Shown: positions 1-64,000 of the stretch, one piece after another | Numbering within the stretch: position 1 is the stretch's first letter | Layout of the letters: each line of letters starts with the position of its first letter | Assembly (NCBI GenBank): GCA_049692775.1 | Contig: JBAVPE010000113.1 | Span: 1,692-65,691 of the forward strand | DNA: 64,000 nt | Direction: 5' to 3' | DNA from: Anaerocolumna sp. | Lineage (GTDB): Bacteria > Bacillota > Clostridia > Lachnospirales > Lachnospiraceae | Program-made: the position numbers and the translations under genes | Notes under the pieces: generated by a model | Databases searched by the model: none | What the model saw: the letters and a program-made list of their open reading frames with translations, nothing else | What the model was told of the DNA's origin: nothing

Positions 1-1584
1 CAAAAACCGATGATTGGGATTGTAAACTCCTATAATGAAATCGTTCCCGGCCATATGAACCTGGATAAAATTGTTGAGGCTGTTAAATTAGGTGTTGCAA
101 TGGCAGGAGGAACACCTATTGTATTTCCGGCAATCGCCGTGTGTGATGGAATTGCAATGGGACATACCGGAATGAAGTATTCACTGGTTACAAGGGATTT
201 GATTGCAGATTCGACTGAAGCAATGGCACTGGCCCATGCCTTTGACGCTCTTGTAATGGTTCCTAACTGTGATAAGAATGTACCGGGTCTTTTAATGGCG
301 GCTGCACGTATTAATATTCCAACTATATTCGTAAGCGGCGGACCTATGCTTGCCGGAAGGGTCCATGGCGAAAAGACCAGTCTTTCCAGTATGTTTGAAG
401 CGGTCGGGGCTTACAGCGCAGGTAAAATGAACGAAGAAGAAGTTGAAGAGTACGCATGCAAAACCTGTCCTACCGCGGGCTCCTGTTCCGGTATGTATAC
501 TGCCAACAGTATGAACTGTCTGACGGAAGCATTAGGTATGGGATTACAAGGCAATGGTACCATTCCGGCTGTATATTCAGAAAGAATACGTTTAGCAAAA
601 CATGCCGGAATGAAGATTATGGAATTATATGAAAAGAATATAAGACCAAGGGATATCATGACGGAGAAAGCTTTTTTTAATGCTTTAACCATAGATATGG
701 CACTGGGATGTTCCACCAACAGTATGCTTCATTTGCCGGCAATTGCCCACGAAGCAGGAATTGAACTAAATGTGGATATAGCGAATGATATCAGCGCAAG
801 GACACCAAACCTTTGCCATCTGGCACCGGCAGGACATGCTTATATGGAGGATTTGAACGAAGCAGGCGGTGTTTATGCTGTTATGAATGAATTAAATAAA
901 AAGAACTTATTATATACAGATTTAATCACCGCGACCGGTAAAACCGTAGGGGAAAATATAGAAGGCTGCAGTAACCGTAATACGGATGTCATAAGACCTA
1001 TTGAGAGCCCATATAGTGAAACAGGCGGTATCGCAATCTTAAAAGGCAATCTGGCACCGGATTCTGCCGTTGTAAAACGTTCCGCCGTTGATCTTAAGAT
1101 GATGAAACATGAAGGACCGGCAAGGGTATTTGATTGCGAGGATGATGCCATTATAGCAATTAAGGGCGGTAAAATTGTAGCTGGTGATGTAGTCGTTATC
1201 CGTTATGAAGGCCCCAAGGGGGGGCCTGGAATGAGAGAGATGTTAAATCCTACCTCAGCAATTATGGGAATGGGACTTGGTTCTTCCGTAGCTTTAATTA
1301 CGGACGGACGTTTCTCAGGAGCGTCCCGTGGGGCATCTATAGGTCACGTATCTCCGGAAGCTGCAGTGGGAGGTAATATAGCCCTTATTGAAGAAGGTGA
1401 TATCATACAAATTGATATTAATGCAAATACAATTAATTTTGTTATTTCAGAGGAAGAATTAAACGCCAGAAGAGCAAAATGGCAGCCAAGAGAACCGAAA
1501 ATAACCACTGGTTATCTGGCAAGATATGCGGCGATGGTAACTTCAGGGAATCGCGGAGCAATCTTAGAGATACCTAAAAGATAA
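1..1584 (+). CDS. ilvD: dihydroxy-acid dehydratase, 5' end cut by window edge
   Basis: Frame is open from nt 1 (QKP precedes the ATG at 10). Shows IlvD/Edd hallmarks [27 protein letters not shown] and [11 protein letters not shown]. Confidence 0.95.
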
Positions 1585-1610
1585 ATGATATTCTATGAAA
1601 GAGGTGTAAA

Positions 1611-3293
1611 ATGCAGTTAACAGGTTCACAGATATTAGTTGAATGTTTAAAAGAGCAGGGAGTAGATACCATATTTGGTTATCCGGGAGGTTCCGTTTTA
1701 AATATTTATGATGAATTATACAGACATCAGGATGAAATACGTCATATTTTAACTTCTCATGAACAAGGTGCTTCCCATGCTGCAGACGGCTATGCCCGTT
1801 CAATGGGTAAAGTTGGCGTATGTCTGGCAACTAGTGGTCCGGGTGCTACGAATCTGGTTACGGGGATTGCAACTGCTTATATGGATTCTGTACCTATGGT
1901 TGCGATAACCGGAAACGTTACAGTGAATTTACTTGGTAAGGACAGTTTTCAGGAGGTTGATATTGCCGGCATCACCATGCCTATAACAAAACATAACTTT
2001 ATTGTAAAAGAAGTAGCAAAACTAGCAGAAACCCTGAGAAAAGCCTTTAAGATAGCCCAGAGCGGAAGGCCGGGGCCGGTATTAGTGGATATAGCGAAGG
2101 ACGTAACAGCCAATAAAGCTGAATATGATAAAGCGGAAATTCCGCCCATAGAAAGAATTAAGGATACCATAGTTAACGAAGATATCGAAATTGCGTTAAA
2201 GATGATTAAAAATGCTAAGAAACCCATGATTTTAATAGGTGGTGGCGCTGTAATATCCGATGCAGATAAGGAAGTAAAAGAATTTGTCTATAAGGTAGAT
2301 GCCCCTGTAACGGATACCTTAATGGGAAAGGGAGCATTCAGCGGTGAGGAAGAGTATTACACCGGAATGCTTGGAATGCATGGAACTAAAACAGCGAATT
2401 TAAGTGTAACAGAGTGTGATCTTTTAATTACGGTCGGGGCCAGGTTCAGTGACCGTGTTACCGGTAATGCGCAGAAATTTGCTAAAAATGCTAAAATACT
2501 GCAGATTGACATAGATCCGGTTGAGGTAAATAAAAATATAATCGTTAATCATTGTATTATCGGTGATGTCAAAGAAGCATTAAAGATTTTAAATGAAAAG
2601 TTAGAGCTGCACGATAACAAGGAATGGATTAAACATGTCCTGGATATGAAAAAACAATATCCGTTAAGATATCATACGGATGTTTTAACCGGTCCTTATA
2701 TCCTGGAAAAATTATACGAAATAACTGGTGGAGATGCTATTATAACTACAGAAGTCGGTCAGCATCAGATGTGGTCTTCACAATTCTTTAAATATAAAAA
2801 ACCACGGACGTTTCTTACCTCCGGGGGACTTGGAACTATGGGTTACGGACTCGGGGCCTGCATTGGGGCTAAGGCAGGCAATCCGGATAAAACGGTAGTA
2901 AACATAGCAGGAGACGGTTGCTTTCGAATGAATATGAATGAGATAGCAACAGCAACCCGTTACAATATACCAATTATCCAGATCGTATTTAACAATCATG
3001 TTTTAGGTATGGTAAGACAATGGCAGTCTCTTTTTTATGGTCAAAGATATTCCCATACTACTTTAAATGACAGTGTAGATTTTGTAAAATTGGCAGAGGC
3101 AATGGGAGCAAAAGCTTACCGTATTACAAAAAAAGAAGAAGTTGGGCCGATATTAAGGGAAGTAATTGCATTAAATATGCCGGTTGTACTTGACTGCCAG
3201 ATTGCAAGTGATGATAAAGTATGGCCGATGGTGGCACCTGGAGCGGCTATTGAAGAGGTATTTACAGAAGAAGATTTGGAAATGAAGAAATAA
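1611..3293 (+). CDS. ilvB: acetolactate synthase large (catalytic) subunit, TPP-dependent
   Basis: 560 aa with GYPGG, SGPGATN and the TPP-binding GGLGTMGYGLGA...GDGCF...NN motif. Sits directly downstream of ilvD with GAGGTG before the ATG. Confidence 0.9.
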   Translation: MQLTGSQILVECLKEQGVDTIFGYPGGSVLNIYDELYRHQDEIRHILTSHEQGASHAADGYARSMGKVGVCLATSGPGATNLVTGIATAYMDSVPMVAITGNVTVNLLGKDSFQEVDIAGITMPITKHNFIVKEVAKLAETLRKAFKIAQSGRPGPVLVDIAKDVTANKAEYDKAEIPPIERIKDTIVNEDIEIALKMIKNAKKPMILIGGGAVISDADKEVKEFVYKVDAPVTDTLMGKGAFSGEEEYYTGMLGMHGTKTANLSVTECDLLITVGARFSDRVTGNAQKFAKNAKILQIDIDPVEVNKNIIVNHCIIGDVKEALKILNEKLELHDNKEWIKHVLDMKKQYPLRYHTDVLTGPYILEKLYEITGGDAIITTEVGQHQMWSSQFFKYKKPRTFLTSGGLGTMGYGLGACIGAKAGNPDKTVVNIAGDGCFRMNMNEIATATRYNIPIIQIVFNNHVLGMVRQWQSLFYGQRYSHTTLNDSVDFVKLAEAMGAKAYRITKKEEVGPILREVIALNMPVVLDCQIASDDKVWPMVAPGAAIEEVFTEEDLEMKK

Positions 3294-3363
3294 TTGGGAA
3301 AAACAGTAGATTAAGAAGTGATAGTTCATCTAAGTTCAAAGAGGAACACTTAATTAACGGATT

Positions 3364-3419
3364 AACGGACACTTTTTGAACAAAATAGATTTTTATTTTG
3401 TTTAAAGGTCCGTTTTTTT
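3364..3419 (+). terminator. putative rho-independent terminator after ilvB
   Basis: AACGGAC (3364-3370) pairs with GTCCGTT (3408-3414) around an inner CAAAATA/TATTTTG stem, followed by a T-run. Confidence 0.5.
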
Positions 3420-3433
3420 ATTTACAAAGGATA

Positions 3434-3462
3434 TTGACTAAAATTTAACCAAGTTTTATAAT
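3434..3462 (+). promoter_or_regulatory. SigA-type promoter for serC-serA
   Basis: TTGACT (3434-3439), 17-nt spacer, TATAAT (3457-3462). Confidence 0.55.
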
Positions 3463-3609
3463 GTAATTGATTAAAGTGGTCAAGTGGAAAATAATTTGAT
3501 ATTGTGCCAAATTAATGTCTATATTAGTTTTATCTGTATTATTTCAACATGTTGATTTAGAAAACCAGTATGAATAAATTTGTTCAACACATTAAAGGAG
3601 GATATAAAA

Positions 3610-4695
3610 GTGGGAAGAGTTTATAATTTTTCAGCAGGTCCGGCTGTTTTACCTGAGGAAGTACTTAAGGAAGCAGCAGAAGAGATGTTAGACTACAAAG
3701 GGACCGGAATGTCTGTTATGGAGATGAGCCATAGGTCTAAGGCTTATGAAACCGTTATAAATGAAGCAGAACAGGATTTAAGGGATTTAATGAATATACC
3801 TGATAACTATAAGGTGTTATTCTTACAAGGTGGTGCATCCCAGCAATTTGCCATGATTCCAATGAATCTTATGAAGAATAAGGTGGCAGATTACATCATT
3901 ACCGGACAATGGGCAAAAAAGGCTTATCAGGAAGCAAAAATTTATGGTCGGGCTAATGCGGTTGCGTCATCAGCAGATAAAACCTTCTCCTATATTCCGG
4001 ACTGTTCCGACCTTCCTATCAGTGAAGATGCTGACTATGTATATATTTGTGAAAATAATACGATTTATGGAACTAAATTCAAAAAACTCCCTAATACAAA
4101 GGGCAAAACCTTAGTTGCGGATGTATCCTCCTGTTTCTTATCAGAACCTGTTGATGTTACAAATTATGGAATTATTTATGGCGGTGTTCAAAAGAATATT
4201 GGTCCTGCCGGTGTAGTTATCATTATTATCCGTGAAGACTTAATTACGGAGGATACTTTACCCGGAACACCTACCATGTTAAAATACAAAATCCATGAGG
4301 ATAATAAATCCTTATACAATACACCTCCGGCTTATGGAATTTATATCTGCGGCAAGGTATTTAAATGGCTTAAGAAATTAGGCGGCTTAGAAGCTATGAA
4401 GGAAATCAATGAAAAGAAAGCAGCTGTACTTTATGATTTCTTAGACCAAAGTAAATTATTTAAAGGAACTGTTGTAAAGGAAGACCGTTCTTTGATGAAC
4501 GTACCTTTTGTTACCGGTAATGAAGAATTGGATGCAAAGTTCGTGAAAGAATCGAAAGCAGCCGGTTTTGAAAATTTAAAAGGGCATAGAACTGTTGGTG
4601 GTATGAGAGCAAGTATTTATAATGCCATGCCAATGGAAGGTGTTGAAAAGTTAGTGCAATTTATGAGAAAATTCGAAGCAGAAAATACAAAATAA
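3610..4695 (+). CDS. serC: phosphoserine aminotransferase
   Basis: AAAGGAGG at 3594-3601 precedes GTG 3610, so the track start at 3580 is probably too early. N-terminus VYNFSAGPAVLPEEVL plus the class V aminotransferase pattern. Confidence 0.9.
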   Translation: MGRVYNFSAGPAVLPEEVLKEAAEEMLDYKGTGMSVMEMSHRSKAYETVINEAEQDLRDLMNIPDNYKVLFLQGGASQQFAMIPMNLMKNKVADYIITGQWAKKAYQEAKIYGRANAVASSADKTFSYIPDCSDLPISEDADYVYICENNTIYGTKFKKLPNTKGKTLVADVSSCFLSEPVDVTNYGIIYGGVQKNIGPAGVVIIIIREDLITEDTLPGTPTMLKYKIHEDNKSLYNTPPAYGIYICGKVFKWLKKLGGLEAMKEINEKKAAVLYDFLDQSKLFKGTVVKEDRSLMNVPFVTGNEELDAKFVKESKAAGFENLKGHRTVGGMRASIYNAMPMEGVEKLVQFMRKFEAENTK

Positions 4696-4807
4696 GGTGA
4701 TTGGCGTAACTATTCATTCGTTTCGGTTAAACAGCTCCAATGTGCAGCTTTTGCATCTTTGGTGTGCAGTAACTGAATAGTACAGTTTTACATAAAGGAG
4801 TGTCATT

Positions 4808-5968
4808 ATGGTAAAATATAATTGTCTGAATCCCATCGCAGCGATTGGTCTGGATTTATTTACTGAAAGCTATGAAAAGGTAGGTTCAATGGAAGAAACA
4901 GATTCCGTATTAGTAAGAAGTACATCTATGCAGGATATGGAATTACCGGATAACTTAAAAGCGATAGCAAGGGCAGGAGCCGGTGTAAACAATATTCCTA
5001 TTGAAAAATGTGCTGAAAAAGGTATCGTTGTATTTAATACTCCCGGAGCCAATGCAAATGGCGTTAAGGAATTGGTTATTGCCGGTTTAATGTTAGCTTC
5101 CCGTAATATTGTCGGGGGAATTAACTGGGTACAGACCGTTAAAGATGATGAGAACGTAGCTAAATTAGTGGAAAAAGGAAAAGCTCAATTTGCAGGTAAA
5201 GAAATTGAAGGCAAGAAATTAGGTGTTATCGGTCTTGGTGCAATTGGTGTTTTAGTTGCAAATGCCGCAAAACGCTTAGGTATGGAGGTATACGGATGTG
5301 ATCCTTATATTTCAGTAAAACATGCCTGGAATTTATCCAGGGATATTATCTATGTCAAGACCAAAGAAGAGATTTACCGCAACTGTGATTATATTACCGT
5401 ACATGTACCTCTTTTAGATGATACGAAAAAAATGATCAATAAAGATACCATGGCAATAATGAAAGATGGGGTTATTATCCTTAACTTTGCCAGGGATTTG
5501 CTGGTAAATGATGATGACATGGCAGAAGCCCTAAAGTCCGGCAAAGTAGGATGTTATGTTACGGATTTTCCAAATGCCAAAACTGCAGGTATGGATGGAG
5601 CTATCGCAATTCCTCATCTGGGGGCTTCCACGGAAGAATCGGAAGATAATTGTGCCATTATGGCAGTTAAAGAAATCATGGAATATATGGAATACGGAAC
5701 CATTAAAAATTCAGTTAATTATCCGGATTGTGATGCCGGATTCTGGGTTTCCGGAAAACGTATTACCATTAACCATAAGAACATACCGAATATGTTAACT
5801 CAGTTTACGGCTCTGTTTTCGGTGGAAAACATTAACATTTCCAACATGATTAATAAGAGCAAGGGTGATTATGCTTATACCGTCCTTGATATCGAAGGAG
5901 ATGTATCCGAATCTACAGCCCAGAAATTAAAATCAATTAATGGTGTATTAAAGGTAAGAATACTTTAA
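4808..5968 (+). CDS. serA: D-3-phosphoglycerate dehydrogenase with C-terminal ACT-like domain
   Basis: 2-hydroxyacid dehydrogenase fold with NAD site GVIGLGAIG. Adjacent to serC; AAAGGAG precedes the ATG. Confidence 0.85.
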   Translation: MVKYNCLNPIAAIGLDLFTESYEKVGSMEETDSVLVRSTSMQDMELPDNLKAIARAGAGVNNIPIEKCAEKGIVVFNTPGANANGVKELVIAGLMLASRNIVGGINWVQTVKDDENVAKLVEKGKAQFAGKEIEGKKLGVIGLGAIGVLVANAAKRLGMEVYGCDPYISVKHAWNLSRDIIYVKTKEEIYRNCDYITVHVPLLDDTKKMINKDTMAIMKDGVIILNFARDLLVNDDDMAEALKSGKVGCYVTDFPNAKTAGMDGAIAIPHLGASTEESEDNCAIMAVKEIMEYMEYGTIKNSVNYPDCDAGFWVSGKRITINHKNIPNMLTQFTALFSVENINISNMINKSKGDYAYTVLDIEGDVSESTAQKLKSINGVLKVRIL

Positions 5969-6011
5969 TTTGCATTTCAAAAGTAAAAGGATATTAAAAT
6001 ACTGAATTTAA

Positions 6012-6041
6012 AGGGGAAGCCTCTCAATGAAAGGTTTCCCT
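6012..6041. terminator. bidirectional terminator hairpin between convergent serA and the YibE/F gene
   Basis: GGGAAGCC pairs with GGTTTCCC (one G-U wobble), with T-rich tracts on both strands. Confidence 0.5.
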
Positions 6042-7282
6042 TAATTTGATTTTTCCATATCTTCGGTTATATCACTTTCTTTGACCGGACAATCCGATAA
6101 TTCTGATGATTTCTGTTTTTTATTAGTCAATAAAATACCACTCGTCAATGCCGTAAATGGTGCCACTGTTACCAGGCCAAAACTGCCTACTATAGTTTCT
6201 ATCATTTCAGCGGAAACATATTTGTAATTTAAAATATTATATATGGGTGTACCCTGAGCCATAAAAACCATAAGTAGGGCAATGTACCCCCCGGAATAGG
6301 CAAGCAGTAATGTGGTTGTCATGGTTCCCATAGCAGCCTTGCCGACATTCATACCGGATTTACTGGCTTCCTTCCAGTTCATACCAGGCTTTTTATTTAT
6401 AACTTCATTAACAGAAGAGGTAATATCTACGGCAAGATCCATAACGGCACCTGAGGAACCAACGAATATGCTGGCCATAAAGATTTGCGTGAGGTTTAGA
6501 TTCTGGTAACCGCTGTAAAGGAGACTCTCGGAATTTGGCATGATTGCACCGTGAATTTTAAAGGCACTGGTAAAAATCATACCCAGGATACAAGTAACCA
6601 GAACACCAAGTGCAGAACCAGACACCGCCGATAAGGTTTTCCGGTTGAATCCATATACCAGGGATATGATGATTATAATCAGTAATACCGTAATGAACAA
6701 ACCGAAATAGATAGGATTGCAGCCTTTTAGATACGCCGGTACTAAGACTTTCCAAATTAACAATACAGTTGTAATAAACGATAGAATTGCCCGAACCCCG
6801 GTTTTGCCGGCTAACAGGATTAAAAACAAGACAAATGCCAGAGCGAGGATTGCCTCATTATTGATACGGTAATGATCAATCAGGTTTACGGACAAGATGT
6901 GATTATCTTCATAACTTATAACCACTAAAGCTTTATCACCTTCTTTAAATATCTTATCCGATTCCAGGGAACCGTTTAAAAGATTATAAGCTTCAACCTG
7001 TTGTCCTTTAAACTTTCCGCCAAGTAACTGCACATGGCAGGTTTGTTCACCCGAGCGGATTAGTCCGGTGTCAATAATATTATCATTATTGACAGATAAG
7101 ATAAGTACGGAGCAGCGGTCAGTACCCTGATAAATCACCGCATCTTCAAAACCGGTGGGCATAATTATAAGAGCGGTTATAAGCAAAAGACATGCAAAAA
7201 CAGGTAAATAATATTGAAGATCGAAGTTGATTTTTTTGCTTTTTATTATATTAAAATACTTTAAAAGCTGATTTTTCAGCAT
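6041..7282 (-). CDS. YibE/F family integral membrane protein
   Basis: 413 aa, multi-TM. Conserved YibE/F C-terminal region GSSGAVMDLAVDITSSVNEV...SGMNVGKAAMGTMTTTLLLAYSG. Confidence 0.75.
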   Translation of the reverse strand: MLKNQLLKYFNIIKSKKINFDLQYYLPVFACLLLITALIIMPTGFEDAVIYQGTDRCSVLILSVNNDNIIDTGLIRSGEQTCHVQLLGGKFKGQQVEAYNLLNGSLESDKIFKEGDKALVVISYEDNHILSVNLIDHYRINNEAILALAFVLFLILLAGKTGVRAILSFITTVLLIWKVLVPAYLKGCNPIYFGLFITVLLIIIIISLVYGFNRKTLSAVSGSALGVLVTCILGMIFTSAFKIHGAIMPNSESLLYSGYQNLNLTQIFMASIFVGSSGAVMDLAVDITSSVNEVINKKPGMNWKEASKSGMNVGKAAMGTMTTTLLLAYSGGYIALLMVFMAQGTPIYNILNYKYVSAEMIETIVGSFGLVTVAPFTALTSGILLTNKKQKSSELSDCPVKESDITEDMEKSN

Positions 7283-7517
7283 AAGAGTTTAAGTCCTTCT
7301 TTCCCTGTCAATTATTGATAAATATGGTACGGTGTTTAAAGTTCCAACTAAGGCTTAAAAATCAAACCGGACGGCGTGATTTTTGAACAGGGCCTGATTA
7401 CATTAAGAGACTGTTGTTTTTTGCAACAGCCTCTTAATAAGCAGCCAGGATTGTCAGAACATTACCGTTATTAACCTTTGATGGTTTCATTTAATAATCA
7501 ATAATACAGTTCTATTG

Positions 7518-9056
7518 TTATTTAACTTTTAGCAAATTAGCAAGGTTATCATATATTTCCGTATTATCATAATACCCCTCGAAAAGATCTGCACCTTCCC
7601 CTTTTGCAAATACACCCACCGGAAGTCCGGTATGGGCATAAGATGAGAAGTTAATACCGGATTTATTGTTTAAAAGATGGGTAATCGTTACAGTTAAGGG
7701 CTCATAAGTTCCGTATAAAATATATTCTTCCTGCGTTCTTTCCGTACTATCAGCATTCATTGTTTTATCATAGGCAGTTTTTAACAGGTCATATTCATAA
7801 GGTGTTAATACTAATTTAGAGTTTTCTGCTGTAGTACTGTCAGTTGAAGTTAATAATCCAAAATTATCTTTGATATCTTTTAATACATCTTTAAAAGAAG
7901 TTTTATTTTCCTTATATTTCTTTACATAATCGGTGTCAAATTTAGCATAGGATAATTTTTGGTTCGTAAGATTGGTTAAATATGTATTATAATCAGTTCC
8001 TGCATAACCAATGGTTAATCCACCGGTTTCATGATCACCGGTTACTATAATTAAGGTTTCGGTCGGATGACTGTAATAGAAATTAATTGCTTCATCTATT
8101 GCATCATCTAATGCAATGGTATCTGCGATGGTGGAACCGGCATCATTTGCATGACAGGCCCAGTCAATTTTACCGCCTTCAACCATCATAAAGAAACCTT
8201 TGTCATTATCCAATACATCAATCCCTTTTTTAACATAGTCTTTCAATTCCCATTCATTTGTTTTTACATCATTTGCGTAAGACAAGGAATCACTGTCTGC
8301 AAGGGTTTCTCCGATAATTATGGATTTACCGTCGGTACTTTTCAGTTTTTCAGCTTCACTTTGTGTTTTAATAACTTTATAACCACTTTTTACAGCTAAA
8401 GTATAAAGATCTTCCTGGGGTTTCGTTTTGTCATCTCCGGTCACATTCTTTAATCCACCGCCTGCAAAGTAGTCGAAATTACTCTTGATCATTTCCAGGC
8501 CGATCGCATAATAATTATTTCTGGATGCCTGGTGTGCATAGAAAGCAGCAGGAGTGGCATGGTTTAAATTAACGGTTGATATAATACCAATCTTATAACC
8601 TAACTGCTTTTTTAACTTTTCTGAAATTGTTTCATAAACAACGGTTTTCGTTTCATCCATATTGATGGTTCCGCTGTAAGTTTTATATCCGGTAGATAGG
8701 GAAGTGGCGGTAGAAGCGGAATCCGGACAAAATGAGGTGGAATCATAAGTAATAGCAGAACCGGCAACAGGAAATTTCATAAAATCCAGGTATTTGTTAC
8801 CTGTTAAAATATTGGAGCTTCTGTTTTGCCCGACAGCACCAAGATAATCGCTTGCTGCCTGAATCTGAGGATAACTCATCCCATCTCCGATAAATAAAAA
8901 CACATATTTGGGTGCATCTGTAATTGCTGCCTCTGCAGCTTTAGGATTTTCGGCTGCAATAGAGGTTGTACTCGTATGTATATTCATAAAAACTGCCGTT
9001 AATACGATTGCACTGATTGCAGTACCTGCAATAACTCTTTTCAATATCTTGTTCAT
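7518..9056 (-). CDS. secreted alkaline phosphatase (PhoA family)
   Basis: FLFIGDGMS and the active-site region DSASTATSLSTGYKT. Signal peptide MNKILKRVIAGTAISAIVL. GGGAG RBS precedes the ATG at 9056; the track start at 9086 lacks an RBS. Confidence 0.85.
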   Translation of the reverse strand: MNKILKRVIAGTAISAIVLTAVFMNIHTSTTSIAAENPKAAEAAITDAPKYVFLFIGDGMSYPQIQAASDYLGAVGQNRSSNILTGNKYLDFMKFPVAGSAITYDSTSFCPDSASTATSLSTGYKTYSGTINMDETKTVVYETISEKLKKQLGYKIGIISTVNLNHATPAAFYAHQASRNNYYAIGLEMIKSNFDYFAGGGLKNVTGDDKTKPQEDLYTLAVKSGYKVIKTQSEAEKLKSTDGKSIIIGETLADSDSLSYANDVKTNEWELKDYVKKGIDVLDNDKGFFMMVEGGKIDWACHANDAGSTIADTIALDDAIDEAINFYYSHPTETLIIVTGDHETGGLTIGYAGTDYNTYLTNLTNQKLSYAKFDTDYVKKYKENKTSFKDVLKDIKDNFGLLTSTDSTTAENSKLVLTPYEYDLLKTAYDKTMNADSTERTQEEYILYGTYEPLTVTITHLLNNKSGINFSSYAHTGLPVGVFAKGEGADLFEGYYDNTEIYDNLANLLKVK

Positions 9057-9557
9057 GTTAACTCCCATCTGCCTGTTATAAGGCATAAAAAATTATTAGA
9101 CATTAACTTACAACTTACCGGTTCATAACGGTTTGTACTCTTTTGGCAGAGTAAAAATTGTTTTGGTGTATCTGCGAACTATTTTTCATATTTTGTATTA
9201 TGATTATTTAAACTTTTTATCCGCCTCCATCTCCTGATTATTTCAATTTCTGACTTTCCTATATATAGTAAAATATGGTATAATTTATAAATACCATATT
9301 GAAAATAAGATGTAAATAGATTGCAGCGACAATTAACATAAGCTTTACCTTTACTGGGATTGCTTTACAAATTTAATATTATTCTTACAAACCCTTCCAA
9401 TAGAGGCACGGTGTAATAGGGCAGACGATTTACTTGCTTTTTAAGGTATATGAATTATAATAGTTAAATAGGATTTGTTTTATAAATATGGAGTTAAACA
9501 AGAATACAAGTATTAAAATGAAACATAAGAATATGATGACTCAGGAGGAATTGCTTC

Positions 9558-10805
9558 ATGGCAGATGTGAAACCGTTTCAGTGTATCAGGCCGGATAAAG
9601 AGGTGGCAGGCAGGATAGCTGCCCTTCCTTATGATGTTTATAACAGGGCAGAGGCTAAAAATGAAATTAAAAAGGAACCTTTATCTTTTCTTCGTATTGA
9701 CCGGGCAGAGACACAATTGGATGACGGCGTGGATACGTATGATCCGCGGGTTTATGCAATGGCAAGGGATCTGTTAGAAAATTTGATTTTAAATGGTACC
9801 TTAATAAAGGATCCCGATGAAGGTTACTATGTATATGAATTAATAATGGATGGAAGATCCCAGACAGGTCTGGTTGCCTGTTCCTCCATTGATGATTATC
9901 TTACTAATGTAATTAAGAAACATGAGAATACCAGGGAAGATAAAGAACTGGACCGTATTTGCCATGTAGATGTCTGTAATGCCCAGACCGGCCCCATTTT
10001 CTTAGCATATCGATCCCATGAGCTAATAAATAAAATCATCAATGATGTGAAAAAGGGCAAAGAATTATACGGTTTTACTTCACCGGATGGAGTTACACAC
10101 AAGGTTTGGGGCATTAAGGATAAAGAACAAATTACCGGAATCAGGCATGCTTTTACCGGTATCGGCAGTATCTATATAGCGGATGGGCATCATAGGGCCG
10201 CCTCCGCAGTGAAGGTTGGTTTAAGGAGAAGAAAAGCCACTCCAGGGTATAAGGGTACGGAAGAATTCAATTATTTCCTGTCTGTTTTATTTCCGGAAGA
10301 TCAGTTAATGATTATGCCATATAACCGTGTGGTGAAAGATTTAAAGGGTTATGATTTAAGGGAATTCCTGGACAGGATATCAGAAAGCTTTGAGGTTGAA
10401 TTACTGGGTAACCATGCATATTCACCGGAGAAAAAGGGCTGTTTCGGTATGTATGCTGCCGGTAACTGGTACAAGCTTACCGCACATGGGGATATTAGAA
10501 ATACTGTGGATCCTGTGGAGGCATTGGATGTTTCCCTGCTGCAAAATCATTTATTAAGTAAAATTCTTGATATCGGGGATCCGCGTACCGATAAGCGGAT
10601 TGACTTTATCGGTGGTATCAGAGGTTTAAAGGAACTGGAAAAGAGGGTTAACGAGGATATGGCAGCAGCCTTCTCCATGTACCCCACCAGCATAACGGAA
10701 TTGTTTGCCGTATCCGATGCCGGTAAATTAATGCCGCCAAAATCCACCTGGTTTGAACCTAAATTAAGAAGCGGTTTATTTATTCATAAACTTACTAAAA
10801 TATAA
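9558..10805 (+). CDS. DUF1015 family protein, function unknown
   Basis: 415 aa. N-terminus KPFQCIRP...ALPYDVY and ADGHHRAASA match my recollection of DUF1015. AGGAGG RBS. Confidence 0.7.
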   Translation: MADVKPFQCIRPDKEVAGRIAALPYDVYNRAEAKNEIKKEPLSFLRIDRAETQLDDGVDTYDPRVYAMARDLLENLILNGTLIKDPDEGYYVYELIMDGRSQTGLVACSSIDDYLTNVIKKHENTREDKELDRICHVDVCNAQTGPIFLAYRSHELINKIINDVKKGKELYGFTSPDGVTHKVWGIKDKEQITGIRHAFTGIGSIYIADGHHRAASAVKVGLRRRKATPGYKGTEEFNYFLSVLFPEDQLMIMPYNRVVKDLKGYDLREFLDRISESFEVELLGNHAYSPEKKGCFGMYAAGNWYKLTAHGDIRNTVDPVEALDVSLLQNHLLSKILDIGDPRTDKRIDFIGGIRGLKELEKRVNEDMAAAFSMYPTSITELFAVSDAGKLMPPKSTWFEPKLRSGLFIHKLTKI

Positions 10806-11100
10806 ATTGAACTAATAGCATATATATAACAGTCCCGGCACCTATACTAAAAAAAGTATTGCTTTTCCAGAGATGGAGGATGATTATTGCAGCAATAGAA
10901 ATAACTTCAGGCATACCGTAAGGTGATAAGGTAAAGGAAATGTCCTTTAAGCAGTAAATAACCAGCATACCGATTATGGTATATGGCAATACTTTTCCTA
11001 AGTACAGTATATATCCGGGGGACTCTTTATTTACAGGAAACAGGATAAAAGGAAGGATCCGGATTATTGCATGGAATAATGGATTTATACCTAAAACACG
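10795..11100 (-). pseudogene. 5'-truncated azlD-like (branched-chain amino acid transport) remnant
   Basis: The open frame reads ...AIIRILPFILFP...LGKVLPYTIIGMLVIYCLKD...LHLWKSNTFFSIGAGTVIYMLLVQ, which is AzlD-like. A TAA lies at 11101-11103, and there is no ATG/GTG start before the TTG at 10989. No azlC partner is upstream. Confidence 0.5.
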
Positions 11101-11214
11101 TTAGTTTCCATAAAATAGGCAATATTATAGATACAAAAAATTCAAAAAATATTAAAATTAGAAATAAGATGGAACTTAACCATATTTTGTATCGTCTAAT
11201 AGTTGTAAGTATTT

Positions 11215-11458
11215 GAGTACTCTCGGAAACTAATGGTAACAATTGAAGATATTTTAGCTGCTAAATATAGGCCACGGACATTTTCTGGATATCATAGGTA
11301 TGTTTTTACTTGCCGGGCATTATTAATGCCTCCATTCGCGATGCTCAGACGGTCTGCGCAAAAACATACCTATGATATCCAGAAAATGGAGAAAGAATTA
11401 TATTAACAGCATCTAAAATATCAGTAAAAACAGGTTGTGAGGGTTTCCGAGAGTACTC
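11215..11458. repeat. 244-bp nested inverted-repeat element (MITE-like or invertible switch)
   Basis: Three inverted-repeat pairs. 16/16: GAGTACTCTCGGAAAC (11215-11230) with 11443-11458. 14/15: 11248-11262 with 11408-11422. 29/29: CATTTTCTGGATATCATAGGTATGTTTTT (11279-11307) with 11360-11388. Confidence 0.8.
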
Positions 11459-11481
11459 TATTTGATAAAGGAGGAATTGAT

Positions 11482-13734
11482 ATGTTTAGAAAAAAATTTT
11501 TACCATTAGTTTTAGTTGGATGTATGCTTACAACAGGTTTACCAGCAGCAGTTTATGCAGCAGATAACACTGCAGACAGTGCAGTATCTATTGATATTCC
11601 GGTAACAGGGGATAGCGTAGTAACCGGCAATTCAGGACAGGAACCCAAAGCGGAGGATTTAGAACGTATTATTAAGACAGTAAAAGCTAAGATAACAATA
11701 CCGGAGGAGTTGGCGAAGTTTGATTATTATTTTAATTCTGATAATAATGGTACGGGTGCTTCATGGAATCTGAACTGGTATACGGAAGATAATTCAAAAC
11801 GGATCACCATACAAAGCGATCAGGATGGTAACATAGTAAGATACTATTCCGATAATAATAATTCCGGCAATTATGTACCAAAGTATTTTAAGGCTGATTT
11901 AAAGGCCGCTGCTGATAAATTTATCAAGAAAGTGGCCGCGGATATTTCAGGCAAGGCGGAGTATGCAGGAGCAACTTCGGAAGGAGCTTACAGTGGTCAA
12001 TACAATTATCAATATCAGCGTGTAGAAAACGGAATTCCCATGCCCGATAATACAATAACAGTAGGCGTTAATTATGAAACCGGAAAAGTCACATCTTATA
12101 GTTCCAACTGGTTATATAATGTAAACATCCCATCAGCCGATACCAAGATTACAAAAGAGGATGCAGCCGAAAAAATCGGGAAAACAGTTACCATGAAATT
12201 ATCCTACCAAAATGCCTACACAACAGATAAAGATGGTAAAACAGAGATTAAAGCATTTTTGGTATATTCCCCGGATAATTCTTATGCAGCAGTAGATGCA
12301 AAAACCGGTGAGGTTTATACGACTCAGAATGAATGGATAGAACGGGACGGCGCTACTGTCTATGGCGATGAAAAATCGGACAGCGTCAGTGACAGCGGAC
12401 TGACGCAGCAAGAGGTAACAAAAATTGATGAAATAAAAGGACTTATCAGTAAGGAAGCGGCCATTAAAGCAATCACTGAAAATAAAAGTTTATTATTGGA
12501 TGATAACTTAAAATCCATATCAGCATCCCTGTATAAGAAGAATAATTATTCTGCGGATGACAAAGATTCTAAATATGTCTGGAGCATTAACCTATCCGAC
12601 CCGAGGGAAATTAAGAATGAAGGCAGTGACACTTATCGCGCTTATGCTAATGCGAGTGTAGATGCAAAGACCGGTAATATAATATCCTTTAATTCCAGTA
12701 TAAAAGATTATTATAATATGAGCAAACAGGAATGGGAATCAGTTAAAGTAAAATATAATATGGAACAAGGCCAGAAAACATTAGAAGACTTCTTAAAGAT
12801 CCAGATACCAGATAAGTTTAAAAATTCAGTATTATCCGATCATAAGGAATCCTATGTTATTTCTTATGATAATGGCAAAGAAGTATATGGCGGATATTAT
12901 TATAACTATAACAGGGTGAATGCGGGAGTTGAATATCCTTATAATGGAATTAACGGTGCTGTGGATGGTGTGACCGGGAAGATTTATTCCTTCTCCTATA
13001 ACTGGAATGATAATATAACCTTCGAAGCACCAAAAAATATCATCAGTGCAGATGATGCATTTGATAGTTATATTGCCAATAAAGGATATCACCTGGTATA
13101 TGAAATTAACAACATTCATTCCTATGAAAGTGCCGGTCAAAAAATAGTAAGTACTGGTTCTTATTCCGTTGACAGTGAAGTGCGCTTAGTATACAGGACC
13201 GATATATCACCCGCAACCATTTCACCGTTTACCGGAAAACAGTTAGATTATGATGGAGAAGAATATGTTGAACCGGAAGATATGTATAAGTACAATGATT
13301 TAAACAACACAACCTCTGAACGTAATATCAGGCTGCTGTCAGAAATTGGTATCGGTTTTAAGGGAAGTGAGTTTAAGCCCGATAAAGCCATTACTACAAA
13401 AGAAATTACCGATTTCTTAAACCAGGCAGGTATTTATTATAATAATAACAAATATAAATTAAGCAATGACGATTCAGCAATAACACGTTTAGAGGCATCT
13501 GAATTTACCGTTCAGATATTAGGTTATGATAGTGTAGCAAAGTTGAGAAATATTTATAATACCAACTTTAAAGACCAAAGTCAGATTTCCTCTGAATATC
13601 TTGGCTATACTGCTTTAGCACAGGGCTTAAACCTGATTACCAGCAACAACAATAATGAATTCAGGCCAAATGATAAATTAACCCGTGCAGAAGCAGCTGA
13701 TATGATAATAGCTATGCTGAATGTAGAAAAATAA
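11482..13734 (+). CDS. secreted cell-surface protein with C-terminal SLH-like repeats
   Basis: AAAGGAGG precedes the ATG at 11482. Signal peptide MFRKKFLPLVLVGCMLTTGLPAAVYA. The C-terminus carries repeats ending FRPNDKLTRAEAADMIIAML, which look like S-layer homology motifs. Confidence 0.6.
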   Translation: MFRKKFLPLVLVGCMLTTGLPAAVYAADNTADSAVSIDIPVTGDSVVTGNSGQEPKAEDLERIIKTVKAKITIPEELAKFDYYFNSDNNGTGASWNLNWYTEDNSKRITIQSDQDGNIVRYYSDNNNSGNYVPKYFKADLKAAADKFIKKVAADISGKAEYAGATSEGAYSGQYNYQYQRVENGIPMPDNTITVGVNYETGKVTSYSSNWLYNVNIPSADTKITKEDAAEKIGKTVTMKLSYQNAYTTDKDGKTEIKAFLVYSPDNSYAAVDAKTGEVYTTQNEWIERDGATVYGDEKSDSVSDSGLTQQEVTKIDEIKGLISKEAAIKAITENKSLLLDDNLKSISASLYKKNNYSADDKDSKYVWSINLSDPREIKNEGSDTYRAYANASVDAKTGNIISFNSSIKDYYNMSKQEWESVKVKYNMEQGQKTLEDFLKIQIPDKFKNSVLSDHKESYVISYDNGKEVYGGYYYNYNRVNAGVEYPYNGINGAVDGVTGKIYSFSYNWNDNITFEAPKNIISADDAFDSYIANKGYHLVYEINNIHSYESAGQKIVSTGSYSVDSEVRLVYRTDISPATISPFTGKQLDYDGEEYVEPEDMYKYNDLNNTTSERNIRLLSEIGIGFKGSEFKPDKAITTKEITDFLNQAGIYYNNNKYKLSNDDSAITRLEASEFTVQILGYDSVAKLRNIYNTNFKDQSQISSEYLGYTALAQGLNLITSNNNNEFRPNDKLTRAEAADMIIAMLNVEK

Positions 13735-14031
13735 ATTATTAAACAATTAAAAATAAATCACGTTAAAAGGTAACAGTAAATAAATAGGCATAAATGAAAT
13801 ACTACAATTAAAACGAATACTATAATCTGAAATGGGTTGGATGGTTTATGAATATCCACCCCATTTCAATTAATAAACTTTAAATCTTAACTCTAAAATC
13901 CTGAGGTATCCGGTTTTCAAAACCATCCGTCAAACCACGGTTCGAAATAATTTAGATAATTTTCACTTTTGTATAAAGCAAAAATGTGGTAAAATAAAGC
14001 CAGGCTTAAACAAATACTTTAGGAGGCAGCA

Positions 14032-14964
14032 ATGAAAGATGCAATATTTTTGGAACCGGTATTTAAAGAGATGATTTGGGGTGGAAATCGGCTTAAGACT
14101 GATTACGGATATGATATACCTAGTGACAATACAGGGGAATGCTGGGCAGTAAGTGCACATACCAATGGTGACTGTACAATAAAGAACAGTATATATAAGG
14201 GAGAGAAATTAAGCAGTTTATGGAAGAATCACAGGGAATTATTCGGTGATGTAAAAGGAGATAGTTTTCCATTGCTGATTAAAATCATTGATGCAAAGGC
14301 AGATTTAAGTATACAGGTTCATCCGGATGATGAATACACAGCTCAATATGAGAACGGTTCTTTAGGTAAAACCGAATGCTGGTATATACTGGACTGTGAG
14401 GCAGACGGCAAAATCATCATTGGCCATAATGCGAAAGATAAAACAGAATTAAAAAATATGATAGATGAACACAGATGGGACGAATTGATTCGTGTTTTAC
14501 CAATAAGGAAGGGTGATTTTTTTCAAATTGAACCTGGAACGGTACATGCAATTAAAGCCGGGACTGTAATCTTAGAAACCCAGCAGAACAGTGATATTAC
14601 GTACCGGCTATATGATTATGACCGGTTGTCGGATGGGAAACCCAGGGAACTTCACATAGATAAGAGTGTCGACGTAATCAAATGTCCATACTCAGATAAA
14701 GGAACAGAAAGAAAATTAATAAATTTTGAACAGGCAGTAGTAGAAGAATTGGTAACTTGTCAATACTACTCAGTAAGGAAACTATCTGTTAATGGAAAAC
14801 AGTCATTTGATCAATCGGAGCCTTTCACTATTTTAAGTGTTATTGAAGGAGAAGGTTTCATAGATGGGGTTAAAATAATAAAAGGAGATCACTTTATATT
14901 ACCGGCGGATTATGGAGCTTACTGTTTAGAGGGTAATATGCAGCTGATTACATCACATATATAA
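14032..14964 (+). CDS. manA: class I mannose-6-phosphate isomerase
   Basis: 310 aa with the IWGG...GECWAVSAH and QVHPDD cupin motifs typical of Firmicute type I PMI. Confidence 0.85.
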   Translation: MKDAIFLEPVFKEMIWGGNRLKTDYGYDIPSDNTGECWAVSAHTNGDCTIKNSIYKGEKLSSLWKNHRELFGDVKGDSFPLLIKIIDAKADLSIQVHPDDEYTAQYENGSLGKTECWYILDCEADGKIIIGHNAKDKTELKNMIDEHRWDELIRVLPIRKGDFFQIEPGTVHAIKAGTVILETQQNSDITYRLYDYDRLSDGKPRELHIDKSVDVIKCPYSDKGTERKLINFEQAVVEELVTCQYYSVRKLSVNGKQSFDQSEPFTILSVIEGEGFIDGVKIIKGDHFILPADYGAYCLEGNMQLITSHI

Positions 14965-14978
14965 GAAGGAGATTATAA

Positions 14979-15629
14979 ATGGGTAATTTTTTTAATATGG
15001 ATAATGGCTTCTTTACAGCCTTAAGTAAGTTTGTGGATATCATAATCATCAGTATCATATGGTTGGTTTTATGTATTCCGATAGTCACCATAGGTCCCTC
15101 TACGACTTCTTTATATTATGTGGTCGTAAAGGTTATAAGAAGGGAAAGGGGATATTTAACCCGGGAATTTTTCCGGTCTTTCAAAACAAATTTTAAAAAT
15201 GGTATTATTTCCGGCGTTTTATTAACGGTTTTATATGTAGTATTATTATTTGACCGCAGATTCGCAACAAGCTTAAGTGGCACACAAGGTTTTATTATGT
15301 TAAGTATCTTTAATGCCATGATTTTTCTTTTAGTTTGTGTTACTATATATATATTTCCATTATTATCAAGGTTTAGTATGGGGATTAAACAGTTATTTAA
15401 AACTGCATTATTTATGTCCATGAAGCATTTACCAACTACGATTCTTTTATTTATTATCACAGCTGTGTTTGTATTTGGTACCTATATAATGCCGATTATA
15501 ATTTTAATTTCACCTGCTCTATGCATTTTAATGTGGTCCCTGTTATTGGAAAGAGTCTTTAAAAAATACATGCCTGAGAAAAATGAAGATGCTGAAAGCA
15601 CAGGTAAAGATGAATGGTATTTAGAATAA
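14979..15629 (+). CDS. YesL/DUF624 family membrane protein
   Basis: N-terminal pattern LSKFVDIIIISIIWLVLCIPIVTIGPSTTSLYYVVVKVIRRERGY plus several TM segments. Confidence 0.7.
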   Translation: MGNFFNMDNGFFTALSKFVDIIIISIIWLVLCIPIVTIGPSTTSLYYVVVKVIRRERGYLTREFFRSFKTNFKNGIISGVLLTVLYVVLLFDRRFATSLSGTQGFIMLSIFNAMIFLLVCVTIYIFPLLSRFSMGIKQLFKTALFMSMKHLPTTILLFIITAVFVFGTYIMPIIILISPALCILMWSLLLERVFKKYMPEKNEDAESTGKDEWYLE

Positions 15630-15854
15630 GCAGGTATATCAGGAATACCCTATGGTCTGTGAGAATAGTGAAGGATTTTTCTCTGCCCTGATTCCTGGTA
15701 CTAAAATTACTCCCTATACATTTATAGCCACCTATAATAACAATCCTTAGAGGAAATAGGGGATCCCTATACTTATGAGCCCATTATTGACCTTATAATG
15801 TCCAAACCGAAGTGAACAAAAGGAAGAAAAAATCATAATCGAAAGGATTTTAAT

Positions 15855-16754
15855 ATGAATCAATTTTTGTATCATTGTGTCGCTATATTAGAGGCAGGGA
15901 AAAATAATAAAAGCGTAAATGATTTAAAAAATATCCTGGCTGACTATTTTGGCAACGGTTTAAAAGGGGTAATTGATTATGGACTTGATTTCATTATAAA
16001 ACTGATATTTGCGGTTATTATTATTATAATAGGTAAAAGGCTGATACGTTTTCTTACCGGGCTGCTTGATAATTATTTTAAACGTACTAAAATTGAGATC
16101 AGTGTATCCGGCTTTTTAATTGCTTTGACCCGTGCATCCTTGTATGTTATTTTAGTTGTGTTTGTTATAACGAAAGTTATTGGTTTCGAAAGTACTCCTA
16201 TTATAGCCATAATAGGTTCGGCAGGACTTAGTATCGGATTGGCATTACAGGGGAGTTTATCTAATTTTGCAGGCGGGGTTTTAATCTTATTACTAAAACC
16301 TTTCCGCGTTGGGGACTATATCATAACAGGTGGGAATGAAGGAACAGTTACCTCAATTGATATTTTCTATACCAGACTGTTAACAGTGGATAACCGGCTT
16401 TTGGTAATGCCTAATGGTACCTTATCCAATACGAATATTATAAATGTGACCTATGAGCCTATAAGAAGACTGGATATATCTGTTTCAATCGATTATTCGG
16501 AAAATATAAAGAAGGTAAAAGATATTTTAATGGAAACAGCTAAAAATCATGAACTGGTCCTAAATGATCATGACATAACAGTATTTGTGAATAGTTTTGA
16601 TCCGAGTGCCATAAATATTGGTATAAGGGTATGGGTCATGAAAGAAAATTATTGGATATTAAAATGTGAGCTGCTTGAATTAATTAAAAACCAATTTGAT
16701 AAAAATGAAATTACAATTCCATTTGATCAGTTAGATGTTAATATTCGGAATTAA
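15855..16754 (+). CDS. small-conductance mechanosensitive channel (MscS family)
   Basis: 299 aa. TM3/beta-domain pattern GLALQGSLSNFAGGVLILLLKPFRVGDYI. Confidence 0.8.
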   Translation: MNQFLYHCVAILEAGKNNKSVNDLKNILADYFGNGLKGVIDYGLDFIIKLIFAVIIIIIGKRLIRFLTGLLDNYFKRTKIEISVSGFLIALTRASLYVILVVFVITKVIGFESTPIIAIIGSAGLSIGLALQGSLSNFAGGVLILLLKPFRVGDYIITGGNEGTVTSIDIFYTRLLTVDNRLLVMPNGTLSNTNIINVTYEPIRRLDISVSIDYSENIKKVKDILMETAKNHELVLNDHDITVFVNSFDPSAINIGIRVWVMKENYWILKCELLELIKNQFDKNEITIPFDQLDVNIRN

Positions 16755-16848
16755 AAAATAAAAAAATATACTTTTTTAAAAAAAAAGCTTTTCTTTTTAC
16801 TAAAAAAGTGGTATTTTATCTTTAGACGAAATATTCGTTAGAGCAAAG

Positions 16849-16882
16849 GTGTTCTCTAGGTTCTTTTTGAGAACACTTTTTT
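16849..16882 (+). terminator. rho-independent terminator after the mscS-like gene, upstream of glnA
   Basis: GTGTTCTC (16849-16856) pairs with GAGAACAC (16869-16876), followed by TTTTTT. Confidence 0.6.
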
Positions 16883-16971
16883 ATTATACAATTATTGGAA
16901 AATCCGGTATTTGTATATCCTAAATAAATATGTTATTACAAATATAAAACGAATGGAAGGAGTTTATTATT

Positions 16972-19077
16972 ATGGCAGAAAAATTAACAGATATCTTTGG
17001 AATTGACGTGTTTAGTGAAGCAACCATGATTGAACGTTTGCCAAAGAAGACTTATGCTGCATTGAAGAAAACAATCCAGAATGGGGAGGATTTAGATCCT
17101 GCCGTTGCAGATGTAGTTGCAAACGCAATGAAAGATTGGGCAATTGAGAGAGGTGCAACACACTTTACTCACTGGTTCCAGCCAATGACCGGTATTACTG
17201 CTGAAAAGCATGATTCCTTTATTAGTCCAACCTCTGATGGTAAGATATTAATGGAGTTTTCAGGTAAAGAATTAATTAAAGGTGAACCGGATGCTTCTTC
17301 ATTCCCTTCAGGAGGTTTAAGGGCAACATTTGAAGCCAGAGGTTATACTGCTTGGGATTGTACTTCACCAGCATTCTTAAGAGAAGATGCTGCCGGTGTT
17401 ACCTTATGTATTCCTACCGCTTTTTGTTCCTACACAGGAGAGGCACTTGATAAAAAAACTCCTCTTCTTCGTTCAATGGAAGCTATTAGTGATCAGGCTG
17501 TGCGTATTTTAAAATTATTCGGACATAAGGAAGTTAAAGCTGTATCCTGCTCTGTAGGACCGGAACAGGAATATTTCTTAATTGATAAAGCAAAATATTT
17601 AAAAAGAGAAGACTTAATCTTCAGCGGACGTACCCTTTTTGGTGCGATGCCTCCAAAAGGACAAGAACTGGAAGATCATTATTTCGGAAGTCTGAAAGAA
17701 AGAATTTCTTCCTTCATGAAAGAATTAAATGAAGAATGCTGGAAACTTGGTATCTTAGCTAAAACTCAACATAATGAAGTTTCTCCTGCCCAGCATGAGT
17801 TAGCCCCTATCTATGCGACTGCTAATATTGCAACGGACCATAATCAATTAGTTATGGAAGTTATGAAAAAGGTTGCTAACCGTCATGGTTTAGCTTGTTT
17901 ACTTCATGAAAAACCTTTCGCAGGTGTAAATGGCTCCGGTAAGCATGACAACTGGTCTATGGTTACAGATACCGGAAAAAACCTTCTTGACCCTGGTAAA
18001 ACACCTCATGAAAATGTACAGTTCTTATTATTCTTAGCTGCTGTATTAAAAGCTGTTGATGAAAATGCGGATCTTCTTCGTCTTTCTGCTTCTAATCCTG
18101 GTAATGACCATAGATTAGGCGCTAACGAAGCACCTCCTGCTATTATTTCAATTTTCCTTGGAGAACAGTTAGCAGATGTATTAACACAGTTAATCGAAAC
18201 TGGGGAGGCTACCAGCAGTAAACAGGGCGGCAAATTAAATACAGGTGTTCATACAATACCAGAATTCAGAAAAGATGCTACAGACAGAAACCGTACTTCA
18301 CCGTTTGCATTTACCGGTAATAAATTTGAATTTAGAATGGTCGGTTCTTCTATGTCAATAGCCGGACCCAATACTACATTAAATACAATCGTTGCAGATG
18401 TGTTATCTGACTTTGCAGATGAATTAGATAAAGCTGATAATTTTGATGTAACAGTTCATGATTTAATTAAGAAAACTGTTACAGACCATCAGAGAATCGT
18501 ATTCAATGGTAACGGATATTCGGATGAATGGGTTGCAGAAGCTGAAAAGAGAGGCTTACCAAATATTAAGTCCATGGTTGAAGCAATACCTACTATGGTT
18601 TCAGAAAAATCTGTTAAATTATTCAGCAAGCACAAGGTATTTTCAGAAGTTGAACTTCATTCCCGTGCGGAAATTGAATATGAAGCTTATTCAAAGACCA
18701 TTAATATCGAAGCTAAAACTATGATCGAAATGGCAAGTAAACTCTTTATCCCAGCTGTTATCAAATATGCTTCCGGTTTAGCCGGATCCATTAATTCTAT
18801 TAAAACGGCTGTACCGGATGCGGATGTTAGTGTACAGGAAGGTTTATTAAAAGAAACTTCTTCCCTTTTAGTTTCTGCCAAGTCTGCATTAATTGCACTT
18901 CAGTCTTATGTGACAACAGCAGCAGGGAAAGAAGGTGCTGAACAGGCAAAATACTTTAGAAGTGTTGTTTTCCCTGCAATGTCACAGCTTAGGGCACCTA
19001 TTGATGAACTTGAATTAATCGTTGATAAAGAAGTATGGCCGGTTCCTACTTACGGTGATTTATTATTTGAAGTATAA
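16972..19077 (+). CDS. glnA: glutamine synthetase type III
   Basis: 701 aa, the GSIII length class. GS catalytic-domain motifs [11 protein letters not shown] and [21 protein letters not shown]. Confidence 0.9.
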
Positions 19078-19101
19078 TTTGATAAAAATTATGTAATTAT
19101 T

Positions 19102-19130
19102 CGGGCTGCCTTCTAGGCAGCCCGTTTTTT
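19102..19130 (+). terminator. rho-independent terminator of glnA
   Basis: CGGGCTGCC-TTCTA-GGCAGCCCG followed by TTTTTT. Confidence 0.85.
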
Positions 19131-19975
19131 ATCTCATAGGAAAGTTCTCCCTATGAGATAAAAACCCTCCGGGGGATGCGCATGACGTGCAAGAGAAATT
19201 TGTCACTGAGGTGACAGCGCATAATCAGGTGGTGGAAGTCCATTGTGGGGGCTGGCAGTTGAACCAGGTACAAGGAGCTAAAGAAGTAATAAAAGGCGCA
19301 AATAGTCGGAAGAGTTAAAGGAGGATAGTATTGTTGCCAGTTCTTAATAGTACCCTGACAGACGACGTGTGTGAAAAGGGAACGTAGAATAGACAAAAAA
19401 CATGTAGAATATGCAAAAAATATTTCCATTATATGGAAAATAATATATAATAAGGTGTAACGATTCAACAAAAGGGGAGGGATATCATATGGGGAAAACT
19501 AAATTGTATTTATTATAATGGGTTTAGGCTAAAATCAGAGGTGTTATTATATATTAATAAACCAGTATATCGTTACTTTTTTAGCGCCTGAACTGAAATA
19601 CTAAAGGAGTTATTACTTGAAAATCTTTTCTATTTCGGAAATTATAATCTTTAAATTAAAGGGAGGATAAGAAATAGATAGGGTATGATGTTTTTGCTAA
19701 GAGGATTAAAGATTTTATCTTAAGTATGAGCCGGTTATTATACAGATAAATGATAGTGATAATTTTGTATCTTATTCATCATATTAAAAGGTGTTTGATA
19801 AATTATATAAACACCAGGAGATATTCCTAAAATGTCCATATTACAAGAAGGATAATCTGTTAGAGAATATAGCTGGACTTTTTTGCGATTATGATAGATA
19901 ATAAAGACATTCAGCAGAAACAATAAATAACCACAACTGCTTATTATAGTCGAACTTATGTAAAAGGAGTAGAAT

Positions 19976-20722
19976 ATGCGTAACATTAAATTAGTATTGG
20001 AGTATGACGGTTCCCGTTATGATGGATGGCAGAAACAGGCAGGAAATAGCAAAAGTATAACCATACAGGATAAAATAGAAAATGTATTGGAAAAAATGGA
20101 AAATGAACCTGTAACAGTGATAGGAGCAGCCAGAACAGAAGCAGGTGTACATGCTTATGCACAAATTTCCAACTTTACCACCAATTCGGATATGAAATTA
20201 TATGAGATCAAACATTATTTAAATCGCTACTTACCAAGGGATATTGCTGTAATTGAGGTAGCTGAGGTTCCGGAGAGATTTCATAGTAGTTTTAATGCGA
20301 AAGCGTTTCGATATGAATATAAAATATCGATGGGTGAAGTTCAGTCAGTTTTTGAACGTAAATATAATTATTACAGTTTTCATAAATTAGATATCTTAAA
20401 GATGAAACAGGGAGCAAAACATTTAACAGGTAAACATGATTTTAAAGCATTTTCTGATAATAGACGTATGAAAAAATCAACAGAACGAACCATTAATCAG
20501 ATTGATATTTATTCTGATATAAATGAAATCGTGATTACCATCGAAGCAGATGACTTTTGGCCTAATATGGCGAGGATAATTGTTGGAACGTTGATTGAAA
20601 TGGGAGAAGGAAACAGAGAACCCGTTTCCATGAAGGATATTTTAGAGAGCGGTAATCGCGAAAAAGCTGGTATGATAGCAGAAGCGAGAGGCTTATTCTT
20701 GCAGGAAGTACTGTATCAATAA
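19976..20722 (+). CDS. truA: tRNA pseudouridine(38-40) synthase
   Basis: 248 aa. YDGSRYDGWQKQ and the catalytic-Asp region GAARTEAGVHA. Confidence 0.9.
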   Translation: MRNIKLVLEYDGSRYDGWQKQAGNSKSITIQDKIENVLEKMENEPVTVIGAARTEAGVHAYAQISNFTTNSDMKLYEIKHYLNRYLPRDIAVIEVAEVPERFHSSFNAKAFRYEYKISMGEVQSVFERKYNYYSFHKLDILKMKQGAKHLTGKHDFKAFSDNRRMKKSTERTINQIDIYSDINEIVITIEADDFWPNMARIIVGTLIEMGEGNREPVSMKDILESGNREKAGMIAEARGLFLQEVLYQ

Positions 20723-20888
20723 ATCACTGGTTAAATTAACTTAATTTGTATGGCTGATAAACAAAATGATTTACTTAAAAGTATTGAATATTAAGAAAAA
20801 TTAATTAAGGATTTAGGTTATAATACAGTTGCTAAAAAATAATAAAAGGGTTATAATTTTCCATGAATAAGTTAAGTGGAGGATTCAG

Positions 20889-21938
20889 ATGAAGAATGTA
20901 ACAATGAAGGATATTGCAGACAGCCTTAACATAAGCACCGTTACAGTCTCTAAGGCACTTTCTGATAAAGATGGTGTTAGTAATGAATTAAGGGATAAAA
21001 TTAAAAATATTGCTGAAGAAATGGGTTACCGGTATAATTCTTTAGCTAAAAGCTTGAAAGATGGTAAGAACTATAACATAGGTATAATTATTGCAGACCG
21101 GTTTATTCGGGACGATGGGGATGCTTTTTATTTGAAAATGTATCAAAGCGTAGTAAAAGCTTTATCCAGGGTAAATTATTATGGTATTATGGAGATTATT
21201 TCTACAGATTTAGAAAGAAAATTATCAATTCCCAATATTTTATCGGATAATAAAGTAGATGGAATCATAATTCTGGGCCAGATGGGCTTTAATTATGTAA
21301 GCCTTATTAAGAATACTGCCATACCCCTTGTACTATTGGATTTTTATGACGAATTATTAGACGTAGATGCTATAATCAGTGACAGTTTCTATGGCTCTTA
21401 TAAAGTAACAAACCATTTATTATCACAGGGACATAGGAATATTGGTTTTGTGGGGAATATTTTTTCAACCAGCAGTATATTAGATCGTTATTTAGGGTAT
21501 TATAAAGCGTTAATTTCCAATGGACTTTTGATCCGGGACGATTGGATTCTTGAAGACCGCAGCGAAGAAGGAGAGTACATTGATTTTAATCTACCGGAAC
21601 AGATGCCGACGGCTTTTGTCTGCAATAATGATGGGGTGGCTTATCTTTTCATCAATAAATTAAAAAAGTCAGGCTATAGTGTTCCGGCTGAAATATCGGT
21701 AGTTGGTTATGATAATGATATATTTGCCAATATCTCTATACCTAAATTAACAACAGTGGAAGTTGATATTGATACGATGTCTGAAACAGCAGTAGATGCA
21801 ATGATTCGAAAGATCAGCGGTGATAAACATGCTATCGGGAGAAAAGTAATCAGCGGAAAATTAATTATCAGGGATTCAGTTGCTAAAGTAGATCAAAAAT
21901 CAGATAAATTACAACAGAAAATAAAGTTGGTTTATTAA
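20889..21938 (+). CDS. LacI family transcriptional regulator
   Basis: N-terminal HTH VTMKDIADSLNISTVTVSKALS followed by a periplasmic-binding-protein-like sugar domain. Confidence 0.85.
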   Translation: MKNVTMKDIADSLNISTVTVSKALSDKDGVSNELRDKIKNIAEEMGYRYNSLAKSLKDGKNYNIGIIIADRFIRDDGDAFYLKMYQSVVKALSRVNYYGIMEIISTDLERKLSIPNILSDNKVDGIIILGQMGFNYVSLIKNTAIPLVLLDFYDELLDVDAIISDSFYGSYKVTNHLLSQGHRNIGFVGNIFSTSSILDRYLGYYKALISNGLLIRDDWILEDRSEEGEYIDFNLPEQMPTAFVCNNDGVAYLFINKLKKSGYSVPAEISVVGYDNDIFANISIPKLTTVEVDIDTMSETAVDAMIRKISGDKHAIGRKVISGKLIIRDSVAKVDQKSDKLQQKIKLVY

Positions 21939-22073
21939 ACAACATAAGGATCTATTAAATGTGAAAAATTATTCAGAGTTGTTGTATAGAATTAAAATAG
22001 CCTACCCCAAAATAAATCTTCTTAGATTAAATTTGGGACAGGCTTTACATTTAACCGATGATAAACACTTGCA

Positions 22074-22595
22074 TTATTCTCGTACTAATATCTTAGTGAT
22101 TTCAGATACATATAAGATATGATAATCTTTCTCCGCATAACAGGTTACCGGGATATCCTTATCGATAAAACTTTTTTCCTCATATGGTTGCACAAAAAGC
22201 TTTTTGCAGAGCATTACAGTATCCGCTTCTGCGAAGTAAGGAATTTCATTTTCATGAGTCACGGTTAAACCTGATTTTAACACCTTGTTTTCATCTCTGC
22301 CGGAAACAGTTCCTAAATATCCTAAGACTTTACGAAAACTTTCATCATAGAAGCTTAATGAAAAAGTATCTGCCGAATCAATAAATTCTTTTGTATAACG
22401 CTGGGGGCGGATAACCATAAAGGCTACATCTTTACCCCACATAATACCAAGTCCGCCCCAGGAAGCGGTCATGGTATTCACTTTACCATCCTTTTCTGCT
22501 GTGATTAACATCCAATCCTGACCAATCATATGAAAAGGATTTCCTTGCAGTTTAGCGGCTGCTATTTCTTTTAAATTATTCATAATAATATTCAT
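22074..22595 (-). CDS. flavin reductase family protein
   Basis: 173 aa. Flavin_Reduct-like pattern NTMTASWGGLGIMWGKDVAFMVIRPQRYT. Confidence 0.7.
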   Translation of the reverse strand: MNIIMNNLKEIAAAKLQGNPFHMIGQDWMLITAEKDGKVNTMTASWGGLGIMWGKDVAFMVIRPQRYTKEFIDSADTFSLSFYDESFRKVLGYLGTVSGRDENKVLKSGLTVTHENEIPYFAEADTVMLCKKLFVQPYEEKSFIDKDIPVTCYAEKDYHILYVSEITKILVRE

Positions 22596-22981
22596 TCCTT
22601 TCGCGAACTCAAAGTATAAAATGTAATCATAAGTACCTTGGTAAATTTAAACTCTTTTGTAAGAACGTTACTTAAGTATAGTATAATACGAAGGTGTTCC
22701 TTAAGGCAAGTAAAATATATGATAGAAGCAGATCTTGATATGTTATTAGAAAAAATAAGCAAATTGATTAACAATTATTTATTTGCCAGTACCGCAGGGT
22801 GTTTTGTAACGAAAAATCCGTAGAACAGTGGTACGAAAGCACATATTTTTATGTGATGTCTGATATCTGTGCATAAACATAACTTTCCGGAGGTACGAAA
22901 GGAAGTTATCTTGATTTTTGGTAAAAACTCCATTATAATATAAATTATTGTAACGTTTCAATGAAATTCAGGGGGTATCGC

Positions 22982-25150
22982 ATGCCAACGATTAAAGATA
23001 TAGCAAAACATGCCGGTGTTTCGCAAGGAACAGTGTCCAATGTTCTAAATGGAAAAGGGATTGTGAGTGTTGAAAAGATTAATCTGGTTAAACAGGCGGC
23101 ACAAGAACTAGGGTATAAAATTAATGAAAAGGCAAAATTTCTGCGTCAGGGAGTTTCTAAAGAAATTGCAGTCATTATTCCTAATCTGGATGAGAATGTC
23201 TATGCGGATTTGTATGTTGCAATTCGCAAAGAGCTTATGCTGTCAGGTTATACAGTTAAGCTCTTTCTGACAATGGACATGCCTGCAATAGAAAAATCCA
23301 TTATTAAGGAATTGTATTCCGCTCAAATAGATGGCATGATAACGGTATCTTGCCTTTCAAATCCGGAAAAATATTATACTTCAGATTTTTTAAGTGAGGT
23401 AAAAACAATTTTTATTGTACGAAAACCTACCGGATGTAAACATTTTGCCGGATTTGATGATGAACTGGCCGCAAAGCAAATTGCTGAAAAAGTGCTGAAG
23501 TATGGAAACCAGAATATTGGTTTATTCTCCAATACCATTGACCAGACAGAGGATTTTTTTTCAAGTTTATCAGAATATTTTAAGAAGCTGGATGTTACAT
23601 TTTTTTGGGTGAATTCTGAAAATTCAAAAGCAAAATTTGATGCGTTTCAATTCTATCAAAGAAAAGAAAAAATAGATACGGTTATTACCGGAAGCCTGCA
23701 ATTGGCGCAGGCGGTTGAGGCAGCATATTATTATGGGGGTTTGGAAAACAAACCCAATATTATCACAATTGCCCCAGCGCGCATTATGAATGTGAGCCCT
23801 TATGAGGAGTATCAGTTGGATTATCTGTATTTGGGCAGGACTTCGGCAGATACTTTGCTGGATTGGATTGAAAATGGCAATCAGCCATCAGCTCAAACCA
23901 TTGTTAAGAATTCCGGATTTCGTAAAAATAATACAGACTATGCAAGAAGTGAACAAGACGAGGTTTTAAATATTTTAATGGTTCAAAGTCCCACTGCGGA
24001 TGTGCTGCAAAAAATATCTCCGCTCTTTAAAAAACTTACCGGTATAGAATTGCGCTTTATTACTTTTTCTTATGATGAAACCTATAATGCAATATCCAAT
24101 TTTGGGGGCAGCGGAATGTATGATGTCATTCGAATGGACATGGCCTGGCTATCCTGGTTTGCAAAAAGCACGCTTTTACCAATTGACGAATTTAACATGA
24201 CGCAAGAAATATACAATCGTTTTTTGCCGGAACTATTAGATCAGTATTGCGTTGTAGACGAAGTAAAATATGCCTTTCCTTTCGATCCGAGTGTTCAGAT
24301 TTTATTTTACCGTAAAGACTTGTTTGAGGACGTAAAATTACGCAGGGGCTATTTTGAAAAATATCACTGTGAGCTTACGGTTCCTAAAACTTTTAAAGAG
24401 CTTAATCAGATTGCGGAGTATTTTACAAAAAGTTTTAACCCTGAATCGCCTACTGATTATGGAATGACTCTGGCTACAGGAAATTCAGGGATGATTTCGT
24501 GTGAGGTGATGCCCCGTATCTTTGATTACAGCGGTGGTTTTGTCGACGAAAATGGAAATCTTCAACTTTCTAAAAAAGAAACAATCGATGCTGTCGAAAA
24601 TTTCATAAAAACAACGGAATACTGCTCGGATCAAGAAGTTAGATGGTGGGATTCTGCAGTGAAACAGTTTGCATCAGGGCGGGTGGCTATGACAATTGTA
24701 TTTGCAAATCATGCCGCAGACATTATCCGCAGTCAGTATTCTAAAGTTGCAGGCAAAATTGGATATGCGCCTATTCCCGGAAATAAACCATTGCTTGGTG
24801 GCGGTGTTTTGGGTATTTCCAAAAACAGTACCCGGGTGGAAATGGCGCTTCGGTTTATAGACTGGGTCTGCAGTGATGAAATATCTTTGGTCATATCTGT
24901 TTTAGGAGGCATGTCTGCCAGTAAAATCGTTTATGATAATCCGGAGGTAATTGAAAAATATCCTTGGTTTAACATGGTGAAAGAATGTTTTGCCATGGGT
25001 GTAAACCGTAATACATGTATGAGCAGCAGCAAGCATATTGATGTGAGAAAGATAGAAGATATACTTGGCATGGCAATTATGAATGTTTTGATGGGGACAA
25101 TGACACCGGAACAGGCAATGCTATTTGCAGAGATGTCTATTGAAAAGTAA
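22982..25150 (+). CDS. hybrid regulator: LacI-type HTH + PBP1 sugar-binding core + ABC-type solute-binding (SBP family 1) domain
   Basis: GGGGG RBS precedes the ATG at 22982. HTH is IKDIAKHAGVSQGTVSNVLNGKG. A LacI-like core follows to about residue 330. The C-terminal ~390 aa resemble an extracytoplasmic sugar SBP, but no signal peptide is present. Confidence 0.7.
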   Translation: MPTIKDIAKHAGVSQGTVSNVLNGKGIVSVEKINLVKQAAQELGYKINEKAKFLRQGVSKEIAVIIPNLDENVYADLYVAIRKELMLSGYTVKLFLTMDMPAIEKSIIKELYSAQIDGMITVSCLSNPEKYYTSDFLSEVKTIFIVRKPTGCKHFAGFDDELAAKQIAEKVLKYGNQNIGLFSNTIDQTEDFFSSLSEYFKKLDVTFFWVNSENSKAKFDAFQFYQRKEKIDTVITGSLQLAQAVEAAYYYGGLENKPNIITIAPARIMNVSPYEEYQLDYLYLGRTSADTLLDWIENGNQPSAQTIVKNSGFRKNNTDYARSEQDEVLNILMVQSPTADVLQKISPLFKKLTGIELRFITFSYDETYNAISNFGGSGMYDVIRMDMAWLSWFAKSTLLPIDEFNMTQEIYNRFLPELLDQYCVVDEVKYAFPFDPSVQILFYRKDLFEDVKLRRGYFEKYHCELTVPKTFKELNQIAEYFTKSFNPESPTDYGMTLATGNSGMISCEVMPRIFDYSGGFVDENGNLQLSKKETIDAVENFIKTTEYCSDQEVRWWDSAVKQFASGRVAMTIVFANHAADIIRSQYSKVAGKIGYAPIPGNKPLLGGGVLGISKNSTRVEMALRFIDWVCSDEISLVISVLGGMSASKIVYDNPEVIEKYPWFNMVKECFAMGVNRNTCMSSSKHIDVRKIEDILGMAIMNVLMGTMTPEQAMLFAEMSIEK

Positions 25151-25160
25151 ATTAATATTA

Positions 25161-25197
25161 AAAAAAGGGGCTATTTTACAATAGCCTCTTTTTTTAA
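25161..25197. terminator. rho-independent terminator after the hybrid regulator
   Basis: GGGGCTATT-TTAC-AATAGCCTC followed by TTTTTTT, with an A-run upstream, so possibly bidirectional. Confidence 0.75.
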
Positions 25198-25265
25198 TCC
25201 GACAAGCCGTATTAGTTCAATGTCGTTTTCAAACTCGCCTATAACGGTTTCATAGCACCTTGAAT

Positions 25266-25278
25266 TTACACGTTTCAA
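25266..25278. promoter_or_regulatory. LacI-type operator-like site, distal copy
   Basis: TTACACGTTTCAA shares the ACACGTTTCAATT core with the site at 25446-25460. Confidence 0.35.
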
Positions 25279-25444
25279 TTTTATATGATGCTTTATTATT
25301 TTTCTATATGATAAAATATAGAAAAATTGCAAGAAAAAGTTAAGAAATATATATAAAAATAACAATAATTGACAATATAGAAATCTTGACGATGTTTACT
25401 GCTTGATTTTACAAAAATCATAATTGGAATTTACAAAAAGTTAA

Positions 25445-25472
25445 TTGACACGTTTCAATTATGAAATATAAT
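25445..25472 (+). promoter_or_regulatory. SigA-type promoter of the ABC/GDPD operon overlapped by a LacI-type operator
   Basis: TTGACA (25445-25450), 16-nt spacer, TATAAT (25467-25472). An imperfect palindrome TGACAC/GTTTCA (25446-25457) has a central CG, as in LacI/CcpA-type operators. Confidence 0.6.
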
Positions 25473-25526
25473 AATTAAGGAACAAGATAATCATGAAATC
25501 AAACGAATGATACGAAAAGGAGAATA

Positions 25527-26684
25527 ATGATGATGAAAAACAAAAAAGCAATACTGTTCCTTTTGGCTGGTGTGGTGGCCGTGGGGATGAGTCTGACTGG
25601 CTGTTCTTCGGCCGGTACGGGAACTGTGCCAACAGACACCGCTATAACTGAGACGGCAGACAACGCTGCAGCCGAAACGGCAGACACGGCTGCAGCAGAC
25701 CAGGGATCTGCCGGTGTCAAAGGGACTGGTGAACAGCTAGTTATTTATTCCAACTCCGTGTCTGATGGCCGCGGCGATTGGCTGAAAGAACGGGCGTTAC
25801 AGGATGGATTCAAGATTGAATATGTGGATGCCGGCGGAGGAGATATTCAAAACCGTCTGGTGGCAGAAAAGAACAGTCCGGTGGCAGATGTAGTGTTTGG
25901 ACTTAACAACATGTACTTCGAGAACCTCAAGAGCCAAGACCTTCTGGAAAAGTATATTCCCTCTTGGGCGGGCGAAACTGAAACAGGCATAAGCGATAAA
26001 GATGATTACTTCCATGCCACAGTCAAGCAGTATATTTTCCTTATCTATAATTCAGATAAGTATACACCAGAAACGGCACCGGAAGATTGGCCGGATTTGT
26101 GGGAAAAAGAAGAACTGCATGGTATATACCAACTCCCGGACGGTTTGGGCGGAGCCAGTATCCAGACTATACTGGCAGGTATTCTGGTACGTTATCAGGA
26201 TCCGAACGGTGAATTGGGCGTTTCCGAGGACGGTTGGAAGGCAATGGAACAGTTCTTCAAGTATTCAACAAAACTTGCAACGGGCGAGGATCTTTATGCG
26301 AAGCTTGCTTCTGGCGAAAGTCCTATTACGCTCATGTGGTCAAGCGGTATTGCCGCCAGAGAAGAGCAGTATGGCATTAAGGCCGGCATTGTGAACCCGG
26401 AAATTGGTATACCTACTATTTTTGAACAGGTTGGAATTGTAAAGGGCAGTAAGAAACTGGATGAGGCAAAACGTTTTGTAGACTGGTTTGGCAGTGTGGA
26501 AATTCAGGGCGAATGGTCTAAACAGTTTTCCACCATCCCGGTAAACAAAGGGGCAATGGATCAGGTCAGTGAAGAAAACAAACAGATGAATGATACCTAT
26601 AAGACGCAGGACATTGACTGGAGCTTTGTTGCAAAGTATATGAATGATTGGGTTGAAAAAATTGAGTTGGATTATGCAAAATAG
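25527..26684 (+). CDS. ABC transporter substrate-binding lipoprotein (Fe3+/polyamine/phosphonate-like SBP family)
   Basis: Lipobox LTGCSS after the signal peptide, an Ala/Thr/Asp-rich linker, then an SBP fold. First gene of the operon. Confidence 0.8.
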   Translation: MMMKNKKAILFLLAGVVAVGMSLTGCSSAGTGTVPTDTAITETADNAAAETADTAAADQGSAGVKGTGEQLVIYSNSVSDGRGDWLKERALQDGFKIEYVDAGGGDIQNRLVAEKNSPVADVVFGLNNMYFENLKSQDLLEKYIPSWAGETETGISDKDDYFHATVKQYIFLIYNSDKYTPETAPEDWPDLWEKEELHGIYQLPDGLGGASIQTILAGILVRYQDPNGELGVSEDGWKAMEQFFKYSTKLATGEDLYAKLASGESPITLMWSSGIAAREEQYGIKAGIVNPEIGIPTIFEQVGIVKGSKKLDEAKRFVDWFGSVEIQGEWSKQFSTIPVNKGAMDQVSEENKQMNDTYKTQDIDWSFVAKYMNDWVEKIELDYAK

Positions 26685-26749
26685 CGAATTAATAAGAAGA
26701 CGTGTTTGGGAAACAAGTATCAGAACACGCGGCTAGAAGGAGTTGGAGA

Positions 26750-27763
26750 ATGATTTCATTAAAAGATATAGAAGTCAGGTTCGGCAGCTTTCAGGCGCTG
26801 CAGGAAGTGAACATTGACATCGGCGAAGGGGAATTCTTCACCTTCTTAGGGCCTTCCGGCTGTGGCAAGACGACGACCTTACGTACACTTGGAGGGTTTA
26901 TCAAACCCTCCAGAGGCCGGGTATTCATCCAAGATACAGACGTCACGGAGCTTCCTGTTGAACAGCGTAATATCGGCATGGTGTTCCAAAGCTATGCCCT
27001 CTTCCCGACGATGGATGTTTATGAGAACATCGCTTTTGGGTTGAAAGTAAAGAAACTGCCCCAAAAAGAGATTAGGGAGAAGGTGTACACAATTGCGCAC
27101 AAAGTGGATATAGATGAGGAACAGCTTGATAAGAAAGTTTCAGAACTGTCTGGTGGCCAGCAGCAGCGTGTGGCGATTGCCAGGGCACTTATCACACAGC
27201 CGTCCATTATCTGTCTGGATGAGCCGCTGTCGAACCTGGATGCTAAACTGCGTGTCCAATTGCGGAATGAACTGAAAGATCTGCAGCAACAGTTTGGTAT
27301 TACTACCGTTTATGTAACCCATGATCAGGAAGAAGCATTGATACTGTCCGACCGAATCGCAGTTTTCAATAAAGGCAGAATTGAGCAGATTGGCAAGCCA
27401 CAGGAAATTTACAACCGTTCTGCGACGGAATTTGTGTGCAATTTCATTGGAGACATAAACCTTCTGGATACCAATATCTTGCAGGCAATGCACACCAAAG
27501 ATATAGCAGGGATACAGAGGGATAAGAGAAGCTATTTAAGGCTTGAGTGTGTCCATATCGCTGAAGGCGGACAGCCGTCAGATGGGGCTGCACTCAAGGG
27601 TGTTATCAAAAGGATGGAATATTGCGGGCTGTATACCAAGTATCATTTGGACGTGGCAGGTTCACCCATTAAGTGTATTGAAAAAGGGGATGGGCATGGA
27701 CGCTTCGTTACCGGACAAACGGTACAGCTCCACATTGACCCCGCCCATATTATGCAGTATTAA
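26750..27763 (+). CDS. ABC transporter ATP-binding protein (PotA/FbpC/UgpC-like)
   Basis: AAGGAG RBS precedes the ATG at 26750. Walker A GPSGCGKTT, signature LSGGQQQR, Walker B ICLDEPLS, and a C-terminal TOBE-like domain. Confidence 0.9.
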   Translation: MISLKDIEVRFGSFQALQEVNIDIGEGEFFTFLGPSGCGKTTTLRTLGGFIKPSRGRVFIQDTDVTELPVEQRNIGMVFQSYALFPTMDVYENIAFGLKVKKLPQKEIREKVYTIAHKVDIDEEQLDKKVSELSGGQQQRVAIARALITQPSIICLDEPLSNLDAKLRVQLRNELKDLQQQFGITTVYVTHDQEEALILSDRIAVFNKGRIEQIGKPQEIYNRSATEFVCNFIGDINLLDTNILQAMHTKDIAGIQRDKRSYLRLECVHIAEGGQPSDGAALKGVIKRMEYCGLYTKYHLDVAGSPIKCIEKGDGHGRFVTGQTVQLHIDPAHIMQY

Positions 27764-27773
27764 GGTGGCCCAT

Positions 27774-29516
27774 ATGAAAAAACTACAAATTATTTTGCAA
27801 AAGATACCATATATAAAAACCATTTCCTTTTTGTTTTTTACCTGGTTCATCTTCGGTTTTCTGATTATTCCCAACTTAAACGTACTGTATCAGACTTTTT
27901 GGGAGGATGGGCATTTTTCGGTGGAAGTGTTCTTAAAGCTGTTCCATTCCCAAAAAGCCATGAACAGCTTAAAGAATAGTTTTATTCTGGCAGTATCCAT
28001 GTCCATTACCGTCAATCTGGTAGGTATCACCCTGGTGCTGTTAACGGAGTACTTTGACATCAGGGGAGCAAAGTTTTTGCGGCTGGGATATATGACCACA
28101 CTGGTTTACAGCGGTGTGGTGCTGGTATCCGGATATAAATTTATCTATGGAAACGGCGGTATCATTACGGATCTTCTCATAAAGATTTTTCCGCAGATGA
28201 ATCCAGGTTGGTTTGAGGGCTACGGCGCAGTCATATTTGTCATGACATTTGCCTGTACTTCCAACCACATGATTTTTCTGCGAAACGCACTGCAAAAAGT
28301 TGATTTTCAGACGATTGAAGCGGCGAAAAGCATGGGAGCTTCCGCTGCCAGGATTCTGTTCAAGGTTGTGCTGCCGACTTTACTGCCCACCATTTTCGCC
28401 GTCACGATTCTCACCTTTCTGACTGGACTGAGTGCGACTTCCGCGCCGATGATGGTCGGCGGTGATAAGTTCCAGACCATAACGCCTATGATCCTGCTGT
28501 TTTCACAGTCCATGGGGTCTAAGGACCTGGCGGCACTCATGTCCATTATTTTGGGTATCGCTACAATCATTCTCCTGACGATTATGACCCGTATTGAAAA
28601 AAAAGGAAATTACATGTCGGTATCTAAAGTAAAAACGGCCCTTATTAAACAGAAAATCCACAATCGGGCTGCTAATGCGGGTGCATATACGCTGGCTTAT
28701 ATTCTGTTTTTGGTTTACGTGGTACCTGTGGTACTTATCATCTTTTTTTCTTTCACGGATGTGAAAACGATTATGACAAAGCAGATAACCTTCGACAGTT
28801 TTTCACTTGACAATTATAAGAAACTGGTAACTGGCATGGCTGGTTTAAAGCCATTTCTGGTAAGCTTTGTGTATGCGTTGATAGCATCTGCTGCCGTGTC
28901 CGCATTAGCTATCGTGGCATGCCGGCTGATTCGCAGAAATCAAAATCGATTAACCTTAGCACTAGAGTATTCCCTGCTGATTCCCTGGATGCTGCCGGGC
29001 ACACTGATAGCTCTTGGTTTGGTGCTGACCTTTAATGGACCGAAGTGGTATGCGGGAAATTTGATTTTAACGGGAACACCTTTGATTATGGTTCTGGCTT
29101 ACATTATTGTAAAAATACCGTTTACCCTGAGAATGACAAAAGCATCATTTTTCTCCATAGATGATTCTTTAGAGGATGCGGCACGCAGCCTTGGATTGAG
29201 GGCAGTAAGTGCTTTTATTAAAATTTCATTGCCGGTTATCATGCCGTCTGTACTCGCTGTATTGGCTCTTAATTTTACCGGACTGCTGACCGACTACGAT
29301 TTATCCGTATTTTTGTTCCATCCGCTGTACCAGCCACTCGGTGTCTATATTAAAAGCCTGACTGACTCAACATCAAATGCGGATAACACTGCCATGAGCC
29401 TGGTATATGCCGTACTGATCATGGTTATTTCAACCGTTGTTCTTTCCCTTGTCTATGGCAGACGGGATGAAGATAAAAATAAAAGAAAAAATAAAAGAAG
29501 AAGTAGGAAACGATGA
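27774..29516 (+). CDS. fused two-domain ABC transporter permease
   Basis: AAGGTGG RBS precedes the ATG at 27774; the track start at 27543 overlaps the ATPase gene. About 12 TM segments with two EAA-like loops (IEAAKSMGAS and LEDAARSLGL). Confidence 0.85.
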   Translation: MKKLQIILQKIPYIKTISFLFFTWFIFGFLIIPNLNVLYQTFWEDGHFSVEVFLKLFHSQKAMNSLKNSFILAVSMSITVNLVGITLVLLTEYFDIRGAKFLRLGYMTTLVYSGVVLVSGYKFIYGNGGIITDLLIKIFPQMNPGWFEGYGAVIFVMTFACTSNHMIFLRNALQKVDFQTIEAAKSMGASAARILFKVVLPTLLPTIFAVTILTFLTGLSATSAPMMVGGDKFQTITPMILLFSQSMGSKDLAALMSIILGIATIILLTIMTRIEKKGNYMSVSKVKTALIKQKIHNRAANAGAYTLAYILFLVYVVPVVLIIFFSFTDVKTIMTKQITFDSFSLDNYKKLVTGMAGLKPFLVSFVYALIASAAVSALAIVACRLIRRNQNRLTLALEYSLLIPWMLPGTLIALGLVLTFNGPKWYAGNLILTGTPLIMVLAYIIVKIPFTLRMTKASFFSIDDSLEDAARSLGLRAVSAFIKISLPVIMPSVLAVLALNFTGLLTDYDLSVFLFHPLYQPLGVYIKSLTDSTSNADNTAMSLVYAVLIMVISTVVLSLVYGRRDEDKNKRKNKRRSRKR

Positions 29517-30376
29517 AAATAGGAAAAGAAAAATATCAAAATATCAATGCGGTATTGAATAAAAAATTAGAAGAAAAAAAGGTCCTGATTGCATCACACA
29601 GAGGCTGCACCACCGGTAATATTATCGGGAATACAATCCCTGCATTTAAGAGCGCATTTCAAATGGGAGCAGATATTTGCGAGATGGATGTGGTTAAGTC
29701 TACAGACGGGATTTTCTATGCTTTCCACGATGGCGGTGAACCACTGAGTTTTCATAGGGATGAATGTATTAAGACCATGTCGTCTGCAATGATTGATTCC
29801 CTGGATTACTATAACAGTATCGGCGGGGTAAGCAATTATCGTACGAATCGGGTGGAAGATATCCTGCGGTTTTTCTGCCACGGCGAACTGTTTAACATTG
29901 ACCGGGCATGGGATATCTTCCCCGAACTGGACCAATTCCTTAAGGGTTTTCCGGATGTAATAAGACAAGTCCTGCTCAAAGCACCTATAACCCAGGAAAC
30001 ACTGGAGTTTCTTGAGCATTGCGAACAAAAATATATGTTTATGCCAATCGCTTATTCCGTGCAGGACGTGAAGGATGTCCTGCAATACCAGAATATTAAC
30101 TTAGTTGGCGTTGAATTGATTGCAGAAAGTCAGAAGGACGAACTGTTCAGGCAAGAGGTAATTGAAATGATTTTGGAGCAGGGGTTGTTTACCTGGGTCA
30201 ACGCTATCACACTAAATGGCGACATAAACCTGTATGGAAAATTAGATGATGATATCTCGGTCCGGGAAGCACCGGAATATGGGTGGGGACGTTTGTTTGA
30301 AAAAAAGATTCAGATTTTACAGACAGATTGGCCAGGCCTCATGGATCAATACCGGAAAATGTACTTTCATCTTTAA
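29513..30376 (+). CDS. glycerophosphodiester phosphodiesterase (GDPD) family protein
   Basis: SHRG...E(M)D...HD catalytic pattern in IASHRGCTTGN...ADICEMDVVKSTDGIFYAFHDG. Start overlaps the permease stop (ATGA). Confidence 0.75.
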   Translation: MKIGKEKYQNINAVLNKKLEEKKVLIASHRGCTTGNIIGNTIPAFKSAFQMGADICEMDVVKSTDGIFYAFHDGGEPLSFHRDECIKTMSSAMIDSLDYYNSIGGVSNYRTNRVEDILRFFCHGELFNIDRAWDIFPELDQFLKGFPDVIRQVLLKAPITQETLEFLEHCEQKYMFMPIAYSVQDVKDVLQYQNINLVGVELIAESQKDELFRQEVIEMILEQGLFTWVNAITLNGDINLYGKLDDDISVREAPEYGWGRLFEKKIQILQTDWPGLMDQYRKMYFHL

Positions 30377-30416
30377 GAAATTTCGTCTAATTGATATAAT
30401 TTAAAGTTCGGTAAAA

Positions 30417-30470
30417 GTTAAAAAGATCCCATAATATCCCTTTTGTTAGGATTATATAGGATCTTTTAAC
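30417..30470. terminator. hairpin between convergent GDPD and glmS genes
   Basis: GTTAAAAAGATCC (30417-30429) pairs with GGATCTTTTAAC (30459-30470). Confidence 0.5.
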
Positions 30471-30485
30471 ATACCCGGATTGTAT

Positions 30486-32309
30486 TTATTCGACTGTAAC
30501 GGATTTAGCTAAGTTACGGGGCTGATCTACATTTAATCCGCGGTGTACGGAGGTATAATAGGCAAGTAACTGTAATACAACTGCAGTTGTAAAAGGAGCC
30601 ATATTATCGGCTGATTCAGGTAAGGCAATGTGAGAGTCATATATAGAAGCGTCAACATCAGAGGCTCCATTGGTAATTAATAGAACGAAGGCTTCTCTGG
30701 CACGAACTTCACGGATATTGGATATCATCTTTTTGAAAACATTGGACTGGGTAGCAAGTGCAATAACAGGGACACCTTCTGTTATAAGGGAAAGAGTTCC
30801 ATGCTTTAACTCACCGGCAGCATAAGCTTCGGAATGAATATAACTGATTTCTTTTAACTTAATAGAACCTTCACAGGATAAGGCATAATCAAGACCACGG
30901 CCAATAAAGAATAAATCTTCTTTATCTGCAAGGTTTAAACAGATTTTATCAATATCTTCAGCTAAAGTTAAAGTTTCTTCAATTGCAGGTATTACGGACT
31001 GAAGCTGCTTTATATGAGCAATACATTCGGTTTCGGTTATGGTTCCTTTGATTAGTGCAAAGTGATAAGCAATCAGATAAAGACAGGATAACTGGGCCGT
31101 ATAAGCCTTTGTACTGGCAACGGCAATTTCAGGACCTGCGTGGGTATATAATACATAATCACTTTCCCTGGCGATGGAGGAGCCTTTTACATTAACAATG
31201 GATAAAGTTTTTGCCTGGTGTTCATTGGCGAGCCTGAGGGCGGCTAAAGTATCGGCAGTTTCACCGGACTGGGAAACGGTTATTAGTAAAGTAGTTTCAT
31301 CTATAATCGGATCCTGGTAGCGGAATTCCGAGGCAATTTCTACGGTTACAGGAATACGGAGTAGTTTTTCCATCATAACTTTACCCACTAAACCTGCGTG
31401 CATAGCTGTTCCGCAGGCTGTAATAATAATACGGTTTATTCCGTTAAATACCTGATCCGGTATTCCGTCCGTTGTAAAATCAGGCAGTTGTTTGTTTTTA
31501 ATACGTGGCATAATTGTTGAACGGAGGGATTCCGGCTGCTCATGGATTTCTTTTAACATAAAATGAGGATAACCGCCCTTTTGGGCGGAGGTTACATCCC
31601 AATTAACATAAAGCATCTTAGGTGAAATAATTTCATCATTTAAATCCGTTACTGTAATATCTTCTTTTGACAAACGTGCAATATGCATCTGCGGTAAAAC
31701 AAAATATTCCCTGGAATATTTAATTAATGCAACCATGTCAGAGGCAATAATGGATCCTTCTTTAGAATGACAGGCAACTAACGGACTTCCGTTCCGTAAA
31801 CAATAAATCACTTCCGGTTCATCAGCAAATAAGATACAAAAAGCATAAGCACCATTAAGCCGGTCAATTGCTTTCTTTATGGCAGTTATGGCATCACCTT
31901 CGTATAAGCTGTCAATTAACATAGCAACGATTTCCGTATCAGTCTGTGATACGGGGAATTTTCCTAAAGCGGCAAGTTCCATTTCTAACTCGTGATAATT
32001 TTCAATAATACCGTTATGAATTAAAGTTACTTTTCCAAAGGTATGGGGGTGTGAGTTTGTATCCGATACACCGCCATGGGTTGCCCAACGGGTGTGGCCG
32101 ATACCGCAGGTACTGCCCGCGTCAGCAGATAAAGCCACCTTATCACGGAGGGAGGATACCTTACCGGTTGTTTTGACCGTATCTATATTGCCATTATGAA
32201 AGAATGCTATACCTGCACTGTCATATCCACGGTATTCCAATGCGGAAAGTCCCTCCAATAACACATTTTTTGCTTCAGAATAGCCAGTAAAACCAATGAT
32301 TCCACACAT
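30486..32309 (-). CDS. glmS: glutamine--fructose-6-phosphate aminotransferase
   Basis: Starts MCGIIGF (N-terminal Cys nucleophile) at 32309 with an AAAGGAG RBS; the track start at 32435 is upstream read-through. Two SIS domains and a C-terminal ...KSVTVE. Confidence 0.95.
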   Translation of the reverse strand: MCGIIGFTGYSEAKNVLLEGLSALEYRGYDSAGIAFFHNGNIDTVKTTGKVSSLRDKVALSADAGSTCGIGHTRWATHGGVSDTNSHPHTFGKVTLIHNGIIENYHELEMELAALGKFPVSQTDTEIVAMLIDSLYEGDAITAIKKAIDRLNGAYAFCILFADEPEVIYCLRNGSPLVACHSKEGSIIASDMVALIKYSREYFVLPQMHIARLSKEDITVTDLNDEIISPKMLYVNWDVTSAQKGGYPHFMLKEIHEQPESLRSTIMPRIKNKQLPDFTTDGIPDQVFNGINRIIITACGTAMHAGLVGKVMMEKLLRIPVTVEIASEFRYQDPIIDETTLLITVSQSGETADTLAALRLANEHQAKTLSIVNVKGSSIARESDYVLYTHAGPEIAVASTKAYTAQLSCLYLIAYHFALIKGTITETECIAHIKQLQSVIPAIEETLTLAEDIDKICLNLADKEDLFFIGRGLDYALSCEGSIKLKEISYIHSEAYAAGELKHGTLSLITEGVPVIALATQSNVFKKMISNIREVRAREAFVLLITNGASDVDASIYDSHIALPESADNMAPFTTAVVLQLLAYYTSVHRGLNVDQPRNLAKSVTVE

Positions 32310-32589
32310 AAAATTAACTCCTTTCTTATTTTCGCATAACAATAAGCCAAGTGATAATTTGATTTTTGCATAGCAGAAAAAAGCCCGGGAAAAACTGTTT
32401 GGGACGTATTTTAAACCTATGAATATAAATTGCACTTAGTTAACGTATGCGAAGCAGCCAATCGATTCACGATTTAGCTGATAAATTTTCAATGTTCCTA
32501 ATACCAATAACTTAAATTAAGAAATTCAATCAGAATTCACAGCAATACTAAGCTTCAATCATTCATTGAAGTCATAGCAATACCTAATT

Positions 32590-32766
32590 CATTTACTTGG
32601 TTATGCCGCTGTTGTGCTCCGGTTACCCGAAGTTTTTTCGACATATCACACATCCAAGCATGTGAGAGAGCATCCGCCGAACGATTCGCTGACTCTCTAC
32701 CTCGTTAACCTCTAAAATACGGGAGTGTCTTTAACTCCTTAACCCAATAGAGGTGCATGGCGCTAA
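32590..32766 (-). ncRNA. glmS: glmS ribozyme (GlcN6P-dependent self-cleaving riboswitch)
   Basis: The minus strand reads AGCGCC...TTAACGAGGTAGAGAGTCAGCGAATCGTTCGGCGGATGCTCTC... This matches the conserved AGCGCC cleavage-site start, ACGAGG and UUCGGCGGAUGC core elements. It lies upstream of glmS. Confidence 0.85.
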
Positions 32767-32998
32767 TTTAAACATTTCTGTTAGTCTGATCTTGGGTTGA
32801 TCTTATTGTAGGCTGCATCAGTATTACAAAATTAATATATGTAACCACACTCCTTTCGGTTACAATCATGTAATATGGAAAAATTAAAAAATGCAATTTT
32901 GTAATGGTGACATGTTAACATGAAAAGGAAGAAAAGTCAATATTTTGAGCGGAAAGAGTCCCTCTTATTTGGGACAGCCTGATTTTCTATATTGTGCA

Positions 32999-33041
32999 AA
33001 TAAGGACGTTATTTAAAATAAATAGCGTCCTTATTTTTTTT
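32999..33041 (+). terminator. orphan rho-independent terminator upstream of the rhaB leader
   Basis: AATAAGGACG (32999-33008) pairs with CGTCCTTATT (33026-33035), followed by a T-run. No annotated plus-strand gene lies upstream. Confidence 0.6.
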
Positions 33042-33162
33042 GATTTTTACGATATAATAATGATATCAGATAATGGATGTAACGAAAAATAAGCTGGGGA
33101 ATTTGAGATGCCGCAAAAAGGCATCATGTTTGAAAGGGGCTGCGGGTCAGCCATGTCGCGAA

Positions 33163-33272
33163 GAGTGAAAGAAAATATAGATAATGAAAGGTTGCCACAA
33201 TATGATTCTTTCACTCCTTTTTATTTGTGGCAATATCGCGGACAGGTCAGCGATATGCAATGGGTGTAAAAT
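33163..33272 (+). promoter_or_regulatory. structured 5' leader, copy A (terminator-like P1, pseudoknot P2, hairpin P3, TGCAATGGGTGT box)
   Basis: P1 is GAGTGAAAGAA (33163-33173) with TTCTTTCACTC (33206-33216), followed by CTTTTTATTT. P2 is TTGCCACAA (33192-33200) with TTGTGGCAA (33225-33233). P3 is ATATCGC with GCGATAT. The whole unit is paralogous to 50301-50410. Confidence 0.6.
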
Positions 33273-34673
33273 ATGCCAAATTACTATTTAGCAGTAGATA
33301 TTGGAGCGTCCAGTGGCAGACATATTTTGGGATGCCTTCAGGATGGAAAAATTACATTAGAAGAAATTTACCGTTTTGATAATGGAATGGTAAAAAAAGA
33401 CGGATATTTGTGCTGGGAACTTGACAGACTTTTTGATGAAATCAAGAACGGTTTAAAAAAGTGTAAGGAGCTTGGCAAAATTCCAACCAGCATGGGAATT
33501 GATACCTGGGCTGTGGATTTTGTCTTACTTGATAAAAAGGATCGGGTTCTTGGCAATACCGTAGGATATCGTGATAAAAGAACAAATGGAATGGATACCT
33601 TGGTTTATAATGAGATTACGGAAGATGAGTTATATAACAGAACAGGAATCCAAAAACAGATTTTTAATACGATTTATCAATTAATGGCTGTTAAAACGCA
33701 GCATCCGGAGTATTTAAAAGAAGCGCAGAGTTTTTTAATGGTACCGGACTATTTTAATTATTTACTTACAGGTAATAAATTAAATGAATATACTAATGCA
33801 ACAACCACACAGTTAGTAAGCCCTGTTACGAAGGATTGGGATGAAGGCTTAATCGACAAATTAGGTTTTAATAAAAAAATGTTCCATAAAATATCTTTAC
33901 CGGGAACAGCGGTAGGAAACTTTTCTGATCTTATCAGGGAAGAAGCCGGATTTGATTGTGAAGTAATTTTACCGGCAACTCATGACACCGGTTCTGCGGT
34001 ATTATCTGTTCCTGCTAATGATGATGATTACTTATATATCAGTTCAGGAACCTGGTCTTTAATGGGCATTGAAAGGCAGGAGGCAGATTGCACTAATATA
34101 AGTAAAGATGCCAATTTTACCAATGAAGGCGGTTATGATTATAGGTTCAGATATCTAAAAAATATTATGGGATTATGGATGATCCAATCCGTAAAGCATG
34201 AGTTAAAGGATACTTATTCTTATAATAAATTATGTGAACTGGCACAGGAAGCAGATACATTTAAATCCAGGGTGGATGTAAATGATGACTTATTTCTATC
34301 TCCGGAGAATATGACGGATGCCATTAAGAAATACTGTAAAGATACGGATCAGAAAGAACCATCTACCGTAGGGGAGCTGGCGGCCTGTATTTATCATAGT
34401 TTAGCCAGGAGTTATGCAGATACAGTGGAAGAAATTGAAAAGATTACCGGAAAATCCTATTCCCGGATTCACATCGTAGGCGGTGGTTCCAAGGATGATT
34501 ATTTAAACGAGTTAACGGCAAAATATACTAAGAAGTCTGTTTATGCAGGTCCTGCAGAAGCAACGGCAATAGGGAATATCCTTGCACAAATGTTAAAAGC
34601 TGAGGATTATAAATCCATAGAGGAAGCAAGAACGGGAGTGTTTAATTCCTTTCCAATCATAAACTTCAAATAA
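33273..34673 (+). CDS. rhaB: rhamnulokinase
   Basis: 466 aa FGGY kinase. N-terminus YYLAVDIGASSGRHILG and overall RhaB-like pattern, directly upstream of rhaA. Confidence 0.85.
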   Translation: MPNYYLAVDIGASSGRHILGCLQDGKITLEEIYRFDNGMVKKDGYLCWELDRLFDEIKNGLKKCKELGKIPTSMGIDTWAVDFVLLDKKDRVLGNTVGYRDKRTNGMDTLVYNEITEDELYNRTGIQKQIFNTIYQLMAVKTQHPEYLKEAQSFLMVPDYFNYLLTGNKLNEYTNATTTQLVSPVTKDWDEGLIDKLGFNKKMFHKISLPGTAVGNFSDLIREEAGFDCEVILPATHDTGSAVLSVPANDDDYLYISSGTWSLMGIERQEADCTNISKDANFTNEGGYDYRFRYLKNIMGLWMIQSVKHELKDTYSYNKLCELAQEADTFKSRVDVNDDLFLSPENMTDAIKKYCKDTDQKEPSTVGELAACIYHSLARSYADTVEEIEKITGKSYSRIHIVGGGSKDDYLNELTAKYTKKSVYAGPAEATAIGNILAQMLKAEDYKSIEEARTGVFNSFPIINFK

Positions 34674-34802
34674 ATTGAAAGGTATATTGCAAATACCTGA
34701 TATTAAGCATTATTTATGCAAGTCAGTACTGGTTTACAACAACCCCATAACAAAACGTCTGTCCAACCAGGCAGCGGGTTAAATAAAAAGGAGGACAAAG
34801 AT

Positions 34803-36056
34803 ATGACAACAAAACAAAGATATGAATCAGCAAAGGAAATTTATAAAAATATCGGTGTAGATACCGATGAAGTATTATCAAGTCTGAAAAATGCAGCTAT
34901 TTCCATGCATTGCTGGCAAGGAGATGATGTGGCAGGATTTGAAGGGGACGGCCAGTTATCCGGGGGCATTCAGGCAACCGGTAATTATCCCGGTAAAGCC
35001 AGGACTCCGGAAGAATTAATGGCAGACATAGACAAGGCGCTTAGTCTGATTCCGGGAACACATAGAATTAATCTTCATGCTAATTATGCAATTTTTGAAC
35101 TGGGTGAACAAGTTGACCGTGATAAGCTGGAACCCAGGCATTTTGTAAAATGGGTAGAGTTTGCGAAAGAAAGAGGATTAGGACTTGACTTTAATCCTAC
35201 TTATTTTTCACATCCCAAAGCGGATGGTTTAACGCTTTCAAGTGAAGATGAATCCATAAGAAAATTCTGGATCGACCATGGTAAAGCCTGCCTTAGGATT
35301 TCTGAATATTTTGCAAAAGAGCTAAACAAGCCTTGCTTAATGAATATCTGGATTCCGGATGGTTTTAAGGATATTCCTGCAGACCGTATGGGCCCAAGAG
35401 CCAGACTTAAGGATTCCTTAGATCAGATTTTATCTATCGGATATGATAAAAACCTGGTTAACGTTGCGGTAGAATCCAAGGTATTTGGTATTGGATTAGA
35501 AGCCTGCACCGTTGGTTCCCATGAATTTTATATGAATTATGCAGCGAAAAACAACATCCTTTGCTTACTGGATAACGGACATTATCACCCAACCGAAGTA
35601 GTTTCAGATAAAATACCTTCTATGCTTCTTTTTTCAGGGAAACTGGCCCTTCATGTAACAAGACCGGTAAGGTGGGATAGTGATCATGTTGTATTATTTG
35701 ATGACGAACTAAAAGAAATTGCGAAAGAAATCGTAAGGTGTAATGCCCTTGACAGAGTATTAATCGGATTAGATTTCTTTGATGCGAGTATTAACCGTGT
35801 ATCTGCATGGGTTGTAGGTATGAGAAATATGCAGAAAGCTCTTTTATATGCAATGCTTTCCCCAAATAAAAAACTTGCTTCTTTACAAAATGAAAGGAAC
35901 TTTACTGAGCTTATGATGTTCCAGGAAGAACTAAAGTTATATCCTTTTGGTGATGTGTGGAATTATTTCTGCGAAATCAATAATGTTCCTGAAAAAGAGG
36001 ATTGGTTTAAGGAAGTAAAAGAATATGAAACGGAAGTATTAGCTAAAAGAGGATAA
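34803..36056 (+). CDS. rhaA: L-rhamnose isomerase
   Basis: AAAAGGAGG precedes the ATG at 34803; the track start at 34716 has no RBS. RhaA-like [11 protein letters not shown] and HxxxD metal-site regions. Confidence 0.9.
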
Positions 36057-36087
36057 TTCAGGCTTACTGAATCCGGGTTCAGAGGGT

Positions 36088-37914
36088 TTAGATAGGATTC
36101 GATTTTAAAGCAGGAATTCTTATTTCTACTTCAGTATATTCTCCTTCCCGGCTTCGGTAGCGTAAACCAAATTGCGTATCATAATAAAGCTGCAGCCTGT
36201 TATGTGTGTTAAGAATGCCCACGCCGCTTCCGGTGGAACTTTGTATTTTGCCGGACATGAGCTGGTCGATTTTCTCTTTAGGGATACCAACGCCATCATC
36301 AGAGATGATAAAAACAAGGGTATCATCTTCCGTCCATCCTGTAATTACGATGTTCCCTTCTTTAGATTCCTTACAGAATATACCGTGCTGTATGGCATTC
36401 TCAACAACGGGCTGGAAGATTATTTTAGGGATAGTATATTCCAGCATGTTATCCGGAATATCCACGGTAAAATGAATTTTATTGTCATAGCGCATATTTT
36501 GCAATTGAATATACAAAGAAACATGTTCTAATTCATCTTCGATGGTAACTACAATATTTCCTTTCCGTAAAGTCATTTTATAAAACTTGGATAAAGCCTG
36601 TACCGCAATGGACACATCCCCGTTCAGCCCTTTTTTAGAAAGCCAGTTAATCATATCCAATGTATTATACAAAAAATGCGGATTGATTTGTGCCTGAAGG
36701 GCCTTAAATTCAGCGGTTCTTAACTCACTTGCTGTTTTAACCTGTTCCTCGGATAAGTTATTTATTTCACCAATCATATAATTATAAGTTTCAATTAAAT
36801 CACCGATTTCATCATGTTCAGCGGGGGTATTCAAAGGGGTTGGTTCATTTGTCTTCACGGATTTCATTTGATTGATTACAGTTGAAATACGCCGGACGAT
36901 GGAATTAGAGAGCAATAAGGAAACGATACAGGCAAAAGCTAATACCAGTACATATGCTAATAAGAATTCCATAATAAGGGACTTGTTTTCAGACCAGATA
37001 CTGTTAATCGGTATTACTGATATCATATACCAGTCAGCCCCATTTATTACCTGATAGGATATATAACATTTGTCTGAGGAAAATGTTTTGATTTCAAATT
37101 TATTCGTATCCGGCACCAGGGGGGGGATCTCATTATAATATACCAGATACTTACCCACCAGATTTGTACTGGAAGAGGAAACGACGGCATCCCTTTCATT
37201 TATAATATATTTGGCACTGCCTGGGAGTGTGGTATATTCTTTTAACATGGAATTAAGATAGGATTTATCAAAATATACAGCCACGTAAGCTGCCTCTGAA
37301 TTATCCTTACCGCTTATTTTACGGGTAAAGGAAATTAAACCAGAACTTTTTTTTTCTTTGGAGGTAAGATACAGGGTGGGGCACAGAAGCAGCCTTTCGC
37401 CGGTACTTGAAAATATGCCGTGCCAATAAGAATTTTGTATATCACTAATGGGCCTTAATATCCCATTGCTGATTAATTCTGTGTCTTTATAATAATCCTG
37501 GTAGGCAGGGCTAAGATAAATTTTAATATCCGTTACGGTAACGCCGTCTATTTTAGCATCCACGGCCTGGAGGAAGGAGTTAAGATTTGCATAAAGCTCA
37601 TCATAGTTTTCAGTGGATTTATGAAAAGACCGGTTGGATAGCATTTCGGTAAAGGTATCGTCTTTCACGATTTCACTTGAAATATTACGGATATCCTCAA
37701 TGGTATTCTCAATATTGCCCACGGTTTCCCGGGATAAACTTAATTCCGTATCTTTCGTATTGGAAACAATGATATTAAAAAGCTGGCTGTAAAAGAGGGC
37801 AGTAATCATTAAAATCGGAGCCAGGATTAAAATAAGATGCGAAATTAAAAGCTTATGTTTTAACCTCATATCATTTGAATAATAACGAATCAGCTTTCTT
37901 ATAATTCTTATCAT
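36088..37914 (-). CDS. sensor histidine kinase (YesM-like: two TM segments, extracellular sensor, HAMP, His_kinase, HATPase)
   Basis: 608 aa. H-box QINPHFLYNTLD and N/G boxes of the LytS/YesM class. Overlaps the regulator gene by 4 nt. Confidence 0.85.
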   Translation of the reverse strand: MIRIIRKLIRYYSNDMRLKHKLLISHLILILAPILMITALFYSQLFNIIVSNTKDTELSLSRETVGNIENTIEDIRNISSEIVKDDTFTEMLSNRSFHKSTENYDELYANLNSFLQAVDAKIDGVTVTDIKIYLSPAYQDYYKDTELISNGILRPISDIQNSYWHGIFSSTGERLLLCPTLYLTSKEKKSSGLISFTRKISGKDNSEAAYVAVYFDKSYLNSMLKEYTTLPGSAKYIINERDAVVSSSSTNLVGKYLVYYNEIPPLVPDTNKFEIKTFSSDKCYISYQVINGADWYMISVIPINSIWSENKSLIMEFLLAYVLVLAFACIVSLLLSNSIVRRISTVINQMKSVKTNEPTPLNTPAEHDEIGDLIETYNYMIGEINNLSEEQVKTASELRTAEFKALQAQINPHFLYNTLDMINWLSKKGLNGDVSIAVQALSKFYKMTLRKGNIVVTIEDELEHVSLYIQLQNMRYDNKIHFTVDIPDNMLEYTIPKIIFQPVVENAIQHGIFCKESKEGNIVITGWTEDDTLVFIISDDGVGIPKEKIDQLMSGKIQSSTGSGVGILNTHNRLQLYYDTQFGLRYRSREGEYTEVEIRIPALKSNPI

Positions 37915-39464
37915 TTTCCAAACCGCTCCCTATATTCCGATGGGGACAGGCCGACTATTTTTTTGAAGGCTTTACCAAAATAGTTGCTGTCGCTGTAGCC
38001 GGCTTTCGCGGATATATCTGTAATTTTATATCTGGAATCCATAAGCATGTTCTTTGCCTTTTCAATACGGAATTCAGTAAGAAACTGATTTAAGGTTTTA
38101 CCGGTTTCATTTTTAAATAGTGTGCATACATAGGTGGAGGATAAAAAAACATGTTCGCTGATATCTTTTACGGAAAGATTTTCATTGCGGTAATTCTTAC
38201 CTATAAACTCCTTGATTGCATAAATAGTAGCATTATCTTTGGAGTGTTCCTGCAGGTAAGAAAATAATAAATTGATTTTATCCTGCAATAGCCGGTGTAA
38301 TTCCATTAAATTGTAATCCCGTGAGACATACTCAAGGACGGTCGCAGAACCTTCTTCATAAAAAGCCGGTATATGGAGATTTGAGGCAGTTTGAATCAGT
38401 GCGGTAAACAATTTATAGTAAAGATCTTTTACATAATTAGGCAGTACTTGCTGATTTCCTTTATAACTGTTAAATAAAGCAGTTACCACCTCAATTACTT
38501 CTTCCTTATTATTTTGGTTTAAGGCTTCTGTATATCGGGTAAAAAGAGATTGGTCAGGCACAGGGGGATGGGGTGCTGCTTCTGATACTATAATACTGTT
38601 ATAATCATAAAAAAAGGAACTATGTAATAATACAACAGCCAGGTTGTAAGATTCAAATATATTTTTAATTCCCCTAACAGTTTTACCGACGGCAATATAA
38701 TACTGATAATTTTTATTTAAATAAGCTGAAAGTGAAAAACAGATATTACGGAGTGCATATCCACTTGTTTTGTTTGTAGAAAATAAATGTAATATTAAAA
38801 ATTCATCATTTTTAATGGCAAGGATATGATTCATATGGAATTTAGTTACGATTTCATCAATGTTATAATAAAGTTCATTCAGGATCTGTTCCGAAATACT
38901 GGAAACAGCAGTTTTTAAAGTAATAATAATAGTAGTAAATTCCGTAACCGGTTTTATCTGTAATCCTAACTCTTCAAATTTTTTTGTATAATCGGAATAA
39001 TTTTCTTTTGATGCTGGATAGATTACCTGCAGTGCCAATTTATTTAACGAATATTTATTATGATAATCGGATTTAATCTGATTTTTAATATGTGTTATTT
39101 GTTCTTCCTGAGCAAGTTTAATTGATGTTTCCAGTTCCCCGGCATCAATTGGTTTTTCCACATAACTGATTACTTTTAACTTAATGGCTTCTTTTAAATA
39201 TTCCTTATCCGAGTAACCACTCATAAATATAATACTGGAAAGGGGTAATATTTTCTGGATTTCTTTTGCCATCTCGATTCCATTCATCCTCGGCATTCTG
39301 ACATCACTTAAAATAATATCCGGTTTGTGTATCCTGCAAAGTTCAATTCCATTAAGTCCATCATCTGCTTCATAGATCTTGTCTATACCAAGCAATTTCC
39401 AATTTAAATTAGAGATGATACCTTCTCTGGTTAATTTTTCATCATCAGTTATTAATATTTTCAT
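37911..39464 (-). CDS. response regulator with AraC-type HTH output (YesN-like)
   Basis: REC domain MKILITDDE...DIILSDVRMPRMNG plus a C-terminal AraC HTH (GYSDSNYFGKAFKK). Confidence 0.9.
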   Translation of the reverse strand: MKILITDDEKLTREGIISNLNWKLLGIDKIYEADDGLNGIELCRIHKPDIILSDVRMPRMNGIEMAKEIQKILPLSSIIFMSGYSDKEYLKEAIKLKVISYVEKPIDAGELETSIKLAQEEQITHIKNQIKSDYHNKYSLNKLALQVIYPASKENYSDYTKKFEELGLQIKPVTEFTTIIITLKTAVSSISEQILNELYYNIDEIVTKFHMNHILAIKNDEFLILHLFSTNKTSGYALRNICFSLSAYLNKNYQYYIAVGKTVRGIKNIFESYNLAVVLLHSSFFYDYNSIIVSEAAPHPPVPDQSLFTRYTEALNQNNKEEVIEVVTALFNSYKGNQQVLPNYVKDLYYKLFTALIQTASNLHIPAFYEEGSATVLEYVSRDYNLMELHRLLQDKINLLFSYLQEHSKDNATIYAIKEFIGKNYRNENLSVKDISEHVFLSSTYVCTLFKNETGKTLNQFLTEFRIEKAKNMLMDSRYKITDISAKAGYSDSNYFGKAFKKIVGLSPSEYRERFGK

Positions 39465-39813
39465 ACCAACTCCTATTAAGGCCCCCTGGTGAGCCAGACT
39501 CTTTGTTCTTCACATAAGCTTCTGATTCAATTATTTTAACAAACAAAATTAAAAAATGCAATTAGAATTAATAAAAGTATGTAGAAAAAAAGTGTAAATA
39601 TATTCATAAAACAAAGAAAACAGGCTTTCTCAATCATGAATAAATCATAAATCAATAAAAAACAAAAAAATAACAGTAAGATAATACCCTGCATCAAATA
39701 ATATTACGATAGGATTTATGGGGGGCGGATGATATCATAATGGCAGATGAGTTGAATGGATTAAATAAGGGTAGAGACTGGAATAGGAATCTGCCATAAC
39801 CAACGGAAGGAGA

Positions 39814-41328
39814 ATGAACATGTCTGATTATGTTCTTGAACTAAAAGGAATAACCAAAATATTTCCGGGTATTAAGGCTTTAGATCATGTACACTTTCAA
39901 CTAAAGAAAGGTGAGATTCATGCTTTGATGGGTGAAAACGGAGCCGGTAAATCAACCTTTATTAAAGTTATTACAGGGGTGCATAAAGCAGAAGAAGGCA
40001 GTATGTTCCTGGATGGGAAGGAAGTAAGTTTTAAAAATCCGAAAGAAGCACAGGCAGCAGGAATAGCGGCGATTTATCAGCATGTAACGGCATATCCCCA
40101 TCTTACGGTTACTGAAAATATATTTATGGGGCATGAAAAGGTTCAAAAAGGAACGGGCAGAATACTTTGGAGCCAGATGCATACCGAAGCAAATGAATTG
40201 TTAAGGGAATTAAGTGCAGACTTTGATGCAACAACTGAAATGGGAACCTTAAGTGTTGCGCAGCAGCAGATGGTTGAGATTGCAAAAGCACTCTCCATGA
40301 AGGCCGGAATAATCATAATGGATGAACCAACTGCAGCATTAACAAAAAGAGAAAGTGAAGAATTATATAAAATAGCAGGGAAATTAAGGGATGACGGAGC
40401 TTCCATTATATTCATATCACATCGTTTTGAAGACATGTACCGCCTTGCAACCAAGGTAACCGTATTCAGGGATTCTAAATATATCGGAAGTTACGATGTC
40501 AACGGTATTACCAATGAGGACTTAATCGTAGCCATGGTAGGCCGTGAAATAACCCAGCTTTTTCCTAAACCGGAAATTAAAATCGGCAAGGAGGTTTTAA
40601 AAGTAGAAAATATCGGTCGTACCGGTTATTTTAAAGAGGTAAGCTTTCATGTCAGGAAAGGTGAAATCTTAGGTCTTACCGGACTTGTAGGGGCTGGACG
40701 TACAGAAGTATGTGAAACCATATTTGGTATTGAGCCAAAAGAAGAAGGAAAAATTTATTTTAACGGCAAGGAAGTAGATATTAAAGGCCCTTTAGAAGCC
40801 ATGAAGTTAGGAATTGGTTACTTGCCGGAAGACCGGCAAAGGCAAGGTCTGATCTTAGATTGGGGAATCGGTCAAAATATCACTTTACCTATCATAGATA
40901 AAATGACGGCAAAAGGTCTGCTTAACCAGAAAAAAGAAAGAGAATTAGGAAAAATGCTTGCTGAAAAGGTTGATACGAAAGCAGTAACAATTTTTGATAA
41001 AGCAAGTTCCTTGTCCGGCGGGAATCAGCAAAAAGTTGTAGTTGCTAAATTATTAGCTTCCGATTTAAAACTTCTTATACTGGATGAACCAACAAAAGGT
41101 GTCGACGTTGGTGCAAAAGCTGCCATTTATGAGATTATGGGTGAACTGGCCAAACAAGGTTATGCAATTATTATGGTATCCTCTGAAATGCCGGAAATTT
41201 TAGGCATGTGTGACAGAATTGTTGTTATGTGCGATGGAAGGGTAACCGGAGAATTATTACGCGGGGAAGCTACACAGGAAGCAATACTGGAAAAGGGCAT
41301 GGCTAAAACTGTTCATAGTAAAGGGTAA
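39814..41328 (+). CDS. sugar (rhamnose-type) ABC transporter ATP-binding protein with duplicated ATPase
   Basis: 504 aa. Two Walker A sites (GENGAGKST, GLVGAGRTE) and two signature motifs. Located in the rhamnose cluster. Confidence 0.85.
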   Translation: MNMSDYVLELKGITKIFPGIKALDHVHFQLKKGEIHALMGENGAGKSTFIKVITGVHKAEEGSMFLDGKEVSFKNPKEAQAAGIAAIYQHVTAYPHLTVTENIFMGHEKVQKGTGRILWSQMHTEANELLRELSADFDATTEMGTLSVAQQQMVEIAKALSMKAGIIIMDEPTAALTKRESEELYKIAGKLRDDGASIIFISHRFEDMYRLATKVTVFRDSKYIGSYDVNGITNEDLIVAMVGREITQLFPKPEIKIGKEVLKVENIGRTGYFKEVSFHVRKGEILGLTGLVGAGRTEVCETIFGIEPKEEGKIYFNGKEVDIKGPLEAMKLGIGYLPEDRQRQGLILDWGIGQNITLPIIDKMTAKGLLNQKKERELGKMLAEKVDTKAVTIFDKASSLSGGNQQKVVVAKLLASDLKLLILDEPTKGVDVGAKAAIYEIMGELAKQGYAIIMVSSEMPEILGMCDRIVVMCDGRVTGELLRGEATQEAILEKGMAKTVHSKG

Positions 41329-41342
41329 GGGGGGGATTAGGA

Positions 41343-42338
41343 ATGGAGAAAAATAAGTTTAACATTAAAAAAATAACAGGTACAAGGGAAATGAGTTTAG
41401 TGGTTATACTGATTGTCCTTTGTATATTCATACAGGCAAGGAACAGCACCTTTATGTCAATGACAAATATTAATGACCTGGTGACGAACGCAGTTATGAT
41501 GAGTATATTAGCCGTTGGTATGATGTGCGTATTATTAATCGGCGGTATTGATATTTCCATCGGATCCACCATAGCATTTTCCGGAATGTCGGTAGCCTTA
41601 CTATTAAGGGCACATCCTGAAATTCCAACCATTATATCCTTTATCCTTGGAATTCTGGCAGGAACCTTATGCGGCTTATTGGCAGGACTTATTATTTCAA
41701 AGGGGAAAGTTATCCCTATTATTGCAACCTTAGGTTTAATGAATGTTTACCGCGGTGCTACTTATCTGATTGCTAATAACCAATGGGTTGCGGCATATCA
41801 GTTACCGGAAGATTTAAAGGCGTTTGCAACCGGTAAATTTTTAGGAATCAACAATATGATCGTGGTTGCAATCCTTATCTATCTTGTTTTTGCATATTTT
41901 ATTAAATTTACAAGAACCGGAAGAAAAATTTATGCAGTAGGAAGTAATGTAGATGCAGCAGGAATCAGCGGTATTAATATTGACGGAATTAAAATTTTAG
42001 TATATTCCATTATGGGTGGCTTAGCAGGTTTAGTCAGCGTACTTTGGTTATCCAAATATGCTTCTGCCCAAGGTGATGCGGCGACAGGCCTGGAAATTGA
42101 TATTATTGCAGCCTGTGTTATCGGCGGTGTCAGCTTAAACGGCGGTAAAGGAACCGTATTAGGGGTAATACTCGGAACTATCACTTTGGGCATATTAAAT
42201 AATGCATTACCTTTAATCAATATTTCACCTTTTTGGCAGGATGCAATCAAAGGATTGGTTATTATATTAGCGATTATCATTAATACAACATCCCAAAGAT
42301 CCATTGACAGGAAAAATCTAAAAAGGAGGGAACTTTAA
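41343..42338 (+). CDS. sugar ABC transporter permease (RbsC/RhaP-like)
   Basis: 331 aa, multi-TM, BPD_transp_2 pattern. Confidence 0.85.
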   Translation: MEKNKFNIKKITGTREMSLVVILIVLCIFIQARNSTFMSMTNINDLVTNAVMMSILAVGMMCVLLIGGIDISIGSTIAFSGMSVALLLRAHPEIPTIISFILGILAGTLCGLLAGLIISKGKVIPIIATLGLMNVYRGATYLIANNQWVAAYQLPEDLKAFATGKFLGINNMIVVAILIYLVFAYFIKFTRTGRKIYAVGSNVDAAGISGINIDGIKILVYSIMGGLAGLVSVLWLSKYASAQGDAATGLEIDIIAACVIGGVSLNGGKGTVLGVILGTITLGILNNALPLINISPFWQDAIKGLVIILAIIINTTSQRSIDRKNLKRREL

Positions 42339-42340
42339 TT

Positions 42341-43351
42341 ATGGGTAAGACAAAAAGAGTAATTAGTGCAGAACAGAAGTTTTCCCTAAAAAATTTTTTT
42401 CTACAATGGGAATGGTTTTTAGTATTGATATTTATTGGAATTAACATAATGAATTCCGATTTATCACCGTATTATATGAATGCGGACGGGCTGTTAAATG
42501 CTACATCATCATTCTTAGAAAAAGCTTTCCTGGCTTTACCGATGGTTTTTATATTAATCCTTGGGGAAATTGATATATCAGTAGGTTCAACGGTAGCATT
42601 ATCCTCCGTAGTAATGGCAGTTTCTTATAACAATCTGGGTGTTCCCATGGGAGTTGCAATCTTAATTTGTTTATTAACCGGAACACTTTGCGGTTTTATC
42701 AATGGCTTTATCTTAACAAAATATAAAGAACTTGCACCTATGATCGTAACTTTAGGTACGCAGATTTTGTATCGCGGTATTGCCACAATGATACTGAAAG
42801 ATCAGGCGTCCGGAAGTTTCCCTACCTGGTTTAGTGATCTATATTGGGGATCTTTAGGCAGCATACCTTATATGTTAATTACATTTATCATTTTAGCGGT
42901 CATATTTGGGGTCGTTTTGCACAAAACAACCTTCGGGAGAAGAGTATATGCAATCGGCAGTAACCGTGTAGCCAGCAGATATTCCGGTATTCAGGTTGAC
43001 AAGATCAGATTAATTATCTATACCGTAACCGGTACAATGGCTGCAGTTACTGCAATCTTCTTAACTTCCAGAATGGGAAGTACAAGACCGAATATCGCTA
43101 TGGCATATGAAATGGATGCAATCGCAATGGTAGTGCTTGGAGGTATCTCCACCAGCGGCGGTAAAGGAAGATTTATGGGAGCGGTCATATCTATATTTAT
43201 TATTGGTTTCTTAAGATATGGCTTAGGTTTAATCAATGTAAGCTCACAGGTTATGTTAATCATTATAGGCTGCCTTCTTATTGGAGCAGTAATGATTCCA
43301 AAATTAAATCTTGGAAGACTATTTAAAAAGAAAGCAGTAAAAGAAGCATAA
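42341..43351 (+). CDS. sugar ABC transporter permease (RbsC/RhaQ-like)
   Basis: 336 aa, multi-TM, paralog of the preceding permease. Confidence 0.85.
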   Translation: MGKTKRVISAEQKFSLKNFFLQWEWFLVLIFIGINIMNSDLSPYYMNADGLLNATSSFLEKAFLALPMVFILILGEIDISVGSTVALSSVVMAVSYNNLGVPMGVAILICLLTGTLCGFINGFILTKYKELAPMIVTLGTQILYRGIATMILKDQASGSFPTWFSDLYWGSLGSIPYMLITFIILAVIFGVVLHKTTFGRRVYAIGSNRVASRYSGIQVDKIRLIIYTVTGTMAAVTAIFLTSRMGSTRPNIAMAYEMDAIAMVVLGGISTSGGKGRFMGAVISIFIIGFLRYGLGLINVSSQVMLIIIGCLLIGAVMIPKLNLGRLFKKKAVKEA

Positions 43352-43482
43352 TAAAAAAGTTTTATTCCCTTTCATTTAAAAAATGGGTAGTAAGTATATG
43401 GCAGTTAAGATAAATACACAAAATAACAACGTTACAGATGGCGAAAGCTATTCATGTATAAAAATATATTAGGAGGTTTACT

Positions 43483-44565
43483 ATGAAAAAAATCAAAAAA
43501 GTTATATCACTGGTACTTTTACTTTCCCTGACAGTAAGCTTATTGGCAGCATGCGGAAAAAAAGCACCTGAGACACAGACACAGGAAGGTAACACCGATA
43601 CTAATACAGCTGCAGGCACCGATTCCGTGGCAGGCAGGAATTTTGCGATCTTAGTTAAAAGTGCCGGAAATCCTTATAATGAAAAAGAAAGTGCTGGTTT
43701 TAAAGATGTAATTGAAGCTGCAGGGGCTACTGCTATCATCAAAGCACCGGAATCTGCAACAGCAGAAGCACAGATTACCATGATTAATGAATTAATTGCT
43801 CAAAAGGTAGACGCTATTGCAATCGCCGGTAATGATTTTGATGCTCTTTTGCCGGCGCTTAAGAAAGCTATGGAGGAAGGAATTAAAGTATTATCCCTTG
43901 ATGCATCCGTTAATAAAGACAGCCGTATGGTTCATATTAATCAGGCAGATGGTGAGAAAATTGGCCGTACATTAATCCAGGCAACAAAGGAAATGGTAAA
44001 TGGAGAAGGACAAATTGCCATTCTTAGTGCTACAAGCCAGGCAGCAAACCAGAACACCTGGATTGAATGGATGAAAAAGGAATTAGAAGAAGGAGATTAT
44101 AAAGGTATTGAATTAGTTAAAATTGCTTATGGTGATGACGAATTCCAAAAATCCGTTGATGAAACAGAAGCCTTACTTAAAAACTATCCGGACTTAAAAG
44201 CAATTATCGCGCCTACAACGGTTGGTATCATGGCTGCAGCTAAAGTTATTACAGATAAAGGCTTAATCGGCAAAGTTGCAGTAACTGGTCTTGGACTTCC
44301 AAGTGAAATGGCAGAGTATATTTCTAACGGCTCCTGTCCATGGATGTATTTATGGAATCCAATTGATGTAGGCGGTTTAGCGGCTTATGCATCTATGGCA
44401 CTTGTTAAAGGAGATATTACCGGTGCGGCAGGCGATAAATTTGATGCCGGTTCCCTTGGTTCTTATGAAGTTATTGCCGCAGCAGATGGTGGTACAGAAG
44501 TTCTCTTAGGAGCACCATTTAAATTTGATCCGGACAACATTGAGGAATGGAAATCAGTATACTAA
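43483..44565 (+). CDS. sugar (probably rhamnose) ABC transporter substrate-binding lipoprotein
   Basis: Lipobox LLAACG and a PBP1 (RbsB/LsrB/RhaS-like) fold. AGGAGG RBS. Confidence 0.8.
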   Translation: MKKIKKVISLVLLLSLTVSLLAACGKKAPETQTQEGNTDTNTAAGTDSVAGRNFAILVKSAGNPYNEKESAGFKDVIEAAGATAIIKAPESATAEAQITMINELIAQKVDAIAIAGNDFDALLPALKKAMEEGIKVLSLDASVNKDSRMVHINQADGEKIGRTLIQATKEMVNGEGQIAILSATSQAANQNTWIEWMKKELEEGDYKGIELVKIAYGDDEFQKSVDETEALLKNYPDLKAIIAPTTVGIMAAAKVITDKGLIGKVAVTGLGLPSEMAEYISNGSCPWMYLWNPIDVGGLAAYASMALVKGDITGAAGDKFDAGSLGSYEVIAAADGGTEVLLGAPFKFDPDNIEEWKSVY

Positions 44566-44852
44566 AATGAAAATAGGGGTTGATGCAAAATTAAGGCTTA
44601 TTTAACTTGTGTATGGGACATAAAAGTGTCAATGCAGGTAATATAGTTTTGTATTTTGCAACAGCCCCCTTTCTTTAGCATAAGACGTCTAATGATTAAA
44701 AGCCCCCCCTTGGGCGGCTTCTTATGCTAAGGAAAATAAGAAAATGATTAGAGTACGCAACGAGACCCTCAGACGTGATAAAGACAAGTATTTCCTATAA
44801 TTAATAAACAAAACTAAAAACAATAAAACCAACAAAAAACATTAAAAACCAG

Positions 44853-44881
44853 TTGACTTGGACAAGTGAAAGTGATACAAT
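44853..44881 (+). promoter_or_regulatory. SigA-type promoter of the microcompartment operon
   Basis: TTGACT (44853-44858), 17-nt spacer, TACAAT (44876-44881), followed by a CA-rich leader and an AAAGGAG RBS. Confidence 0.55.
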
Positions 44882-44936
44882 ACAGTCAAACAAACAAAAA
44901 ACAAACAAAAACCACATTGTTAAAGGAGATAATTAA

Positions 44937-45734
44937 ATGACATCTGAATACGAAATCAAGAAGGAAATATGCGAAATAGGAAGAAGAATTTATAACAAAG
45001 GTATGGTAGCGGCAAATGATGGCAATATATCCGTAAAATTAAATGACAATGAATTTTTATGTACACCTACCGGTGTAAGTAAAGGTTTTATGACTCCGGA
45101 CTATATATGTAAAGTTGATAAAACAGGTAAAGTAATTCAGGCAAACGGTAACTTTAAGCCATCCTCAGAAATCAAAATGCATATGCGTGTATACAAAGAA
45201 AGACCGGATGTTGTTTCCGTAGTTCATGCTCATCCTATGTATGCAACCGGATTTGCAATTGCAGGTATTCCTTTAACTCAGCCTATTATGCCGGAAGCAG
45301 TTATAACACTTGGATGCGTTCCTATTGCAGAATATGGTACCCCTTCTACAGAAGAAATTCCGGATGCAGTATCAAAATATCTTCCATACTATGATGCGGT
45401 ATTATTAGAAAACCATGGAGCACTTACTTATTCAGACTCACTTTTATCTGCTTACCATAAGATGGAATCTGTTGAGTTTTATGCCCAGTTATTATTCATT
45501 GCAAAACAACTCGGCGGACCACAGGAATTATCTGAAACCCAGGTACAAAGATTATACGAAATCCGCAGACAGTTTGGTATGACAGGAAAACATCCGGCTG
45601 ATCTTTGCCCTAACAACAAAGATGGTAAAACGAGCTGCCATAACTGTACCGGGCATTCAGCTGAAAGCACTGATTCGAGTGAATTAGTATCTGAAATCAC
45701 AAAAAGAGTAATTGAACAATTAGGCTTAAAATAA
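44937..45734 (+). CDS. class II aldolase (L-rhamnulose/L-fuculose-1-phosphate aldolase) with C-terminal extension
   Basis: Class II aldolase/adducin fold with the metal-binding His pair in VVHAHPMYATG. A ~50-aa C-terminal tail ends in the amphipathic SELVSEITKRVIEQLGLK. Confidence 0.85.
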   Translation: MTSEYEIKKEICEIGRRIYNKGMVAANDGNISVKLNDNEFLCTPTGVSKGFMTPDYICKVDKTGKVIQANGNFKPSSEIKMHMRVYKERPDVVSVVHAHPMYATGFAIAGIPLTQPIMPEAVITLGCVPIAEYGTPSTEEIPDAVSKYLPYYDAVLLENHGALTYSDSLLSAYHKMESVEFYAQLLFIAKQLGGPQELSETQVQRLYEIRRQFGMTGKHPADLCPNNKDGKTSCHNCTGHSAESTDSSELVSEITKRVIEQLGLK

Positions 45735-45837
45735 TTCTATCCGATAATTTGGATTGGACGAATGTGATAAATAATTGTTTTGGCACCAAAAAACTTGCGA
45801 CAGAATTGTTGCAAATAATCATTCTCAGGAAAGAGGA

Positions 45838-46491
45838 ATGATAATGCCCGATAGAAAAACAGATAAAAACAACCTTTCGGAAATATATCAGGATTTAGAT
45901 GGATTAGCGGGATTTATAGACGGTATCTTGGAGAAATCAGGAAGTACAGATTTAAATAATAATCTCAGACTAATGAAACATAAATTACTTAAGACCAAGA
46001 CCCGGGTGATCGAATCGGTAGTAAGAGATGTAATGAAGGTATATCTGCCGCCTGGACAAGAAGAGATAAAACCGGACATTAATTTAGATCAGGCTGTTGC
46101 TTTGATTAAGGTAATAGAGGAGAAAGCAGCCGATATGGGAATGGCGGTTGTAATTGCAGTCTATAACAGTGCGGCCCGTCCGGTTGCCATTCATTGTATG
46201 GATAATTCCTATATTGCGAGCTTTGATGTAGCAGAAAATAAAGCTTATACCTCAGCGGCTTTAAAGATGTCCACTGCCGTGCTAAAAAACCTTAGTCAGC
46301 CAGGACAGGAACTATACGGAATACAGCATACGAATCAGGGTAAGATCGTAATCATTGGCGGAGGTGAACCGCTCATTTATCAGGGGGAAATAATCGGAGC
46401 CTTGGGAGTTAGCGGTGGAACGGAAGAACAGGACAGGGATCTGGCGGTCTTTGGCAGAAATAAATTAGAGGAGGTTATGACGTGGCAGTAA
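45838..46491 (+). CDS. GlcG/PduO-C-like (DUF336) haem-binding-type protein with N-terminal extension
   Basis: GAAAGAGG RBS precedes the ATG at 45838. The DUF336 core is AVALIKVIEEKAADMGMAVVIAVYNSAARPVA...GGEP...GALGVSGG. About 80 aa of N-terminal helices precede it. Confidence 0.7.
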   Translation: MIMPDRKTDKNNLSEIYQDLDGLAGFIDGILEKSGSTDLNNNLRLMKHKLLKTKTRVIESVVRDVMKVYLPPGQEEIKPDINLDQAVALIKVIEEKAADMGMAVVIAVYNSAARPVAIHCMDNSYIASFDVAENKAYTSAALKMSTAVLKNLSQPGQELYGIQHTNQGKIVIIGGGEPLIYQGEIIGALGVSGGTEEQDRDLAVFGRNKLEEVMTWQ

Positions 46492-47873
46492 ATGAGACAC
46501 AAGTTCAGGATATCGTTAAAAAAGTATTACTACAGCTTCAGCCTGAATCAGGTAAAAGCGAAAAGAAGTTATCCGGTGTTTTTGAAGATATGAATGAAGC
46601 AATTAAAGCTTCTAAAAAAGCGCAGGCAATAATGCAGAAATTATCTATGGACTGCCGTGAAAAGATAATAAGTAATATTCGTAAGAAAACCATAGAAAAT
46701 GCCCAACTTATGGCAAAAATGGGTGTGGAAGAAACCGGTATGGGCAATGTAGGACACAAAACATTAAAACACCAATTGCTGGCTGAAAAAACACCTGGTA
46801 CAGAAGATATTACAACAATAGCCTGGTCAGGCGACCGGGGACTTACTTTAATCGAAATGGGACCCTTTGGTGTAATCGGAGCAATTACTCCGTGTACGAA
46901 TCCCAGTGAAACAATTCTCTGCAATAGCATCGGTATGATTGCAGGCGGCAACACAGTAGTATTTAATCCTCATCCTGCATCGATCAAGGTTTCAAACTTT
47001 GCTGTTAATCTGGTGAATGAAGCTTCCACCCAAGTAGGGGGACCGGATAATATTGTAGTATCCGTTACAAAACCTACCATGGGAACAAGTGAAATTATGA
47101 TGAAGCATAAAGACATTCCGTTAATTGTTGCAACAGGAGGCCCGGGAGTTGTAACAACTGTGCTTTCCTCCGGAAAAAGGGGTATCGGTGCCGGAGCAGG
47201 TAATCCACCCGTACTTGTAGATGAAACAGCAGATATTAAGAAAGCGGCAGCAGATATTGTAAATGGGTGTACTTTTGATAATAACCTTCCCTGTATTGCT
47301 GAAAAAGAAATCGTTGCAGTGAGTCAGATCGTAGATGAATTAAAATATAACCTGTTGGAAAACGATTGTTATGAAATATCCAAAGAAGAACAGGATAAGT
47401 TAACCGCTGTTGTATTAAAAGATAACAAATTAAATAGAAAATGCGTTGGAAAAGATGCACTTACTTTACTTTCCATGATTGGTATCAACGCACCGGATAA
47501 TATCAGATGCATCATTTTTGAAGGTGAAAAAGAACATCCCCTTATTGCAGAAGAATTGATGATGCCGATCCTTGGTATCGTAAGGGCAAAAGATATTGAT
47601 GATGCAATCGAAAAGGCAGTATGGTTAGAACATGGCAACCGCCATTCCGCACATATGCATTCTAAGAACGTTGATAATTTAACCCGTTTTGGGAAGGCAA
47701 TCGATACAGCAATTTTTGTTAAGAATGCACCTTCCTATGCTGCCCTGGGTTTCGGCGGAGAAGGATTCTGTACCTTTACCATTGCAAGCAGAACAGGGGA
47801 GGGCCTTACATCAGCCCGTACCTTTACAAAACAAAGACGCTGCGTTATGTCGGACAGCCTTTGTATAAGATGA
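46482..47873 (+). CDS. CoA-acylating aldehyde dehydrogenase (PduP/EutE-like)
   Basis: GAGGAGG RBS precedes the GTG at 46482. 463 aa with the catalytic-Cys region FDNNLPCIAEKE. N-terminal helix QVQDIVKKVLLQL. Confidence 0.85.
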   Translation: MAVNETQVQDIVKKVLLQLQPESGKSEKKLSGVFEDMNEAIKASKKAQAIMQKLSMDCREKIISNIRKKTIENAQLMAKMGVEETGMGNVGHKTLKHQLLAEKTPGTEDITTIAWSGDRGLTLIEMGPFGVIGAITPCTNPSETILCNSIGMIAGGNTVVFNPHPASIKVSNFAVNLVNEASTQVGGPDNIVVSVTKPTMGTSEIMMKHKDIPLIVATGGPGVVTTVLSSGKRGIGAGAGNPPVLVDETADIKKAAADIVNGCTFDNNLPCIAEKEIVAVSQIVDELKYNLLENDCYEISKEEQDKLTAVVLKDNKLNRKCVGKDALTLLSMIGINAPDNIRCIIFEGEKEHPLIAEELMMPILGIVRAKDIDDAIEKAVWLEHGNRHSAHMHSKNVDNLTRFGKAIDTAIFVKNAPSYAALGFGGEGFCTFTIASRTGEGLTSARTFTKQRRCVMSDSLCIR

Positions 47874-47897
47874 AATTTTCATCATCCTGGTTTGAAT

Positions 47898-47922
47898 GCA
47901 TACTAAAGCATGCAAACGGGAG
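47898..47922 (+). promoter_or_regulatory. hairpin-SD module copy 1 (degenerate, distal)
   Basis: GCATAC-TAAA-GCATGC followed by AAACGGGAG. One mismatch in the stem. Lies 28 nt upstream of the adh start. Confidence 0.5.
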
Positions 47923-47949
47923 TTAAGATAATCAAATGGAGGATTCGTA

Positions 47950-49155
47950 ATGGATGTAAATTCTATAAATATTGAAGATATCGTTAAACAGGTCCTGAAA
48001 GAAATGAAAAGCACACCTGCTGTTAGGTCTTCTGACAAAGCAGCCGGAGTCATTCCTAAGGCCAGTAAAGTAGCGATGCTTACTAAATTAGGGCAATTTG
48101 AAATAAAGGAGTATCCGATTCCGGAGCTTGGTGATGATGATATTCTGGTAAAGGTAGAAGGCTGCGGTGTCTGTGGTACAGACGCCCATGAATTCAAAAG
48201 AGACCCCTTTAGCTTAATTCCTGTCGTATTGGGTCATGAAGGTACCGGTGAAGTTGTCAAAACCGGCAAAAATGTGAAAACGGACAGTGCGGGGAAACCT
48301 TTGGCTATTGGTGATAAAGTAGTTTCCTGTATGATATTTAAGGACAATCCCGATATTACTATGTTTGACTTAAATAAACAAAATGTCGGCGGAGCAGATG
48401 TATACGGATTACTTCTTGATGATGAAGTTCATTTAAACGGTTGGTTTGCTGATTATATCGTAATCCGCGGCGGTTCCACTATTTTTAATGTAAGTGACCT
48501 TGATTTAGAATCCAGAATCTTAATTGAGCCTTGTGCGGTATTAATCCATGCCGTAGAACGGGCAAAAACGACAGGAATCTTAAGATTTAACAGCCGGGTA
48601 GTAGTTCAAGGCTGCGGTCCTATCGGTCTTATCTGTATCGCAGTTCTTAGGACAATGGGTATTGAGAATATCATTGCAGTAGACGGTGAGCAGAAGAGAC
48701 TTGATTTTGCAAAGCTGATGGGTGCGGAAACTTCCGTTAACTTTAAAGATTACAAAGGTATTGAAGCCCTGGCAAAAGGAGTGGAAGATGCATTTGGAGG
48801 TCATTTAGCTGATTTTGCTTTCCAGTGTACGGGTTCCCCGGCAGGACATTCTAACATCTATAAATTTATCCGTAACGGCGGGGGACTTTGTGAACTTGGT
48901 TTCTTTATCAACGGCGGAGACGCAACGATTAATCCCCACTTTGACATTTGCGCGAAAGAAATTACGACCGTTGGTTCCTGGGTATACACCTTAAGGGATT
49001 ATGCTACCACTTTTGATTTCTTAAAGAGGGCAAAAGGAATCGGACTTCCGATGGAGAAATTAATTACACACAAATATCTTTTGGATCAGATAAATGAAGG
49101 ACTTGCTACCAATCTTAAAATGGAAGGCCTGAAAATCGCCATTGTGAATGAATAA
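47950..49155 (+). CDS. zinc-dependent alcohol dehydrogenase (MDR family) with N-terminal extension
   Basis: 401 aa. GxCGTDxH zinc motif in VEGCGVCGTDAHE and NAD site GCGPIGL. N-terminal helix NIEDIVKQVLKEMK. Confidence 0.85.
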   Translation: MDVNSINIEDIVKQVLKEMKSTPAVRSSDKAAGVIPKASKVAMLTKLGQFEIKEYPIPELGDDDILVKVEGCGVCGTDAHEFKRDPFSLIPVVLGHEGTGEVVKTGKNVKTDSAGKPLAIGDKVVSCMIFKDNPDITMFDLNKQNVGGADVYGLLLDDEVHLNGWFADYIVIRGGSTIFNVSDLDLESRILIEPCAVLIHAVERAKTTGILRFNSRVVVQGCGPIGLICIAVLRTMGIENIIAVDGEQKRLDFAKLMGAETSVNFKDYKGIEALAKGVEDAFGGHLADFAFQCTGSPAGHSNIYKFIRNGGGLCELGFFINGGDATINPHFDICAKEITTVGSWVYTLRDYATTFDFLKRAKGIGLPMEKLITHKYLLDQINEGLATNLKMEGLKIAIVNE

Positions 49156-49178
49156 GAAAGAAAGGCACGGTTGTATGT

Positions 49179-49493
49179 ATGGCTAATGCTGTTGGAATGA
49201 TAGAAGTGTTTGGACTTGTAGCGGCTTTCGTCGCAGGAGATGCCGGCTGTAAAGCAGCGAATGTCACGATTGAAACCTTCGACCGGAATAAACCTGCTAA
49301 TGCAGACAGCCTTCCCGTTCCTTTAATTGTTATGGTAAAGTTTCGCGGAAGTGTAGAGGATGTGAAAGAGGCAATAGAAGCAGCGGAAGCGGTTGCCAAT
49401 AAAGTATCCGGGGTAATAACAAAACATGTAATTGCCAATCCGGAACATGATACGGAAAAATTGCTGGCATTAAACGGACTCGATAAGAATTGA
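49179..49493 (+). CDS. BMC-H shell protein, divergent, with internal insertion
   Basis: 104 aa. BMC domain AVGMIEVFGLVAAFVAGDAGCKAANV...VKFRGSVEDVKEAIEAA. Confidence 0.8.
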   Translation: MANAVGMIEVFGLVAAFVAGDAGCKAANVTIETFDRNKPANADSLPVPLIVMVKFRGSVEDVKEAIEAAEAVANKVSGVITKHVIANPEHDTEKLLALNGLDKN

Positions 49494-49596
49494 TGATATT
49501 TCACGGATATGATACAATAAATTGTTATTAATAAATAAGACAAATCTAAATGAGCAACTAAATAAAACTAATGTAATCAATCAGGAGGATATAAAA

Positions 49597-49872
49597 ATGG
49601 CACAAGAAGCTTTAGGTATGGTAGAAACCAGAGGATTAACAGCAGCAATTGAAGCAGCAGATGCAATGGTGAAAGCAGCAGAAGTTGTATTAGTAGGAAC
49701 AGAAAAAATCGGTTCAGGACTTGTAACAGTTTTAGTACGCGGTGATGTAGGCGCAGTGAAAGCAGCGACAGAAGTAGGCGCAGCAGCAGCTGCAAGACTT
49801 GGTGAATTAGTAGCAGTACATGTAATCCCAAGACCACATACAGATGTAGAAAAAATTCTTCCGAAGATTTGA
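49597..49872 (+). CDS. BMC-H shell protein (PduA/EutM-like)
   Basis: AGGAGG RBS precedes the ATG at 49597. [28 protein letters not shown]...[10 protein letters not shown]. Confidence 0.9.
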
Positions 49873-49894
49873 TCTATACTGTAAACTCAGATAA

Positions 49895-49920
49895 GCGTGC
49901 GTGTAGCACGCAGACGGGAA
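49895..49920 (+). promoter_or_regulatory. hairpin-SD module copy 2 (distal)
   Basis: GCGTGC-GTGTA-GCACGC followed by AGACGGGAA, then a 9-codon mini-ORF starting at 49922. Confidence 0.55.
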
Positions 49921-49958
49921 CATGTGTAAAAGAAATTTTTACATTCCCTGATTTAAAA

Positions 49959-49983
49959 GCGTGCTAAGGCACGCAGAGTGGAG
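49959..49983 (+). promoter_or_regulatory. hairpin-SD module copy 3 (proximal; serves the shell gene at 49991)
   Basis: GCGTGC-TAAG-GCACGC followed by AGAGTGGAG. The ATG is 7 nt after GGAG. Confidence 0.6.
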
Positions 49984-49990
49984 CTTATAT

Positions 49991-50275
49991 ATGAAATCAT
50001 TCGGATTTATTGAAATTCCAAGCGTAACAGCAGCAATTGAGGCACTTGATATCATGTGTAAGACAGCGGATGTAGAATTCGTTACCTGGGAACGGAAATT
50101 AGGCGGAAGACTTGTAACAATTATAGTCCAAGGCGATGTATCTGCGGTAACACAAGCAATTGAGAGTGCAGTCTGCAAAGCCATGAAACCCTGTGTGCAT
50201 GCAGTAATCCCTAACCCCCATGAAGAAACAATCAAGATGGTTAATATAAGTGCAAGCAGATTAAGTAAGCTGTAA
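49991..50275 (+). CDS. BMC-H shell protein
   Basis: Starts MKSFGFIEIPSVTAAIEALDIMCKTADV. The track start at 49961 lies inside the upstream hairpin. Confidence 0.8.
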   Translation: MKSFGFIEIPSVTAAIEALDIMCKTADVEFVTWERKLGGRLVTIIVQGDVSAVTQAIESAVCKAMKPCVHAVIPNPHEETIKMVNISASRLSKL

Positions 50276-50300
50276 CGGATGCTTATACAAAAAATGCTAA

Positions 50301-50410
50301 GTTGAAAGAAAATTTAAATTAGAAAGGTCTGCCAGTATTGATTCTTTCAACATTTTTATTTATGGCAGTATCACATCTATAAGAAGATATGATATGCAAT
50401 GGGTGTTACT
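50301..50410 (+). promoter_or_regulatory. structured leader, copy B (operon-internal)
   Basis: P1 is GTTGAAAGAA (50301-50310) with TTCTTTCAAC (50342-50351), followed by ATTTTTATTT. P2 is CTGCCA (50329-50334) with TGGCAG (50363-50368). P3 is TATCACATC with GATATGATA. The TGCAATGGGTGT box is at 50395-50406. Confidence 0.6.
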
Positions 50411-50839
50411 ATGGCAGAAGCAAAAAAGCCTGAAGTGAAAGCAGTCACAAAAGAATCAGCAAAAGAAGAAATAAAAGAAGAGATAAAAGAAACAGTAAAA
50501 GAGACAATAAAACCAATCAAAAAAGAAACAGTTAAAACAACTGTTAAGGAGGAAAAAAGAATGGCACAGGAAGCATTAGGTATGGTAGAAACCAGAGGTT
50601 TAGTTGCAGCAATTGAAGCAGCAGATTCAATGTTAAAGGCAGCCAATGTAACATTAGTTGGAACAGAAAAAATCGGTTCCGGACTTGTAAGTGTTATGGT
50701 CAGGGGCGATGTAGGTGCAGTTAAGGCAGCAGTAGAATCAGGTGCAAGCTCAGCATCAAAACTTGGTGAATTAGTAGCTACTCACGTAATCCCAAGACCA
50801 CACACAGATGTAGAAAAAATTCTTCCATCATTAAAATAA
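50411..50839 (+). CDS. BMC-H shell protein (PduA-like) with a ~50-aa Lys/Glu-rich N-terminal extension; possible second internal start at 50561
   Basis: The ATG at 50411 sits after the conserved GGGTGT box in the position the rhaB ATG holds in copy A. The ATG at 50399 is in frame and cannot be excluded. A strong AAGGAGG RBS precedes the internal ATG at 50561 ([13 protein letters not shown]...). Confidence 0.7.
50462..50557 (+). repeat. eight tandem 12-nt units encoding K-E/T-x-I/V tetrapeptides
   Basis: The reading frame gives [32 protein letters not shown]. Confidence 0.65.
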
Positions 50840-50999
50840 TCCACTTTTATTTAAAGGTTACAGCTCTTTGTGACTGAAAGGTTGCAGGGAGCTGTAAATC
50901 CCATCATGATATGGCGGATAAAACAAACGACAATAAAGTGTATAACTATAGCGGCATAACGGTTAAGCAGCACGAAATATCTGAATATGAAAAGAGCAG

Positions 51000-51650
51000 G
51001 TGAATTTCTTGGAAGAAAAAACAATTGAAATGATAACGAGACTTGTAATGGAAGCAATGAATCAAAAAGACACGGAACAGGGGTTTGTTGTTCCCATAGG
51101 CGTATCAGCGAGACATGTCCATCTGACACAGGAGGATGTGGAAACCCTGTTTGGAAACGGATATGAATTAACCAGGAAAAAAGAATTAATGGGTGGACAA
51201 TTTGCATCCAATGAAGTAGTAACCATCGTAGGTTTGAAACTAAGGGCAATGGAAAATGTTAGAATATTAGGGCCGGTACGTAGGGCATCACAGGTAGAGA
51301 TATCTGCAACGGATGCAATTAAATTAGGAATTAAAACACCAATCAGAGAGTCCGGTGATATTAGAGGTTCAGCACCAATTGCAATTGTTGGTCCTAAAGG
51401 CGTTGTTTATTTAAAGGAAGGTTGTATTATAGCCAAAAGACATATTCATATGTCACCCGAAGATGCCAGGGCAGCTGGAGTAAAGAATGGAGATACCGTG
51501 TCCATACAAGTAGAAAATGAAAGAGGTACCACCTTCAATCATGTACAAATCCGTGTAGATAAAACATTTACACTTGAAATGCATATTGATACAGATGAAG
51601 CTAATGCAGCAAAAATCAGTACAGGTGACACTGCAATCATAATAAAATAG
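51000..51650 (+). CDS. pduL: phosphate propanoyltransferase
   Basis: PduL repeat signature VPIGVSARHVHL...RHIHM. GTG start at 51000. N-terminal helix KTIEMITRLVMEAM. Confidence 0.85.
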   Translation: MNFLEEKTIEMITRLVMEAMNQKDTEQGFVVPIGVSARHVHLTQEDVETLFGNGYELTRKKELMGGQFASNEVVTIVGLKLRAMENVRILGPVRRASQVEISATDAIKLGIKTPIRESGDIRGSAPIAIVGPKGVVYLKEGCIIAKRHIHMSPEDARAAGVKNGDTVSIQVENERGTTFNHVQIRVDKTFTLEMHIDTDEANAAKISTGDTAIIIK

Positions 51651-51767
51651 AATACAATGACATAAAAAAATAATTAAAGTAAATAACACCGTCTGTTAAG
51701 GCAGACATCTATGTCAATTAAAATAAATATAAGTCTTAATCACAGAAAATGATAAGCAGGTGAGAAT

Positions 51768-52034
51768 ATGATCGTAGGTAAAGTTGTAGGAAGCGTAGTA
51801 GCAACAAGAAAAAACGATAATCTTGTAGGCAGTAAATTTTTAATTGTTGAACCATTTGAAAATATGGAACAAGGTATGGGAAGAATTGTTGCAATAGACA
51901 ATGTCGGTGCAGGTATTGGCGAAATTGTTCTTGTTGCAAAAGGAAGTGCAGCACGTATTGGCTGTAATATGAAAGATGCACCTATTGACGCTGCGATTGT
52001 TGGTATTGTTGATGACGGAATCGGACTGGAGTAG
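51768..52034 (+). CDS. BMC-P pentameric vertex protein (EutN/PduN/CcmL family)
   Basis: 88 aa. MIVGKVVGSVVATRK...LVAKGSAAR. Confidence 0.9.
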   Translation: MIVGKVVGSVVATRKNDNLVGSKFLIVEPFENMEQGMGRIVAIDNVGAGIGEIVLVAKGSAARIGCNMKDAPIDAAIVGIVDDGIGLE

Positions 52035-52043
52035 ATTTGATAT

Positions 52044-53375
52044 ATGGATATTAAAGAACTGATAAGTGCCGTTAAGGAAAATGGAATTGCTGGTGCCGGC
52101 GGTGCCGGATTTCCTACTTATGCTAAATTAGATAAAAGAGCGGATACAATTATATTAAATTGCGCAGAGTGTGAACCCTTATTAAAAGTTCATAGACAAT
52201 TATTACAAAAATATGCTTACGAAATCATGTGCACCCTTGATAGGATGGCAGAATCAGTGGAAGCAGAGAAGGTAATTATAGCTGTTAAGGAAGCTTATTC
52301 TAAAACAGTGGAAGCAGTAAAGGCTAATCTGGATTCATTTCCAAGGCTCCGGATAAATTTTCTTTCTGAAGTATATCCCATGGGGGATGAAGTAGTATTG
52401 ATATATGAAACAACCGGTAAAAAAGTTCCACCCGGAAGTATTCCTATAGAAGTGGGCGTAGCAGTTTTTAATGTTGAGACAGTATTTAATATCTATAAGG
52501 CGGTAGAAAAAAAGGAACCGGTGTATTATAAGTATCTGACCATAGCAGGAGATGTTAAAAAACCTGTTACGATAAAAGCTCCTATTGGAATGTCAGTAGA
52601 AGCGGCGGTGGAATTAGCGGGTGGAGTAACCATTAAAGATTATGTATATTATATGGGCGGTCCTATGACAGGCAGTATAGTTAATCCTTATGATACTATT
52701 ACGAAAACTACCAATGCGATTCTTATCCTTCCAAGTGATCATACGGTAATTCTTAAAAAATCAGGGAACGCTTCTATTGATATGAAAAGAGCAATGGCAT
52801 CCTGCTGCCAATGTGAGATGTGTACGGATTTATGCCCAAGGCATTTACTTGGTCAGCCGATTACGCCCCATATGTTTATGCGGGCAGCAACCAGCGGTGT
52901 GACCCAGGATCTTAGCCCCTTCCTGGATACTTTATTTTGCTGTTCCTGTGGAATTTGTGAAATGTTTGCCTGTCCTCAGGGTTTGTCCCCAAGAAAACTA
53001 ATATCGGAATATAAATCAGGATTAAGAACTAAAGGAATAGCTATACCAAAAGGAATACCGTCAGAAGAAACAGATTCCATGAGGGAATACCGTAAAGTAC
53101 CTATGGAACGGCTGACAGCACGGCTCGGTTTAAAAGAATATGATGTAGAAGCACCTCTTAACGAAAAAGAAGTATTCACAAATCAGGTAAAGATTAATTT
53201 AAGCCAGCATATAGGTGTAAAAGCCCTGGCAGTGGTAGGGAAAAACGATCTTGTAAACCAGGGAGATGTCATTGCACAGGCTGAAGAAGGAAAGCTTTCC
53301 CTTCCTGTCCATGCCTCCATATCAGGTGAAATTACTGAGGTAAATGACAGATTCATAATTATAAAACATATATAA
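52044..53375 (+). CDS. PduS/RnfC-like flavo-iron-sulfur oxidoreductase
   Basis: 443 aa. N-terminal GAGGAGFPT nucleotide site and two 4Fe-4S motifs (CCQCEMCTDLCP and CCSCGICEMFACP). Confidence 0.8.
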   Translation: MDIKELISAVKENGIAGAGGAGFPTYAKLDKRADTIILNCAECEPLLKVHRQLLQKYAYEIMCTLDRMAESVEAEKVIIAVKEAYSKTVEAVKANLDSFPRLRINFLSEVYPMGDEVVLIYETTGKKVPPGSIPIEVGVAVFNVETVFNIYKAVEKKEPVYYKYLTIAGDVKKPVTIKAPIGMSVEAAVELAGGVTIKDYVYYMGGPMTGSIVNPYDTITKTTNAILILPSDHTVILKKSGNASIDMKRAMASCCQCEMCTDLCPRHLLGQPITPHMFMRAATSGVTQDLSPFLDTLFCCSCGICEMFACPQGLSPRKLISEYKSGLRTKGIAIPKGIPSEETDSMREYRKVPMERLTARLGLKEYDVEAPLNEKEVFTNQVKINLSQHIGVKALAVVGKNDLVNQGDVIAQAEEGKLSLPVHASISGEITEVNDRFIIIKHI

Positions 53376-53426
53376 CGGAAAGAATTTTCCTATTTTAAAA
53401 GTTAATGCAGGGAGGATGTACACTTT

Positions 53427-53975
53427 ATGAGTAAGGCAATCGGAATGGTTGAATATAAAACAGTTTCATCAGGAGTATTAGTGGCTGATACCATGTTAAA
53501 AACTGCCGAGGTAGAAATTATAGAAGCACAAACGGTTTGTCCCGGAAAGTACATTGTATTGTTAAGGGGTGACTTAAGTGCCATTAATGCCTGTATCGAA
53601 GTGGCCAGATCAAGATATAGTGAACATCTGATAGACAGCTTTATTCTTGGTAATCCTCATGAATCCATATTTTCTGCTATTTATGGTACAACCCGGATTG
53701 AGAAAATTAATGCCCTTGGAATTCTTGAGACATTTTCAGCTGCCTCTATTATAGTAGCAGCAGATGAAGCGGCCAAAACAGCGCTGGTAGAATTAATTGA
53801 ACTAAGAATCGCTAGAGGAATGTGCGGAAAATCTTATTTAATGCTTACAGGAGAAGTGGCCGCCGTTGAAGCTGCTATTGCGAAAGCAAAAGCAGCTGCA
53901 GGTGAAAATGCGATGCTGTTAGACGCCTCTGTTATTGCAAATCCAGATAGTAAACTCTGTAAGCGTATTCTATAG
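53427..53975 (+). CDS. BMC-T tandem-domain shell protein (PduT-like)
   Basis: 182 aa with two BMC domains. A Cys in TVCPGKY sits at the position of the PduT pore Fe-S ligand. Confidence 0.8.
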   Translation: MSKAIGMVEYKTVSSGVLVADTMLKTAEVEIIEAQTVCPGKYIVLLRGDLSAINACIEVARSRYSEHLIDSFILGNPHESIFSAIYGTTRIEKINALGILETFSAASIIVAADEAAKTALVELIELRIARGMCGKSYLMLTGEVAAVEAAIAKAKAAAGENAMLLDASVIANPDSKLCKRIL

Positions 53976-54032
53976 AAATATATTTTAATAATTGGATGCA
54001 CTGCGATAGAAAGCACCGCCTTTTATAACCTT

Positions 54033-54063
54033 TTATCAGAAATTGGTTTCCAATTTCTGATAA
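54033..54063. promoter_or_regulatory. 14-bp-arm perfect palindrome: terminator of the upstream operon and/or operator at the deoR-type gene promoter
   Basis: TTATCAGAAATTGG-TTT-CCAATTTCTGATAA. A TATAAT at 54071-54076 lies 8 nt downstream. Confidence 0.5.
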
Positions 54064-54133
54064 GTTATACTATAATATTATTAAGGTTAAATAATATTAA
54101 GTGGGTTACCATGTATGAAAGTAGGAAAGATAA

Positions 54134-54907
54134 ATGCTTGCAATTGAAAGAAGAAATCAAATATTGGCTATGTTACAGAGGGATCGCCGTGTTGTTGTCA
54201 GTGATTTAAGTACGAGCTTTAATGTAACGGAAGAGACTATCAGGCGGGATTTAGAAAAGCTTGAAAAAGATGGTTTTGCAAAGAAAACCTATGGCGGTGC
54301 TATCATTAAAGAAAGCCTGAATGTGGATTTGCCATACACCGTAAGGAAAAAGGCTAATGTGACTAATAAGCAGTATATAGCAGAAATTATCAGTTCCATG
54401 ATTGAAGACGGCGATCATATTATGATGGATGCAAGCTCTACGGCAGTATATGCGGCAAAGCATTTAAAGAATAAAAAGAATATTACTATAATTACGAATT
54501 CAATAGAAATTCTTCTGGAATTATCAGAAGTGGCCGGATGGAAGGTATTATCAACCGGTGGAACTTTAAGAGAAGGTTCCTTATCCCTGGTTGGATACCA
54601 GGCAGAGAAAATGATTACGAACTACCATGTAGATAAAGCAATCATATCCTGCAAGGGTATTGACATGGAAAAAGGAATTACTGATTCCAATGAAATGGAT
54701 GCACATATTAAGAAATTAATGTTGGAGTCAGCTAATATTAAAATATTAGCTGCAGACAATTCCAAATTTAATAAAATTTCCTTTACGAAAATAGGGGATT
54801 TGACCGACGTTGATATTATGATTACCGATTCCGAACTGGATGACAAATGGAAACAGGTTTTTAATTCAATGAAAGTGGAAACCCATTATAAAATTAATAA
54901 AGAGTAA
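54134..54907 (+). CDS. DeoR/GlpR family transcriptional regulator
   Basis: 257 aa. N-terminal wHTH RRNQILAMLQRDRRVVVSDLSTSFNVTEETIRRDL plus a DeoR C-terminal sugar-phosphate sensor domain. Confidence 0.9.
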   Translation: MLAIERRNQILAMLQRDRRVVVSDLSTSFNVTEETIRRDLEKLEKDGFAKKTYGGAIIKESLNVDLPYTVRKKANVTNKQYIAEIISSMIEDGDHIMMDASSTAVYAAKHLKNKKNITIITNSIEILLELSEVAGWKVLSTGGTLREGSLSLVGYQAEKMITNYHVDKAIISCKGIDMEKGITDSNEMDAHIKKLMLESANIKILAADNSKFNKISFTKIGDLTDVDIMITDSELDDKWKQVFNSMKVETHYKINKE

Positions 54908-54912
54908 GAAAA

Positions 54913-54937
54913 GCACGCTGAAGCGTGCAGACGGGAG
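54913..54937 (+). promoter_or_regulatory. hairpin-SD module copy 4 (distal)
   Basis: GCACGC-TGAA-GCGTGC followed by AGACGGGAG, then GTG-TAA. Confidence 0.55.
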
Positions 54938-54977
54938 CAAGTGTAAAGAAAAAGCATCATTACACTGGAAGAACCCT

Positions 54978-55004
54978 GGAATGAGCACAGAGGGTGCTCA
55001 TTCC
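54978..55004 (+). terminator. strong hairpin (possible attenuator) between deoR-type gene and GRE gene
   Basis: GGAATGAGCAC-AGAGG-GTGCTCATTCC, an 11-bp perfect stem extended by GAAGAA/TTCTTC, followed by GAGTTTCTTCTCGTATT. Confidence 0.5.
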
Positions 55005-55026
55005 GAGTTTCTTCTCGTATTAAAAA

Positions 55027-55051
55027 GCATGCTGAAGCATGCAGACGGGAG
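55027..55051 (+). promoter_or_regulatory. hairpin-SD module copy 5 (proximal; serves the GRE gene)
   Basis: GCATGC-TGAA-GCATGC followed by AGACGGGAG. The ATG is 6 nt after GGAG. Confidence 0.6.
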
Positions 55052-55057
55052 CACAGT

Positions 55058-57583
55058 ATGAAGAAATATAATGATATGGAAATTACGAAAAGTCCTAGAA
55101 TTGGGAGGCTAATTGAAGATTTATATGCCAAAATGCCTGAAATTGAAGCTGACCGTGCATATTTGCTTACGGAGAGTTATAAGCAGACCGAACAGGAACC
55201 AATTATCATACGACGTGCTAAGGCTTTTGAACATATCCTGAAAAATATTCCGATTACCATCAGGGAGAATGAATTGATTGCCGGAAGTGCAACAAAGGCT
55301 CCCAGAGGTTGTCAGGTGTTCCCTGAATTTTCTTATTCCTGGCTGGAAGAAGAATTTGATACCATCAGTACCCGTACTTCAGACCCTTTTTATATATCCC
55401 AAGACACTAAGAAAATATTACATGAAGTATATAAGTATTGGCAGGGTAAAACCACCAGTGAACTTGCAACGGCCTATATGGCACCGGAAGCGAAACTTGC
55501 CATTGACCATAATATATTTACACCCGGTAATTATTTCTATAATGGTGTAGGCCATGTAACAGTTTCTTATGATAAGATTCTTTCCGTTGGATATGAAGGT
55601 ATCATTGGAGAAGCAAAAGCTGCCATGGACCAATTAAAAGTTTCCGATATGGACTATGTAAAACGTCACGGATTTTTAGAAGCGGTTATCATAAGTTGTC
55701 AGGCAGCAATTGACTATGCACGAAGGTATGCAGAACTTGCGTTAGAGGAAGCGAAAGACTGTCAGGATCAGATCCGGAAAATAGAACTGTTGCGTATTGC
55801 GGAGAATTGTTCAAAAGTGCCGGGGAAAGGAGCATCCTCTTTCTATGAAGCCTGCCAGTCCTTCTGGTTTGTACAGATGCTTTTACAGGTTGAATCCAGC
55901 GGGCATTCCATATCTCCCGGACGTTTTGATCAATACATGTTTCCTTATTATGATGCGGACATGAAGGCAGGGAAGATTACACGTGAATTTGCCCAGGAAT
56001 TAATGGATTGTATCTGGGTTAAATTAAATGATTTAAATAAAGCCCGTGATGCAGCATCAGCAGAAGGATTTGCCGGTTACAGTTTATTTCAGAATCTGAT
56101 ATCAGGCGGACAAAATAAAGAAGGCATTGACGTTACCAATGATCTATCTTTTATGTGTATTGAAGCGTCCATGCATATAGCTTTACCGCAGCCCTCTTTA
56201 TCCGTTCGGGTATGGAATGGAACACCTCATGAGTTTATGATGAAAGCAGCCAAGCTAACCCGTACCGGTATTGGTCTGCCGGCTTATTATAACGATGAAG
56301 TAATCATCCCCGGACTTATAAACAGAGGTTTAACCCTGGCAGATGCAAGGGAATATAATATCATCGGTTGTGTAGAACCACAAAAAGCAGGAAAAACCGA
56401 TGGTTGGCATGACGCAGCTTTTTTTAATATGTGCAGGCCATTGGAACTTGTTTTCAGTGATGGAATGGACCAAGGTGTACAAATTTCTGTTAATACGGGT
56501 GAAGTAGGGAAGATAGGAACTTTTGAAGATTTCTTTGAAGCATATCAAAAGCAGATGAATTATATGATCGGCCTTATGGTAAATGCAGATAATGCCATAG
56601 ATGTGGCCCATGCCGAAAGATGCCCGCTTCCGTTTTTATCCAGTATGATTGAAGATTGTATCGGCCGCGGCAAGAGTGTACAGGAAGGTGGAGCAATTTA
56701 TAACTTTACCGGACCTCAGGGCTTTGGTATTGCCAATATGACCGATTCCTTATTTGCTATTAAGAAATTAGTATTTGAAGAAAAGAAAATTACCCTTTCT
56801 GAATATAAAAAAGCACTGGAATTGAACTATGGCAAAGGACTTGATGAAAAAGCCGCTGAAAAAGTAACCATGGAAATTGTCCAGGAATTAGTTACCAACG
56901 GTCAGAAAGTAACAGAAAAAGAAATTGGAGAAATATTTACTATAGCATTAAACGGTGGTATGGCCAAAGAAGAGCGGAAGAAATATAAGGACTTACAGGA
57001 ATTAATTAATGATATTCCAAAGTACGGTAATGATATCCCTGAAGTAGATGAAGTTGCCCGTGAAGTTGCCTATACTTATACAAAACCGTTAGAAACATAC
57101 AGAAATCCCCGTGGAGGACAATTCCAGGCTGGTTTATATCCGGTTTCAGCCAATGTGCCATTAGGTGCACAGACCGGTGCTACCCCGGATGGGAGATATG
57201 CATATACTCCTGTTGCAGACGGTGTTTCACCTTCTTCCGGCAAAGATACACATGGACCTACAGCGGCAGCGAATTCCGTTGCTAAACTGGATCATTACAT
57301 TGCTTCTAACGGAACCTTATTTAATCAGAAGTTCCACCCTTCCGCTTTAAGCGGCGTAAAAGGCCTTGAGAATTTCATTGCCTTAATCCGTGCTTATTTT
57401 GACCAAAAAGGAAGCCATATGCAGTTTAATGTAGTAAGCAGGGATACCTTGCTTGATGCGCAGAACTACCCGGATAATTATAAGAGCTTAGTAGTACGTG
57501 TTGCTGGATATAGTGCATTATTTACATCCCTTTCAAGATCTTTACAGGATGATATTATTGCAAGAACGGAACAGGGTTTTTAA
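55058..57583 (+). CDS. glycyl radical enzyme, PFL2/diol-dehydratase family (probable B12-independent 1,2-propanediol dehydratase)
   Basis: 841 aa. C-terminal glycyl-radical motif RVAGYSALF and catalytic-Cys loop IIGCVEPQ. Context: BMC locus with aldolase, PduP-like and PduL genes. Confidence 0.85.
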   Translation: MKKYNDMEITKSPRIGRLIEDLYAKMPEIEADRAYLLTESYKQTEQEPIIIRRAKAFEHILKNIPITIRENELIAGSATKAPRGCQVFPEFSYSWLEEEFDTISTRTSDPFYISQDTKKILHEVYKYWQGKTTSELATAYMAPEAKLAIDHNIFTPGNYFYNGVGHVTVSYDKILSVGYEGIIGEAKAAMDQLKVSDMDYVKRHGFLEAVIISCQAAIDYARRYAELALEEAKDCQDQIRKIELLRIAENCSKVPGKGASSFYEACQSFWFVQMLLQVESSGHSISPGRFDQYMFPYYDADMKAGKITREFAQELMDCIWVKLNDLNKARDAASAEGFAGYSLFQNLISGGQNKEGIDVTNDLSFMCIEASMHIALPQPSLSVRVWNGTPHEFMMKAAKLTRTGIGLPAYYNDEVIIPGLINRGLTLADAREYNIIGCVEPQKAGKTDGWHDAAFFNMCRPLELVFSDGMDQGVQISVNTGEVGKIGTFEDFFEAYQKQMNYMIGLMVNADNAIDVAHAERCPLPFLSSMIEDCIGRGKSVQEGGAIYNFTGPQGFGIANMTDSLFAIKKLVFEEKKITLSEYKKALELNYGKGLDEKAAEKVTMEIVQELVTNGQKVTEKEIGEIFTIALNGGMAKEERKKYKDLQELINDIPKYGNDIPEVDEVAREVAYTYTKPLETYRNPRGGQFQAGLYPVSANVPLGAQTGATPDGRYAYTPVADGVSPSSGKDTHGPTAAANSVAKLDHYIASNGTLFNQKFHPSALSGVKGLENFIALIRAYFDQKGSHMQFNVVSRDTLLDAQNYPDNYKSLVVRVAGYSALFTSLSRSLQDDIIARTEQGF

Positions 57584-57630
57584 ACTAAAACGCCGTTATT
57601 ACAATAGAAACCAGACCAAAGGAGGAATAA

Positions 57631-58422
57631 ATGGATAAGGATGAAATGCAGGTAAAGGGACGGATTTTTGACCTACAAAGATTTTCCGTTCATGACGGAC
57701 CCGGAATACGTACCATCGTCTTCTTAAAGGGCTGCAGGCTCAGGTGCAGATGGTGCTGTAATCCTGAATCCCAGGAATATGACATTCAAACCATGATGGT
57801 ACAGGGCAAACCTAAAATAATCGGAAAAGATGTTACCGTAGAAGAAGTAATGGATGAAATTAAGAAAGATTTACCTTATTACAGAAGATCCGGCGGAGGT
57901 GTAACCTTATCCGGCGGTGAGGCCCTATGCCAGCCGGAATTTGCTGTTGCATTATTAAAAGCCTGTCAGGATTATGGAATTCATACAGCCATGGAAAGTA
58001 CAGGATTTGCAGATTTTAAGGTTATTAAAAAATATCTTCCCTATCTGGACGTTTATTTAATGGACATCAAGCATATGAACAGCAGAAAACATGATGAGTT
58101 TACTACAAAGCCCAATGAACTGATTTTAGAAAATGCCAGGAAGATTGCAGAAACAGGGGCTCATTTGATTATAAGGGTACCGGTAATTCCCACATTTAAT
58201 CATACCAAAGAGGAAATAATAGATATCGCTGTATTTGCAAAAACTCTTCCAGGGGTACAGGAACTGCATTTACTCCCCTATCACAGGTTAGGTCAAGATA
58301 AATATGAAGGTCTTGGAAGAAAATATACCCTGGCTCACCTAGAACCATTAAGTAATGAGTATATGGAAGAATTACTGGAGGCAGCAACAGCTTCCGGATT
58401 ACAATGTCAGATCGGTGGTTAA
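57631..58422 (+). CDS. glycyl-radical enzyme activating protein (radical SAM)
   Basis: 263 aa. CRLRCRWCCNPE CxxxCxxC cluster motif and GGEAL SAM motif. Immediately downstream of the GRE. Confidence 0.9.
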   Translation: MDKDEMQVKGRIFDLQRFSVHDGPGIRTIVFLKGCRLRCRWCCNPESQEYDIQTMMVQGKPKIIGKDVTVEEVMDEIKKDLPYYRRSGGGVTLSGGEALCQPEFAVALLKACQDYGIHTAMESTGFADFKVIKKYLPYLDVYLMDIKHMNSRKHDEFTTKPNELILENARKIAETGAHLIIRVPVIPTFNHTKEEIIDIAVFAKTLPGVQELHLLPYHRLGQDKYEGLGRKYTLAHLEPLSNEYMEELLEAATASGLQCQIGG

Positions 58423-58490
58423 CTGGATTTAATCAGATTGGAGTAAGGTGAAAAATGATACAGTATATTTTTCACCATCCTGATATATAC

Positions 58491-58515
58491 GCGTGCTAAA
58501 GCACGCAGATTGGAG
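58491..58515 (+). promoter_or_regulatory. hairpin-SD module copy 6 (proximal; serves the PduU/EutS-like gene)
   Basis: GCGTGC-TAAA-GCACGC followed by AGATTGGAG. The ATG is 5 nt after GGAG. Preceded by a 10-bp hairpin GGTGAAAAAT/ATTTTTCACC (58447-58476). Confidence 0.6.
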
Positions 58516-58520
58516 TTTAT

Positions 58521-58898
58521 ATGGATATTCAGGATATGTTAACAAGTGAAAATAAATTGAGAATTATTCAGGAGATTGTACCGGGAAAACAAATTACAAT
58601 TGCCCATGTCATTGCCAATCCCGATGATATCCTGTATAAAAAACTTGGACTTAACCCGGAGATGGATTACCATAAATCTGCTATCGGCATTGTAACCCTT
58701 TCTCCCAGTGAGACAGCTATTATTGCCAGTGATTTAGCGATAAAAACTTCCGGTGTGGAATTAGGGTTTGTGGATCGTTTCAGCGGTACTTTAATTGTAA
58801 CAGGCAGTGTATCGGAAGTAGAAACCTCCCTTAAGGCCATTGTAGAGTATACTAAGGATAAATTAAATTTTACGGTATGTGAAATAACAAGGACATGA
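58521..58898 (+). CDS. circularly permuted BMC shell protein (PduU/EutS-like)
   Basis: 125 aa. IQEIVPGKQITIAHVIANP...AIGIVTLSPSETAIIASDLAIKTSGVEL. Confidence 0.85.
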   Translation: MDIQDMLTSENKLRIIQEIVPGKQITIAHVIANPDDILYKKLGLNPEMDYHKSAIGIVTLSPSETAIIASDLAIKTSGVELGFVDRFSGTLIVTGSVSEVETSLKAIVEYTKDKLNFTVCEITRT

Positions 58899-59326
58899 AA
58901 AGGATCATATTTGTGGGCAGAAGTGAATGCGGAAAAACAACCTTAACCCAGGCTTTAAGGGGGGAAGAGTTAAAATACCAAAAAACCCAATATACCGGCT
59001 ATCATGATTTAATCATTGATACCCCCGGGGAATACGCGGAAACTAAGACTTTAGCAGGGGCTTTAGCCTTGTATTCCTATGAAGCAGATGTGGTTGGACT
59101 CCTCCTTGGTGCAACAGAGGATTATTCCCTGTATAGCCCGAATATCACAAGTCTTGTTAATCGGGAAGTGATTGGTATTGTAACCCAGATCGACCGTTCG
59201 GAAGCTAACCCGTTTAGGGCGGAGCAGTGGCTTTTGTTGTCAGGCTGTGATAAAATATTTTTTGTAAGTGCCTGTACTGGGGAAGGTATTGGGACGTTAT
59301 TAAATTTTTTAAAGGATAATGAATGA
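58895..59326 (+). CDS. EutP/PduV family small GTPase
   Basis: 143 aa. P-loop GRSECGKTT and DTPGE. 4-nt overlap with the preceding gene. Confidence 0.85.
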   Translation: MKRIIFVGRSECGKTTLTQALRGEELKYQKTQYTGYHDLIIDTPGEYAETKTLAGALALYSYEADVVGLLLGATEDYSLYSPNITSLVNREVIGIVTQIDRSEANPFRAEQWLLLSGCDKIFFVSACTGEGIGTLLNFLKDNE

Positions 59327-59411
59327 GGCTGAGCTGAAATAGTAATTTTATGTTCAGTCTTTCTTTCATATATGGGAATTTATTTTAAACAGTATGGATG
59401 GTGGTGATTTT

Positions 59412-60368
59412 ATGAATGCAGAGTTATTACACAAACTGGAAAAAATAACGAAAGAGGAAGAACTTATATTATCCGGTAAGAATTTTGTAGAAAAAAATTT
59501 ATATACAACTAAAAAAGACTTTATTATAGACAGTAAAAAGATGCTGGATAAAGGAAAACTAATCGATGTAAGGACCCATACCAGGTTTACCCATTTCCCC
59601 AAACATAAACATAATTATATTGAAATCATCTATATGTGTAAAGGAAGTACCACCCATACTATTAACGATGTAAGCCAGGTAGTACTGGAAGAGGGAGATT
59701 TATTGTTTTTGAACCAGAATGCTTTTCAGGAGATATTGCCTGCCGGAGAAAAAGACATAGCAATTAATTTTATTGTTCTGCCCGAATTTTTTGATGTTGC
59801 CTTCAGTATGCTAAAAGGGGAAAATATGCTGAAAAATTTTATTGTGGATTCCCTGAGACAGAATACGGGTAAGGCTAGTTACTTATATTTCAAGGTCGCA
59901 GATATTTTACCAATACAAAACCTGATTGAAAACATGATCTGGTCATTAGTGAATAAACAGCCTAATAATCATAAAATAAACCAGACCACAATGGGATTAT
60001 TATTTCTACAGCTGTTAAATTATACGGATAAAATCGAACAGGCCGGAAATGATCCATATGATAATTATATGACATTGTCGGTACTTCGTTATATTGAAGA
60101 AAACTACAGGGAGGCAAGCCTGGCTAAACTTGCGGAAGATTTAAACCAATCAATTTATTCCCTGAGTAAATTAATTAAACGAAATACCGGTCATAATTAC
60201 AAAGAGCTGCTGCAGATGAAAAGGTTTAATAAAGCGGTAGAGTTATTGACGAATACAAAACTGACGGTTTCGGATATCATTGCGGTGGTGGGTTACGATA
60301 ATACAAGCTATTTTCACCGTGTTTTTAAAGAAAAGTACCAAATGACCCCAAAACAGTTCCGCGGATAA
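59412..60368 (+). CDS. AraC family transcriptional regulator (cupin sensor + HTH)
   Basis: C-terminal AraC HTH (VGYDNTSYFHRVFKEKYQMTPKQFR). GGTGGTGA precedes the ATG at 59412; the ATG at 59394 lacks an RBS. Confidence 0.85.
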   Translation: MNAELLHKLEKITKEEELILSGKNFVEKNLYTTKKDFIIDSKKMLDKGKLIDVRTHTRFTHFPKHKHNYIEIIYMCKGSTTHTINDVSQVVLEEGDLLFLNQNAFQEILPAGEKDIAINFIVLPEFFDVAFSMLKGENMLKNFIVDSLRQNTGKASYLYFKVADILPIQNLIENMIWSLVNKQPNNHKINQTTMGLLFLQLLNYTDKIEQAGNDPYDNYMTLSVLRYIEENYREASLAKLAEDLNQSIYSLSKLIKRNTGHNYKELLQMKRFNKAVELLTNTKLTVSDIIAVVGYDNTSYFHRVFKEKYQMTPKQFRG

Positions 60369-60435
60369 TAATAGGCTTCTGTTGTAAGATTCATGGTATG
60401 AGGATTTTACAGCCCCTTTGTTCTTATTTATAATC

Positions 60436-62133
60436 TTACTCACCTCTTAAGCTTTCAAAGGTACCGTAAATATTGACCATTCCATAACCCCATTCCCGGT
60501 TGGGATAGTTTAAAGCCGGATTCCTGTTTACCCCACGGATTAAATACTTCTGAATTTGAAATGTGTCCATGGACCGGTCATTACCATTTACAATTCCCCA
60601 TTCAAGCAGCATAGCAGCCACGCCGGTGAGCAATGCTGCAGCGGTACTGGTGCCTGAGGTTAATCCGTACTCTCCATTTGGTAAGGGGGAATAGACATTT
60701 ACGCCAGGTGCAGCTAAGTCCGGGTTAATTATATTATATCGGGAGTAGCCTCTGCTGGCATTGGAATAAAGGCTTTGATTTATAGGATTGTAAGCTGTGG
60801 CTGTAATAGCAAATATGTTATTTCCCGGTTCAGTTATAGTTGTATATTGGTTAGGTGACAGAAAAACGGTATCTTCAGAGATAAACCCCCGTACCGGCAG
60901 CCATATATGAAAACCGGAGGTGATTTTTGAACCATAGACCTTAAATTTCCATATTCCAGGAGCAGGATTTCTAAAACGGATCAGAATCAGCTGATCACCG
61001 GTTTGGGCCTCCACAATGACATAATCAATATAAATGATGGTAGATTCGAAAATAAACCTGATATTCCTGAATTCATTTAATCTTGCAGGAATACGGGGGA
61101 TGTACTCTCCGGAGGGGGAGATAATATCAATGGAATAGGTACCGGGAGTATTACCCCATAATTCCATGGAAAAATTATGTTCTTCATTTCCTATTTTTAA
61201 TTCTACCAGGGTATGGCCGACTGAGTTATCAATTTCCCCGAAAAAATGATGGCCGGCATTACCTTCGTTACCGGCAGCGATGATAATTGCAGTTCCGATC
61301 TGATTCGAATAAGACGATATCAAATCATTTAAGGGACCTAACCCATCATGGCTTCCCTGATTGGTTCCCAATCCGATGCATATTGCAATGGGACGGTTCA
61401 TTTTTTTGGCCATATTGATTAAATAAGTTAATCCAAACATAATATCATTTTCTGAATAGCAAATAGCGTTTTCTGGTATACCAAAATAATCTCTCCCATT
61501 TAATTTTGAATTTTTTAATTTAACAATAACAAATTCTGACAATGGAACAACTCCGGAAAATTTTTCTGATTCAGTAGGATTTCCTCCCGCAAGTCCTGCT
61601 AAAGTGGTGCCGTGTCCTATATCATCAGTACTTGGAACGATATCCAGGGGATTTTCACTTTTAAGAGCCAGATTAATCTGCTCCCTGGTATATTCCGTAC
61701 CATAATAAAAGATATCAGAAGAAGCCTGCATATTCTCTATGGTCTGGTCCCATATGGAGACAATTCTGGTAGTCTGGTCAGCATATTGAAACAATGTATC
61801 CAGATAATCTATTCCTGTATCAATAAAACCTAATAGGACCCCATTTCCCTTAAGAGATAAGTAAGGTGTAGTTTGAAGTCTTATTACGCCCATTTCTTCC
61901 AGGCTGGCTGTATCCAGCAGAGTATACAGCTTTGGGATGACAGAATAAGCAACTGAGCCGATTAATCTATCCGGTATTCGTGTCATAGTGACATAAATCA
62001 CTGCATATTTGTCATTGATATAATTAATTGTTTCACCTGCATATCTTGCGAATTCTTCGGGACTGAGGGTAGATTCAATTATACCGTCTGCATAATCCTC
62101 ACTGATTATTTTTCTTCTTTCTTCCTCATTCAT
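60436..62133 (-). CDS. S8 (subtilisin-like) serine peptidase, similar in size and organisation to clostridial Csp proteases
   Basis: Catalytic triad contexts FIDTGIDY (Asp), GHGTTLAG (His) and SGTSTAAALLTG (Ser). 565 aa with an N-terminal prodomain-like region and no signal peptide. Confidence 0.75.
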   Translation of the reverse strand: MNEEERRKIISEDYADGIIESTLSPEEFARYAGETINYINDKYAVIYVTMTRIPDRLIGSVAYSVIPKLYTLLDTASLEEMGVIRLQTTPYLSLKGNGVLLGFIDTGIDYLDTLFQYADQTTRIVSIWDQTIENMQASSDIFYYGTEYTREQINLALKSENPLDIVPSTDDIGHGTTLAGLAGGNPTESEKFSGVVPLSEFVIVKLKNSKLNGRDYFGIPENAICYSENDIMFGLTYLINMAKKMNRPIAICIGLGTNQGSHDGLGPLNDLISSYSNQIGTAIIIAAGNEGNAGHHFFGEIDNSVGHTLVELKIGNEEHNFSMELWGNTPGTYSIDIISPSGEYIPRIPARLNEFRNIRFIFESTIIYIDYVIVEAQTGDQLILIRFRNPAPGIWKFKVYGSKITSGFHIWLPVRGFISEDTVFLSPNQYTTITEPGNNIFAITATAYNPINQSLYSNASRGYSRYNIINPDLAAPGVNVYSPLPNGEYGLTSGTSTAAALLTGVAAMLLEWGIVNGNDRSMDTFQIQKYLIRGVNRNPALNYPNREWGYGMVNIYGTFESLRGE

Positions 62134-62393
62134 TCTTAAACCTCTCCCTGATATAATTTTAAGACTTATTGTAATATATGAAATAAGATGATAACTTATT
62201 TTGCAAAGATGATGAATTTTACATCAGGTTATTAATGATTAAACTATTTAAATGTATTACATTATTGCTCTTTCTGGAAGTATTTGTTATACTGTTTACG
62301 GCTATTTATAATGATTAGGGAAGAATTAATACAATATTCTGTAAAGAAATTAACTTACCCAAATCTTTGATTAATAAGAAGAGTGTATTTGAC

Positions 62394-62417
62394 GCGTGCA
62401 AAGTACGCAGATTGGAG
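62394..62417 (+). promoter_or_regulatory. hairpin-SD module copy 7 (outside the BMC locus; serves the SGNH hydrolase)
   Basis: GCGTG-CAAAG-TACGC (one G-U wobble) followed by AGATTGGAG. ATGATG follows 3 and 6 nt after GGAG. Confidence 0.5.
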
Positions 62418-62420
62418 CTT

Positions 62421-63062
62421 ATGATGAAAGAATTATTTAAAAAAGGACAGGTTGTACTGTTTCAGGGAGACAGTGTAACTGATTGCGGCAGGAACAGGGA
62501 AGATGTAAACTCCCTCTCCGAAGGATATCCCGGGGTTGCAGCTAAACTGTATCATACATTATTTCCTGATAATGGGATTACTTTTATTAATAAAGGCATT
62601 TCAGGAAATAGGGTTATCGACTTATTGGACCGTTATGATGAAGATTTTAAAGGAGTAAAACCGGATTTCCTGTCAATTCTAATTGGCATTAATGATACCT
62701 GGCGCAGGTATGATTCCGAGGATCCTACCAGTACGCAACAATTTGAAGAAAATTACAGGTTATTATTATCTAAAATTAAAAAAGATCTTCCGGACTGTAA
62801 AATCATGATAATTGAACCCTTTGTCTTAAACTCTTTACCGGACAGAAAGGCCTGGAGAGAGGATCTGGATCCCAAAATACATGTTGTCAGGGCATTAGCC
62901 AAAGAGTTTGCTGATTATTACCTGCCGATGGATGGAATTTTAGCAAAAGCAGAAGTAGAGAAGTATACCTGTAAACAGATTGCAGAGGACGGAGTTCATC
63001 CAAGTGCAATCGGACACAGTATAATTGCCGAGGAGTATATCAAGGCACTTGCGAACAGTTAA
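62421..63062 (+). CDS. SGNH/GDSL family hydrolase (esterase)
   Basis: Block I FQGDSVTD, block II GISGN, block III GINDT and block V DGVHPS. The start is at 62421 or 62424; the track TTG at 62367 runs through the hairpin. Confidence 0.8.
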   Translation: MMKELFKKGQVVLFQGDSVTDCGRNREDVNSLSEGYPGVAAKLYHTLFPDNGITFINKGISGNRVIDLLDRYDEDFKGVKPDFLSILIGINDTWRRYDSEDPTSTQQFEENYRLLLSKIKKDLPDCKIMIIEPFVLNSLPDRKAWREDLDPKIHVVRALAKEFADYYLPMDGILAKAEVEKYTCKQIAEDGVHPSAIGHSIIAEEYIKALANS

Positions 63063-63172
63063 AAATTCAATGGGAACCGATATTAAAATAAAATGACCCC
63101 AAAAAATTGACCGGTACAGTTCCAGATGATTTTTTGGGGTTTTTACGCTGTCAAATCTGAATTTAGAAAAAA

Positions 63173-64000
63173 TTAACCTGCTATTTCCGCCAGTCTTTCC
63201 ATAATCGGAAGATGCTGGGTACATAATTTCTCACACTTACCGCATTTGATACATTCAGCAGCCAGTTCAGCTGGAAGGAACCAATGATATTTCAACCGGT
63301 CATGTAAATTATTACCTAATAATTTTTCGTTGTAGGCATCCATGAACTTCGGAATATCAATTTCCCTGGGACAGTGTTTACAATAAGCACATCCGGTGCA
63401 TAGATTGTTAAGGGCAACCCCTTTATTTTCATATTCACCGTAAATTTCCTTTGCGGGTCTTTCCACCAGACCCTCAACTGCCTTACAGGCATCATCAACA
63501 TGAGCTTTTGTAGTACAACCGGCTAAAGTAATGGTAATTTCTTTATGGGAAGCTACAAAGTTTAAAGCGGCCTGAGGAACAGTTAAACCAGTACCCTCTG
63601 CCAGATAGCGGAAAGTATCCGGATTATTTGGGATGAGTCCGCCGCCCAAAGGATTCATGACAACAACACCCATTCCTTTTTTATGGGCAGCTTCAATACC
63701 GGTTTGACGGAATCGATAATTCAGTGCATTGTAACCGATTAACATTCCTTTAAACAAATTAGAGGCAACAGCACCTTCTAACTCATCACCCTGCATATGG
63801 GAAGAAAATACAATATTTCGGATTAAACCGTCTGATTTTGCCTTTTCAAAAAAACTATATAGTGAATCACATTGTTTGGCAAATGAATCCAGACTTAAGA
63901 CACACCATAAATGATAAAAGTCCAGATAATCCACCTTTAACCTGGTCAGTGTAGTCTCAAGCCTTTTACGGAAATCGTCCGCGGTTCCTTTACCGCCGAC
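63173..64000 (-). CDS. aldo/keto reductase with C-terminal 4Fe-4S ferredoxin-type domain, N-terminus beyond window
   Basis: AKR core plus CTGCAYCKHCP and CIKCGKCEKLC motifs. The frame stays open to nt 64000. Confidence 0.8.
   Translation of the reverse strand, partial: VGGKGTADDFRKRLETTLTRLKVDYLDFYHLWCVLSLDSFAKQCDSLYSFFEKAKSDGLIRNIVFSSHMQGDELEGAVASNLFKGMLIGYNALNYRFRQTGIEAAHKKGMGVVVMNPLGGGLIPNNPDTFRYLAEGTGLTVPQAALNFVASHKEITITLAGCTTKAHVDDACKAVEGLVERPAKEIYGEYENKGVALNNLCTGCAYCKHCPREIDIPKFMDAYNEKLLGNNLHDRLKYHWFLPAELAAECIKCGKCEKLCTQHLPIMERLAEIAG

Follow-up and report, generated by a model that had tools for sequence, protein, structure and literature searches.

The two matching leaders found in the 64-kb window (the whole stretch of DNA analysed here), copy A in front of rhaB and copy B in a microcompartment (BMC) operon, belong to an undescribed repeat family that some Lachnospiraceae-type clostridia carry in dozens of copies per genome. 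The element is probably a generic, ligand-independent, insertion-derived leader cassette equipped with a weak Shine-Dalgarno (SD) sequence of its own, and not a sensor of rhamnose or fucose. Copies A and B would be old, diverged members of this family of ~110-nt elements, each having landed between the original ribosome-binding site of a gene and its ATG, with the 3' end of the element (..AUGCAAUGGGUR, 5-7 nt, AUG) now providing the SD and spacer for the gene downstream. In the mRNA it is predicted to form three helices: P1, of 11-12 bp; P2, a pseudoknot of 6-9 bp in which the P1 loop pairs with the segment just after P1; and P3, a hairpin abutting the SD. An SD-like GAAAGG would be left exposed in the P1 loop. 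Such a cassette would set the translation-initiation context of any gene behind it, probably lowering or standardising initiation, and may also shield the following cistron on its 5' side. That translation starts from the element's SD, and in which direction any effect on translation or stability would go, we infer.

Copy A (33163-33272, on the forward strand, as are all features given here) occupies the 5' UTR of rhaB and abuts its ATG at 33273, while copy B (50301-50410) lies between two BMC shell genes and abuts the ATG at 50411. Both the presence of the two leaders and their gene context had been correctly reported in the initial annotation: rhaB, encoding an FGGY kinase, and then rhaA follow copy A, and BMC shell genes flank copy B on both sides. 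The copies are 61% identical to each other. When they were aligned pairwise together with their flanks, similarity ran over ~113 nt, from TGAAAGAAAAT up to the ATG, and stopped at the element borders, which rules out a longer, recent duplication. A hidden Markov model of the two copies detected just these two sites in the window (E = 6e-31 and 1e-27), and the family covariance model (R1), run over the window with filters off, scored 113.9 bits for copy A and 91.6 bits for copy B, the next match having E = 0.28.

The two copies share the architecture originally described, down to the GAAAGG in the loop and the TGCAATGGGTGT box. P1 of copy A (GAGTGAAAGAA/TTCTTTCACTC) pairs 33163-33173 with 33206-33216 and encloses the loop L1, within which GAAAGG (33186-33191) is followed directly by the 5' strand of P2 (TTGCCACAA, 33192-33200); the pseudoknot is completed by the 3' strand at 33225-33233 (TTGTGGCAA). 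The P3 hairpin (ATATCGC/GCGATAT) spans 33233-33256, and the tail (GCAATGGGTGTAAAAT, 33257-33272) contains the weak SD, GGGTG, at 33262-33266, 6 nt 5' of the rhaB ATG. The corresponding features of copy B are P1 (50301-50310 with 50342-50351; GTTGAAAGAA/TTCTTTCAAC), GAAAGG (50322-50327), P2 (50329-50334 with 50363-50368; CTGCCA/TGGCAG), P3 (50369-50377 with 50386-50394; TATCACATC/GATATGATA) and the SD GGGTG (50401-50405). In a public gene call, the shell protein begins at the in-frame ATG of the tail (ATGGGT...), which makes it 146 aa long instead of 142 aa. No Rfam 15 family overlapped copy A or B when the window regions were searched up to E ≤ 10, nor the element in seven other loci up to E ≤ 0.1, in agreement with the initial statement that no known class could be recognised, and full-text literature searches turned up no account of an element like it.

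A metagenome pattern scan matched at least 120 stretches, and ~110 of those listed were full-length homologues, at least 39 of the aligned copies coming from one assembly, OKWQ01. Further copies turned up in the flanks of the seeded loci roughly every 50 kb, so the two in the 64-kb window are usual. Mean identity among copies was 84% in OKWQ01, with individual pairs up to 99% identical, compared to ~61% in the window and the other samples, as would be expected if the family had recently expanded in one lineage while its copies in others were old. Orientation and spacing were strict. All of the ~100 true copies examined were in the sense orientation relative to the downstream gene, the 3' end of the element sat 0-2 nt before the start codon, and 80 of 95 copies had the start codon 54-59 nt from the 3' end of P1 (mode 57 nt). 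Almost every copy has GGGT(G) spaced from the ATG as an SD would be, in keeping with the earlier assignment of GGGTG as the SD. The downstream genes were of every kind: 66 complete downstream proteins matched 103 Pfam families with no common theme among the matches listed, including aminoacyl-tRNA synthetases, FtsY, ABC permeases, and glycoside hydrolases.

Comparison with orthologous operons that lack the element shows that its point of insertion separates the native ribosome-binding site from the ATG. Two BMC operons orthologous to that of the window (L203 and L206) have a spacer of 27-28 nt, AAGGAGCTAAT|ATG, and no element, while in the window and in a third operon (L205) the element lies exactly before that same ATG. 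Two further pairs of filled and empty sites were identified (L095 versus L189, and L127 versus L144). Immediately 5' of copy B, at 50276-50300, is a relic of the native intercistronic ribosome-binding site (CGGATGCTTATACAAAAAATGCTAA), homologous to the empty-site sequence TGATGCTTAAATGCAAAAGGAGCTAAT, in which the SD has decayed from GGAG to AATG. Across the family, 48 of 109 copies had an SD-like motif immediately 5' of P1, compared to 7 and 17 of 109 in control windows. The region 5' of copy A contains two stacked hairpin-plus-ATG modules (33107-33164), GATGCC..GGCATC followed by ATGTTTGAAAGG and GGCTG..CAGCC followed by ATGTCGCGAAGA, which may be the remains of older copies. Similar upstream remnants were seen at four other loci (L089, L090, L106, and L192), and decayed or 5'-truncated copies, as well as full tandem copies, lie directly 5' of many members.

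Terminal inverted repeats were not present, the two ends (AAGGTTGAAAG.. and ..GGGTATAAAT) being unrelated, and the one long inverted repeat that exists, P1, lies within the 5' half of the element. Nor was a target-site duplication found: flanks matched the element's own tail no better than permuted pairs did (z ~1.1) once tandem copies and orthologues were removed, and an early weak signal vanished with that removal. The 5' junction showed a weak preference for AA only, and no transposase was seen with the element. Of the features that define MITEs, the family displays multicopy presence/absence polymorphism but neither terminal inverted repeats nor target-site duplications, and for this reason we infer active mobility only from polymorphism, stacking, and copy number. 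We know of no mechanism for a landing as precise as 0-2 nt before start codons.

An alignment of 106 homologues gives good covariation support for P1 and P3. Taking all helices together, 92.5% of cells paired, compared to 39-48% in slid controls, and sixteen pairs were altered on both sides; the observed values were reached in none of 500 shuffles. The outer three pairs of P1 covary rather than keeping their sequence, and in seven of the eight pairs of P3 both partners have changed. The P2 pseudoknot is plausible, with 86.6% of cells pairing family-wide, a few compensatory changes and many G.U pairs. The original claim that structure is kept while the helices change can be extended across the family for P1 and P3, and for P2 it stands as a plausible reading. 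Counts of G.U exceeded those of A.C in P1 (39 to 17), P2 (59 to 20) and P3 (123 to 12), which identifies the sense strand as the folding strand. Copies at orthologous loci, recovered from different assemblies, have kept the fold despite changes in sequence. Conservation extends to unpaired positions of L1, L2 and the tail, there is an insertion point of variable length, and some members carry an extra hairpin 3' of P1. The P1 core and GAAAGG were fixed in the metagenome search pattern, so their invariance among the matches is by construction, and independent support for them comes only from copies A and B, locus L075, and a few pattern-independent matches.

GAAAGG is predicted to be ~80% unpaired and lies ~85 nt 5' of the true start codon. 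Nested folding left the SD proper only ~45% unpaired on average over the family (22% in copy A and 12% in copy B), which leaves room for an on/off switch that depends on P2. Without P2, its 3' strand and the GC that follows compete with a 2-bp extension of P3 and with diffuse pairing of the tail. A defined SD-sequestering helix was considered as the off-state but not seen: pairing of the SD was diffuse and showed no covariation. A leader peptide starting from TTG or GTG at the foot of P1 was rejected: in-frame stops are scattered (27 of 106 copies stop within six codons), and the differences in length between copies are not multiples of three.

Several of these properties would equally be expected of a true cis-regulator with a broad regulon, namely the structure retained at orthologous loci, the conserved unpaired nucleotides and the all-sense orientation. 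It is a serious but rather unlikely alternative that the element is a global cis-regulatory RNA, each copy binding one trans-acting factor that controls the translation of ~100 genes, the family having spread because its host exploits it. Candidate factors would be a small ligand reflecting global state, an RNA-binding protein, an sRNA, or the 30S subunit via the exposed GAAAGG. The fixed spacing to the ATG, the covarying helices, the variable-length insertion point and the competing pairings that leave the SD mostly paired in copies A and B when P2 is omitted are all in its favour. It does not account well for the lack of any theme among the downstream genes, for presence or absence at orthologous sites, for the decayed copies stacked upstream, or for the absence of a clean, conserved helix that sequesters the SD. 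The high identity of the OKWQ01 copies also indicates recent proliferation, and not an old regulon.

There is only a slim chance that the element is a mobile or regulatory RNA of a new kind that recognises translation-initiation regions as such, inserts exactly between SD and start codon, and replaces the ribosome-binding site of the host with its own, pseudoknot-guarded one. One route could be the element's anti-SD-like strand, UUCUUUC, which is able to pair with SDs of the GGAGGAA type by way of G.U pairs. If this were true, ~100 unrelated genes per genome would be under one shared translational control.

A purely selfish DNA repeat is improbable. Its helices would belong to a single-stranded DNA transposition intermediate, as in IS200/IS605-type PATEs or REP-like sequences, and its built-in SD would make insertions tolerable. 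Like IS200/IS605-derived PATEs and REP sequences, the element is non-autonomous, bears strand-specific hairpins, lacks target-site duplications and occurs in tandem arrays, and its high copy number, its bursts in particular lineages and the occurrence of one copy on an IMG/VR contig point in the same direction. However, PATEs and REP target a fixed tetranucleotide, whereas the element targets a position relative to the start codon and is not known to be associated with a Y1 transposase or RAYT gene. Where orientation is set by the replication strand, as in PATE/REP-type repeats, a minority of antisense copies would be expected, but every true copy examined here was co-oriented with the gene behind it. 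Furthermore, even old copies such as A and B, and orthologous ones, still pair with compensatory and G.U changes, which argues for continuing selection at individual loci.

That the conserved unit is a site in DNA, whether a promoter, a site of inversion or recombination, or an operator for a transcription factor such as the neighbouring AraC-type response regulator, is very unlikely. P1 and P2 are indeed inverted repeats, and a histidine kinase and AraC-type response regulator are encoded nearby (36088-39464), but the pairing is strand-specific in all three helices, the outer pairs of P1 covary instead of conserving sequence, the arms of P1 are only ~35 bp apart, and copy A lies downstream of a conserved rhaB promoter. 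A promoter scan found no sense-strand -35/-10 pair in copy B and one borderline match of 9/12 in copy A (33178-33206), in a region where its matches were not clearly above chance; direct reading gave no good hexamer pair with the right spacing for sigma-70. A sigma-54 promoter was discarded as the spacing of TGGCA..TGCA is 3 nt too short, and, on direct reading, an attC-like or inverton site was discarded because the core sites come in the wrong order and too little separates the arms.

Rhamnose control of rhaB is likely exerted upstream of copy A, at 32996-33058, where an operator-like inverted repeat (GCAAATAAGGACGT..ACGTCCTTATTT) is accompanied by a -10 TATAAT (33053-33058); the operator-like motif is present 5' of rhaB in most of 80 Lachnospiraceae loci. 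Such a promoter would place copy A inside the transcript. The element was found in one of these 80 rhaB loci, that of Anaeromicropila herbilytica, where this third copy lies 5' of rhaA.

The initial proposal of a rhamnose/fucose riboswitch or attenuator serving rhaB and the microcompartment operon, with P1 and its U-run as a regulated terminator, is hardly credible: although both window copies and that third one lie in rhamnose or BMC clusters, a U-run follows P1 in A and B, and Rfam offers no match, 79 of the 80 rhaB loci lack the element, including that of the closest relative found, Anaerocolumna sedimenticola (84% RhaB identity), more than 100 copies (~110 of them listed) precede unrelated genes, and orthologous BMC operons function without it. 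Homologues were plentiful and showed no enrichment in gene context, an outcome that the initial annotation had itself named as refuting its reading. An intrinsic terminator or attenuator was likewise rejected, as the P1 loop of ~30-35 nt is atypical of terminators, the U-run is replaced by a hairpin at six loci (L075, L104, L116, L151, L182, and L200), and P1 was not called by a terminator scan.

Among known systems, the translational riboswitches SAM-II and preQ1-II/III are built on H-type pseudoknots adjoining the SD, and the element resembles them in its 5'-UTR position, covarying helices, conserved loop nucleotides, and a pseudoknot strand near the ribosome-binding site. Riboswitch classes, however, are generally found 5' of genes tied to one metabolite and in few copies per genome, whereas the element stands in front of genes of all sorts, recurs dozens of times in a genome, and is inserted relative to orthologous loci. 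STAB-SD, reportedly described by Agaisse and Lereclus in 1996 for cryIIIA, is said to be a 5' mRNA stabiliser of Gram-positive bacteria. The exposed SD-like GAAAGG(A), ~85 nt 5' of the start and complementary to the 3' end of 16S rRNA, is reminiscent of it, but STAB-SD is a single short sequence, while the element is a folded repeat of 110 nt with GAAAGG fixed by the search pattern.

The closest parallels in other respects are small repeats and miniature insertion sequences that are transcribed into structured RNA, such as the pneumococcal BOX, RUP and SPRITE, the enterobacterial ERIC, the neisserial Correia elements, and BIMEs (PMC3049150). Like these (PMC3049150), the element is ~100 nt long, AT-rich and multicopy, is confined to certain lineages, varies in its presence at orthologous sites, often lies within operons, folds once transcribed, and may be able to alter the expression of neighbours. 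Repeats of the BOX/ERIC/Correia type are bounded by terminal inverted repeats and flanked by target-site duplications, are found in either orientation and tend to be scarce immediately upstream of genes (PMC3049150); the element differs in lacking both kinds of repeat, in being always sense and 0-2 nt before the start, and in having its own ribosome-binding site and a pseudoknot. A survey of 50 genomes by the Breaker laboratory includes a category of 'mobile/repeat sequence candidate' (PMC11109978), with which the element shares many structured copies per genome and ambiguity between RNA and DNA forms; inconsistent gene orientation and association with transposases are part of the definition of that category (PMC11109978), whereas the orientation of the element is strictly consistent.

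Reading copies A and B as members of an insertion-derived family of leader cassettes removes a tempting false lead, that of a sugar riboswitch at these sites, where a covariance model built from the two copies would have given hundreds of unrelated matches. It also has practical consequences, since gene calling is affected by the ATG of the element's tail and the cassette is relevant to the engineering of BMC or rhamnose operons in organisms that carry it. Among bacterial repeats the element is unusual in being structured, always exactly at the junction of ribosome-binding site and start codon, and equipped with its own SD. If it is mobile, it presents a targeting problem without a known solution, and if the host exploits it, it would represent a genome-wide handle on translation in the Lachnospiraceae, a group that is major in gut and plant-fermenting communities.

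The repeat of about 110 nt that occurs twice in the window is real, as is its fold, and on balance it is probably an undescribed, generic leader insert of high copy number. The sequences of both copies were confirmed, copy A (33163-33272) lying 5' of rhaB and rhaA, and copy B (50301-50410, ending at the ATG at 50411) amid bacterial microcompartment (BMC) shell genes, a context that Pfam searches bore out; copy B sits between two such genes in a glycyl-radical-type operon. A window scan with an HMM of both copies found these two sites only (E = 6e-31 and 1e-27). In a pairwise alignment including 80-nt flanks, similarity began at TGAAAGAAAAT and ended at ATG, and because it is confined to this interval the pair does not reflect a longer duplication. 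Identity within the pair was about 61%, as in other samples, and not above the between-sample level. Neither copy matched any Rfam 15 family, even at E <= 10, and the sole family reaching its gathering score in the whole window was the glmS ribozyme (RF00234, 60.4 bits; 32592-32775, minus strand), upstream of the glmS gene (30486-32435, minus strand). A literature search found no description of the element.

A metagenome scan with the pattern TGAAAGAA-N10-14-GAAAGG-N9-15-ATTCTTTCA gave at least 120 matches, with about 110 full-length homologues among the matches listed. Many share assemblies, the metagenome assembly OKWQ01 supplying 39 aligned copies among those listed, with a mean identity of 84% compared with about 61% for the window pair and other samples. 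Searching the retrieved sequences with an HMM added 20 further matches lacking the strict pattern, many of them partial; some carry changes in the boxes that the initial annotation had called invariant. Extra copies in locus flanks gave a density of about 1 per 50 kb, similar to that of the window. One contig classed as viral (IMG/VR UViG_2585428173_000002; L202, 273-454) holds a full copy and an upstream partial copy.

Structure statistics were drawn from an alignment of 106 sequences, in which the constancy of the P1 core and GAAAGG among pattern matches is by design, both being set by the search pattern. P1, P2 and P3 together were paired in 92.5% of cells, compared with 39-48% with slid partners, and 16 pairs had both sides changed; the observed values were reached in 0 of 500 shuffles. 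Two of the three proposed helices, P1 and P3, were upheld by covariation, strong at the three outer P1 pairs and nearly all of P3, and both were found independently by RNAalifold. The sequence of the pseudoknot helix P2 is mostly conserved; compensatory changes are few (four from CG to UA, one from AU to GC), and G.U pairs are numerous. Counts of G.U and A.C were 39 and 17 in P1, 59 and 20 in P2, and 123 and 12 in P3; this excess of G.U marks the sense strand as the folding strand, which, together with strict sense orientation, indicates an RNA. An optional hairpin follows P1, ahead of the P2 3' strand, in several members; at that position in L087 (1968-2189) about 110 nt of inserted non-coding sequence split the P1/L1 half from the P2-3'/P3/tail half.

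The proposal that the element senses rhamnose or fucose was refuted. In 80 rhaB loci obtained by a protein-guided scan, the nearest being Anaerocolumna sedimenticola (84% RhaB identity), the element occurred at only one, in Anaeromicropila herbilytica (L075). In that genome the rhaB-rhaA spacer is enlarged and contains the element, which runs up to the rhaA ATG; this copy retains P1, GAAAGG and P2 (GCCACG/CGTGGC), with a different P3 sequence and an extra hairpin in place of the U-run. Most of the 80 Lachnospiraceae rhaB upstream regions share an inverted repeat, GCAAATAAGGACGT-N13-ACGTCCTTATTT (32996-33036 in the window), followed by a TATAAT -10 box (33053-33058). The rhamnose regulator probably uses this repeat as its operator, and a likely rhamnose-responsive promoter 5' of copy A would place that copy within a 5' UTR of about 200 nt. 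Between rhaBA and a sugar ABC transporter (39814-44565) lie a Cache/HAMP histidine kinase and an AraC-type response regulator (36088-39464, minus strand), likely a sugar-sensing two-component system for that transporter.

Among the matches listed, all true copies have an ORF downstream, with the start codon 54-59 nt past P1 in 80 of 95, and the 66 complete downstream proteins match 103 Pfam families. Their products include ABC permeases, AlaRS, GluRS, FtsY, TsaB/D, GerA, HemC, IspF, DegV, response regulators and many glycoside hydrolases, and genes so unrelated argue against a link to one sugar regulon. The initial annotation had itself named such a lack of gene-context enrichment as grounds for refuting its proposal. 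Many copies lie within operons, as a co-directional ORF often terminates under 150 nt upstream; one copy is in an operon under TPP riboswitch control. At 50399-50413 the tail ATG (caATGGGTGTTACTATG) is in frame with the true shell-gene start, and the public gene call P0002 begins there (146 aa) rather than at 50411 (142 aa); this in-frame 12-nt spacing is the commonest among family members.

Evidence for insertion came from four orthologous BMC operons (L203-L206) reached via shell-protein homologues. Two (L203 and L206) are empty, with spacers of 27-28 nt ending in AAAAGGAGCTAAT and GCAGAAGGAGCTAAT immediately before ATG, and in the window and L205 the element stands directly before the same ATG; at the copy B site the former SD is degraded to AATG. 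Element-deleted junction sequences recovered two further filled/empty pairs, L095 with L189 (CAGGAGGGAAAAT before ATG) and L127 with L144 (GAAGGAGGTATTAA before ATG). An SD-like motif directly precedes P1 in 48 of 109 copies; control windows gave 7 and 17 of 109. Directly upstream of many copies lies another that has decayed or lost internal sequence, or a full one in tandem. L114 (960-1189) and L118 (2052-2281) each contain a direct tandem of two full copies, period 106 nt, in which the upstream tail (GGAGGTATAAGG or GGGTATAAGG) abuts the next copy's TTGAAAG. The two hairpin-plus-ATG modules upstream of copy A (33107-33164) would be remnants of older copies. This stacking fits new copies repeatedly landing between the previous tail and the ATG. 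No target-site duplication was found at copy flanks, and the upstream SD-like motifs, stacked remnants and lack of such duplication are together compatible with insertion.

A second, shorter module family fills the BMC operon between cistrons (47898-47922, 49895-49921, 49922-49990, 54913-54938, 55027-55057 and 58447-58520). It consists of a GC-rich hairpin (GCGTGC-N4-GCACGC; GCATGC/GCATGC and GCACGC/GCGTGC occur as compensatory variants), then AGA(C/G/T)(G/T)GGAG, a spacer and ATG. Upstream of some modules lie a P1-like hairpin rich in A/T and the linker CATCCTGAT, and the covariance model of the element detects 58445-58535 weakly (E = 0.28). In L204 (about 628-700) such a different, shorter hairpin element occupies copy B's site, with the native SD intact.

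The closest known kind is small interspersed repeats acting as structured RNA (PMC3049150), and a related class is the 'mobile/repeat sequence candidate' category (PMC11109978). Unlike the former, this family has no terminal inverted repeats or target-site duplications, and it is strictly oriented, with an exact start-codon junction and its own RBS. The element is specific to the transcribed strand, folds, carries an RBS, derives from insertion and precedes genes without regard to their function. In nested folding of A and B the SD is unpaired at 12-22%; since it has diffuse pairing partners, with no covariation, a P2-dependent switch is only a possibility. As a generic leader, the element would have rhaB and the shell gene translated from its own weak SD (GGGTG, 6 nt before ATG), which its compact fold would shield from upstream sequence, and the exposed GAAAGG (predicted about 80% unpaired) and the hairpins may act by binding 30S subunits or protecting the 5' side of the cistron.

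Follow-up and report, generated by a model that had tools for sequence, protein, structure and literature searches.

Hairpin-plus-Shine-Dalgarno sequences at an Anaerocolumna microcompartment locus are probably local copies of a modular, sense-oriented repeat of the Lachnospiraceae

The 64-kb stretch of Anaerocolumna sp. DNA analysed here (the window) holds a BMC locus that encodes DeoR and AraC regulators. The original prediction had placed seven hairpin-plus-Shine-Dalgarno (SD) sequences in the window, and all seven were found at their coordinates and on the plus strand only. The strict pattern gave five matches on the plus strand, none on the minus strand and none in positions 1-47897, and with one mismatch permitted there were five matches in the window against none in each of 100 dinucleotide-preserving shuffles, which confirms the sites as real and non-random. 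The three compensating stem versions described earlier (GCGTGC/GCACGC, GCACGC/GCGTGC and GCATGC/GCATGC) are all present, with an A.C mismatch in the copy at 47898 and a stem of only 5 bp in the copy at 62394. Four copies had been said to keep a fixed distance to a gene start, and from GGAG to the start codon we measured 3-7 nt: 7 nt for a shell gene (ATG 49991), 6 nt for the glycyl radical enzyme (GRE) gene (55058), 5 nt for a PduU-like gene (58521) and 3 or 6 nt for an SGNH hydrolase gene (62421/62424).

The sequences are thus genuine, but the hairpin-plus-SD motif covers no more than the 3' third of a unit that measures about 65-80 nt. In its 5' part this unit has a GGGAG resembling an SD, then an AU-rich hairpin whose length varies (core UGAAA..UUUCA) and a CUCCC that pairs with that GGGAG. 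These are followed by the conserved linker UGAUUU, 4-5 nt, a GC hairpin of 6 bp closed by a YRAR tetraloop, AGAU and a terminal GGGAG, with a conserved spacing of 4 nt between the hairpin and this SD. A unit may stand alone or belong to a head-to-tail array of 2 to about 5 units. The A-run reported 5' of the hairpin is a trait of the window locus but not of the wider family, which has UGAUUU-NNNAY in its place.

Between the AldDH and ADH genes lies a unit at 47869..47922 on the plus strand, as are all features up to 62417 (covariance model 42 bits, E 8e-8). It comprises a short AU hairpin, GATGAA/TTCATC (47869-47883), whose 5' arm overlaps the AldDH stop codon, the linker ATCCTGGTTTGAAT (47884-47897) and the GC hairpin GCATAC-TAAA-GCATGC plus AAACGGGAG (47898-47922). 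This copy is not the ADH ribosome-binding site; it stands about 28 nt upstream of the ADH start, and ADH has its own SD, GGAGGA at 47938. The same site is filled in locus L123 and empty in L001, L002, L003, L122 and L125.

Ahead of the shell gene there is an upstream GC hairpin, GCGTGC-GTGTA-GCACGC plus AGACGGGAA (49895..49920), whose GGGAA forms the 5' base of the next long hairpin. The full unit that follows (49913..49983; covariance model 67 bits, E 1e-13) is built of GGGAA-long hairpin-UUCCC (49916-49948), UGAUUUAAAA (49949-49958) and a GC hairpin plus AGAGTGGAG (49959-49983), with GGAG as the putative SD of the shell gene. At the orthologous site all Anaerocolumna loci are filled, with 1-3 units. 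Immediately 3' of the deoR stop codon we find the hairpin GCACGC-TGAA-GCGTGC plus AGACGGGAG (54913..54937); like the one at 49895 it is the upstream hairpin of a two-hairpin array and not a ribosome-binding site. Next comes the enlarged middle part of the GRE-gene unit (54938..55026), conserved in L001, L002, L122 and L123, with a hairpin AGTGTAA..TTACACT (54940-54966) and a terminator-like 11-bp hairpin GGAATGAGCAC..GTGCTCATTCC (54978-55004), followed by GAGTTTCTTCTCG and an AU-rich linker. The GC hairpin GCATGC-TGAA-GCATGC plus AGACGGGAG (55027..55051, 36.6 bits) carries the putative SD of the GRE gene, and here too every Anaerocolumna locus has a filled orthologous site, by 1 to about 5 units.

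The PduU-like gene is preceded by a full unit with a left partner (58434..58515; covariance model 74 bits, E 3e-15), made up of the left partner CAGATTGGAG (58434-58443), the long hairpin GGTGAAAAAT..ATTTTTCACC (58447-58476), AUCCUGAUAUAUAC (58477-58490) and the GC hairpin plus AGATTGGAG (58491-58515), which holds the gene's putative SD; no counterpart was seen at this site in any other locus examined. A minimal module, the 5-bp hairpin GCGTG-CAAAG-TACGC plus AGATTGGAG (62394..62417; 18 bits, E 0.02), offers a putative SD to the SGNH hydrolase gene, where relatives retain just GCAGATAGGAG. Further we found an eighth copy on the minus strand at 9062..9132 (covariance model 21 bits, E 0.006), beyond the BMC locus and 5' of an alkaline phosphatase gene. 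Its hairpin GCCU-UAUAAC-AGGC (9084-9071) is followed by AGAUGGGAG (9070-9062), UUAAC and the ATG at 9056.

Selection on an RNA hairpin rather than on a DNA half-site had been proposed from the stem versions, and this is borne out by the pairing statistics. With stem positions 3-4 left free in a metagenome scan, 17 of 19 matches were fully complementary, with four different pair types, and in the covariance model alignment compensatory changes were seen in 17 of 17 model pairs. Paired cells amounted to 90%, whereas shuffles gave 73% and sliding of the partner 30-66%, and G.U exceeded A.C (90 vs 57, p 0.008). Many stem variants also occur among copies that the search pattern had not picked. At orthologous loci, where covariation was to be looked for, the GRE and BMC3 copies keep their hairpins by compensatory change across species. 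These results support the view that the hairpin has been selected as a sense-strand structure and not as a DNA palindrome read by a protein.

Two further readings of the unit were considered at the sequence level. The 5' arm of the long hairpin reads as SD, 5 nt and (A/G/U)UG AAA, and each unit might encode a leader peptide running from this NUG-AAA to the UGA of CCCUGA, with translational attenuation or reinitiation as in the ermC or cat leaders; GTG 58448 and ATG 49922, in two window units, are in frame with UGA. The 34 units with both codons, however, are split 16/6/12 between frames and several in-frame units have internal stops. NUG frames end before the real SD in 25/43 cases against 26/45 for the control frame, and the real SD is not sequestered in the predicted folds, so we regard a leader peptide as extremely improbable. 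Ordinary promoters or intrinsic terminators that are similar by chance could be suspected from the AT-rich linker and from three window hairpins that on the minus strand are followed by T-runs and were called terminator-like. Against this, no sigma-70-like promoter was called at the units, and the promoter-like total was 61 compared with 58.8 in shuffles. On the plus strand the GC hairpin is followed by AGA..GGAG with no U-run, the long hairpins were not called terminators, and the minus-strand T-run belongs to the window locus only and is no feature of the family, all of which leaves this reading very improbable.

In folding predictions both hairpins form and the terminal SD is largely unpaired. 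Removal of the upstream GGGAG in silico lowered SD accessibility from 0.45 to 0.35 (p 2e-5); removal of CUCCC left it unchanged, as did disruption of the GC hairpin. The suggestion that the hairpin enhances translation initiation by keeping the SD accessible therefore finds no support in these calculations. The first of these effects would also be expected of a riboregulator whose anti-SD-like CUCCC has two alternative partners, the decoy GGGAG upstream (gene on) and the real SD (gene off). Ribosomes that terminate on the preceding gene would tip the balance, or else a global RNA-binding protein or a small RNA that recognises the hairpin-AGAUGGGAG module. The hairpin-AGAU-GGGAG module is indeed present twice, flanking CUCCCUGAU, the outer GG/CC pairs covary, and the YRAR loop and the tail are conserved in sequence as for a recognition site. 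On the other hand the predicted effect of the decoy is small and CUCCC removal is without effect, an upstream hairpin is missing from many single copies, no functional theme unites the downstream genes and no candidate trans-acting factor was identified. We find such a switch improbable.

The distribution of the unit was examined by scanning a genome collection, in which loci were 8-kb pieces and counts were taken among the matches listed. The covariance model R1 found at least 118 copies in at least 79 loci, which belong to Anaerocolumna, Lachnoclostridium and Eisenbergiella as well as other Lachnospiraceae. At least 85 of these copies precede an ORF, whose start codon is 5-6 nt away in at least 70 of them, and at least 15 precede another unit. 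Among the matches listed, those of the same Lachnospiraceae genomes are spread over many contigs, and the Firmicute ones have a common layout of long hairpin, CCCTGATTT, NNNAY, hairpin, AGATGGGAG, N5 and ATG, whereas those from high-GC phyla lack it. The original prediction had set a dispersed, REP-like repeat against an element tied to strand and start codons; both descriptions apply, as the repeat is dispersed and yet strictly sense-oriented and linked to start codons. It had also not recognised the motif as a described one, and as no match was found to an Rfam family or in the literature searched, the repeat is apparently new.

The downstream genes are unrelated (clpP, secA, hisF, pyrH, smpB, pheT, galE, rfbA and ABC-transporter genes among the matches listed). 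Of the eight window copies, seven are found no more than 15 kb from the BMC locus, and the sites could be taken as operators or RNA targets of a dedicated regulator, DeoR, AraC or an ANTAR-type antiterminator, that coordinates the BMC genes. The same element, however, stands before unrelated housekeeping genes in many genomes and before the alkaline phosphatase gene of the window, and the covarying stems mean that no fixed DNA half-site is being recognised. The locus encodes no ANTAR domain, and the loops have 4 nt, while ANTAR targets have hexaloops. A BMC-dedicated regulator is accordingly as improbable as the leader peptide; these two readings, and those of terminator and promoter, were each tested and rejected. 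A role specific to the BMC operon, as was first envisaged, or to a regulator encoded in the locus is not supported: the repeat is not microcompartment-specific, and the window probably holds local copies of a repeat that precedes dozens of unrelated genes in many Lachnospiraceae genomes.

The number of units varies between orthologous BMC loci, and at orthologous gene starts in other genomes the element is absent. One clean filled/empty pair was found at the BMC4 site, which is empty in L124 and L125 and in L123 has exactly one whole unit inserted 3' of the old SD. Genomes differ in copy density, from 0 to about 190 per Mb (among the matches listed), and loci L037 and L049, which lie on separate contigs of one genome, have units 97-98% identical. 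Units are thus gained, lost and amplified over short evolutionary distances, and behave as a duplicative or mobile repeat. The unit showed neither a transposase nor terminal inverted repeats nor a clear target-site duplication, so the case for mobility is made by the presence/absence patterns and this one pair. The mean similarity of copies is barely higher within genomes (0.61) than between them (0.58); together with the compensated hairpins at orthologous sites, this suggests long-term selection for function rather than a purely selfish element.

Such a function might be RNA processing and stabilisation, in the manner of the selective RNA processing and stabilisation (SRPS) of clostridial operons. 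RNase Y prefers cutting after G in AU-rich sequence, and an endonuclease of this kind would cut the conserved UG/AUUU linker. The 3' end of the upstream cistron would be shielded by the long hairpin, and at the 5' end created by the cut the GC hairpin, directly in front of the SD, would stop a 5'-to-3' exonuclease. Units at the major shell gene and at the GRE gene would in this way set microcompartment subunit dosage. The conserved UGAUUU and hairpin position fit this proposal, as do the arrays that every Anaerocolumna locus examined carries at its BMC3 and GRE sites and the 60 of 96 arrays (among the matches listed) downstream of a co-directional ORF, often 0-60 nt past its stop codon. Intergenic processing sites with stem-loops are documented in Clostridium cellulolyticum, where they are enriched in operons for protein complexes (PMC4423207). 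However, 29 of the 96 arrays listed lie in divergent, promoter-containing regions, a UG/AUUU cut would leave 8-10 unpaired nt before the hairpin, and the proposal explains neither the lineage-specific density nor the SD-like/anti-SD pairing. That the unit is chiefly such a module is in our view unlikely, although less so than the riboregulator. Like our repeat, the SRPS stem-loops (cip-cel of C. cellulolyticum) are intergenic in long multi-subunit operons and are proposed to set stoichiometry; mapped processing sites and folding energy are what defines them, and they form no sequence family, whereas here the family is clear and the processing putative (PMC4423207).

We consider it fairly probable that a modular, structured repeat, always in sense orientation, is dispersed in Anaerocolumna and other Lachnospiraceae and that the seven sites are its local copies. 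From its position 5-6 nt before the start codon we infer that the GGGAG of the last unit is used as SD of the following gene and that the element is carried on the mRNA; in the window it would supply the ribosome-binding sites of the shell (49991), GRE (55058), PduU-like (58521), SGNH hydrolase (62421/62424) and alkaline phosphatase (9056) genes. Insertion between an older SD and its start codon would be tolerated because the unit restores an SD at unchanged spacing and masks the SD-like remnant upstream by pairing it with CUCCC. The GC hairpin presumably acts on the RNA, as a 5' exonuclease roadblock after cleavage of the AU-rich linker or as a protein site.

Among known systems, the BOX elements of Streptococcus pneumoniae are likewise short modular intergenic Firmicute repeats (boxA-boxB(n)-boxC) with a variable number of tandem subunits and predicted hairpins, transcribed, without their own transposase and numbering about a hundred copies or more. 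They differ in having no tie to start codons and no SD of the next gene, while the repeat here is strictly sense-oriented with its SD 5-6 nt from the start; we know of no sequence similarity between the two. REP/REPIN elements with RAYT transposases are likewise dispersed extragenic palindromes with covarying stems, vary in copy number by lineage and influence how stable mRNA segments are. They usually follow genes, in both orientations or as inverted doublets, have GTAG conserved at the 5' end and are associated with a RAYT gene; nothing of this kind was seen here, and our unit combines two different hairpins with an SD. Transcribed MITEs (Correia in Neisseria, ERIC/IRU in enterobacteria) are also small repeats of transcribed intergenic regions, whose RNA hairpins can change processing, stability or translation of flanking genes; they have terminal inverted repeats and target-site duplications and lie in either orientation, in contrast to our unit with one orientation, no terminal inverted repeats and an SD at its end. 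The 5' stem-loop/STAB-SD stabilisers of Bacillus (aprE leader, ermC, cryIIIA) likewise have a stable hairpin a short way upstream of an SD, and SD-like sequences without a following gene, and such features protect mRNA from 5' decay in Firmicutes, as the GC hairpin and decoy GGGAG might do here. They are, however, single gene-specific leaders at primary 5' ends and not a family of hundreds of homologous copies, and a stabilising role for our repeat is hypothetical. Finally, putative mobile promoters, or promoter reuse, also involve highly similar 5' regions before unrelated genes within and between genomes (PMC3575422), but these concern promoters, whereas the unit described here has no promoter signature and carries a putative ribosome-binding site.

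The seven copies of a hairpin followed by a Shine-Dalgarno (SD) sequence named in the original prediction (47898, 49895, 49959, 54913, 55027, 58491 and 62394) were confirmed at these coordinates, on the + strand throughout. Across the window the strict pattern gave five matches on the + strand and none on the - strand, with none within the first 47.9 kb, and the motif is non-random, as 5 matches with one mismatch tolerated compare with 0 in 100 dinucleotide-preserving shuffles. The predicted distance of 3-7 nt between GGAG and four start codons was also found, being 7 nt at the shell gene (49991), 6 nt at the glycyl radical enzyme (GRE) gene (55058), 5 nt at the PduU-like gene (58521) and 3 or 6 nt at the SGNH hydrolase gene (62421/62424). 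The copy at 47898 is not the ribosome-binding site of the ADH gene, which is served by a separate GGAGGA at 47938. While the sequence of the motif is real, it is not the whole element, since it makes up the 3' third of a larger unit.

The unit upstream of the PduU-like gene consists of CAGATTGGAG, a 10-bp AU-rich hairpin (GGTGAAAAAT..ATTTTTCACC), AUCCUGAUAUAUAC, the GC hairpin, AGATTGGAG, UUUAU and the AUG. The shell gene and the GRE gene are each preceded by two GC hairpins, and there the first GC hairpin is followed by AGACGGGA(A/G), which is the 5' base of the long hairpin; the 3' base in these arrays is (U/C)UCCC, after which comes UGAUUU. The consensus of the wider family reads (GGGAG), a variable long hairpin, CCCTGATTT, NNNAY, the hairpin, AGATGGGAG, Y, N3-6 and ATG. 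The loop is restricted to YRAR, with UAAA as the commonest form, AGAU and UGAU, between which a tandem sheared G.A interaction is conceivable, are both nearly invariant, and the left flank of single copies is GGAG-like. From these sequence comparisons we consider it probable that the seven sites are clustered local copies of a repeat that is dispersed, modular and transcribed, and the last GGGAG of which would serve as the SD of the downstream gene.

A different arrangement was seen in L015 and L042, two loci on contigs labelled Bacteroidaceae HGM05072, where hairpin-AGAGGGGAG modules stand back to back and the long hairpin is absent (GCGTGC-TTCA-GCACGC-AGAGGGGAG-AAA-GCGTGC-GCAA-GCACGC.., with CCTCCCCAA before it). 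Either the array is a variant, or the contigs belong to Lachnospiraceae and were mis-binned.

A Pfam scan of 20 locus proteins identified the locus as a glycyl-radical-enzyme bacterial microcompartment (BMC) of the fucose/rhamnose kind, with a class II aldolase, aldehyde and alcohol dehydrogenases, BMC and EutN shell proteins, PTAC and an RnfC-like protein, along with DeoR, the GRE and its activase, PduU-like and PduV-like proteins and AraC. The motif is not specific to this locus: seven of the eight window copies lie within 15 kb of it, but unrelated genes follow the motif elsewhere, and so does an alkaline phosphatase gene within the window itself. The eighth copy is on the - strand and ends 5 nt before an in-frame ATG (9056) of that gene. 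The longest alkaline phosphatase ORF begins at 9086, the SD of the repeat is found at 9070-9062 (site 9054-9086), and the product from ATG 9056 starts MNKILKR.., which is signal-peptide-like. The position of the repeat's SD thus points to ATG 9056 as the real start, and the element can therefore be used to correct start calls in its vicinity, here from 9086 to 9056.

To follow the family we scanned one genome per species, most of them sampled as 8-kb pieces, with GCRYGC-N4-GCRYGC-AGA-NN-GGAG, a pattern that fixes the stem ends, and at least 117 stretches matched. Among the matches listed, those from high-GC phyla have unrelated flanks and look like chance GC palindromes, and those from Lachnospiraceae and other Bacillota have a common extended consensus. 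The carriers among the matches listed include Anaerocolumna jejuensis, A. xylanovorans, several Anaerocolumna MAGs, Lachnoclostridium, Eisenbergiella, Acetatifactor, CE91-St56 and many further MAGs; S29_Bin8 and bin.35 have at least 12 loci each. The genes downstream are unrelated to each other (clpP, secA, hisF, pyrH, smpB, pheT, galE, rfbA, carA, cbiD and pncB, as well as ABC-transporter components, shell proteins and others). A covariance model trained on 29 units detected 118 copies in 79 loci from among the matches listed. A start codon with an ORF of at least 50 aa follows 2-13 nt on in 85 of the 118, at 5-6 nt in 70 of these; another 15 have the next unit directly 3', and most of the other 18 are at locus ends. 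Every copy was sense-oriented and directly 5' of a start codon or another unit. BLAST of the consensus unit against plasmid and phage collections gave no match.

The original prediction held that the stem is selected as RNA structure, and the family bears this out, with all 17 modelled pairs varying on both sides in a family alignment fitted to the model. In the same model-fitted alignment 90.2% of the cells were paired, against 73.2% in shuffles and 30-66% with the partner slid. Stems such as GCCCGC/GCGGGC, GCCUGC/GCAGGC, GCCGCC/GGCGGC and GCGCGU/ACGCGC, among others, are used by 41 copies that the search pattern did not pick. An independent metagenome scan, in which the flanks and outer GC pairs were fixed and two stem positions left free, gave 17 of 19 sequences fully complementary at both free positions, with four pair types, where chance would give 1 in 16. 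As G.U pairs exceed A.C pairs (90 vs 57, p 0.008), the sense strand is the strand that folds. In the orthologous BMC loci the stems are degenerate or contain wobble pairs.

In the predicted folds (MFE and centroid) both hairpins form, GGGA and UCCC close the unit, and the terminal SD is largely unpaired, with a mean unpaired probability of 0.45 over 56 units. Breaking the GC hairpin in silico left this value at 0.45, and the GC hairpin was accordingly rejected as an insulator of the SD; for the same reason it must have a purpose besides opening the SD. Deletion of the upstream GGGAG in silico lowered the SD unpaired probability to 0.35 (p 2e-5), and deletion of CUCCC left it the same. Pairing between the decoy SD at the 5' side of the unit and the anti-SD would thus have a modest effect as predicted by these folds.

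We also considered several regulatory readings of the unit. A leader peptide was suspected because the 5' arm resembles an SD followed by 5 nt and NUG AAA, and because the linker contains UGA. Between the NUG of the 5' arm and the UGA of CCCUGA the frame is not conserved (16/6/12) and internal stops occur, and a control frame ends ahead of the real SD just as often. As for a promoter within the unit (extended -10 TGATTT, -35 TTGAAA), the spacings misfit and the promoter scan calls none. An intrinsic terminator is a GC-rich hairpin with a U-run right behind it, and the terminator scan calls only a nested hairpin at 54977-55005 on the + strand, where the long hairpins are not called, and the GC hairpins score on the - strand only. 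In ANTAR targets two hairpins stand in tandem, each with a loop of six nucleotides that has A at position 1 and G at position 4, and a terminator overlaps the second hairpin. The loops of the unit are of 4 nt (YRAR), and its hairpin is followed on the + strand by AGA..GGAG and not by a terminator, which speaks against an EutV-type ANTAR target; the Pfam scan found no ANTAR domain among the 20 locus proteins. A DeoR or AraC operator is opposed by the genomic distribution and the stem covariation. The tests thus contradict a site for a BMC-specific regulator, a leader-peptide attenuator, a promoter and a terminator. Further candidates were dismissed by eye: a sigma-54 promoter (GGCAC..TTGC) as the -12 GC is absent, a CcpA cre site (TGAAAG..CTTTCA in the long hairpin) as the half-site spacing varies from 3 to 12 nt, a K-turn as the GA positions misfit, and the hammerhead core CUGAUGA as the unit has CUGAUUU, Rfam also being negative.

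Minimal ORFs were observed at two places, an ATG TAA directly 3' of a unit's SD and before the real gene start in the repeat-carrying locus L054 (4147-4160), and ATG GAA ATT GAA TAA ahead of the ADH SD in L123, one of the orthologous BMC loci (~2370-2403).

Comparison of nine orthologous BMC loci revealed that the sites preceding BMC3 and the GRE gene are filled in every Anaerocolumna, with the number of units ranging from 1 to ~5, and no unit was found at the orthologous sites in Anaerotaenia torta. Within the nine loci the PduU and SGNH copies are found only in the window, and the ADH copy is common to L123 alone. One clean filled/empty pair was obtained at the BMC4 site, which reads ..AG-AAGGAGC-TAAT-ATG in L124 and L125 and ..AG-AAGGAGC-[one complete unit ending AGATGGGAGC]-TTAAT-ATG in L123. 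GGAGC is thereby found on both sides of the inserted unit in this single pair, and as GGAGC is at the same time the element's own 3' end and an SD, duplication and target preference are indistinguishable here. The orthologous starts of pyrH, smpB and other genes have an ordinary SD in other genomes, and the element is absent there. In L123 the 370-nt spacer upstream of the GRE gene (9631-10000) contains at least 4 units and a run of N, and the tandem array is the reason that the metagenome assembly is broken there.

Counted away from the pattern match that recruited each locus, the density of copies is ~190 per Mb in bin.35, 70 in S29_Bin8, and 35-50 in bin.33 and Anaerocolumna bin.141, whereas 170 kb from other carriers contained none. 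Within a genome, copies from separate contigs have a mean identity of 0.61 vs 0.58 between genomes, with a few near-identical pairs, and a recent MITE burst was rejected on this ground. Subfamilies of the long hairpin, loops included, are common to several genomes. Identity, subfamilies and turnover together lead us to regard the family as old and diverged, and they point to copying that was now and then recent, to tandem arrays that grew and shrank, and to sporadic insertions at new sites. On these comparative patterns the units may well be mobile. The locus comparisons and a search of ~1 Mb of DNA found no transposase, no terminal inverted repeats and no clear target duplication; tblastn with approximate IS200 and IS608 queries for the Y1 transposase TnpA, a weak test, gave nothing significant in ~1 Mb.

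We propose that the element would fit in between an older SD and the start codon, so that an SD is restored at the same spacing, and that the SD-like sequence left upstream would be paired away by the element. With the SD restored and the orphan SD paired away, insertions may be nearly neutral, which could explain the spread across unrelated genes. We infer both this mode of spread and the function that the GC hairpin and the UGAUUU linker would have at the RNA level. The strongest rival reading is that the units are selected modules of mRNA processing and stabilisation, akin to the SRPS operons known from cellulolytic clostridia (PMC4423207). The location of the unit is compatible with SRPS stem-loops, to which it bears a likeness in possible action. 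Ahead of the major shell gene and of the GRE gene the units persist with compensatory changes, which favours some function at these two sites; we hold the rival to be rather unlikely as an account of the units, although a dispersed repeat and SRPS-like modules are not mutually exclusive. The 5' stem-loop and STAB-SD stabilisers of Bacillus may be similar in action as well, as the GC hairpin and the SD are 4 nt apart and SD-like decoys are present.

The supposition that the motif belongs to no described family stood up to the searches. At the Rfam gathering threshold the window yields only a glmS ribozyme/riboswitch at 32592-32775 on the - strand (60.4 bits vs a gathering score of 37). At E<=10 there was no relevant match in 44-64 kb of the window, and for L037 and L078, two loci with canonical members, all matches were far below the gathering score. 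The element is not described in Rfam 15 or in the literature searched, where the 15-mers GCACGCAGATGGGAG and GCGCGCAGATGGGAG are absent, and it is missing from the papers on the BMCs and TSSs of C. phytofermentans.

Several known repeats resemble the unit in kind. Transcribed MITEs such as Correia and ERIC have terminal inverted repeats, which are not found at the ends of the unit; in unit alignments the termini are YAAG.. and ..AGAUGGGAG, and the two internal hairpins are the sole inverted repeats. PATEs derived from IS200/IS605 have subterminal hairpins and no terminal inverted repeats, and insert strand-specifically 3' of a short fixed sequence. The unit's geometry is compatible with this, having a GGAG-like left flank and a hairpin near each end, but its two hairpins are unlike each other, which is unexpected for the two ends of one such element. 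REP and REPIN sequences are extragenic palindromes with a conserved 5' GTAG and an associated RAYT gene, and lie usually downstream of genes in both orientations, whereas the unit is without GTAG, sense-only and upstream of a start codon or another unit. Pneumococcal BOX elements are likewise modular, transcribed and composed of tandem subunits. Unlike the ermC and cat attenuators the unit has no conserved leader ORF with an SD of its own, and its terminal SD is not sequestered in the predicted fold. The 'mobile promoter' concept (PMC3575422) is also a likeness in kind. As an interspersed structured repeat, the unit is set apart by carrying what would be the functional ribosome-binding site.

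Further, we speculate, at somewhat less than even confidence, that the repeat represents an unrecognised class of bacterial interspersed element, a structured and modular 'portable ribosome-binding site' that would insert or duplicate at translation-initiation regions, regenerate the SD at its original spacing and neutralise the orphaned SD by a built-in anti-SD. In Lachnospiraceae it might have been co-opted so that hundreds of genes are tuned in their translation or in the stability of their mRNA segments, and with them the dosage of the shell and enzyme subunits of microcompartments. A repeat family that provides many unrelated genes with their ribosome-binding site would be one way for translation signals to be dispersed within a genome, and a natural modular RBS part for engineering Lachnospiraceae. 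The Lachnospiraceae are among the most abundant bacteria of gut and plant-degrading communities, and to our knowledge little is known of their post-transcriptional gene control. As candidate determinants of subunit stoichiometry in the microcompartment we name the arrays that precede the genes of the major shell protein and the signature enzyme. For assembly, arrays matter in that they break assemblies, as upstream of the GRE gene in L123.

Other features of the locus were also observed. At 47866-47873 the last codons and stop of AldDH (ATA AGA TGA) are the 5' arm of the unit's AU hairpin, and in relatives lacking the unit these residues have different codons, ATC AGG TAA (e.g. the orthologous locus L001, around 2650); this suggests that the gene end was replaced by the unit, or that the hairpin made use of synonymous positions. 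Within the deoR-GRE repeat unit there is an 11-bp GC-containing hairpin on the + strand, GGAATGAGCAC..GTGCTCATTCC (54978-55004), followed by GAGTTTCTTCTCG with a tail to ~55017. It is conserved in the orthologous loci L001, L002, L122 and L123, and may be either a terminator for deoR or an attenuator in front of the GRE gene. A near-perfect 14+14 palindrome, TTATCAGAAATTGG-TTT-CCAATTTCTGATAA (54033-54063, + strand), lies directly 5' of a TATAAT-like box upstream of deoR and may serve as an operator for autoregulation or as terminator of the shell gene before it. A good sigma-70-type promoter (TTGACT, 17 nt with TG, TACAAT) is found upstream of the aldolase gene (44853-44913, + strand), where it likely marks the start of the operon, and 3' of it lies an unusual A/C-rich leader, CAAACAAACAAAAAACAAACAAAAACC. 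In L124 the spacer upstream of ADH (2710-2834) has short imperfect tandem repeats of the AGCAATGCA and AGCACGGCATAAGA types and no hairpin unit. Upstream of the BMC3 shell gene of Anaerotaenia torta (L004, 4807-4951) a different ~55-nt tandem repeat, TTATGAGCAA..AGCGAAGCGGATTGCGAATATCCGA, occurs twice and is preceded by a palindrome; it looks like an unrelated element in the same niche as the Anaerocolumna repeat.
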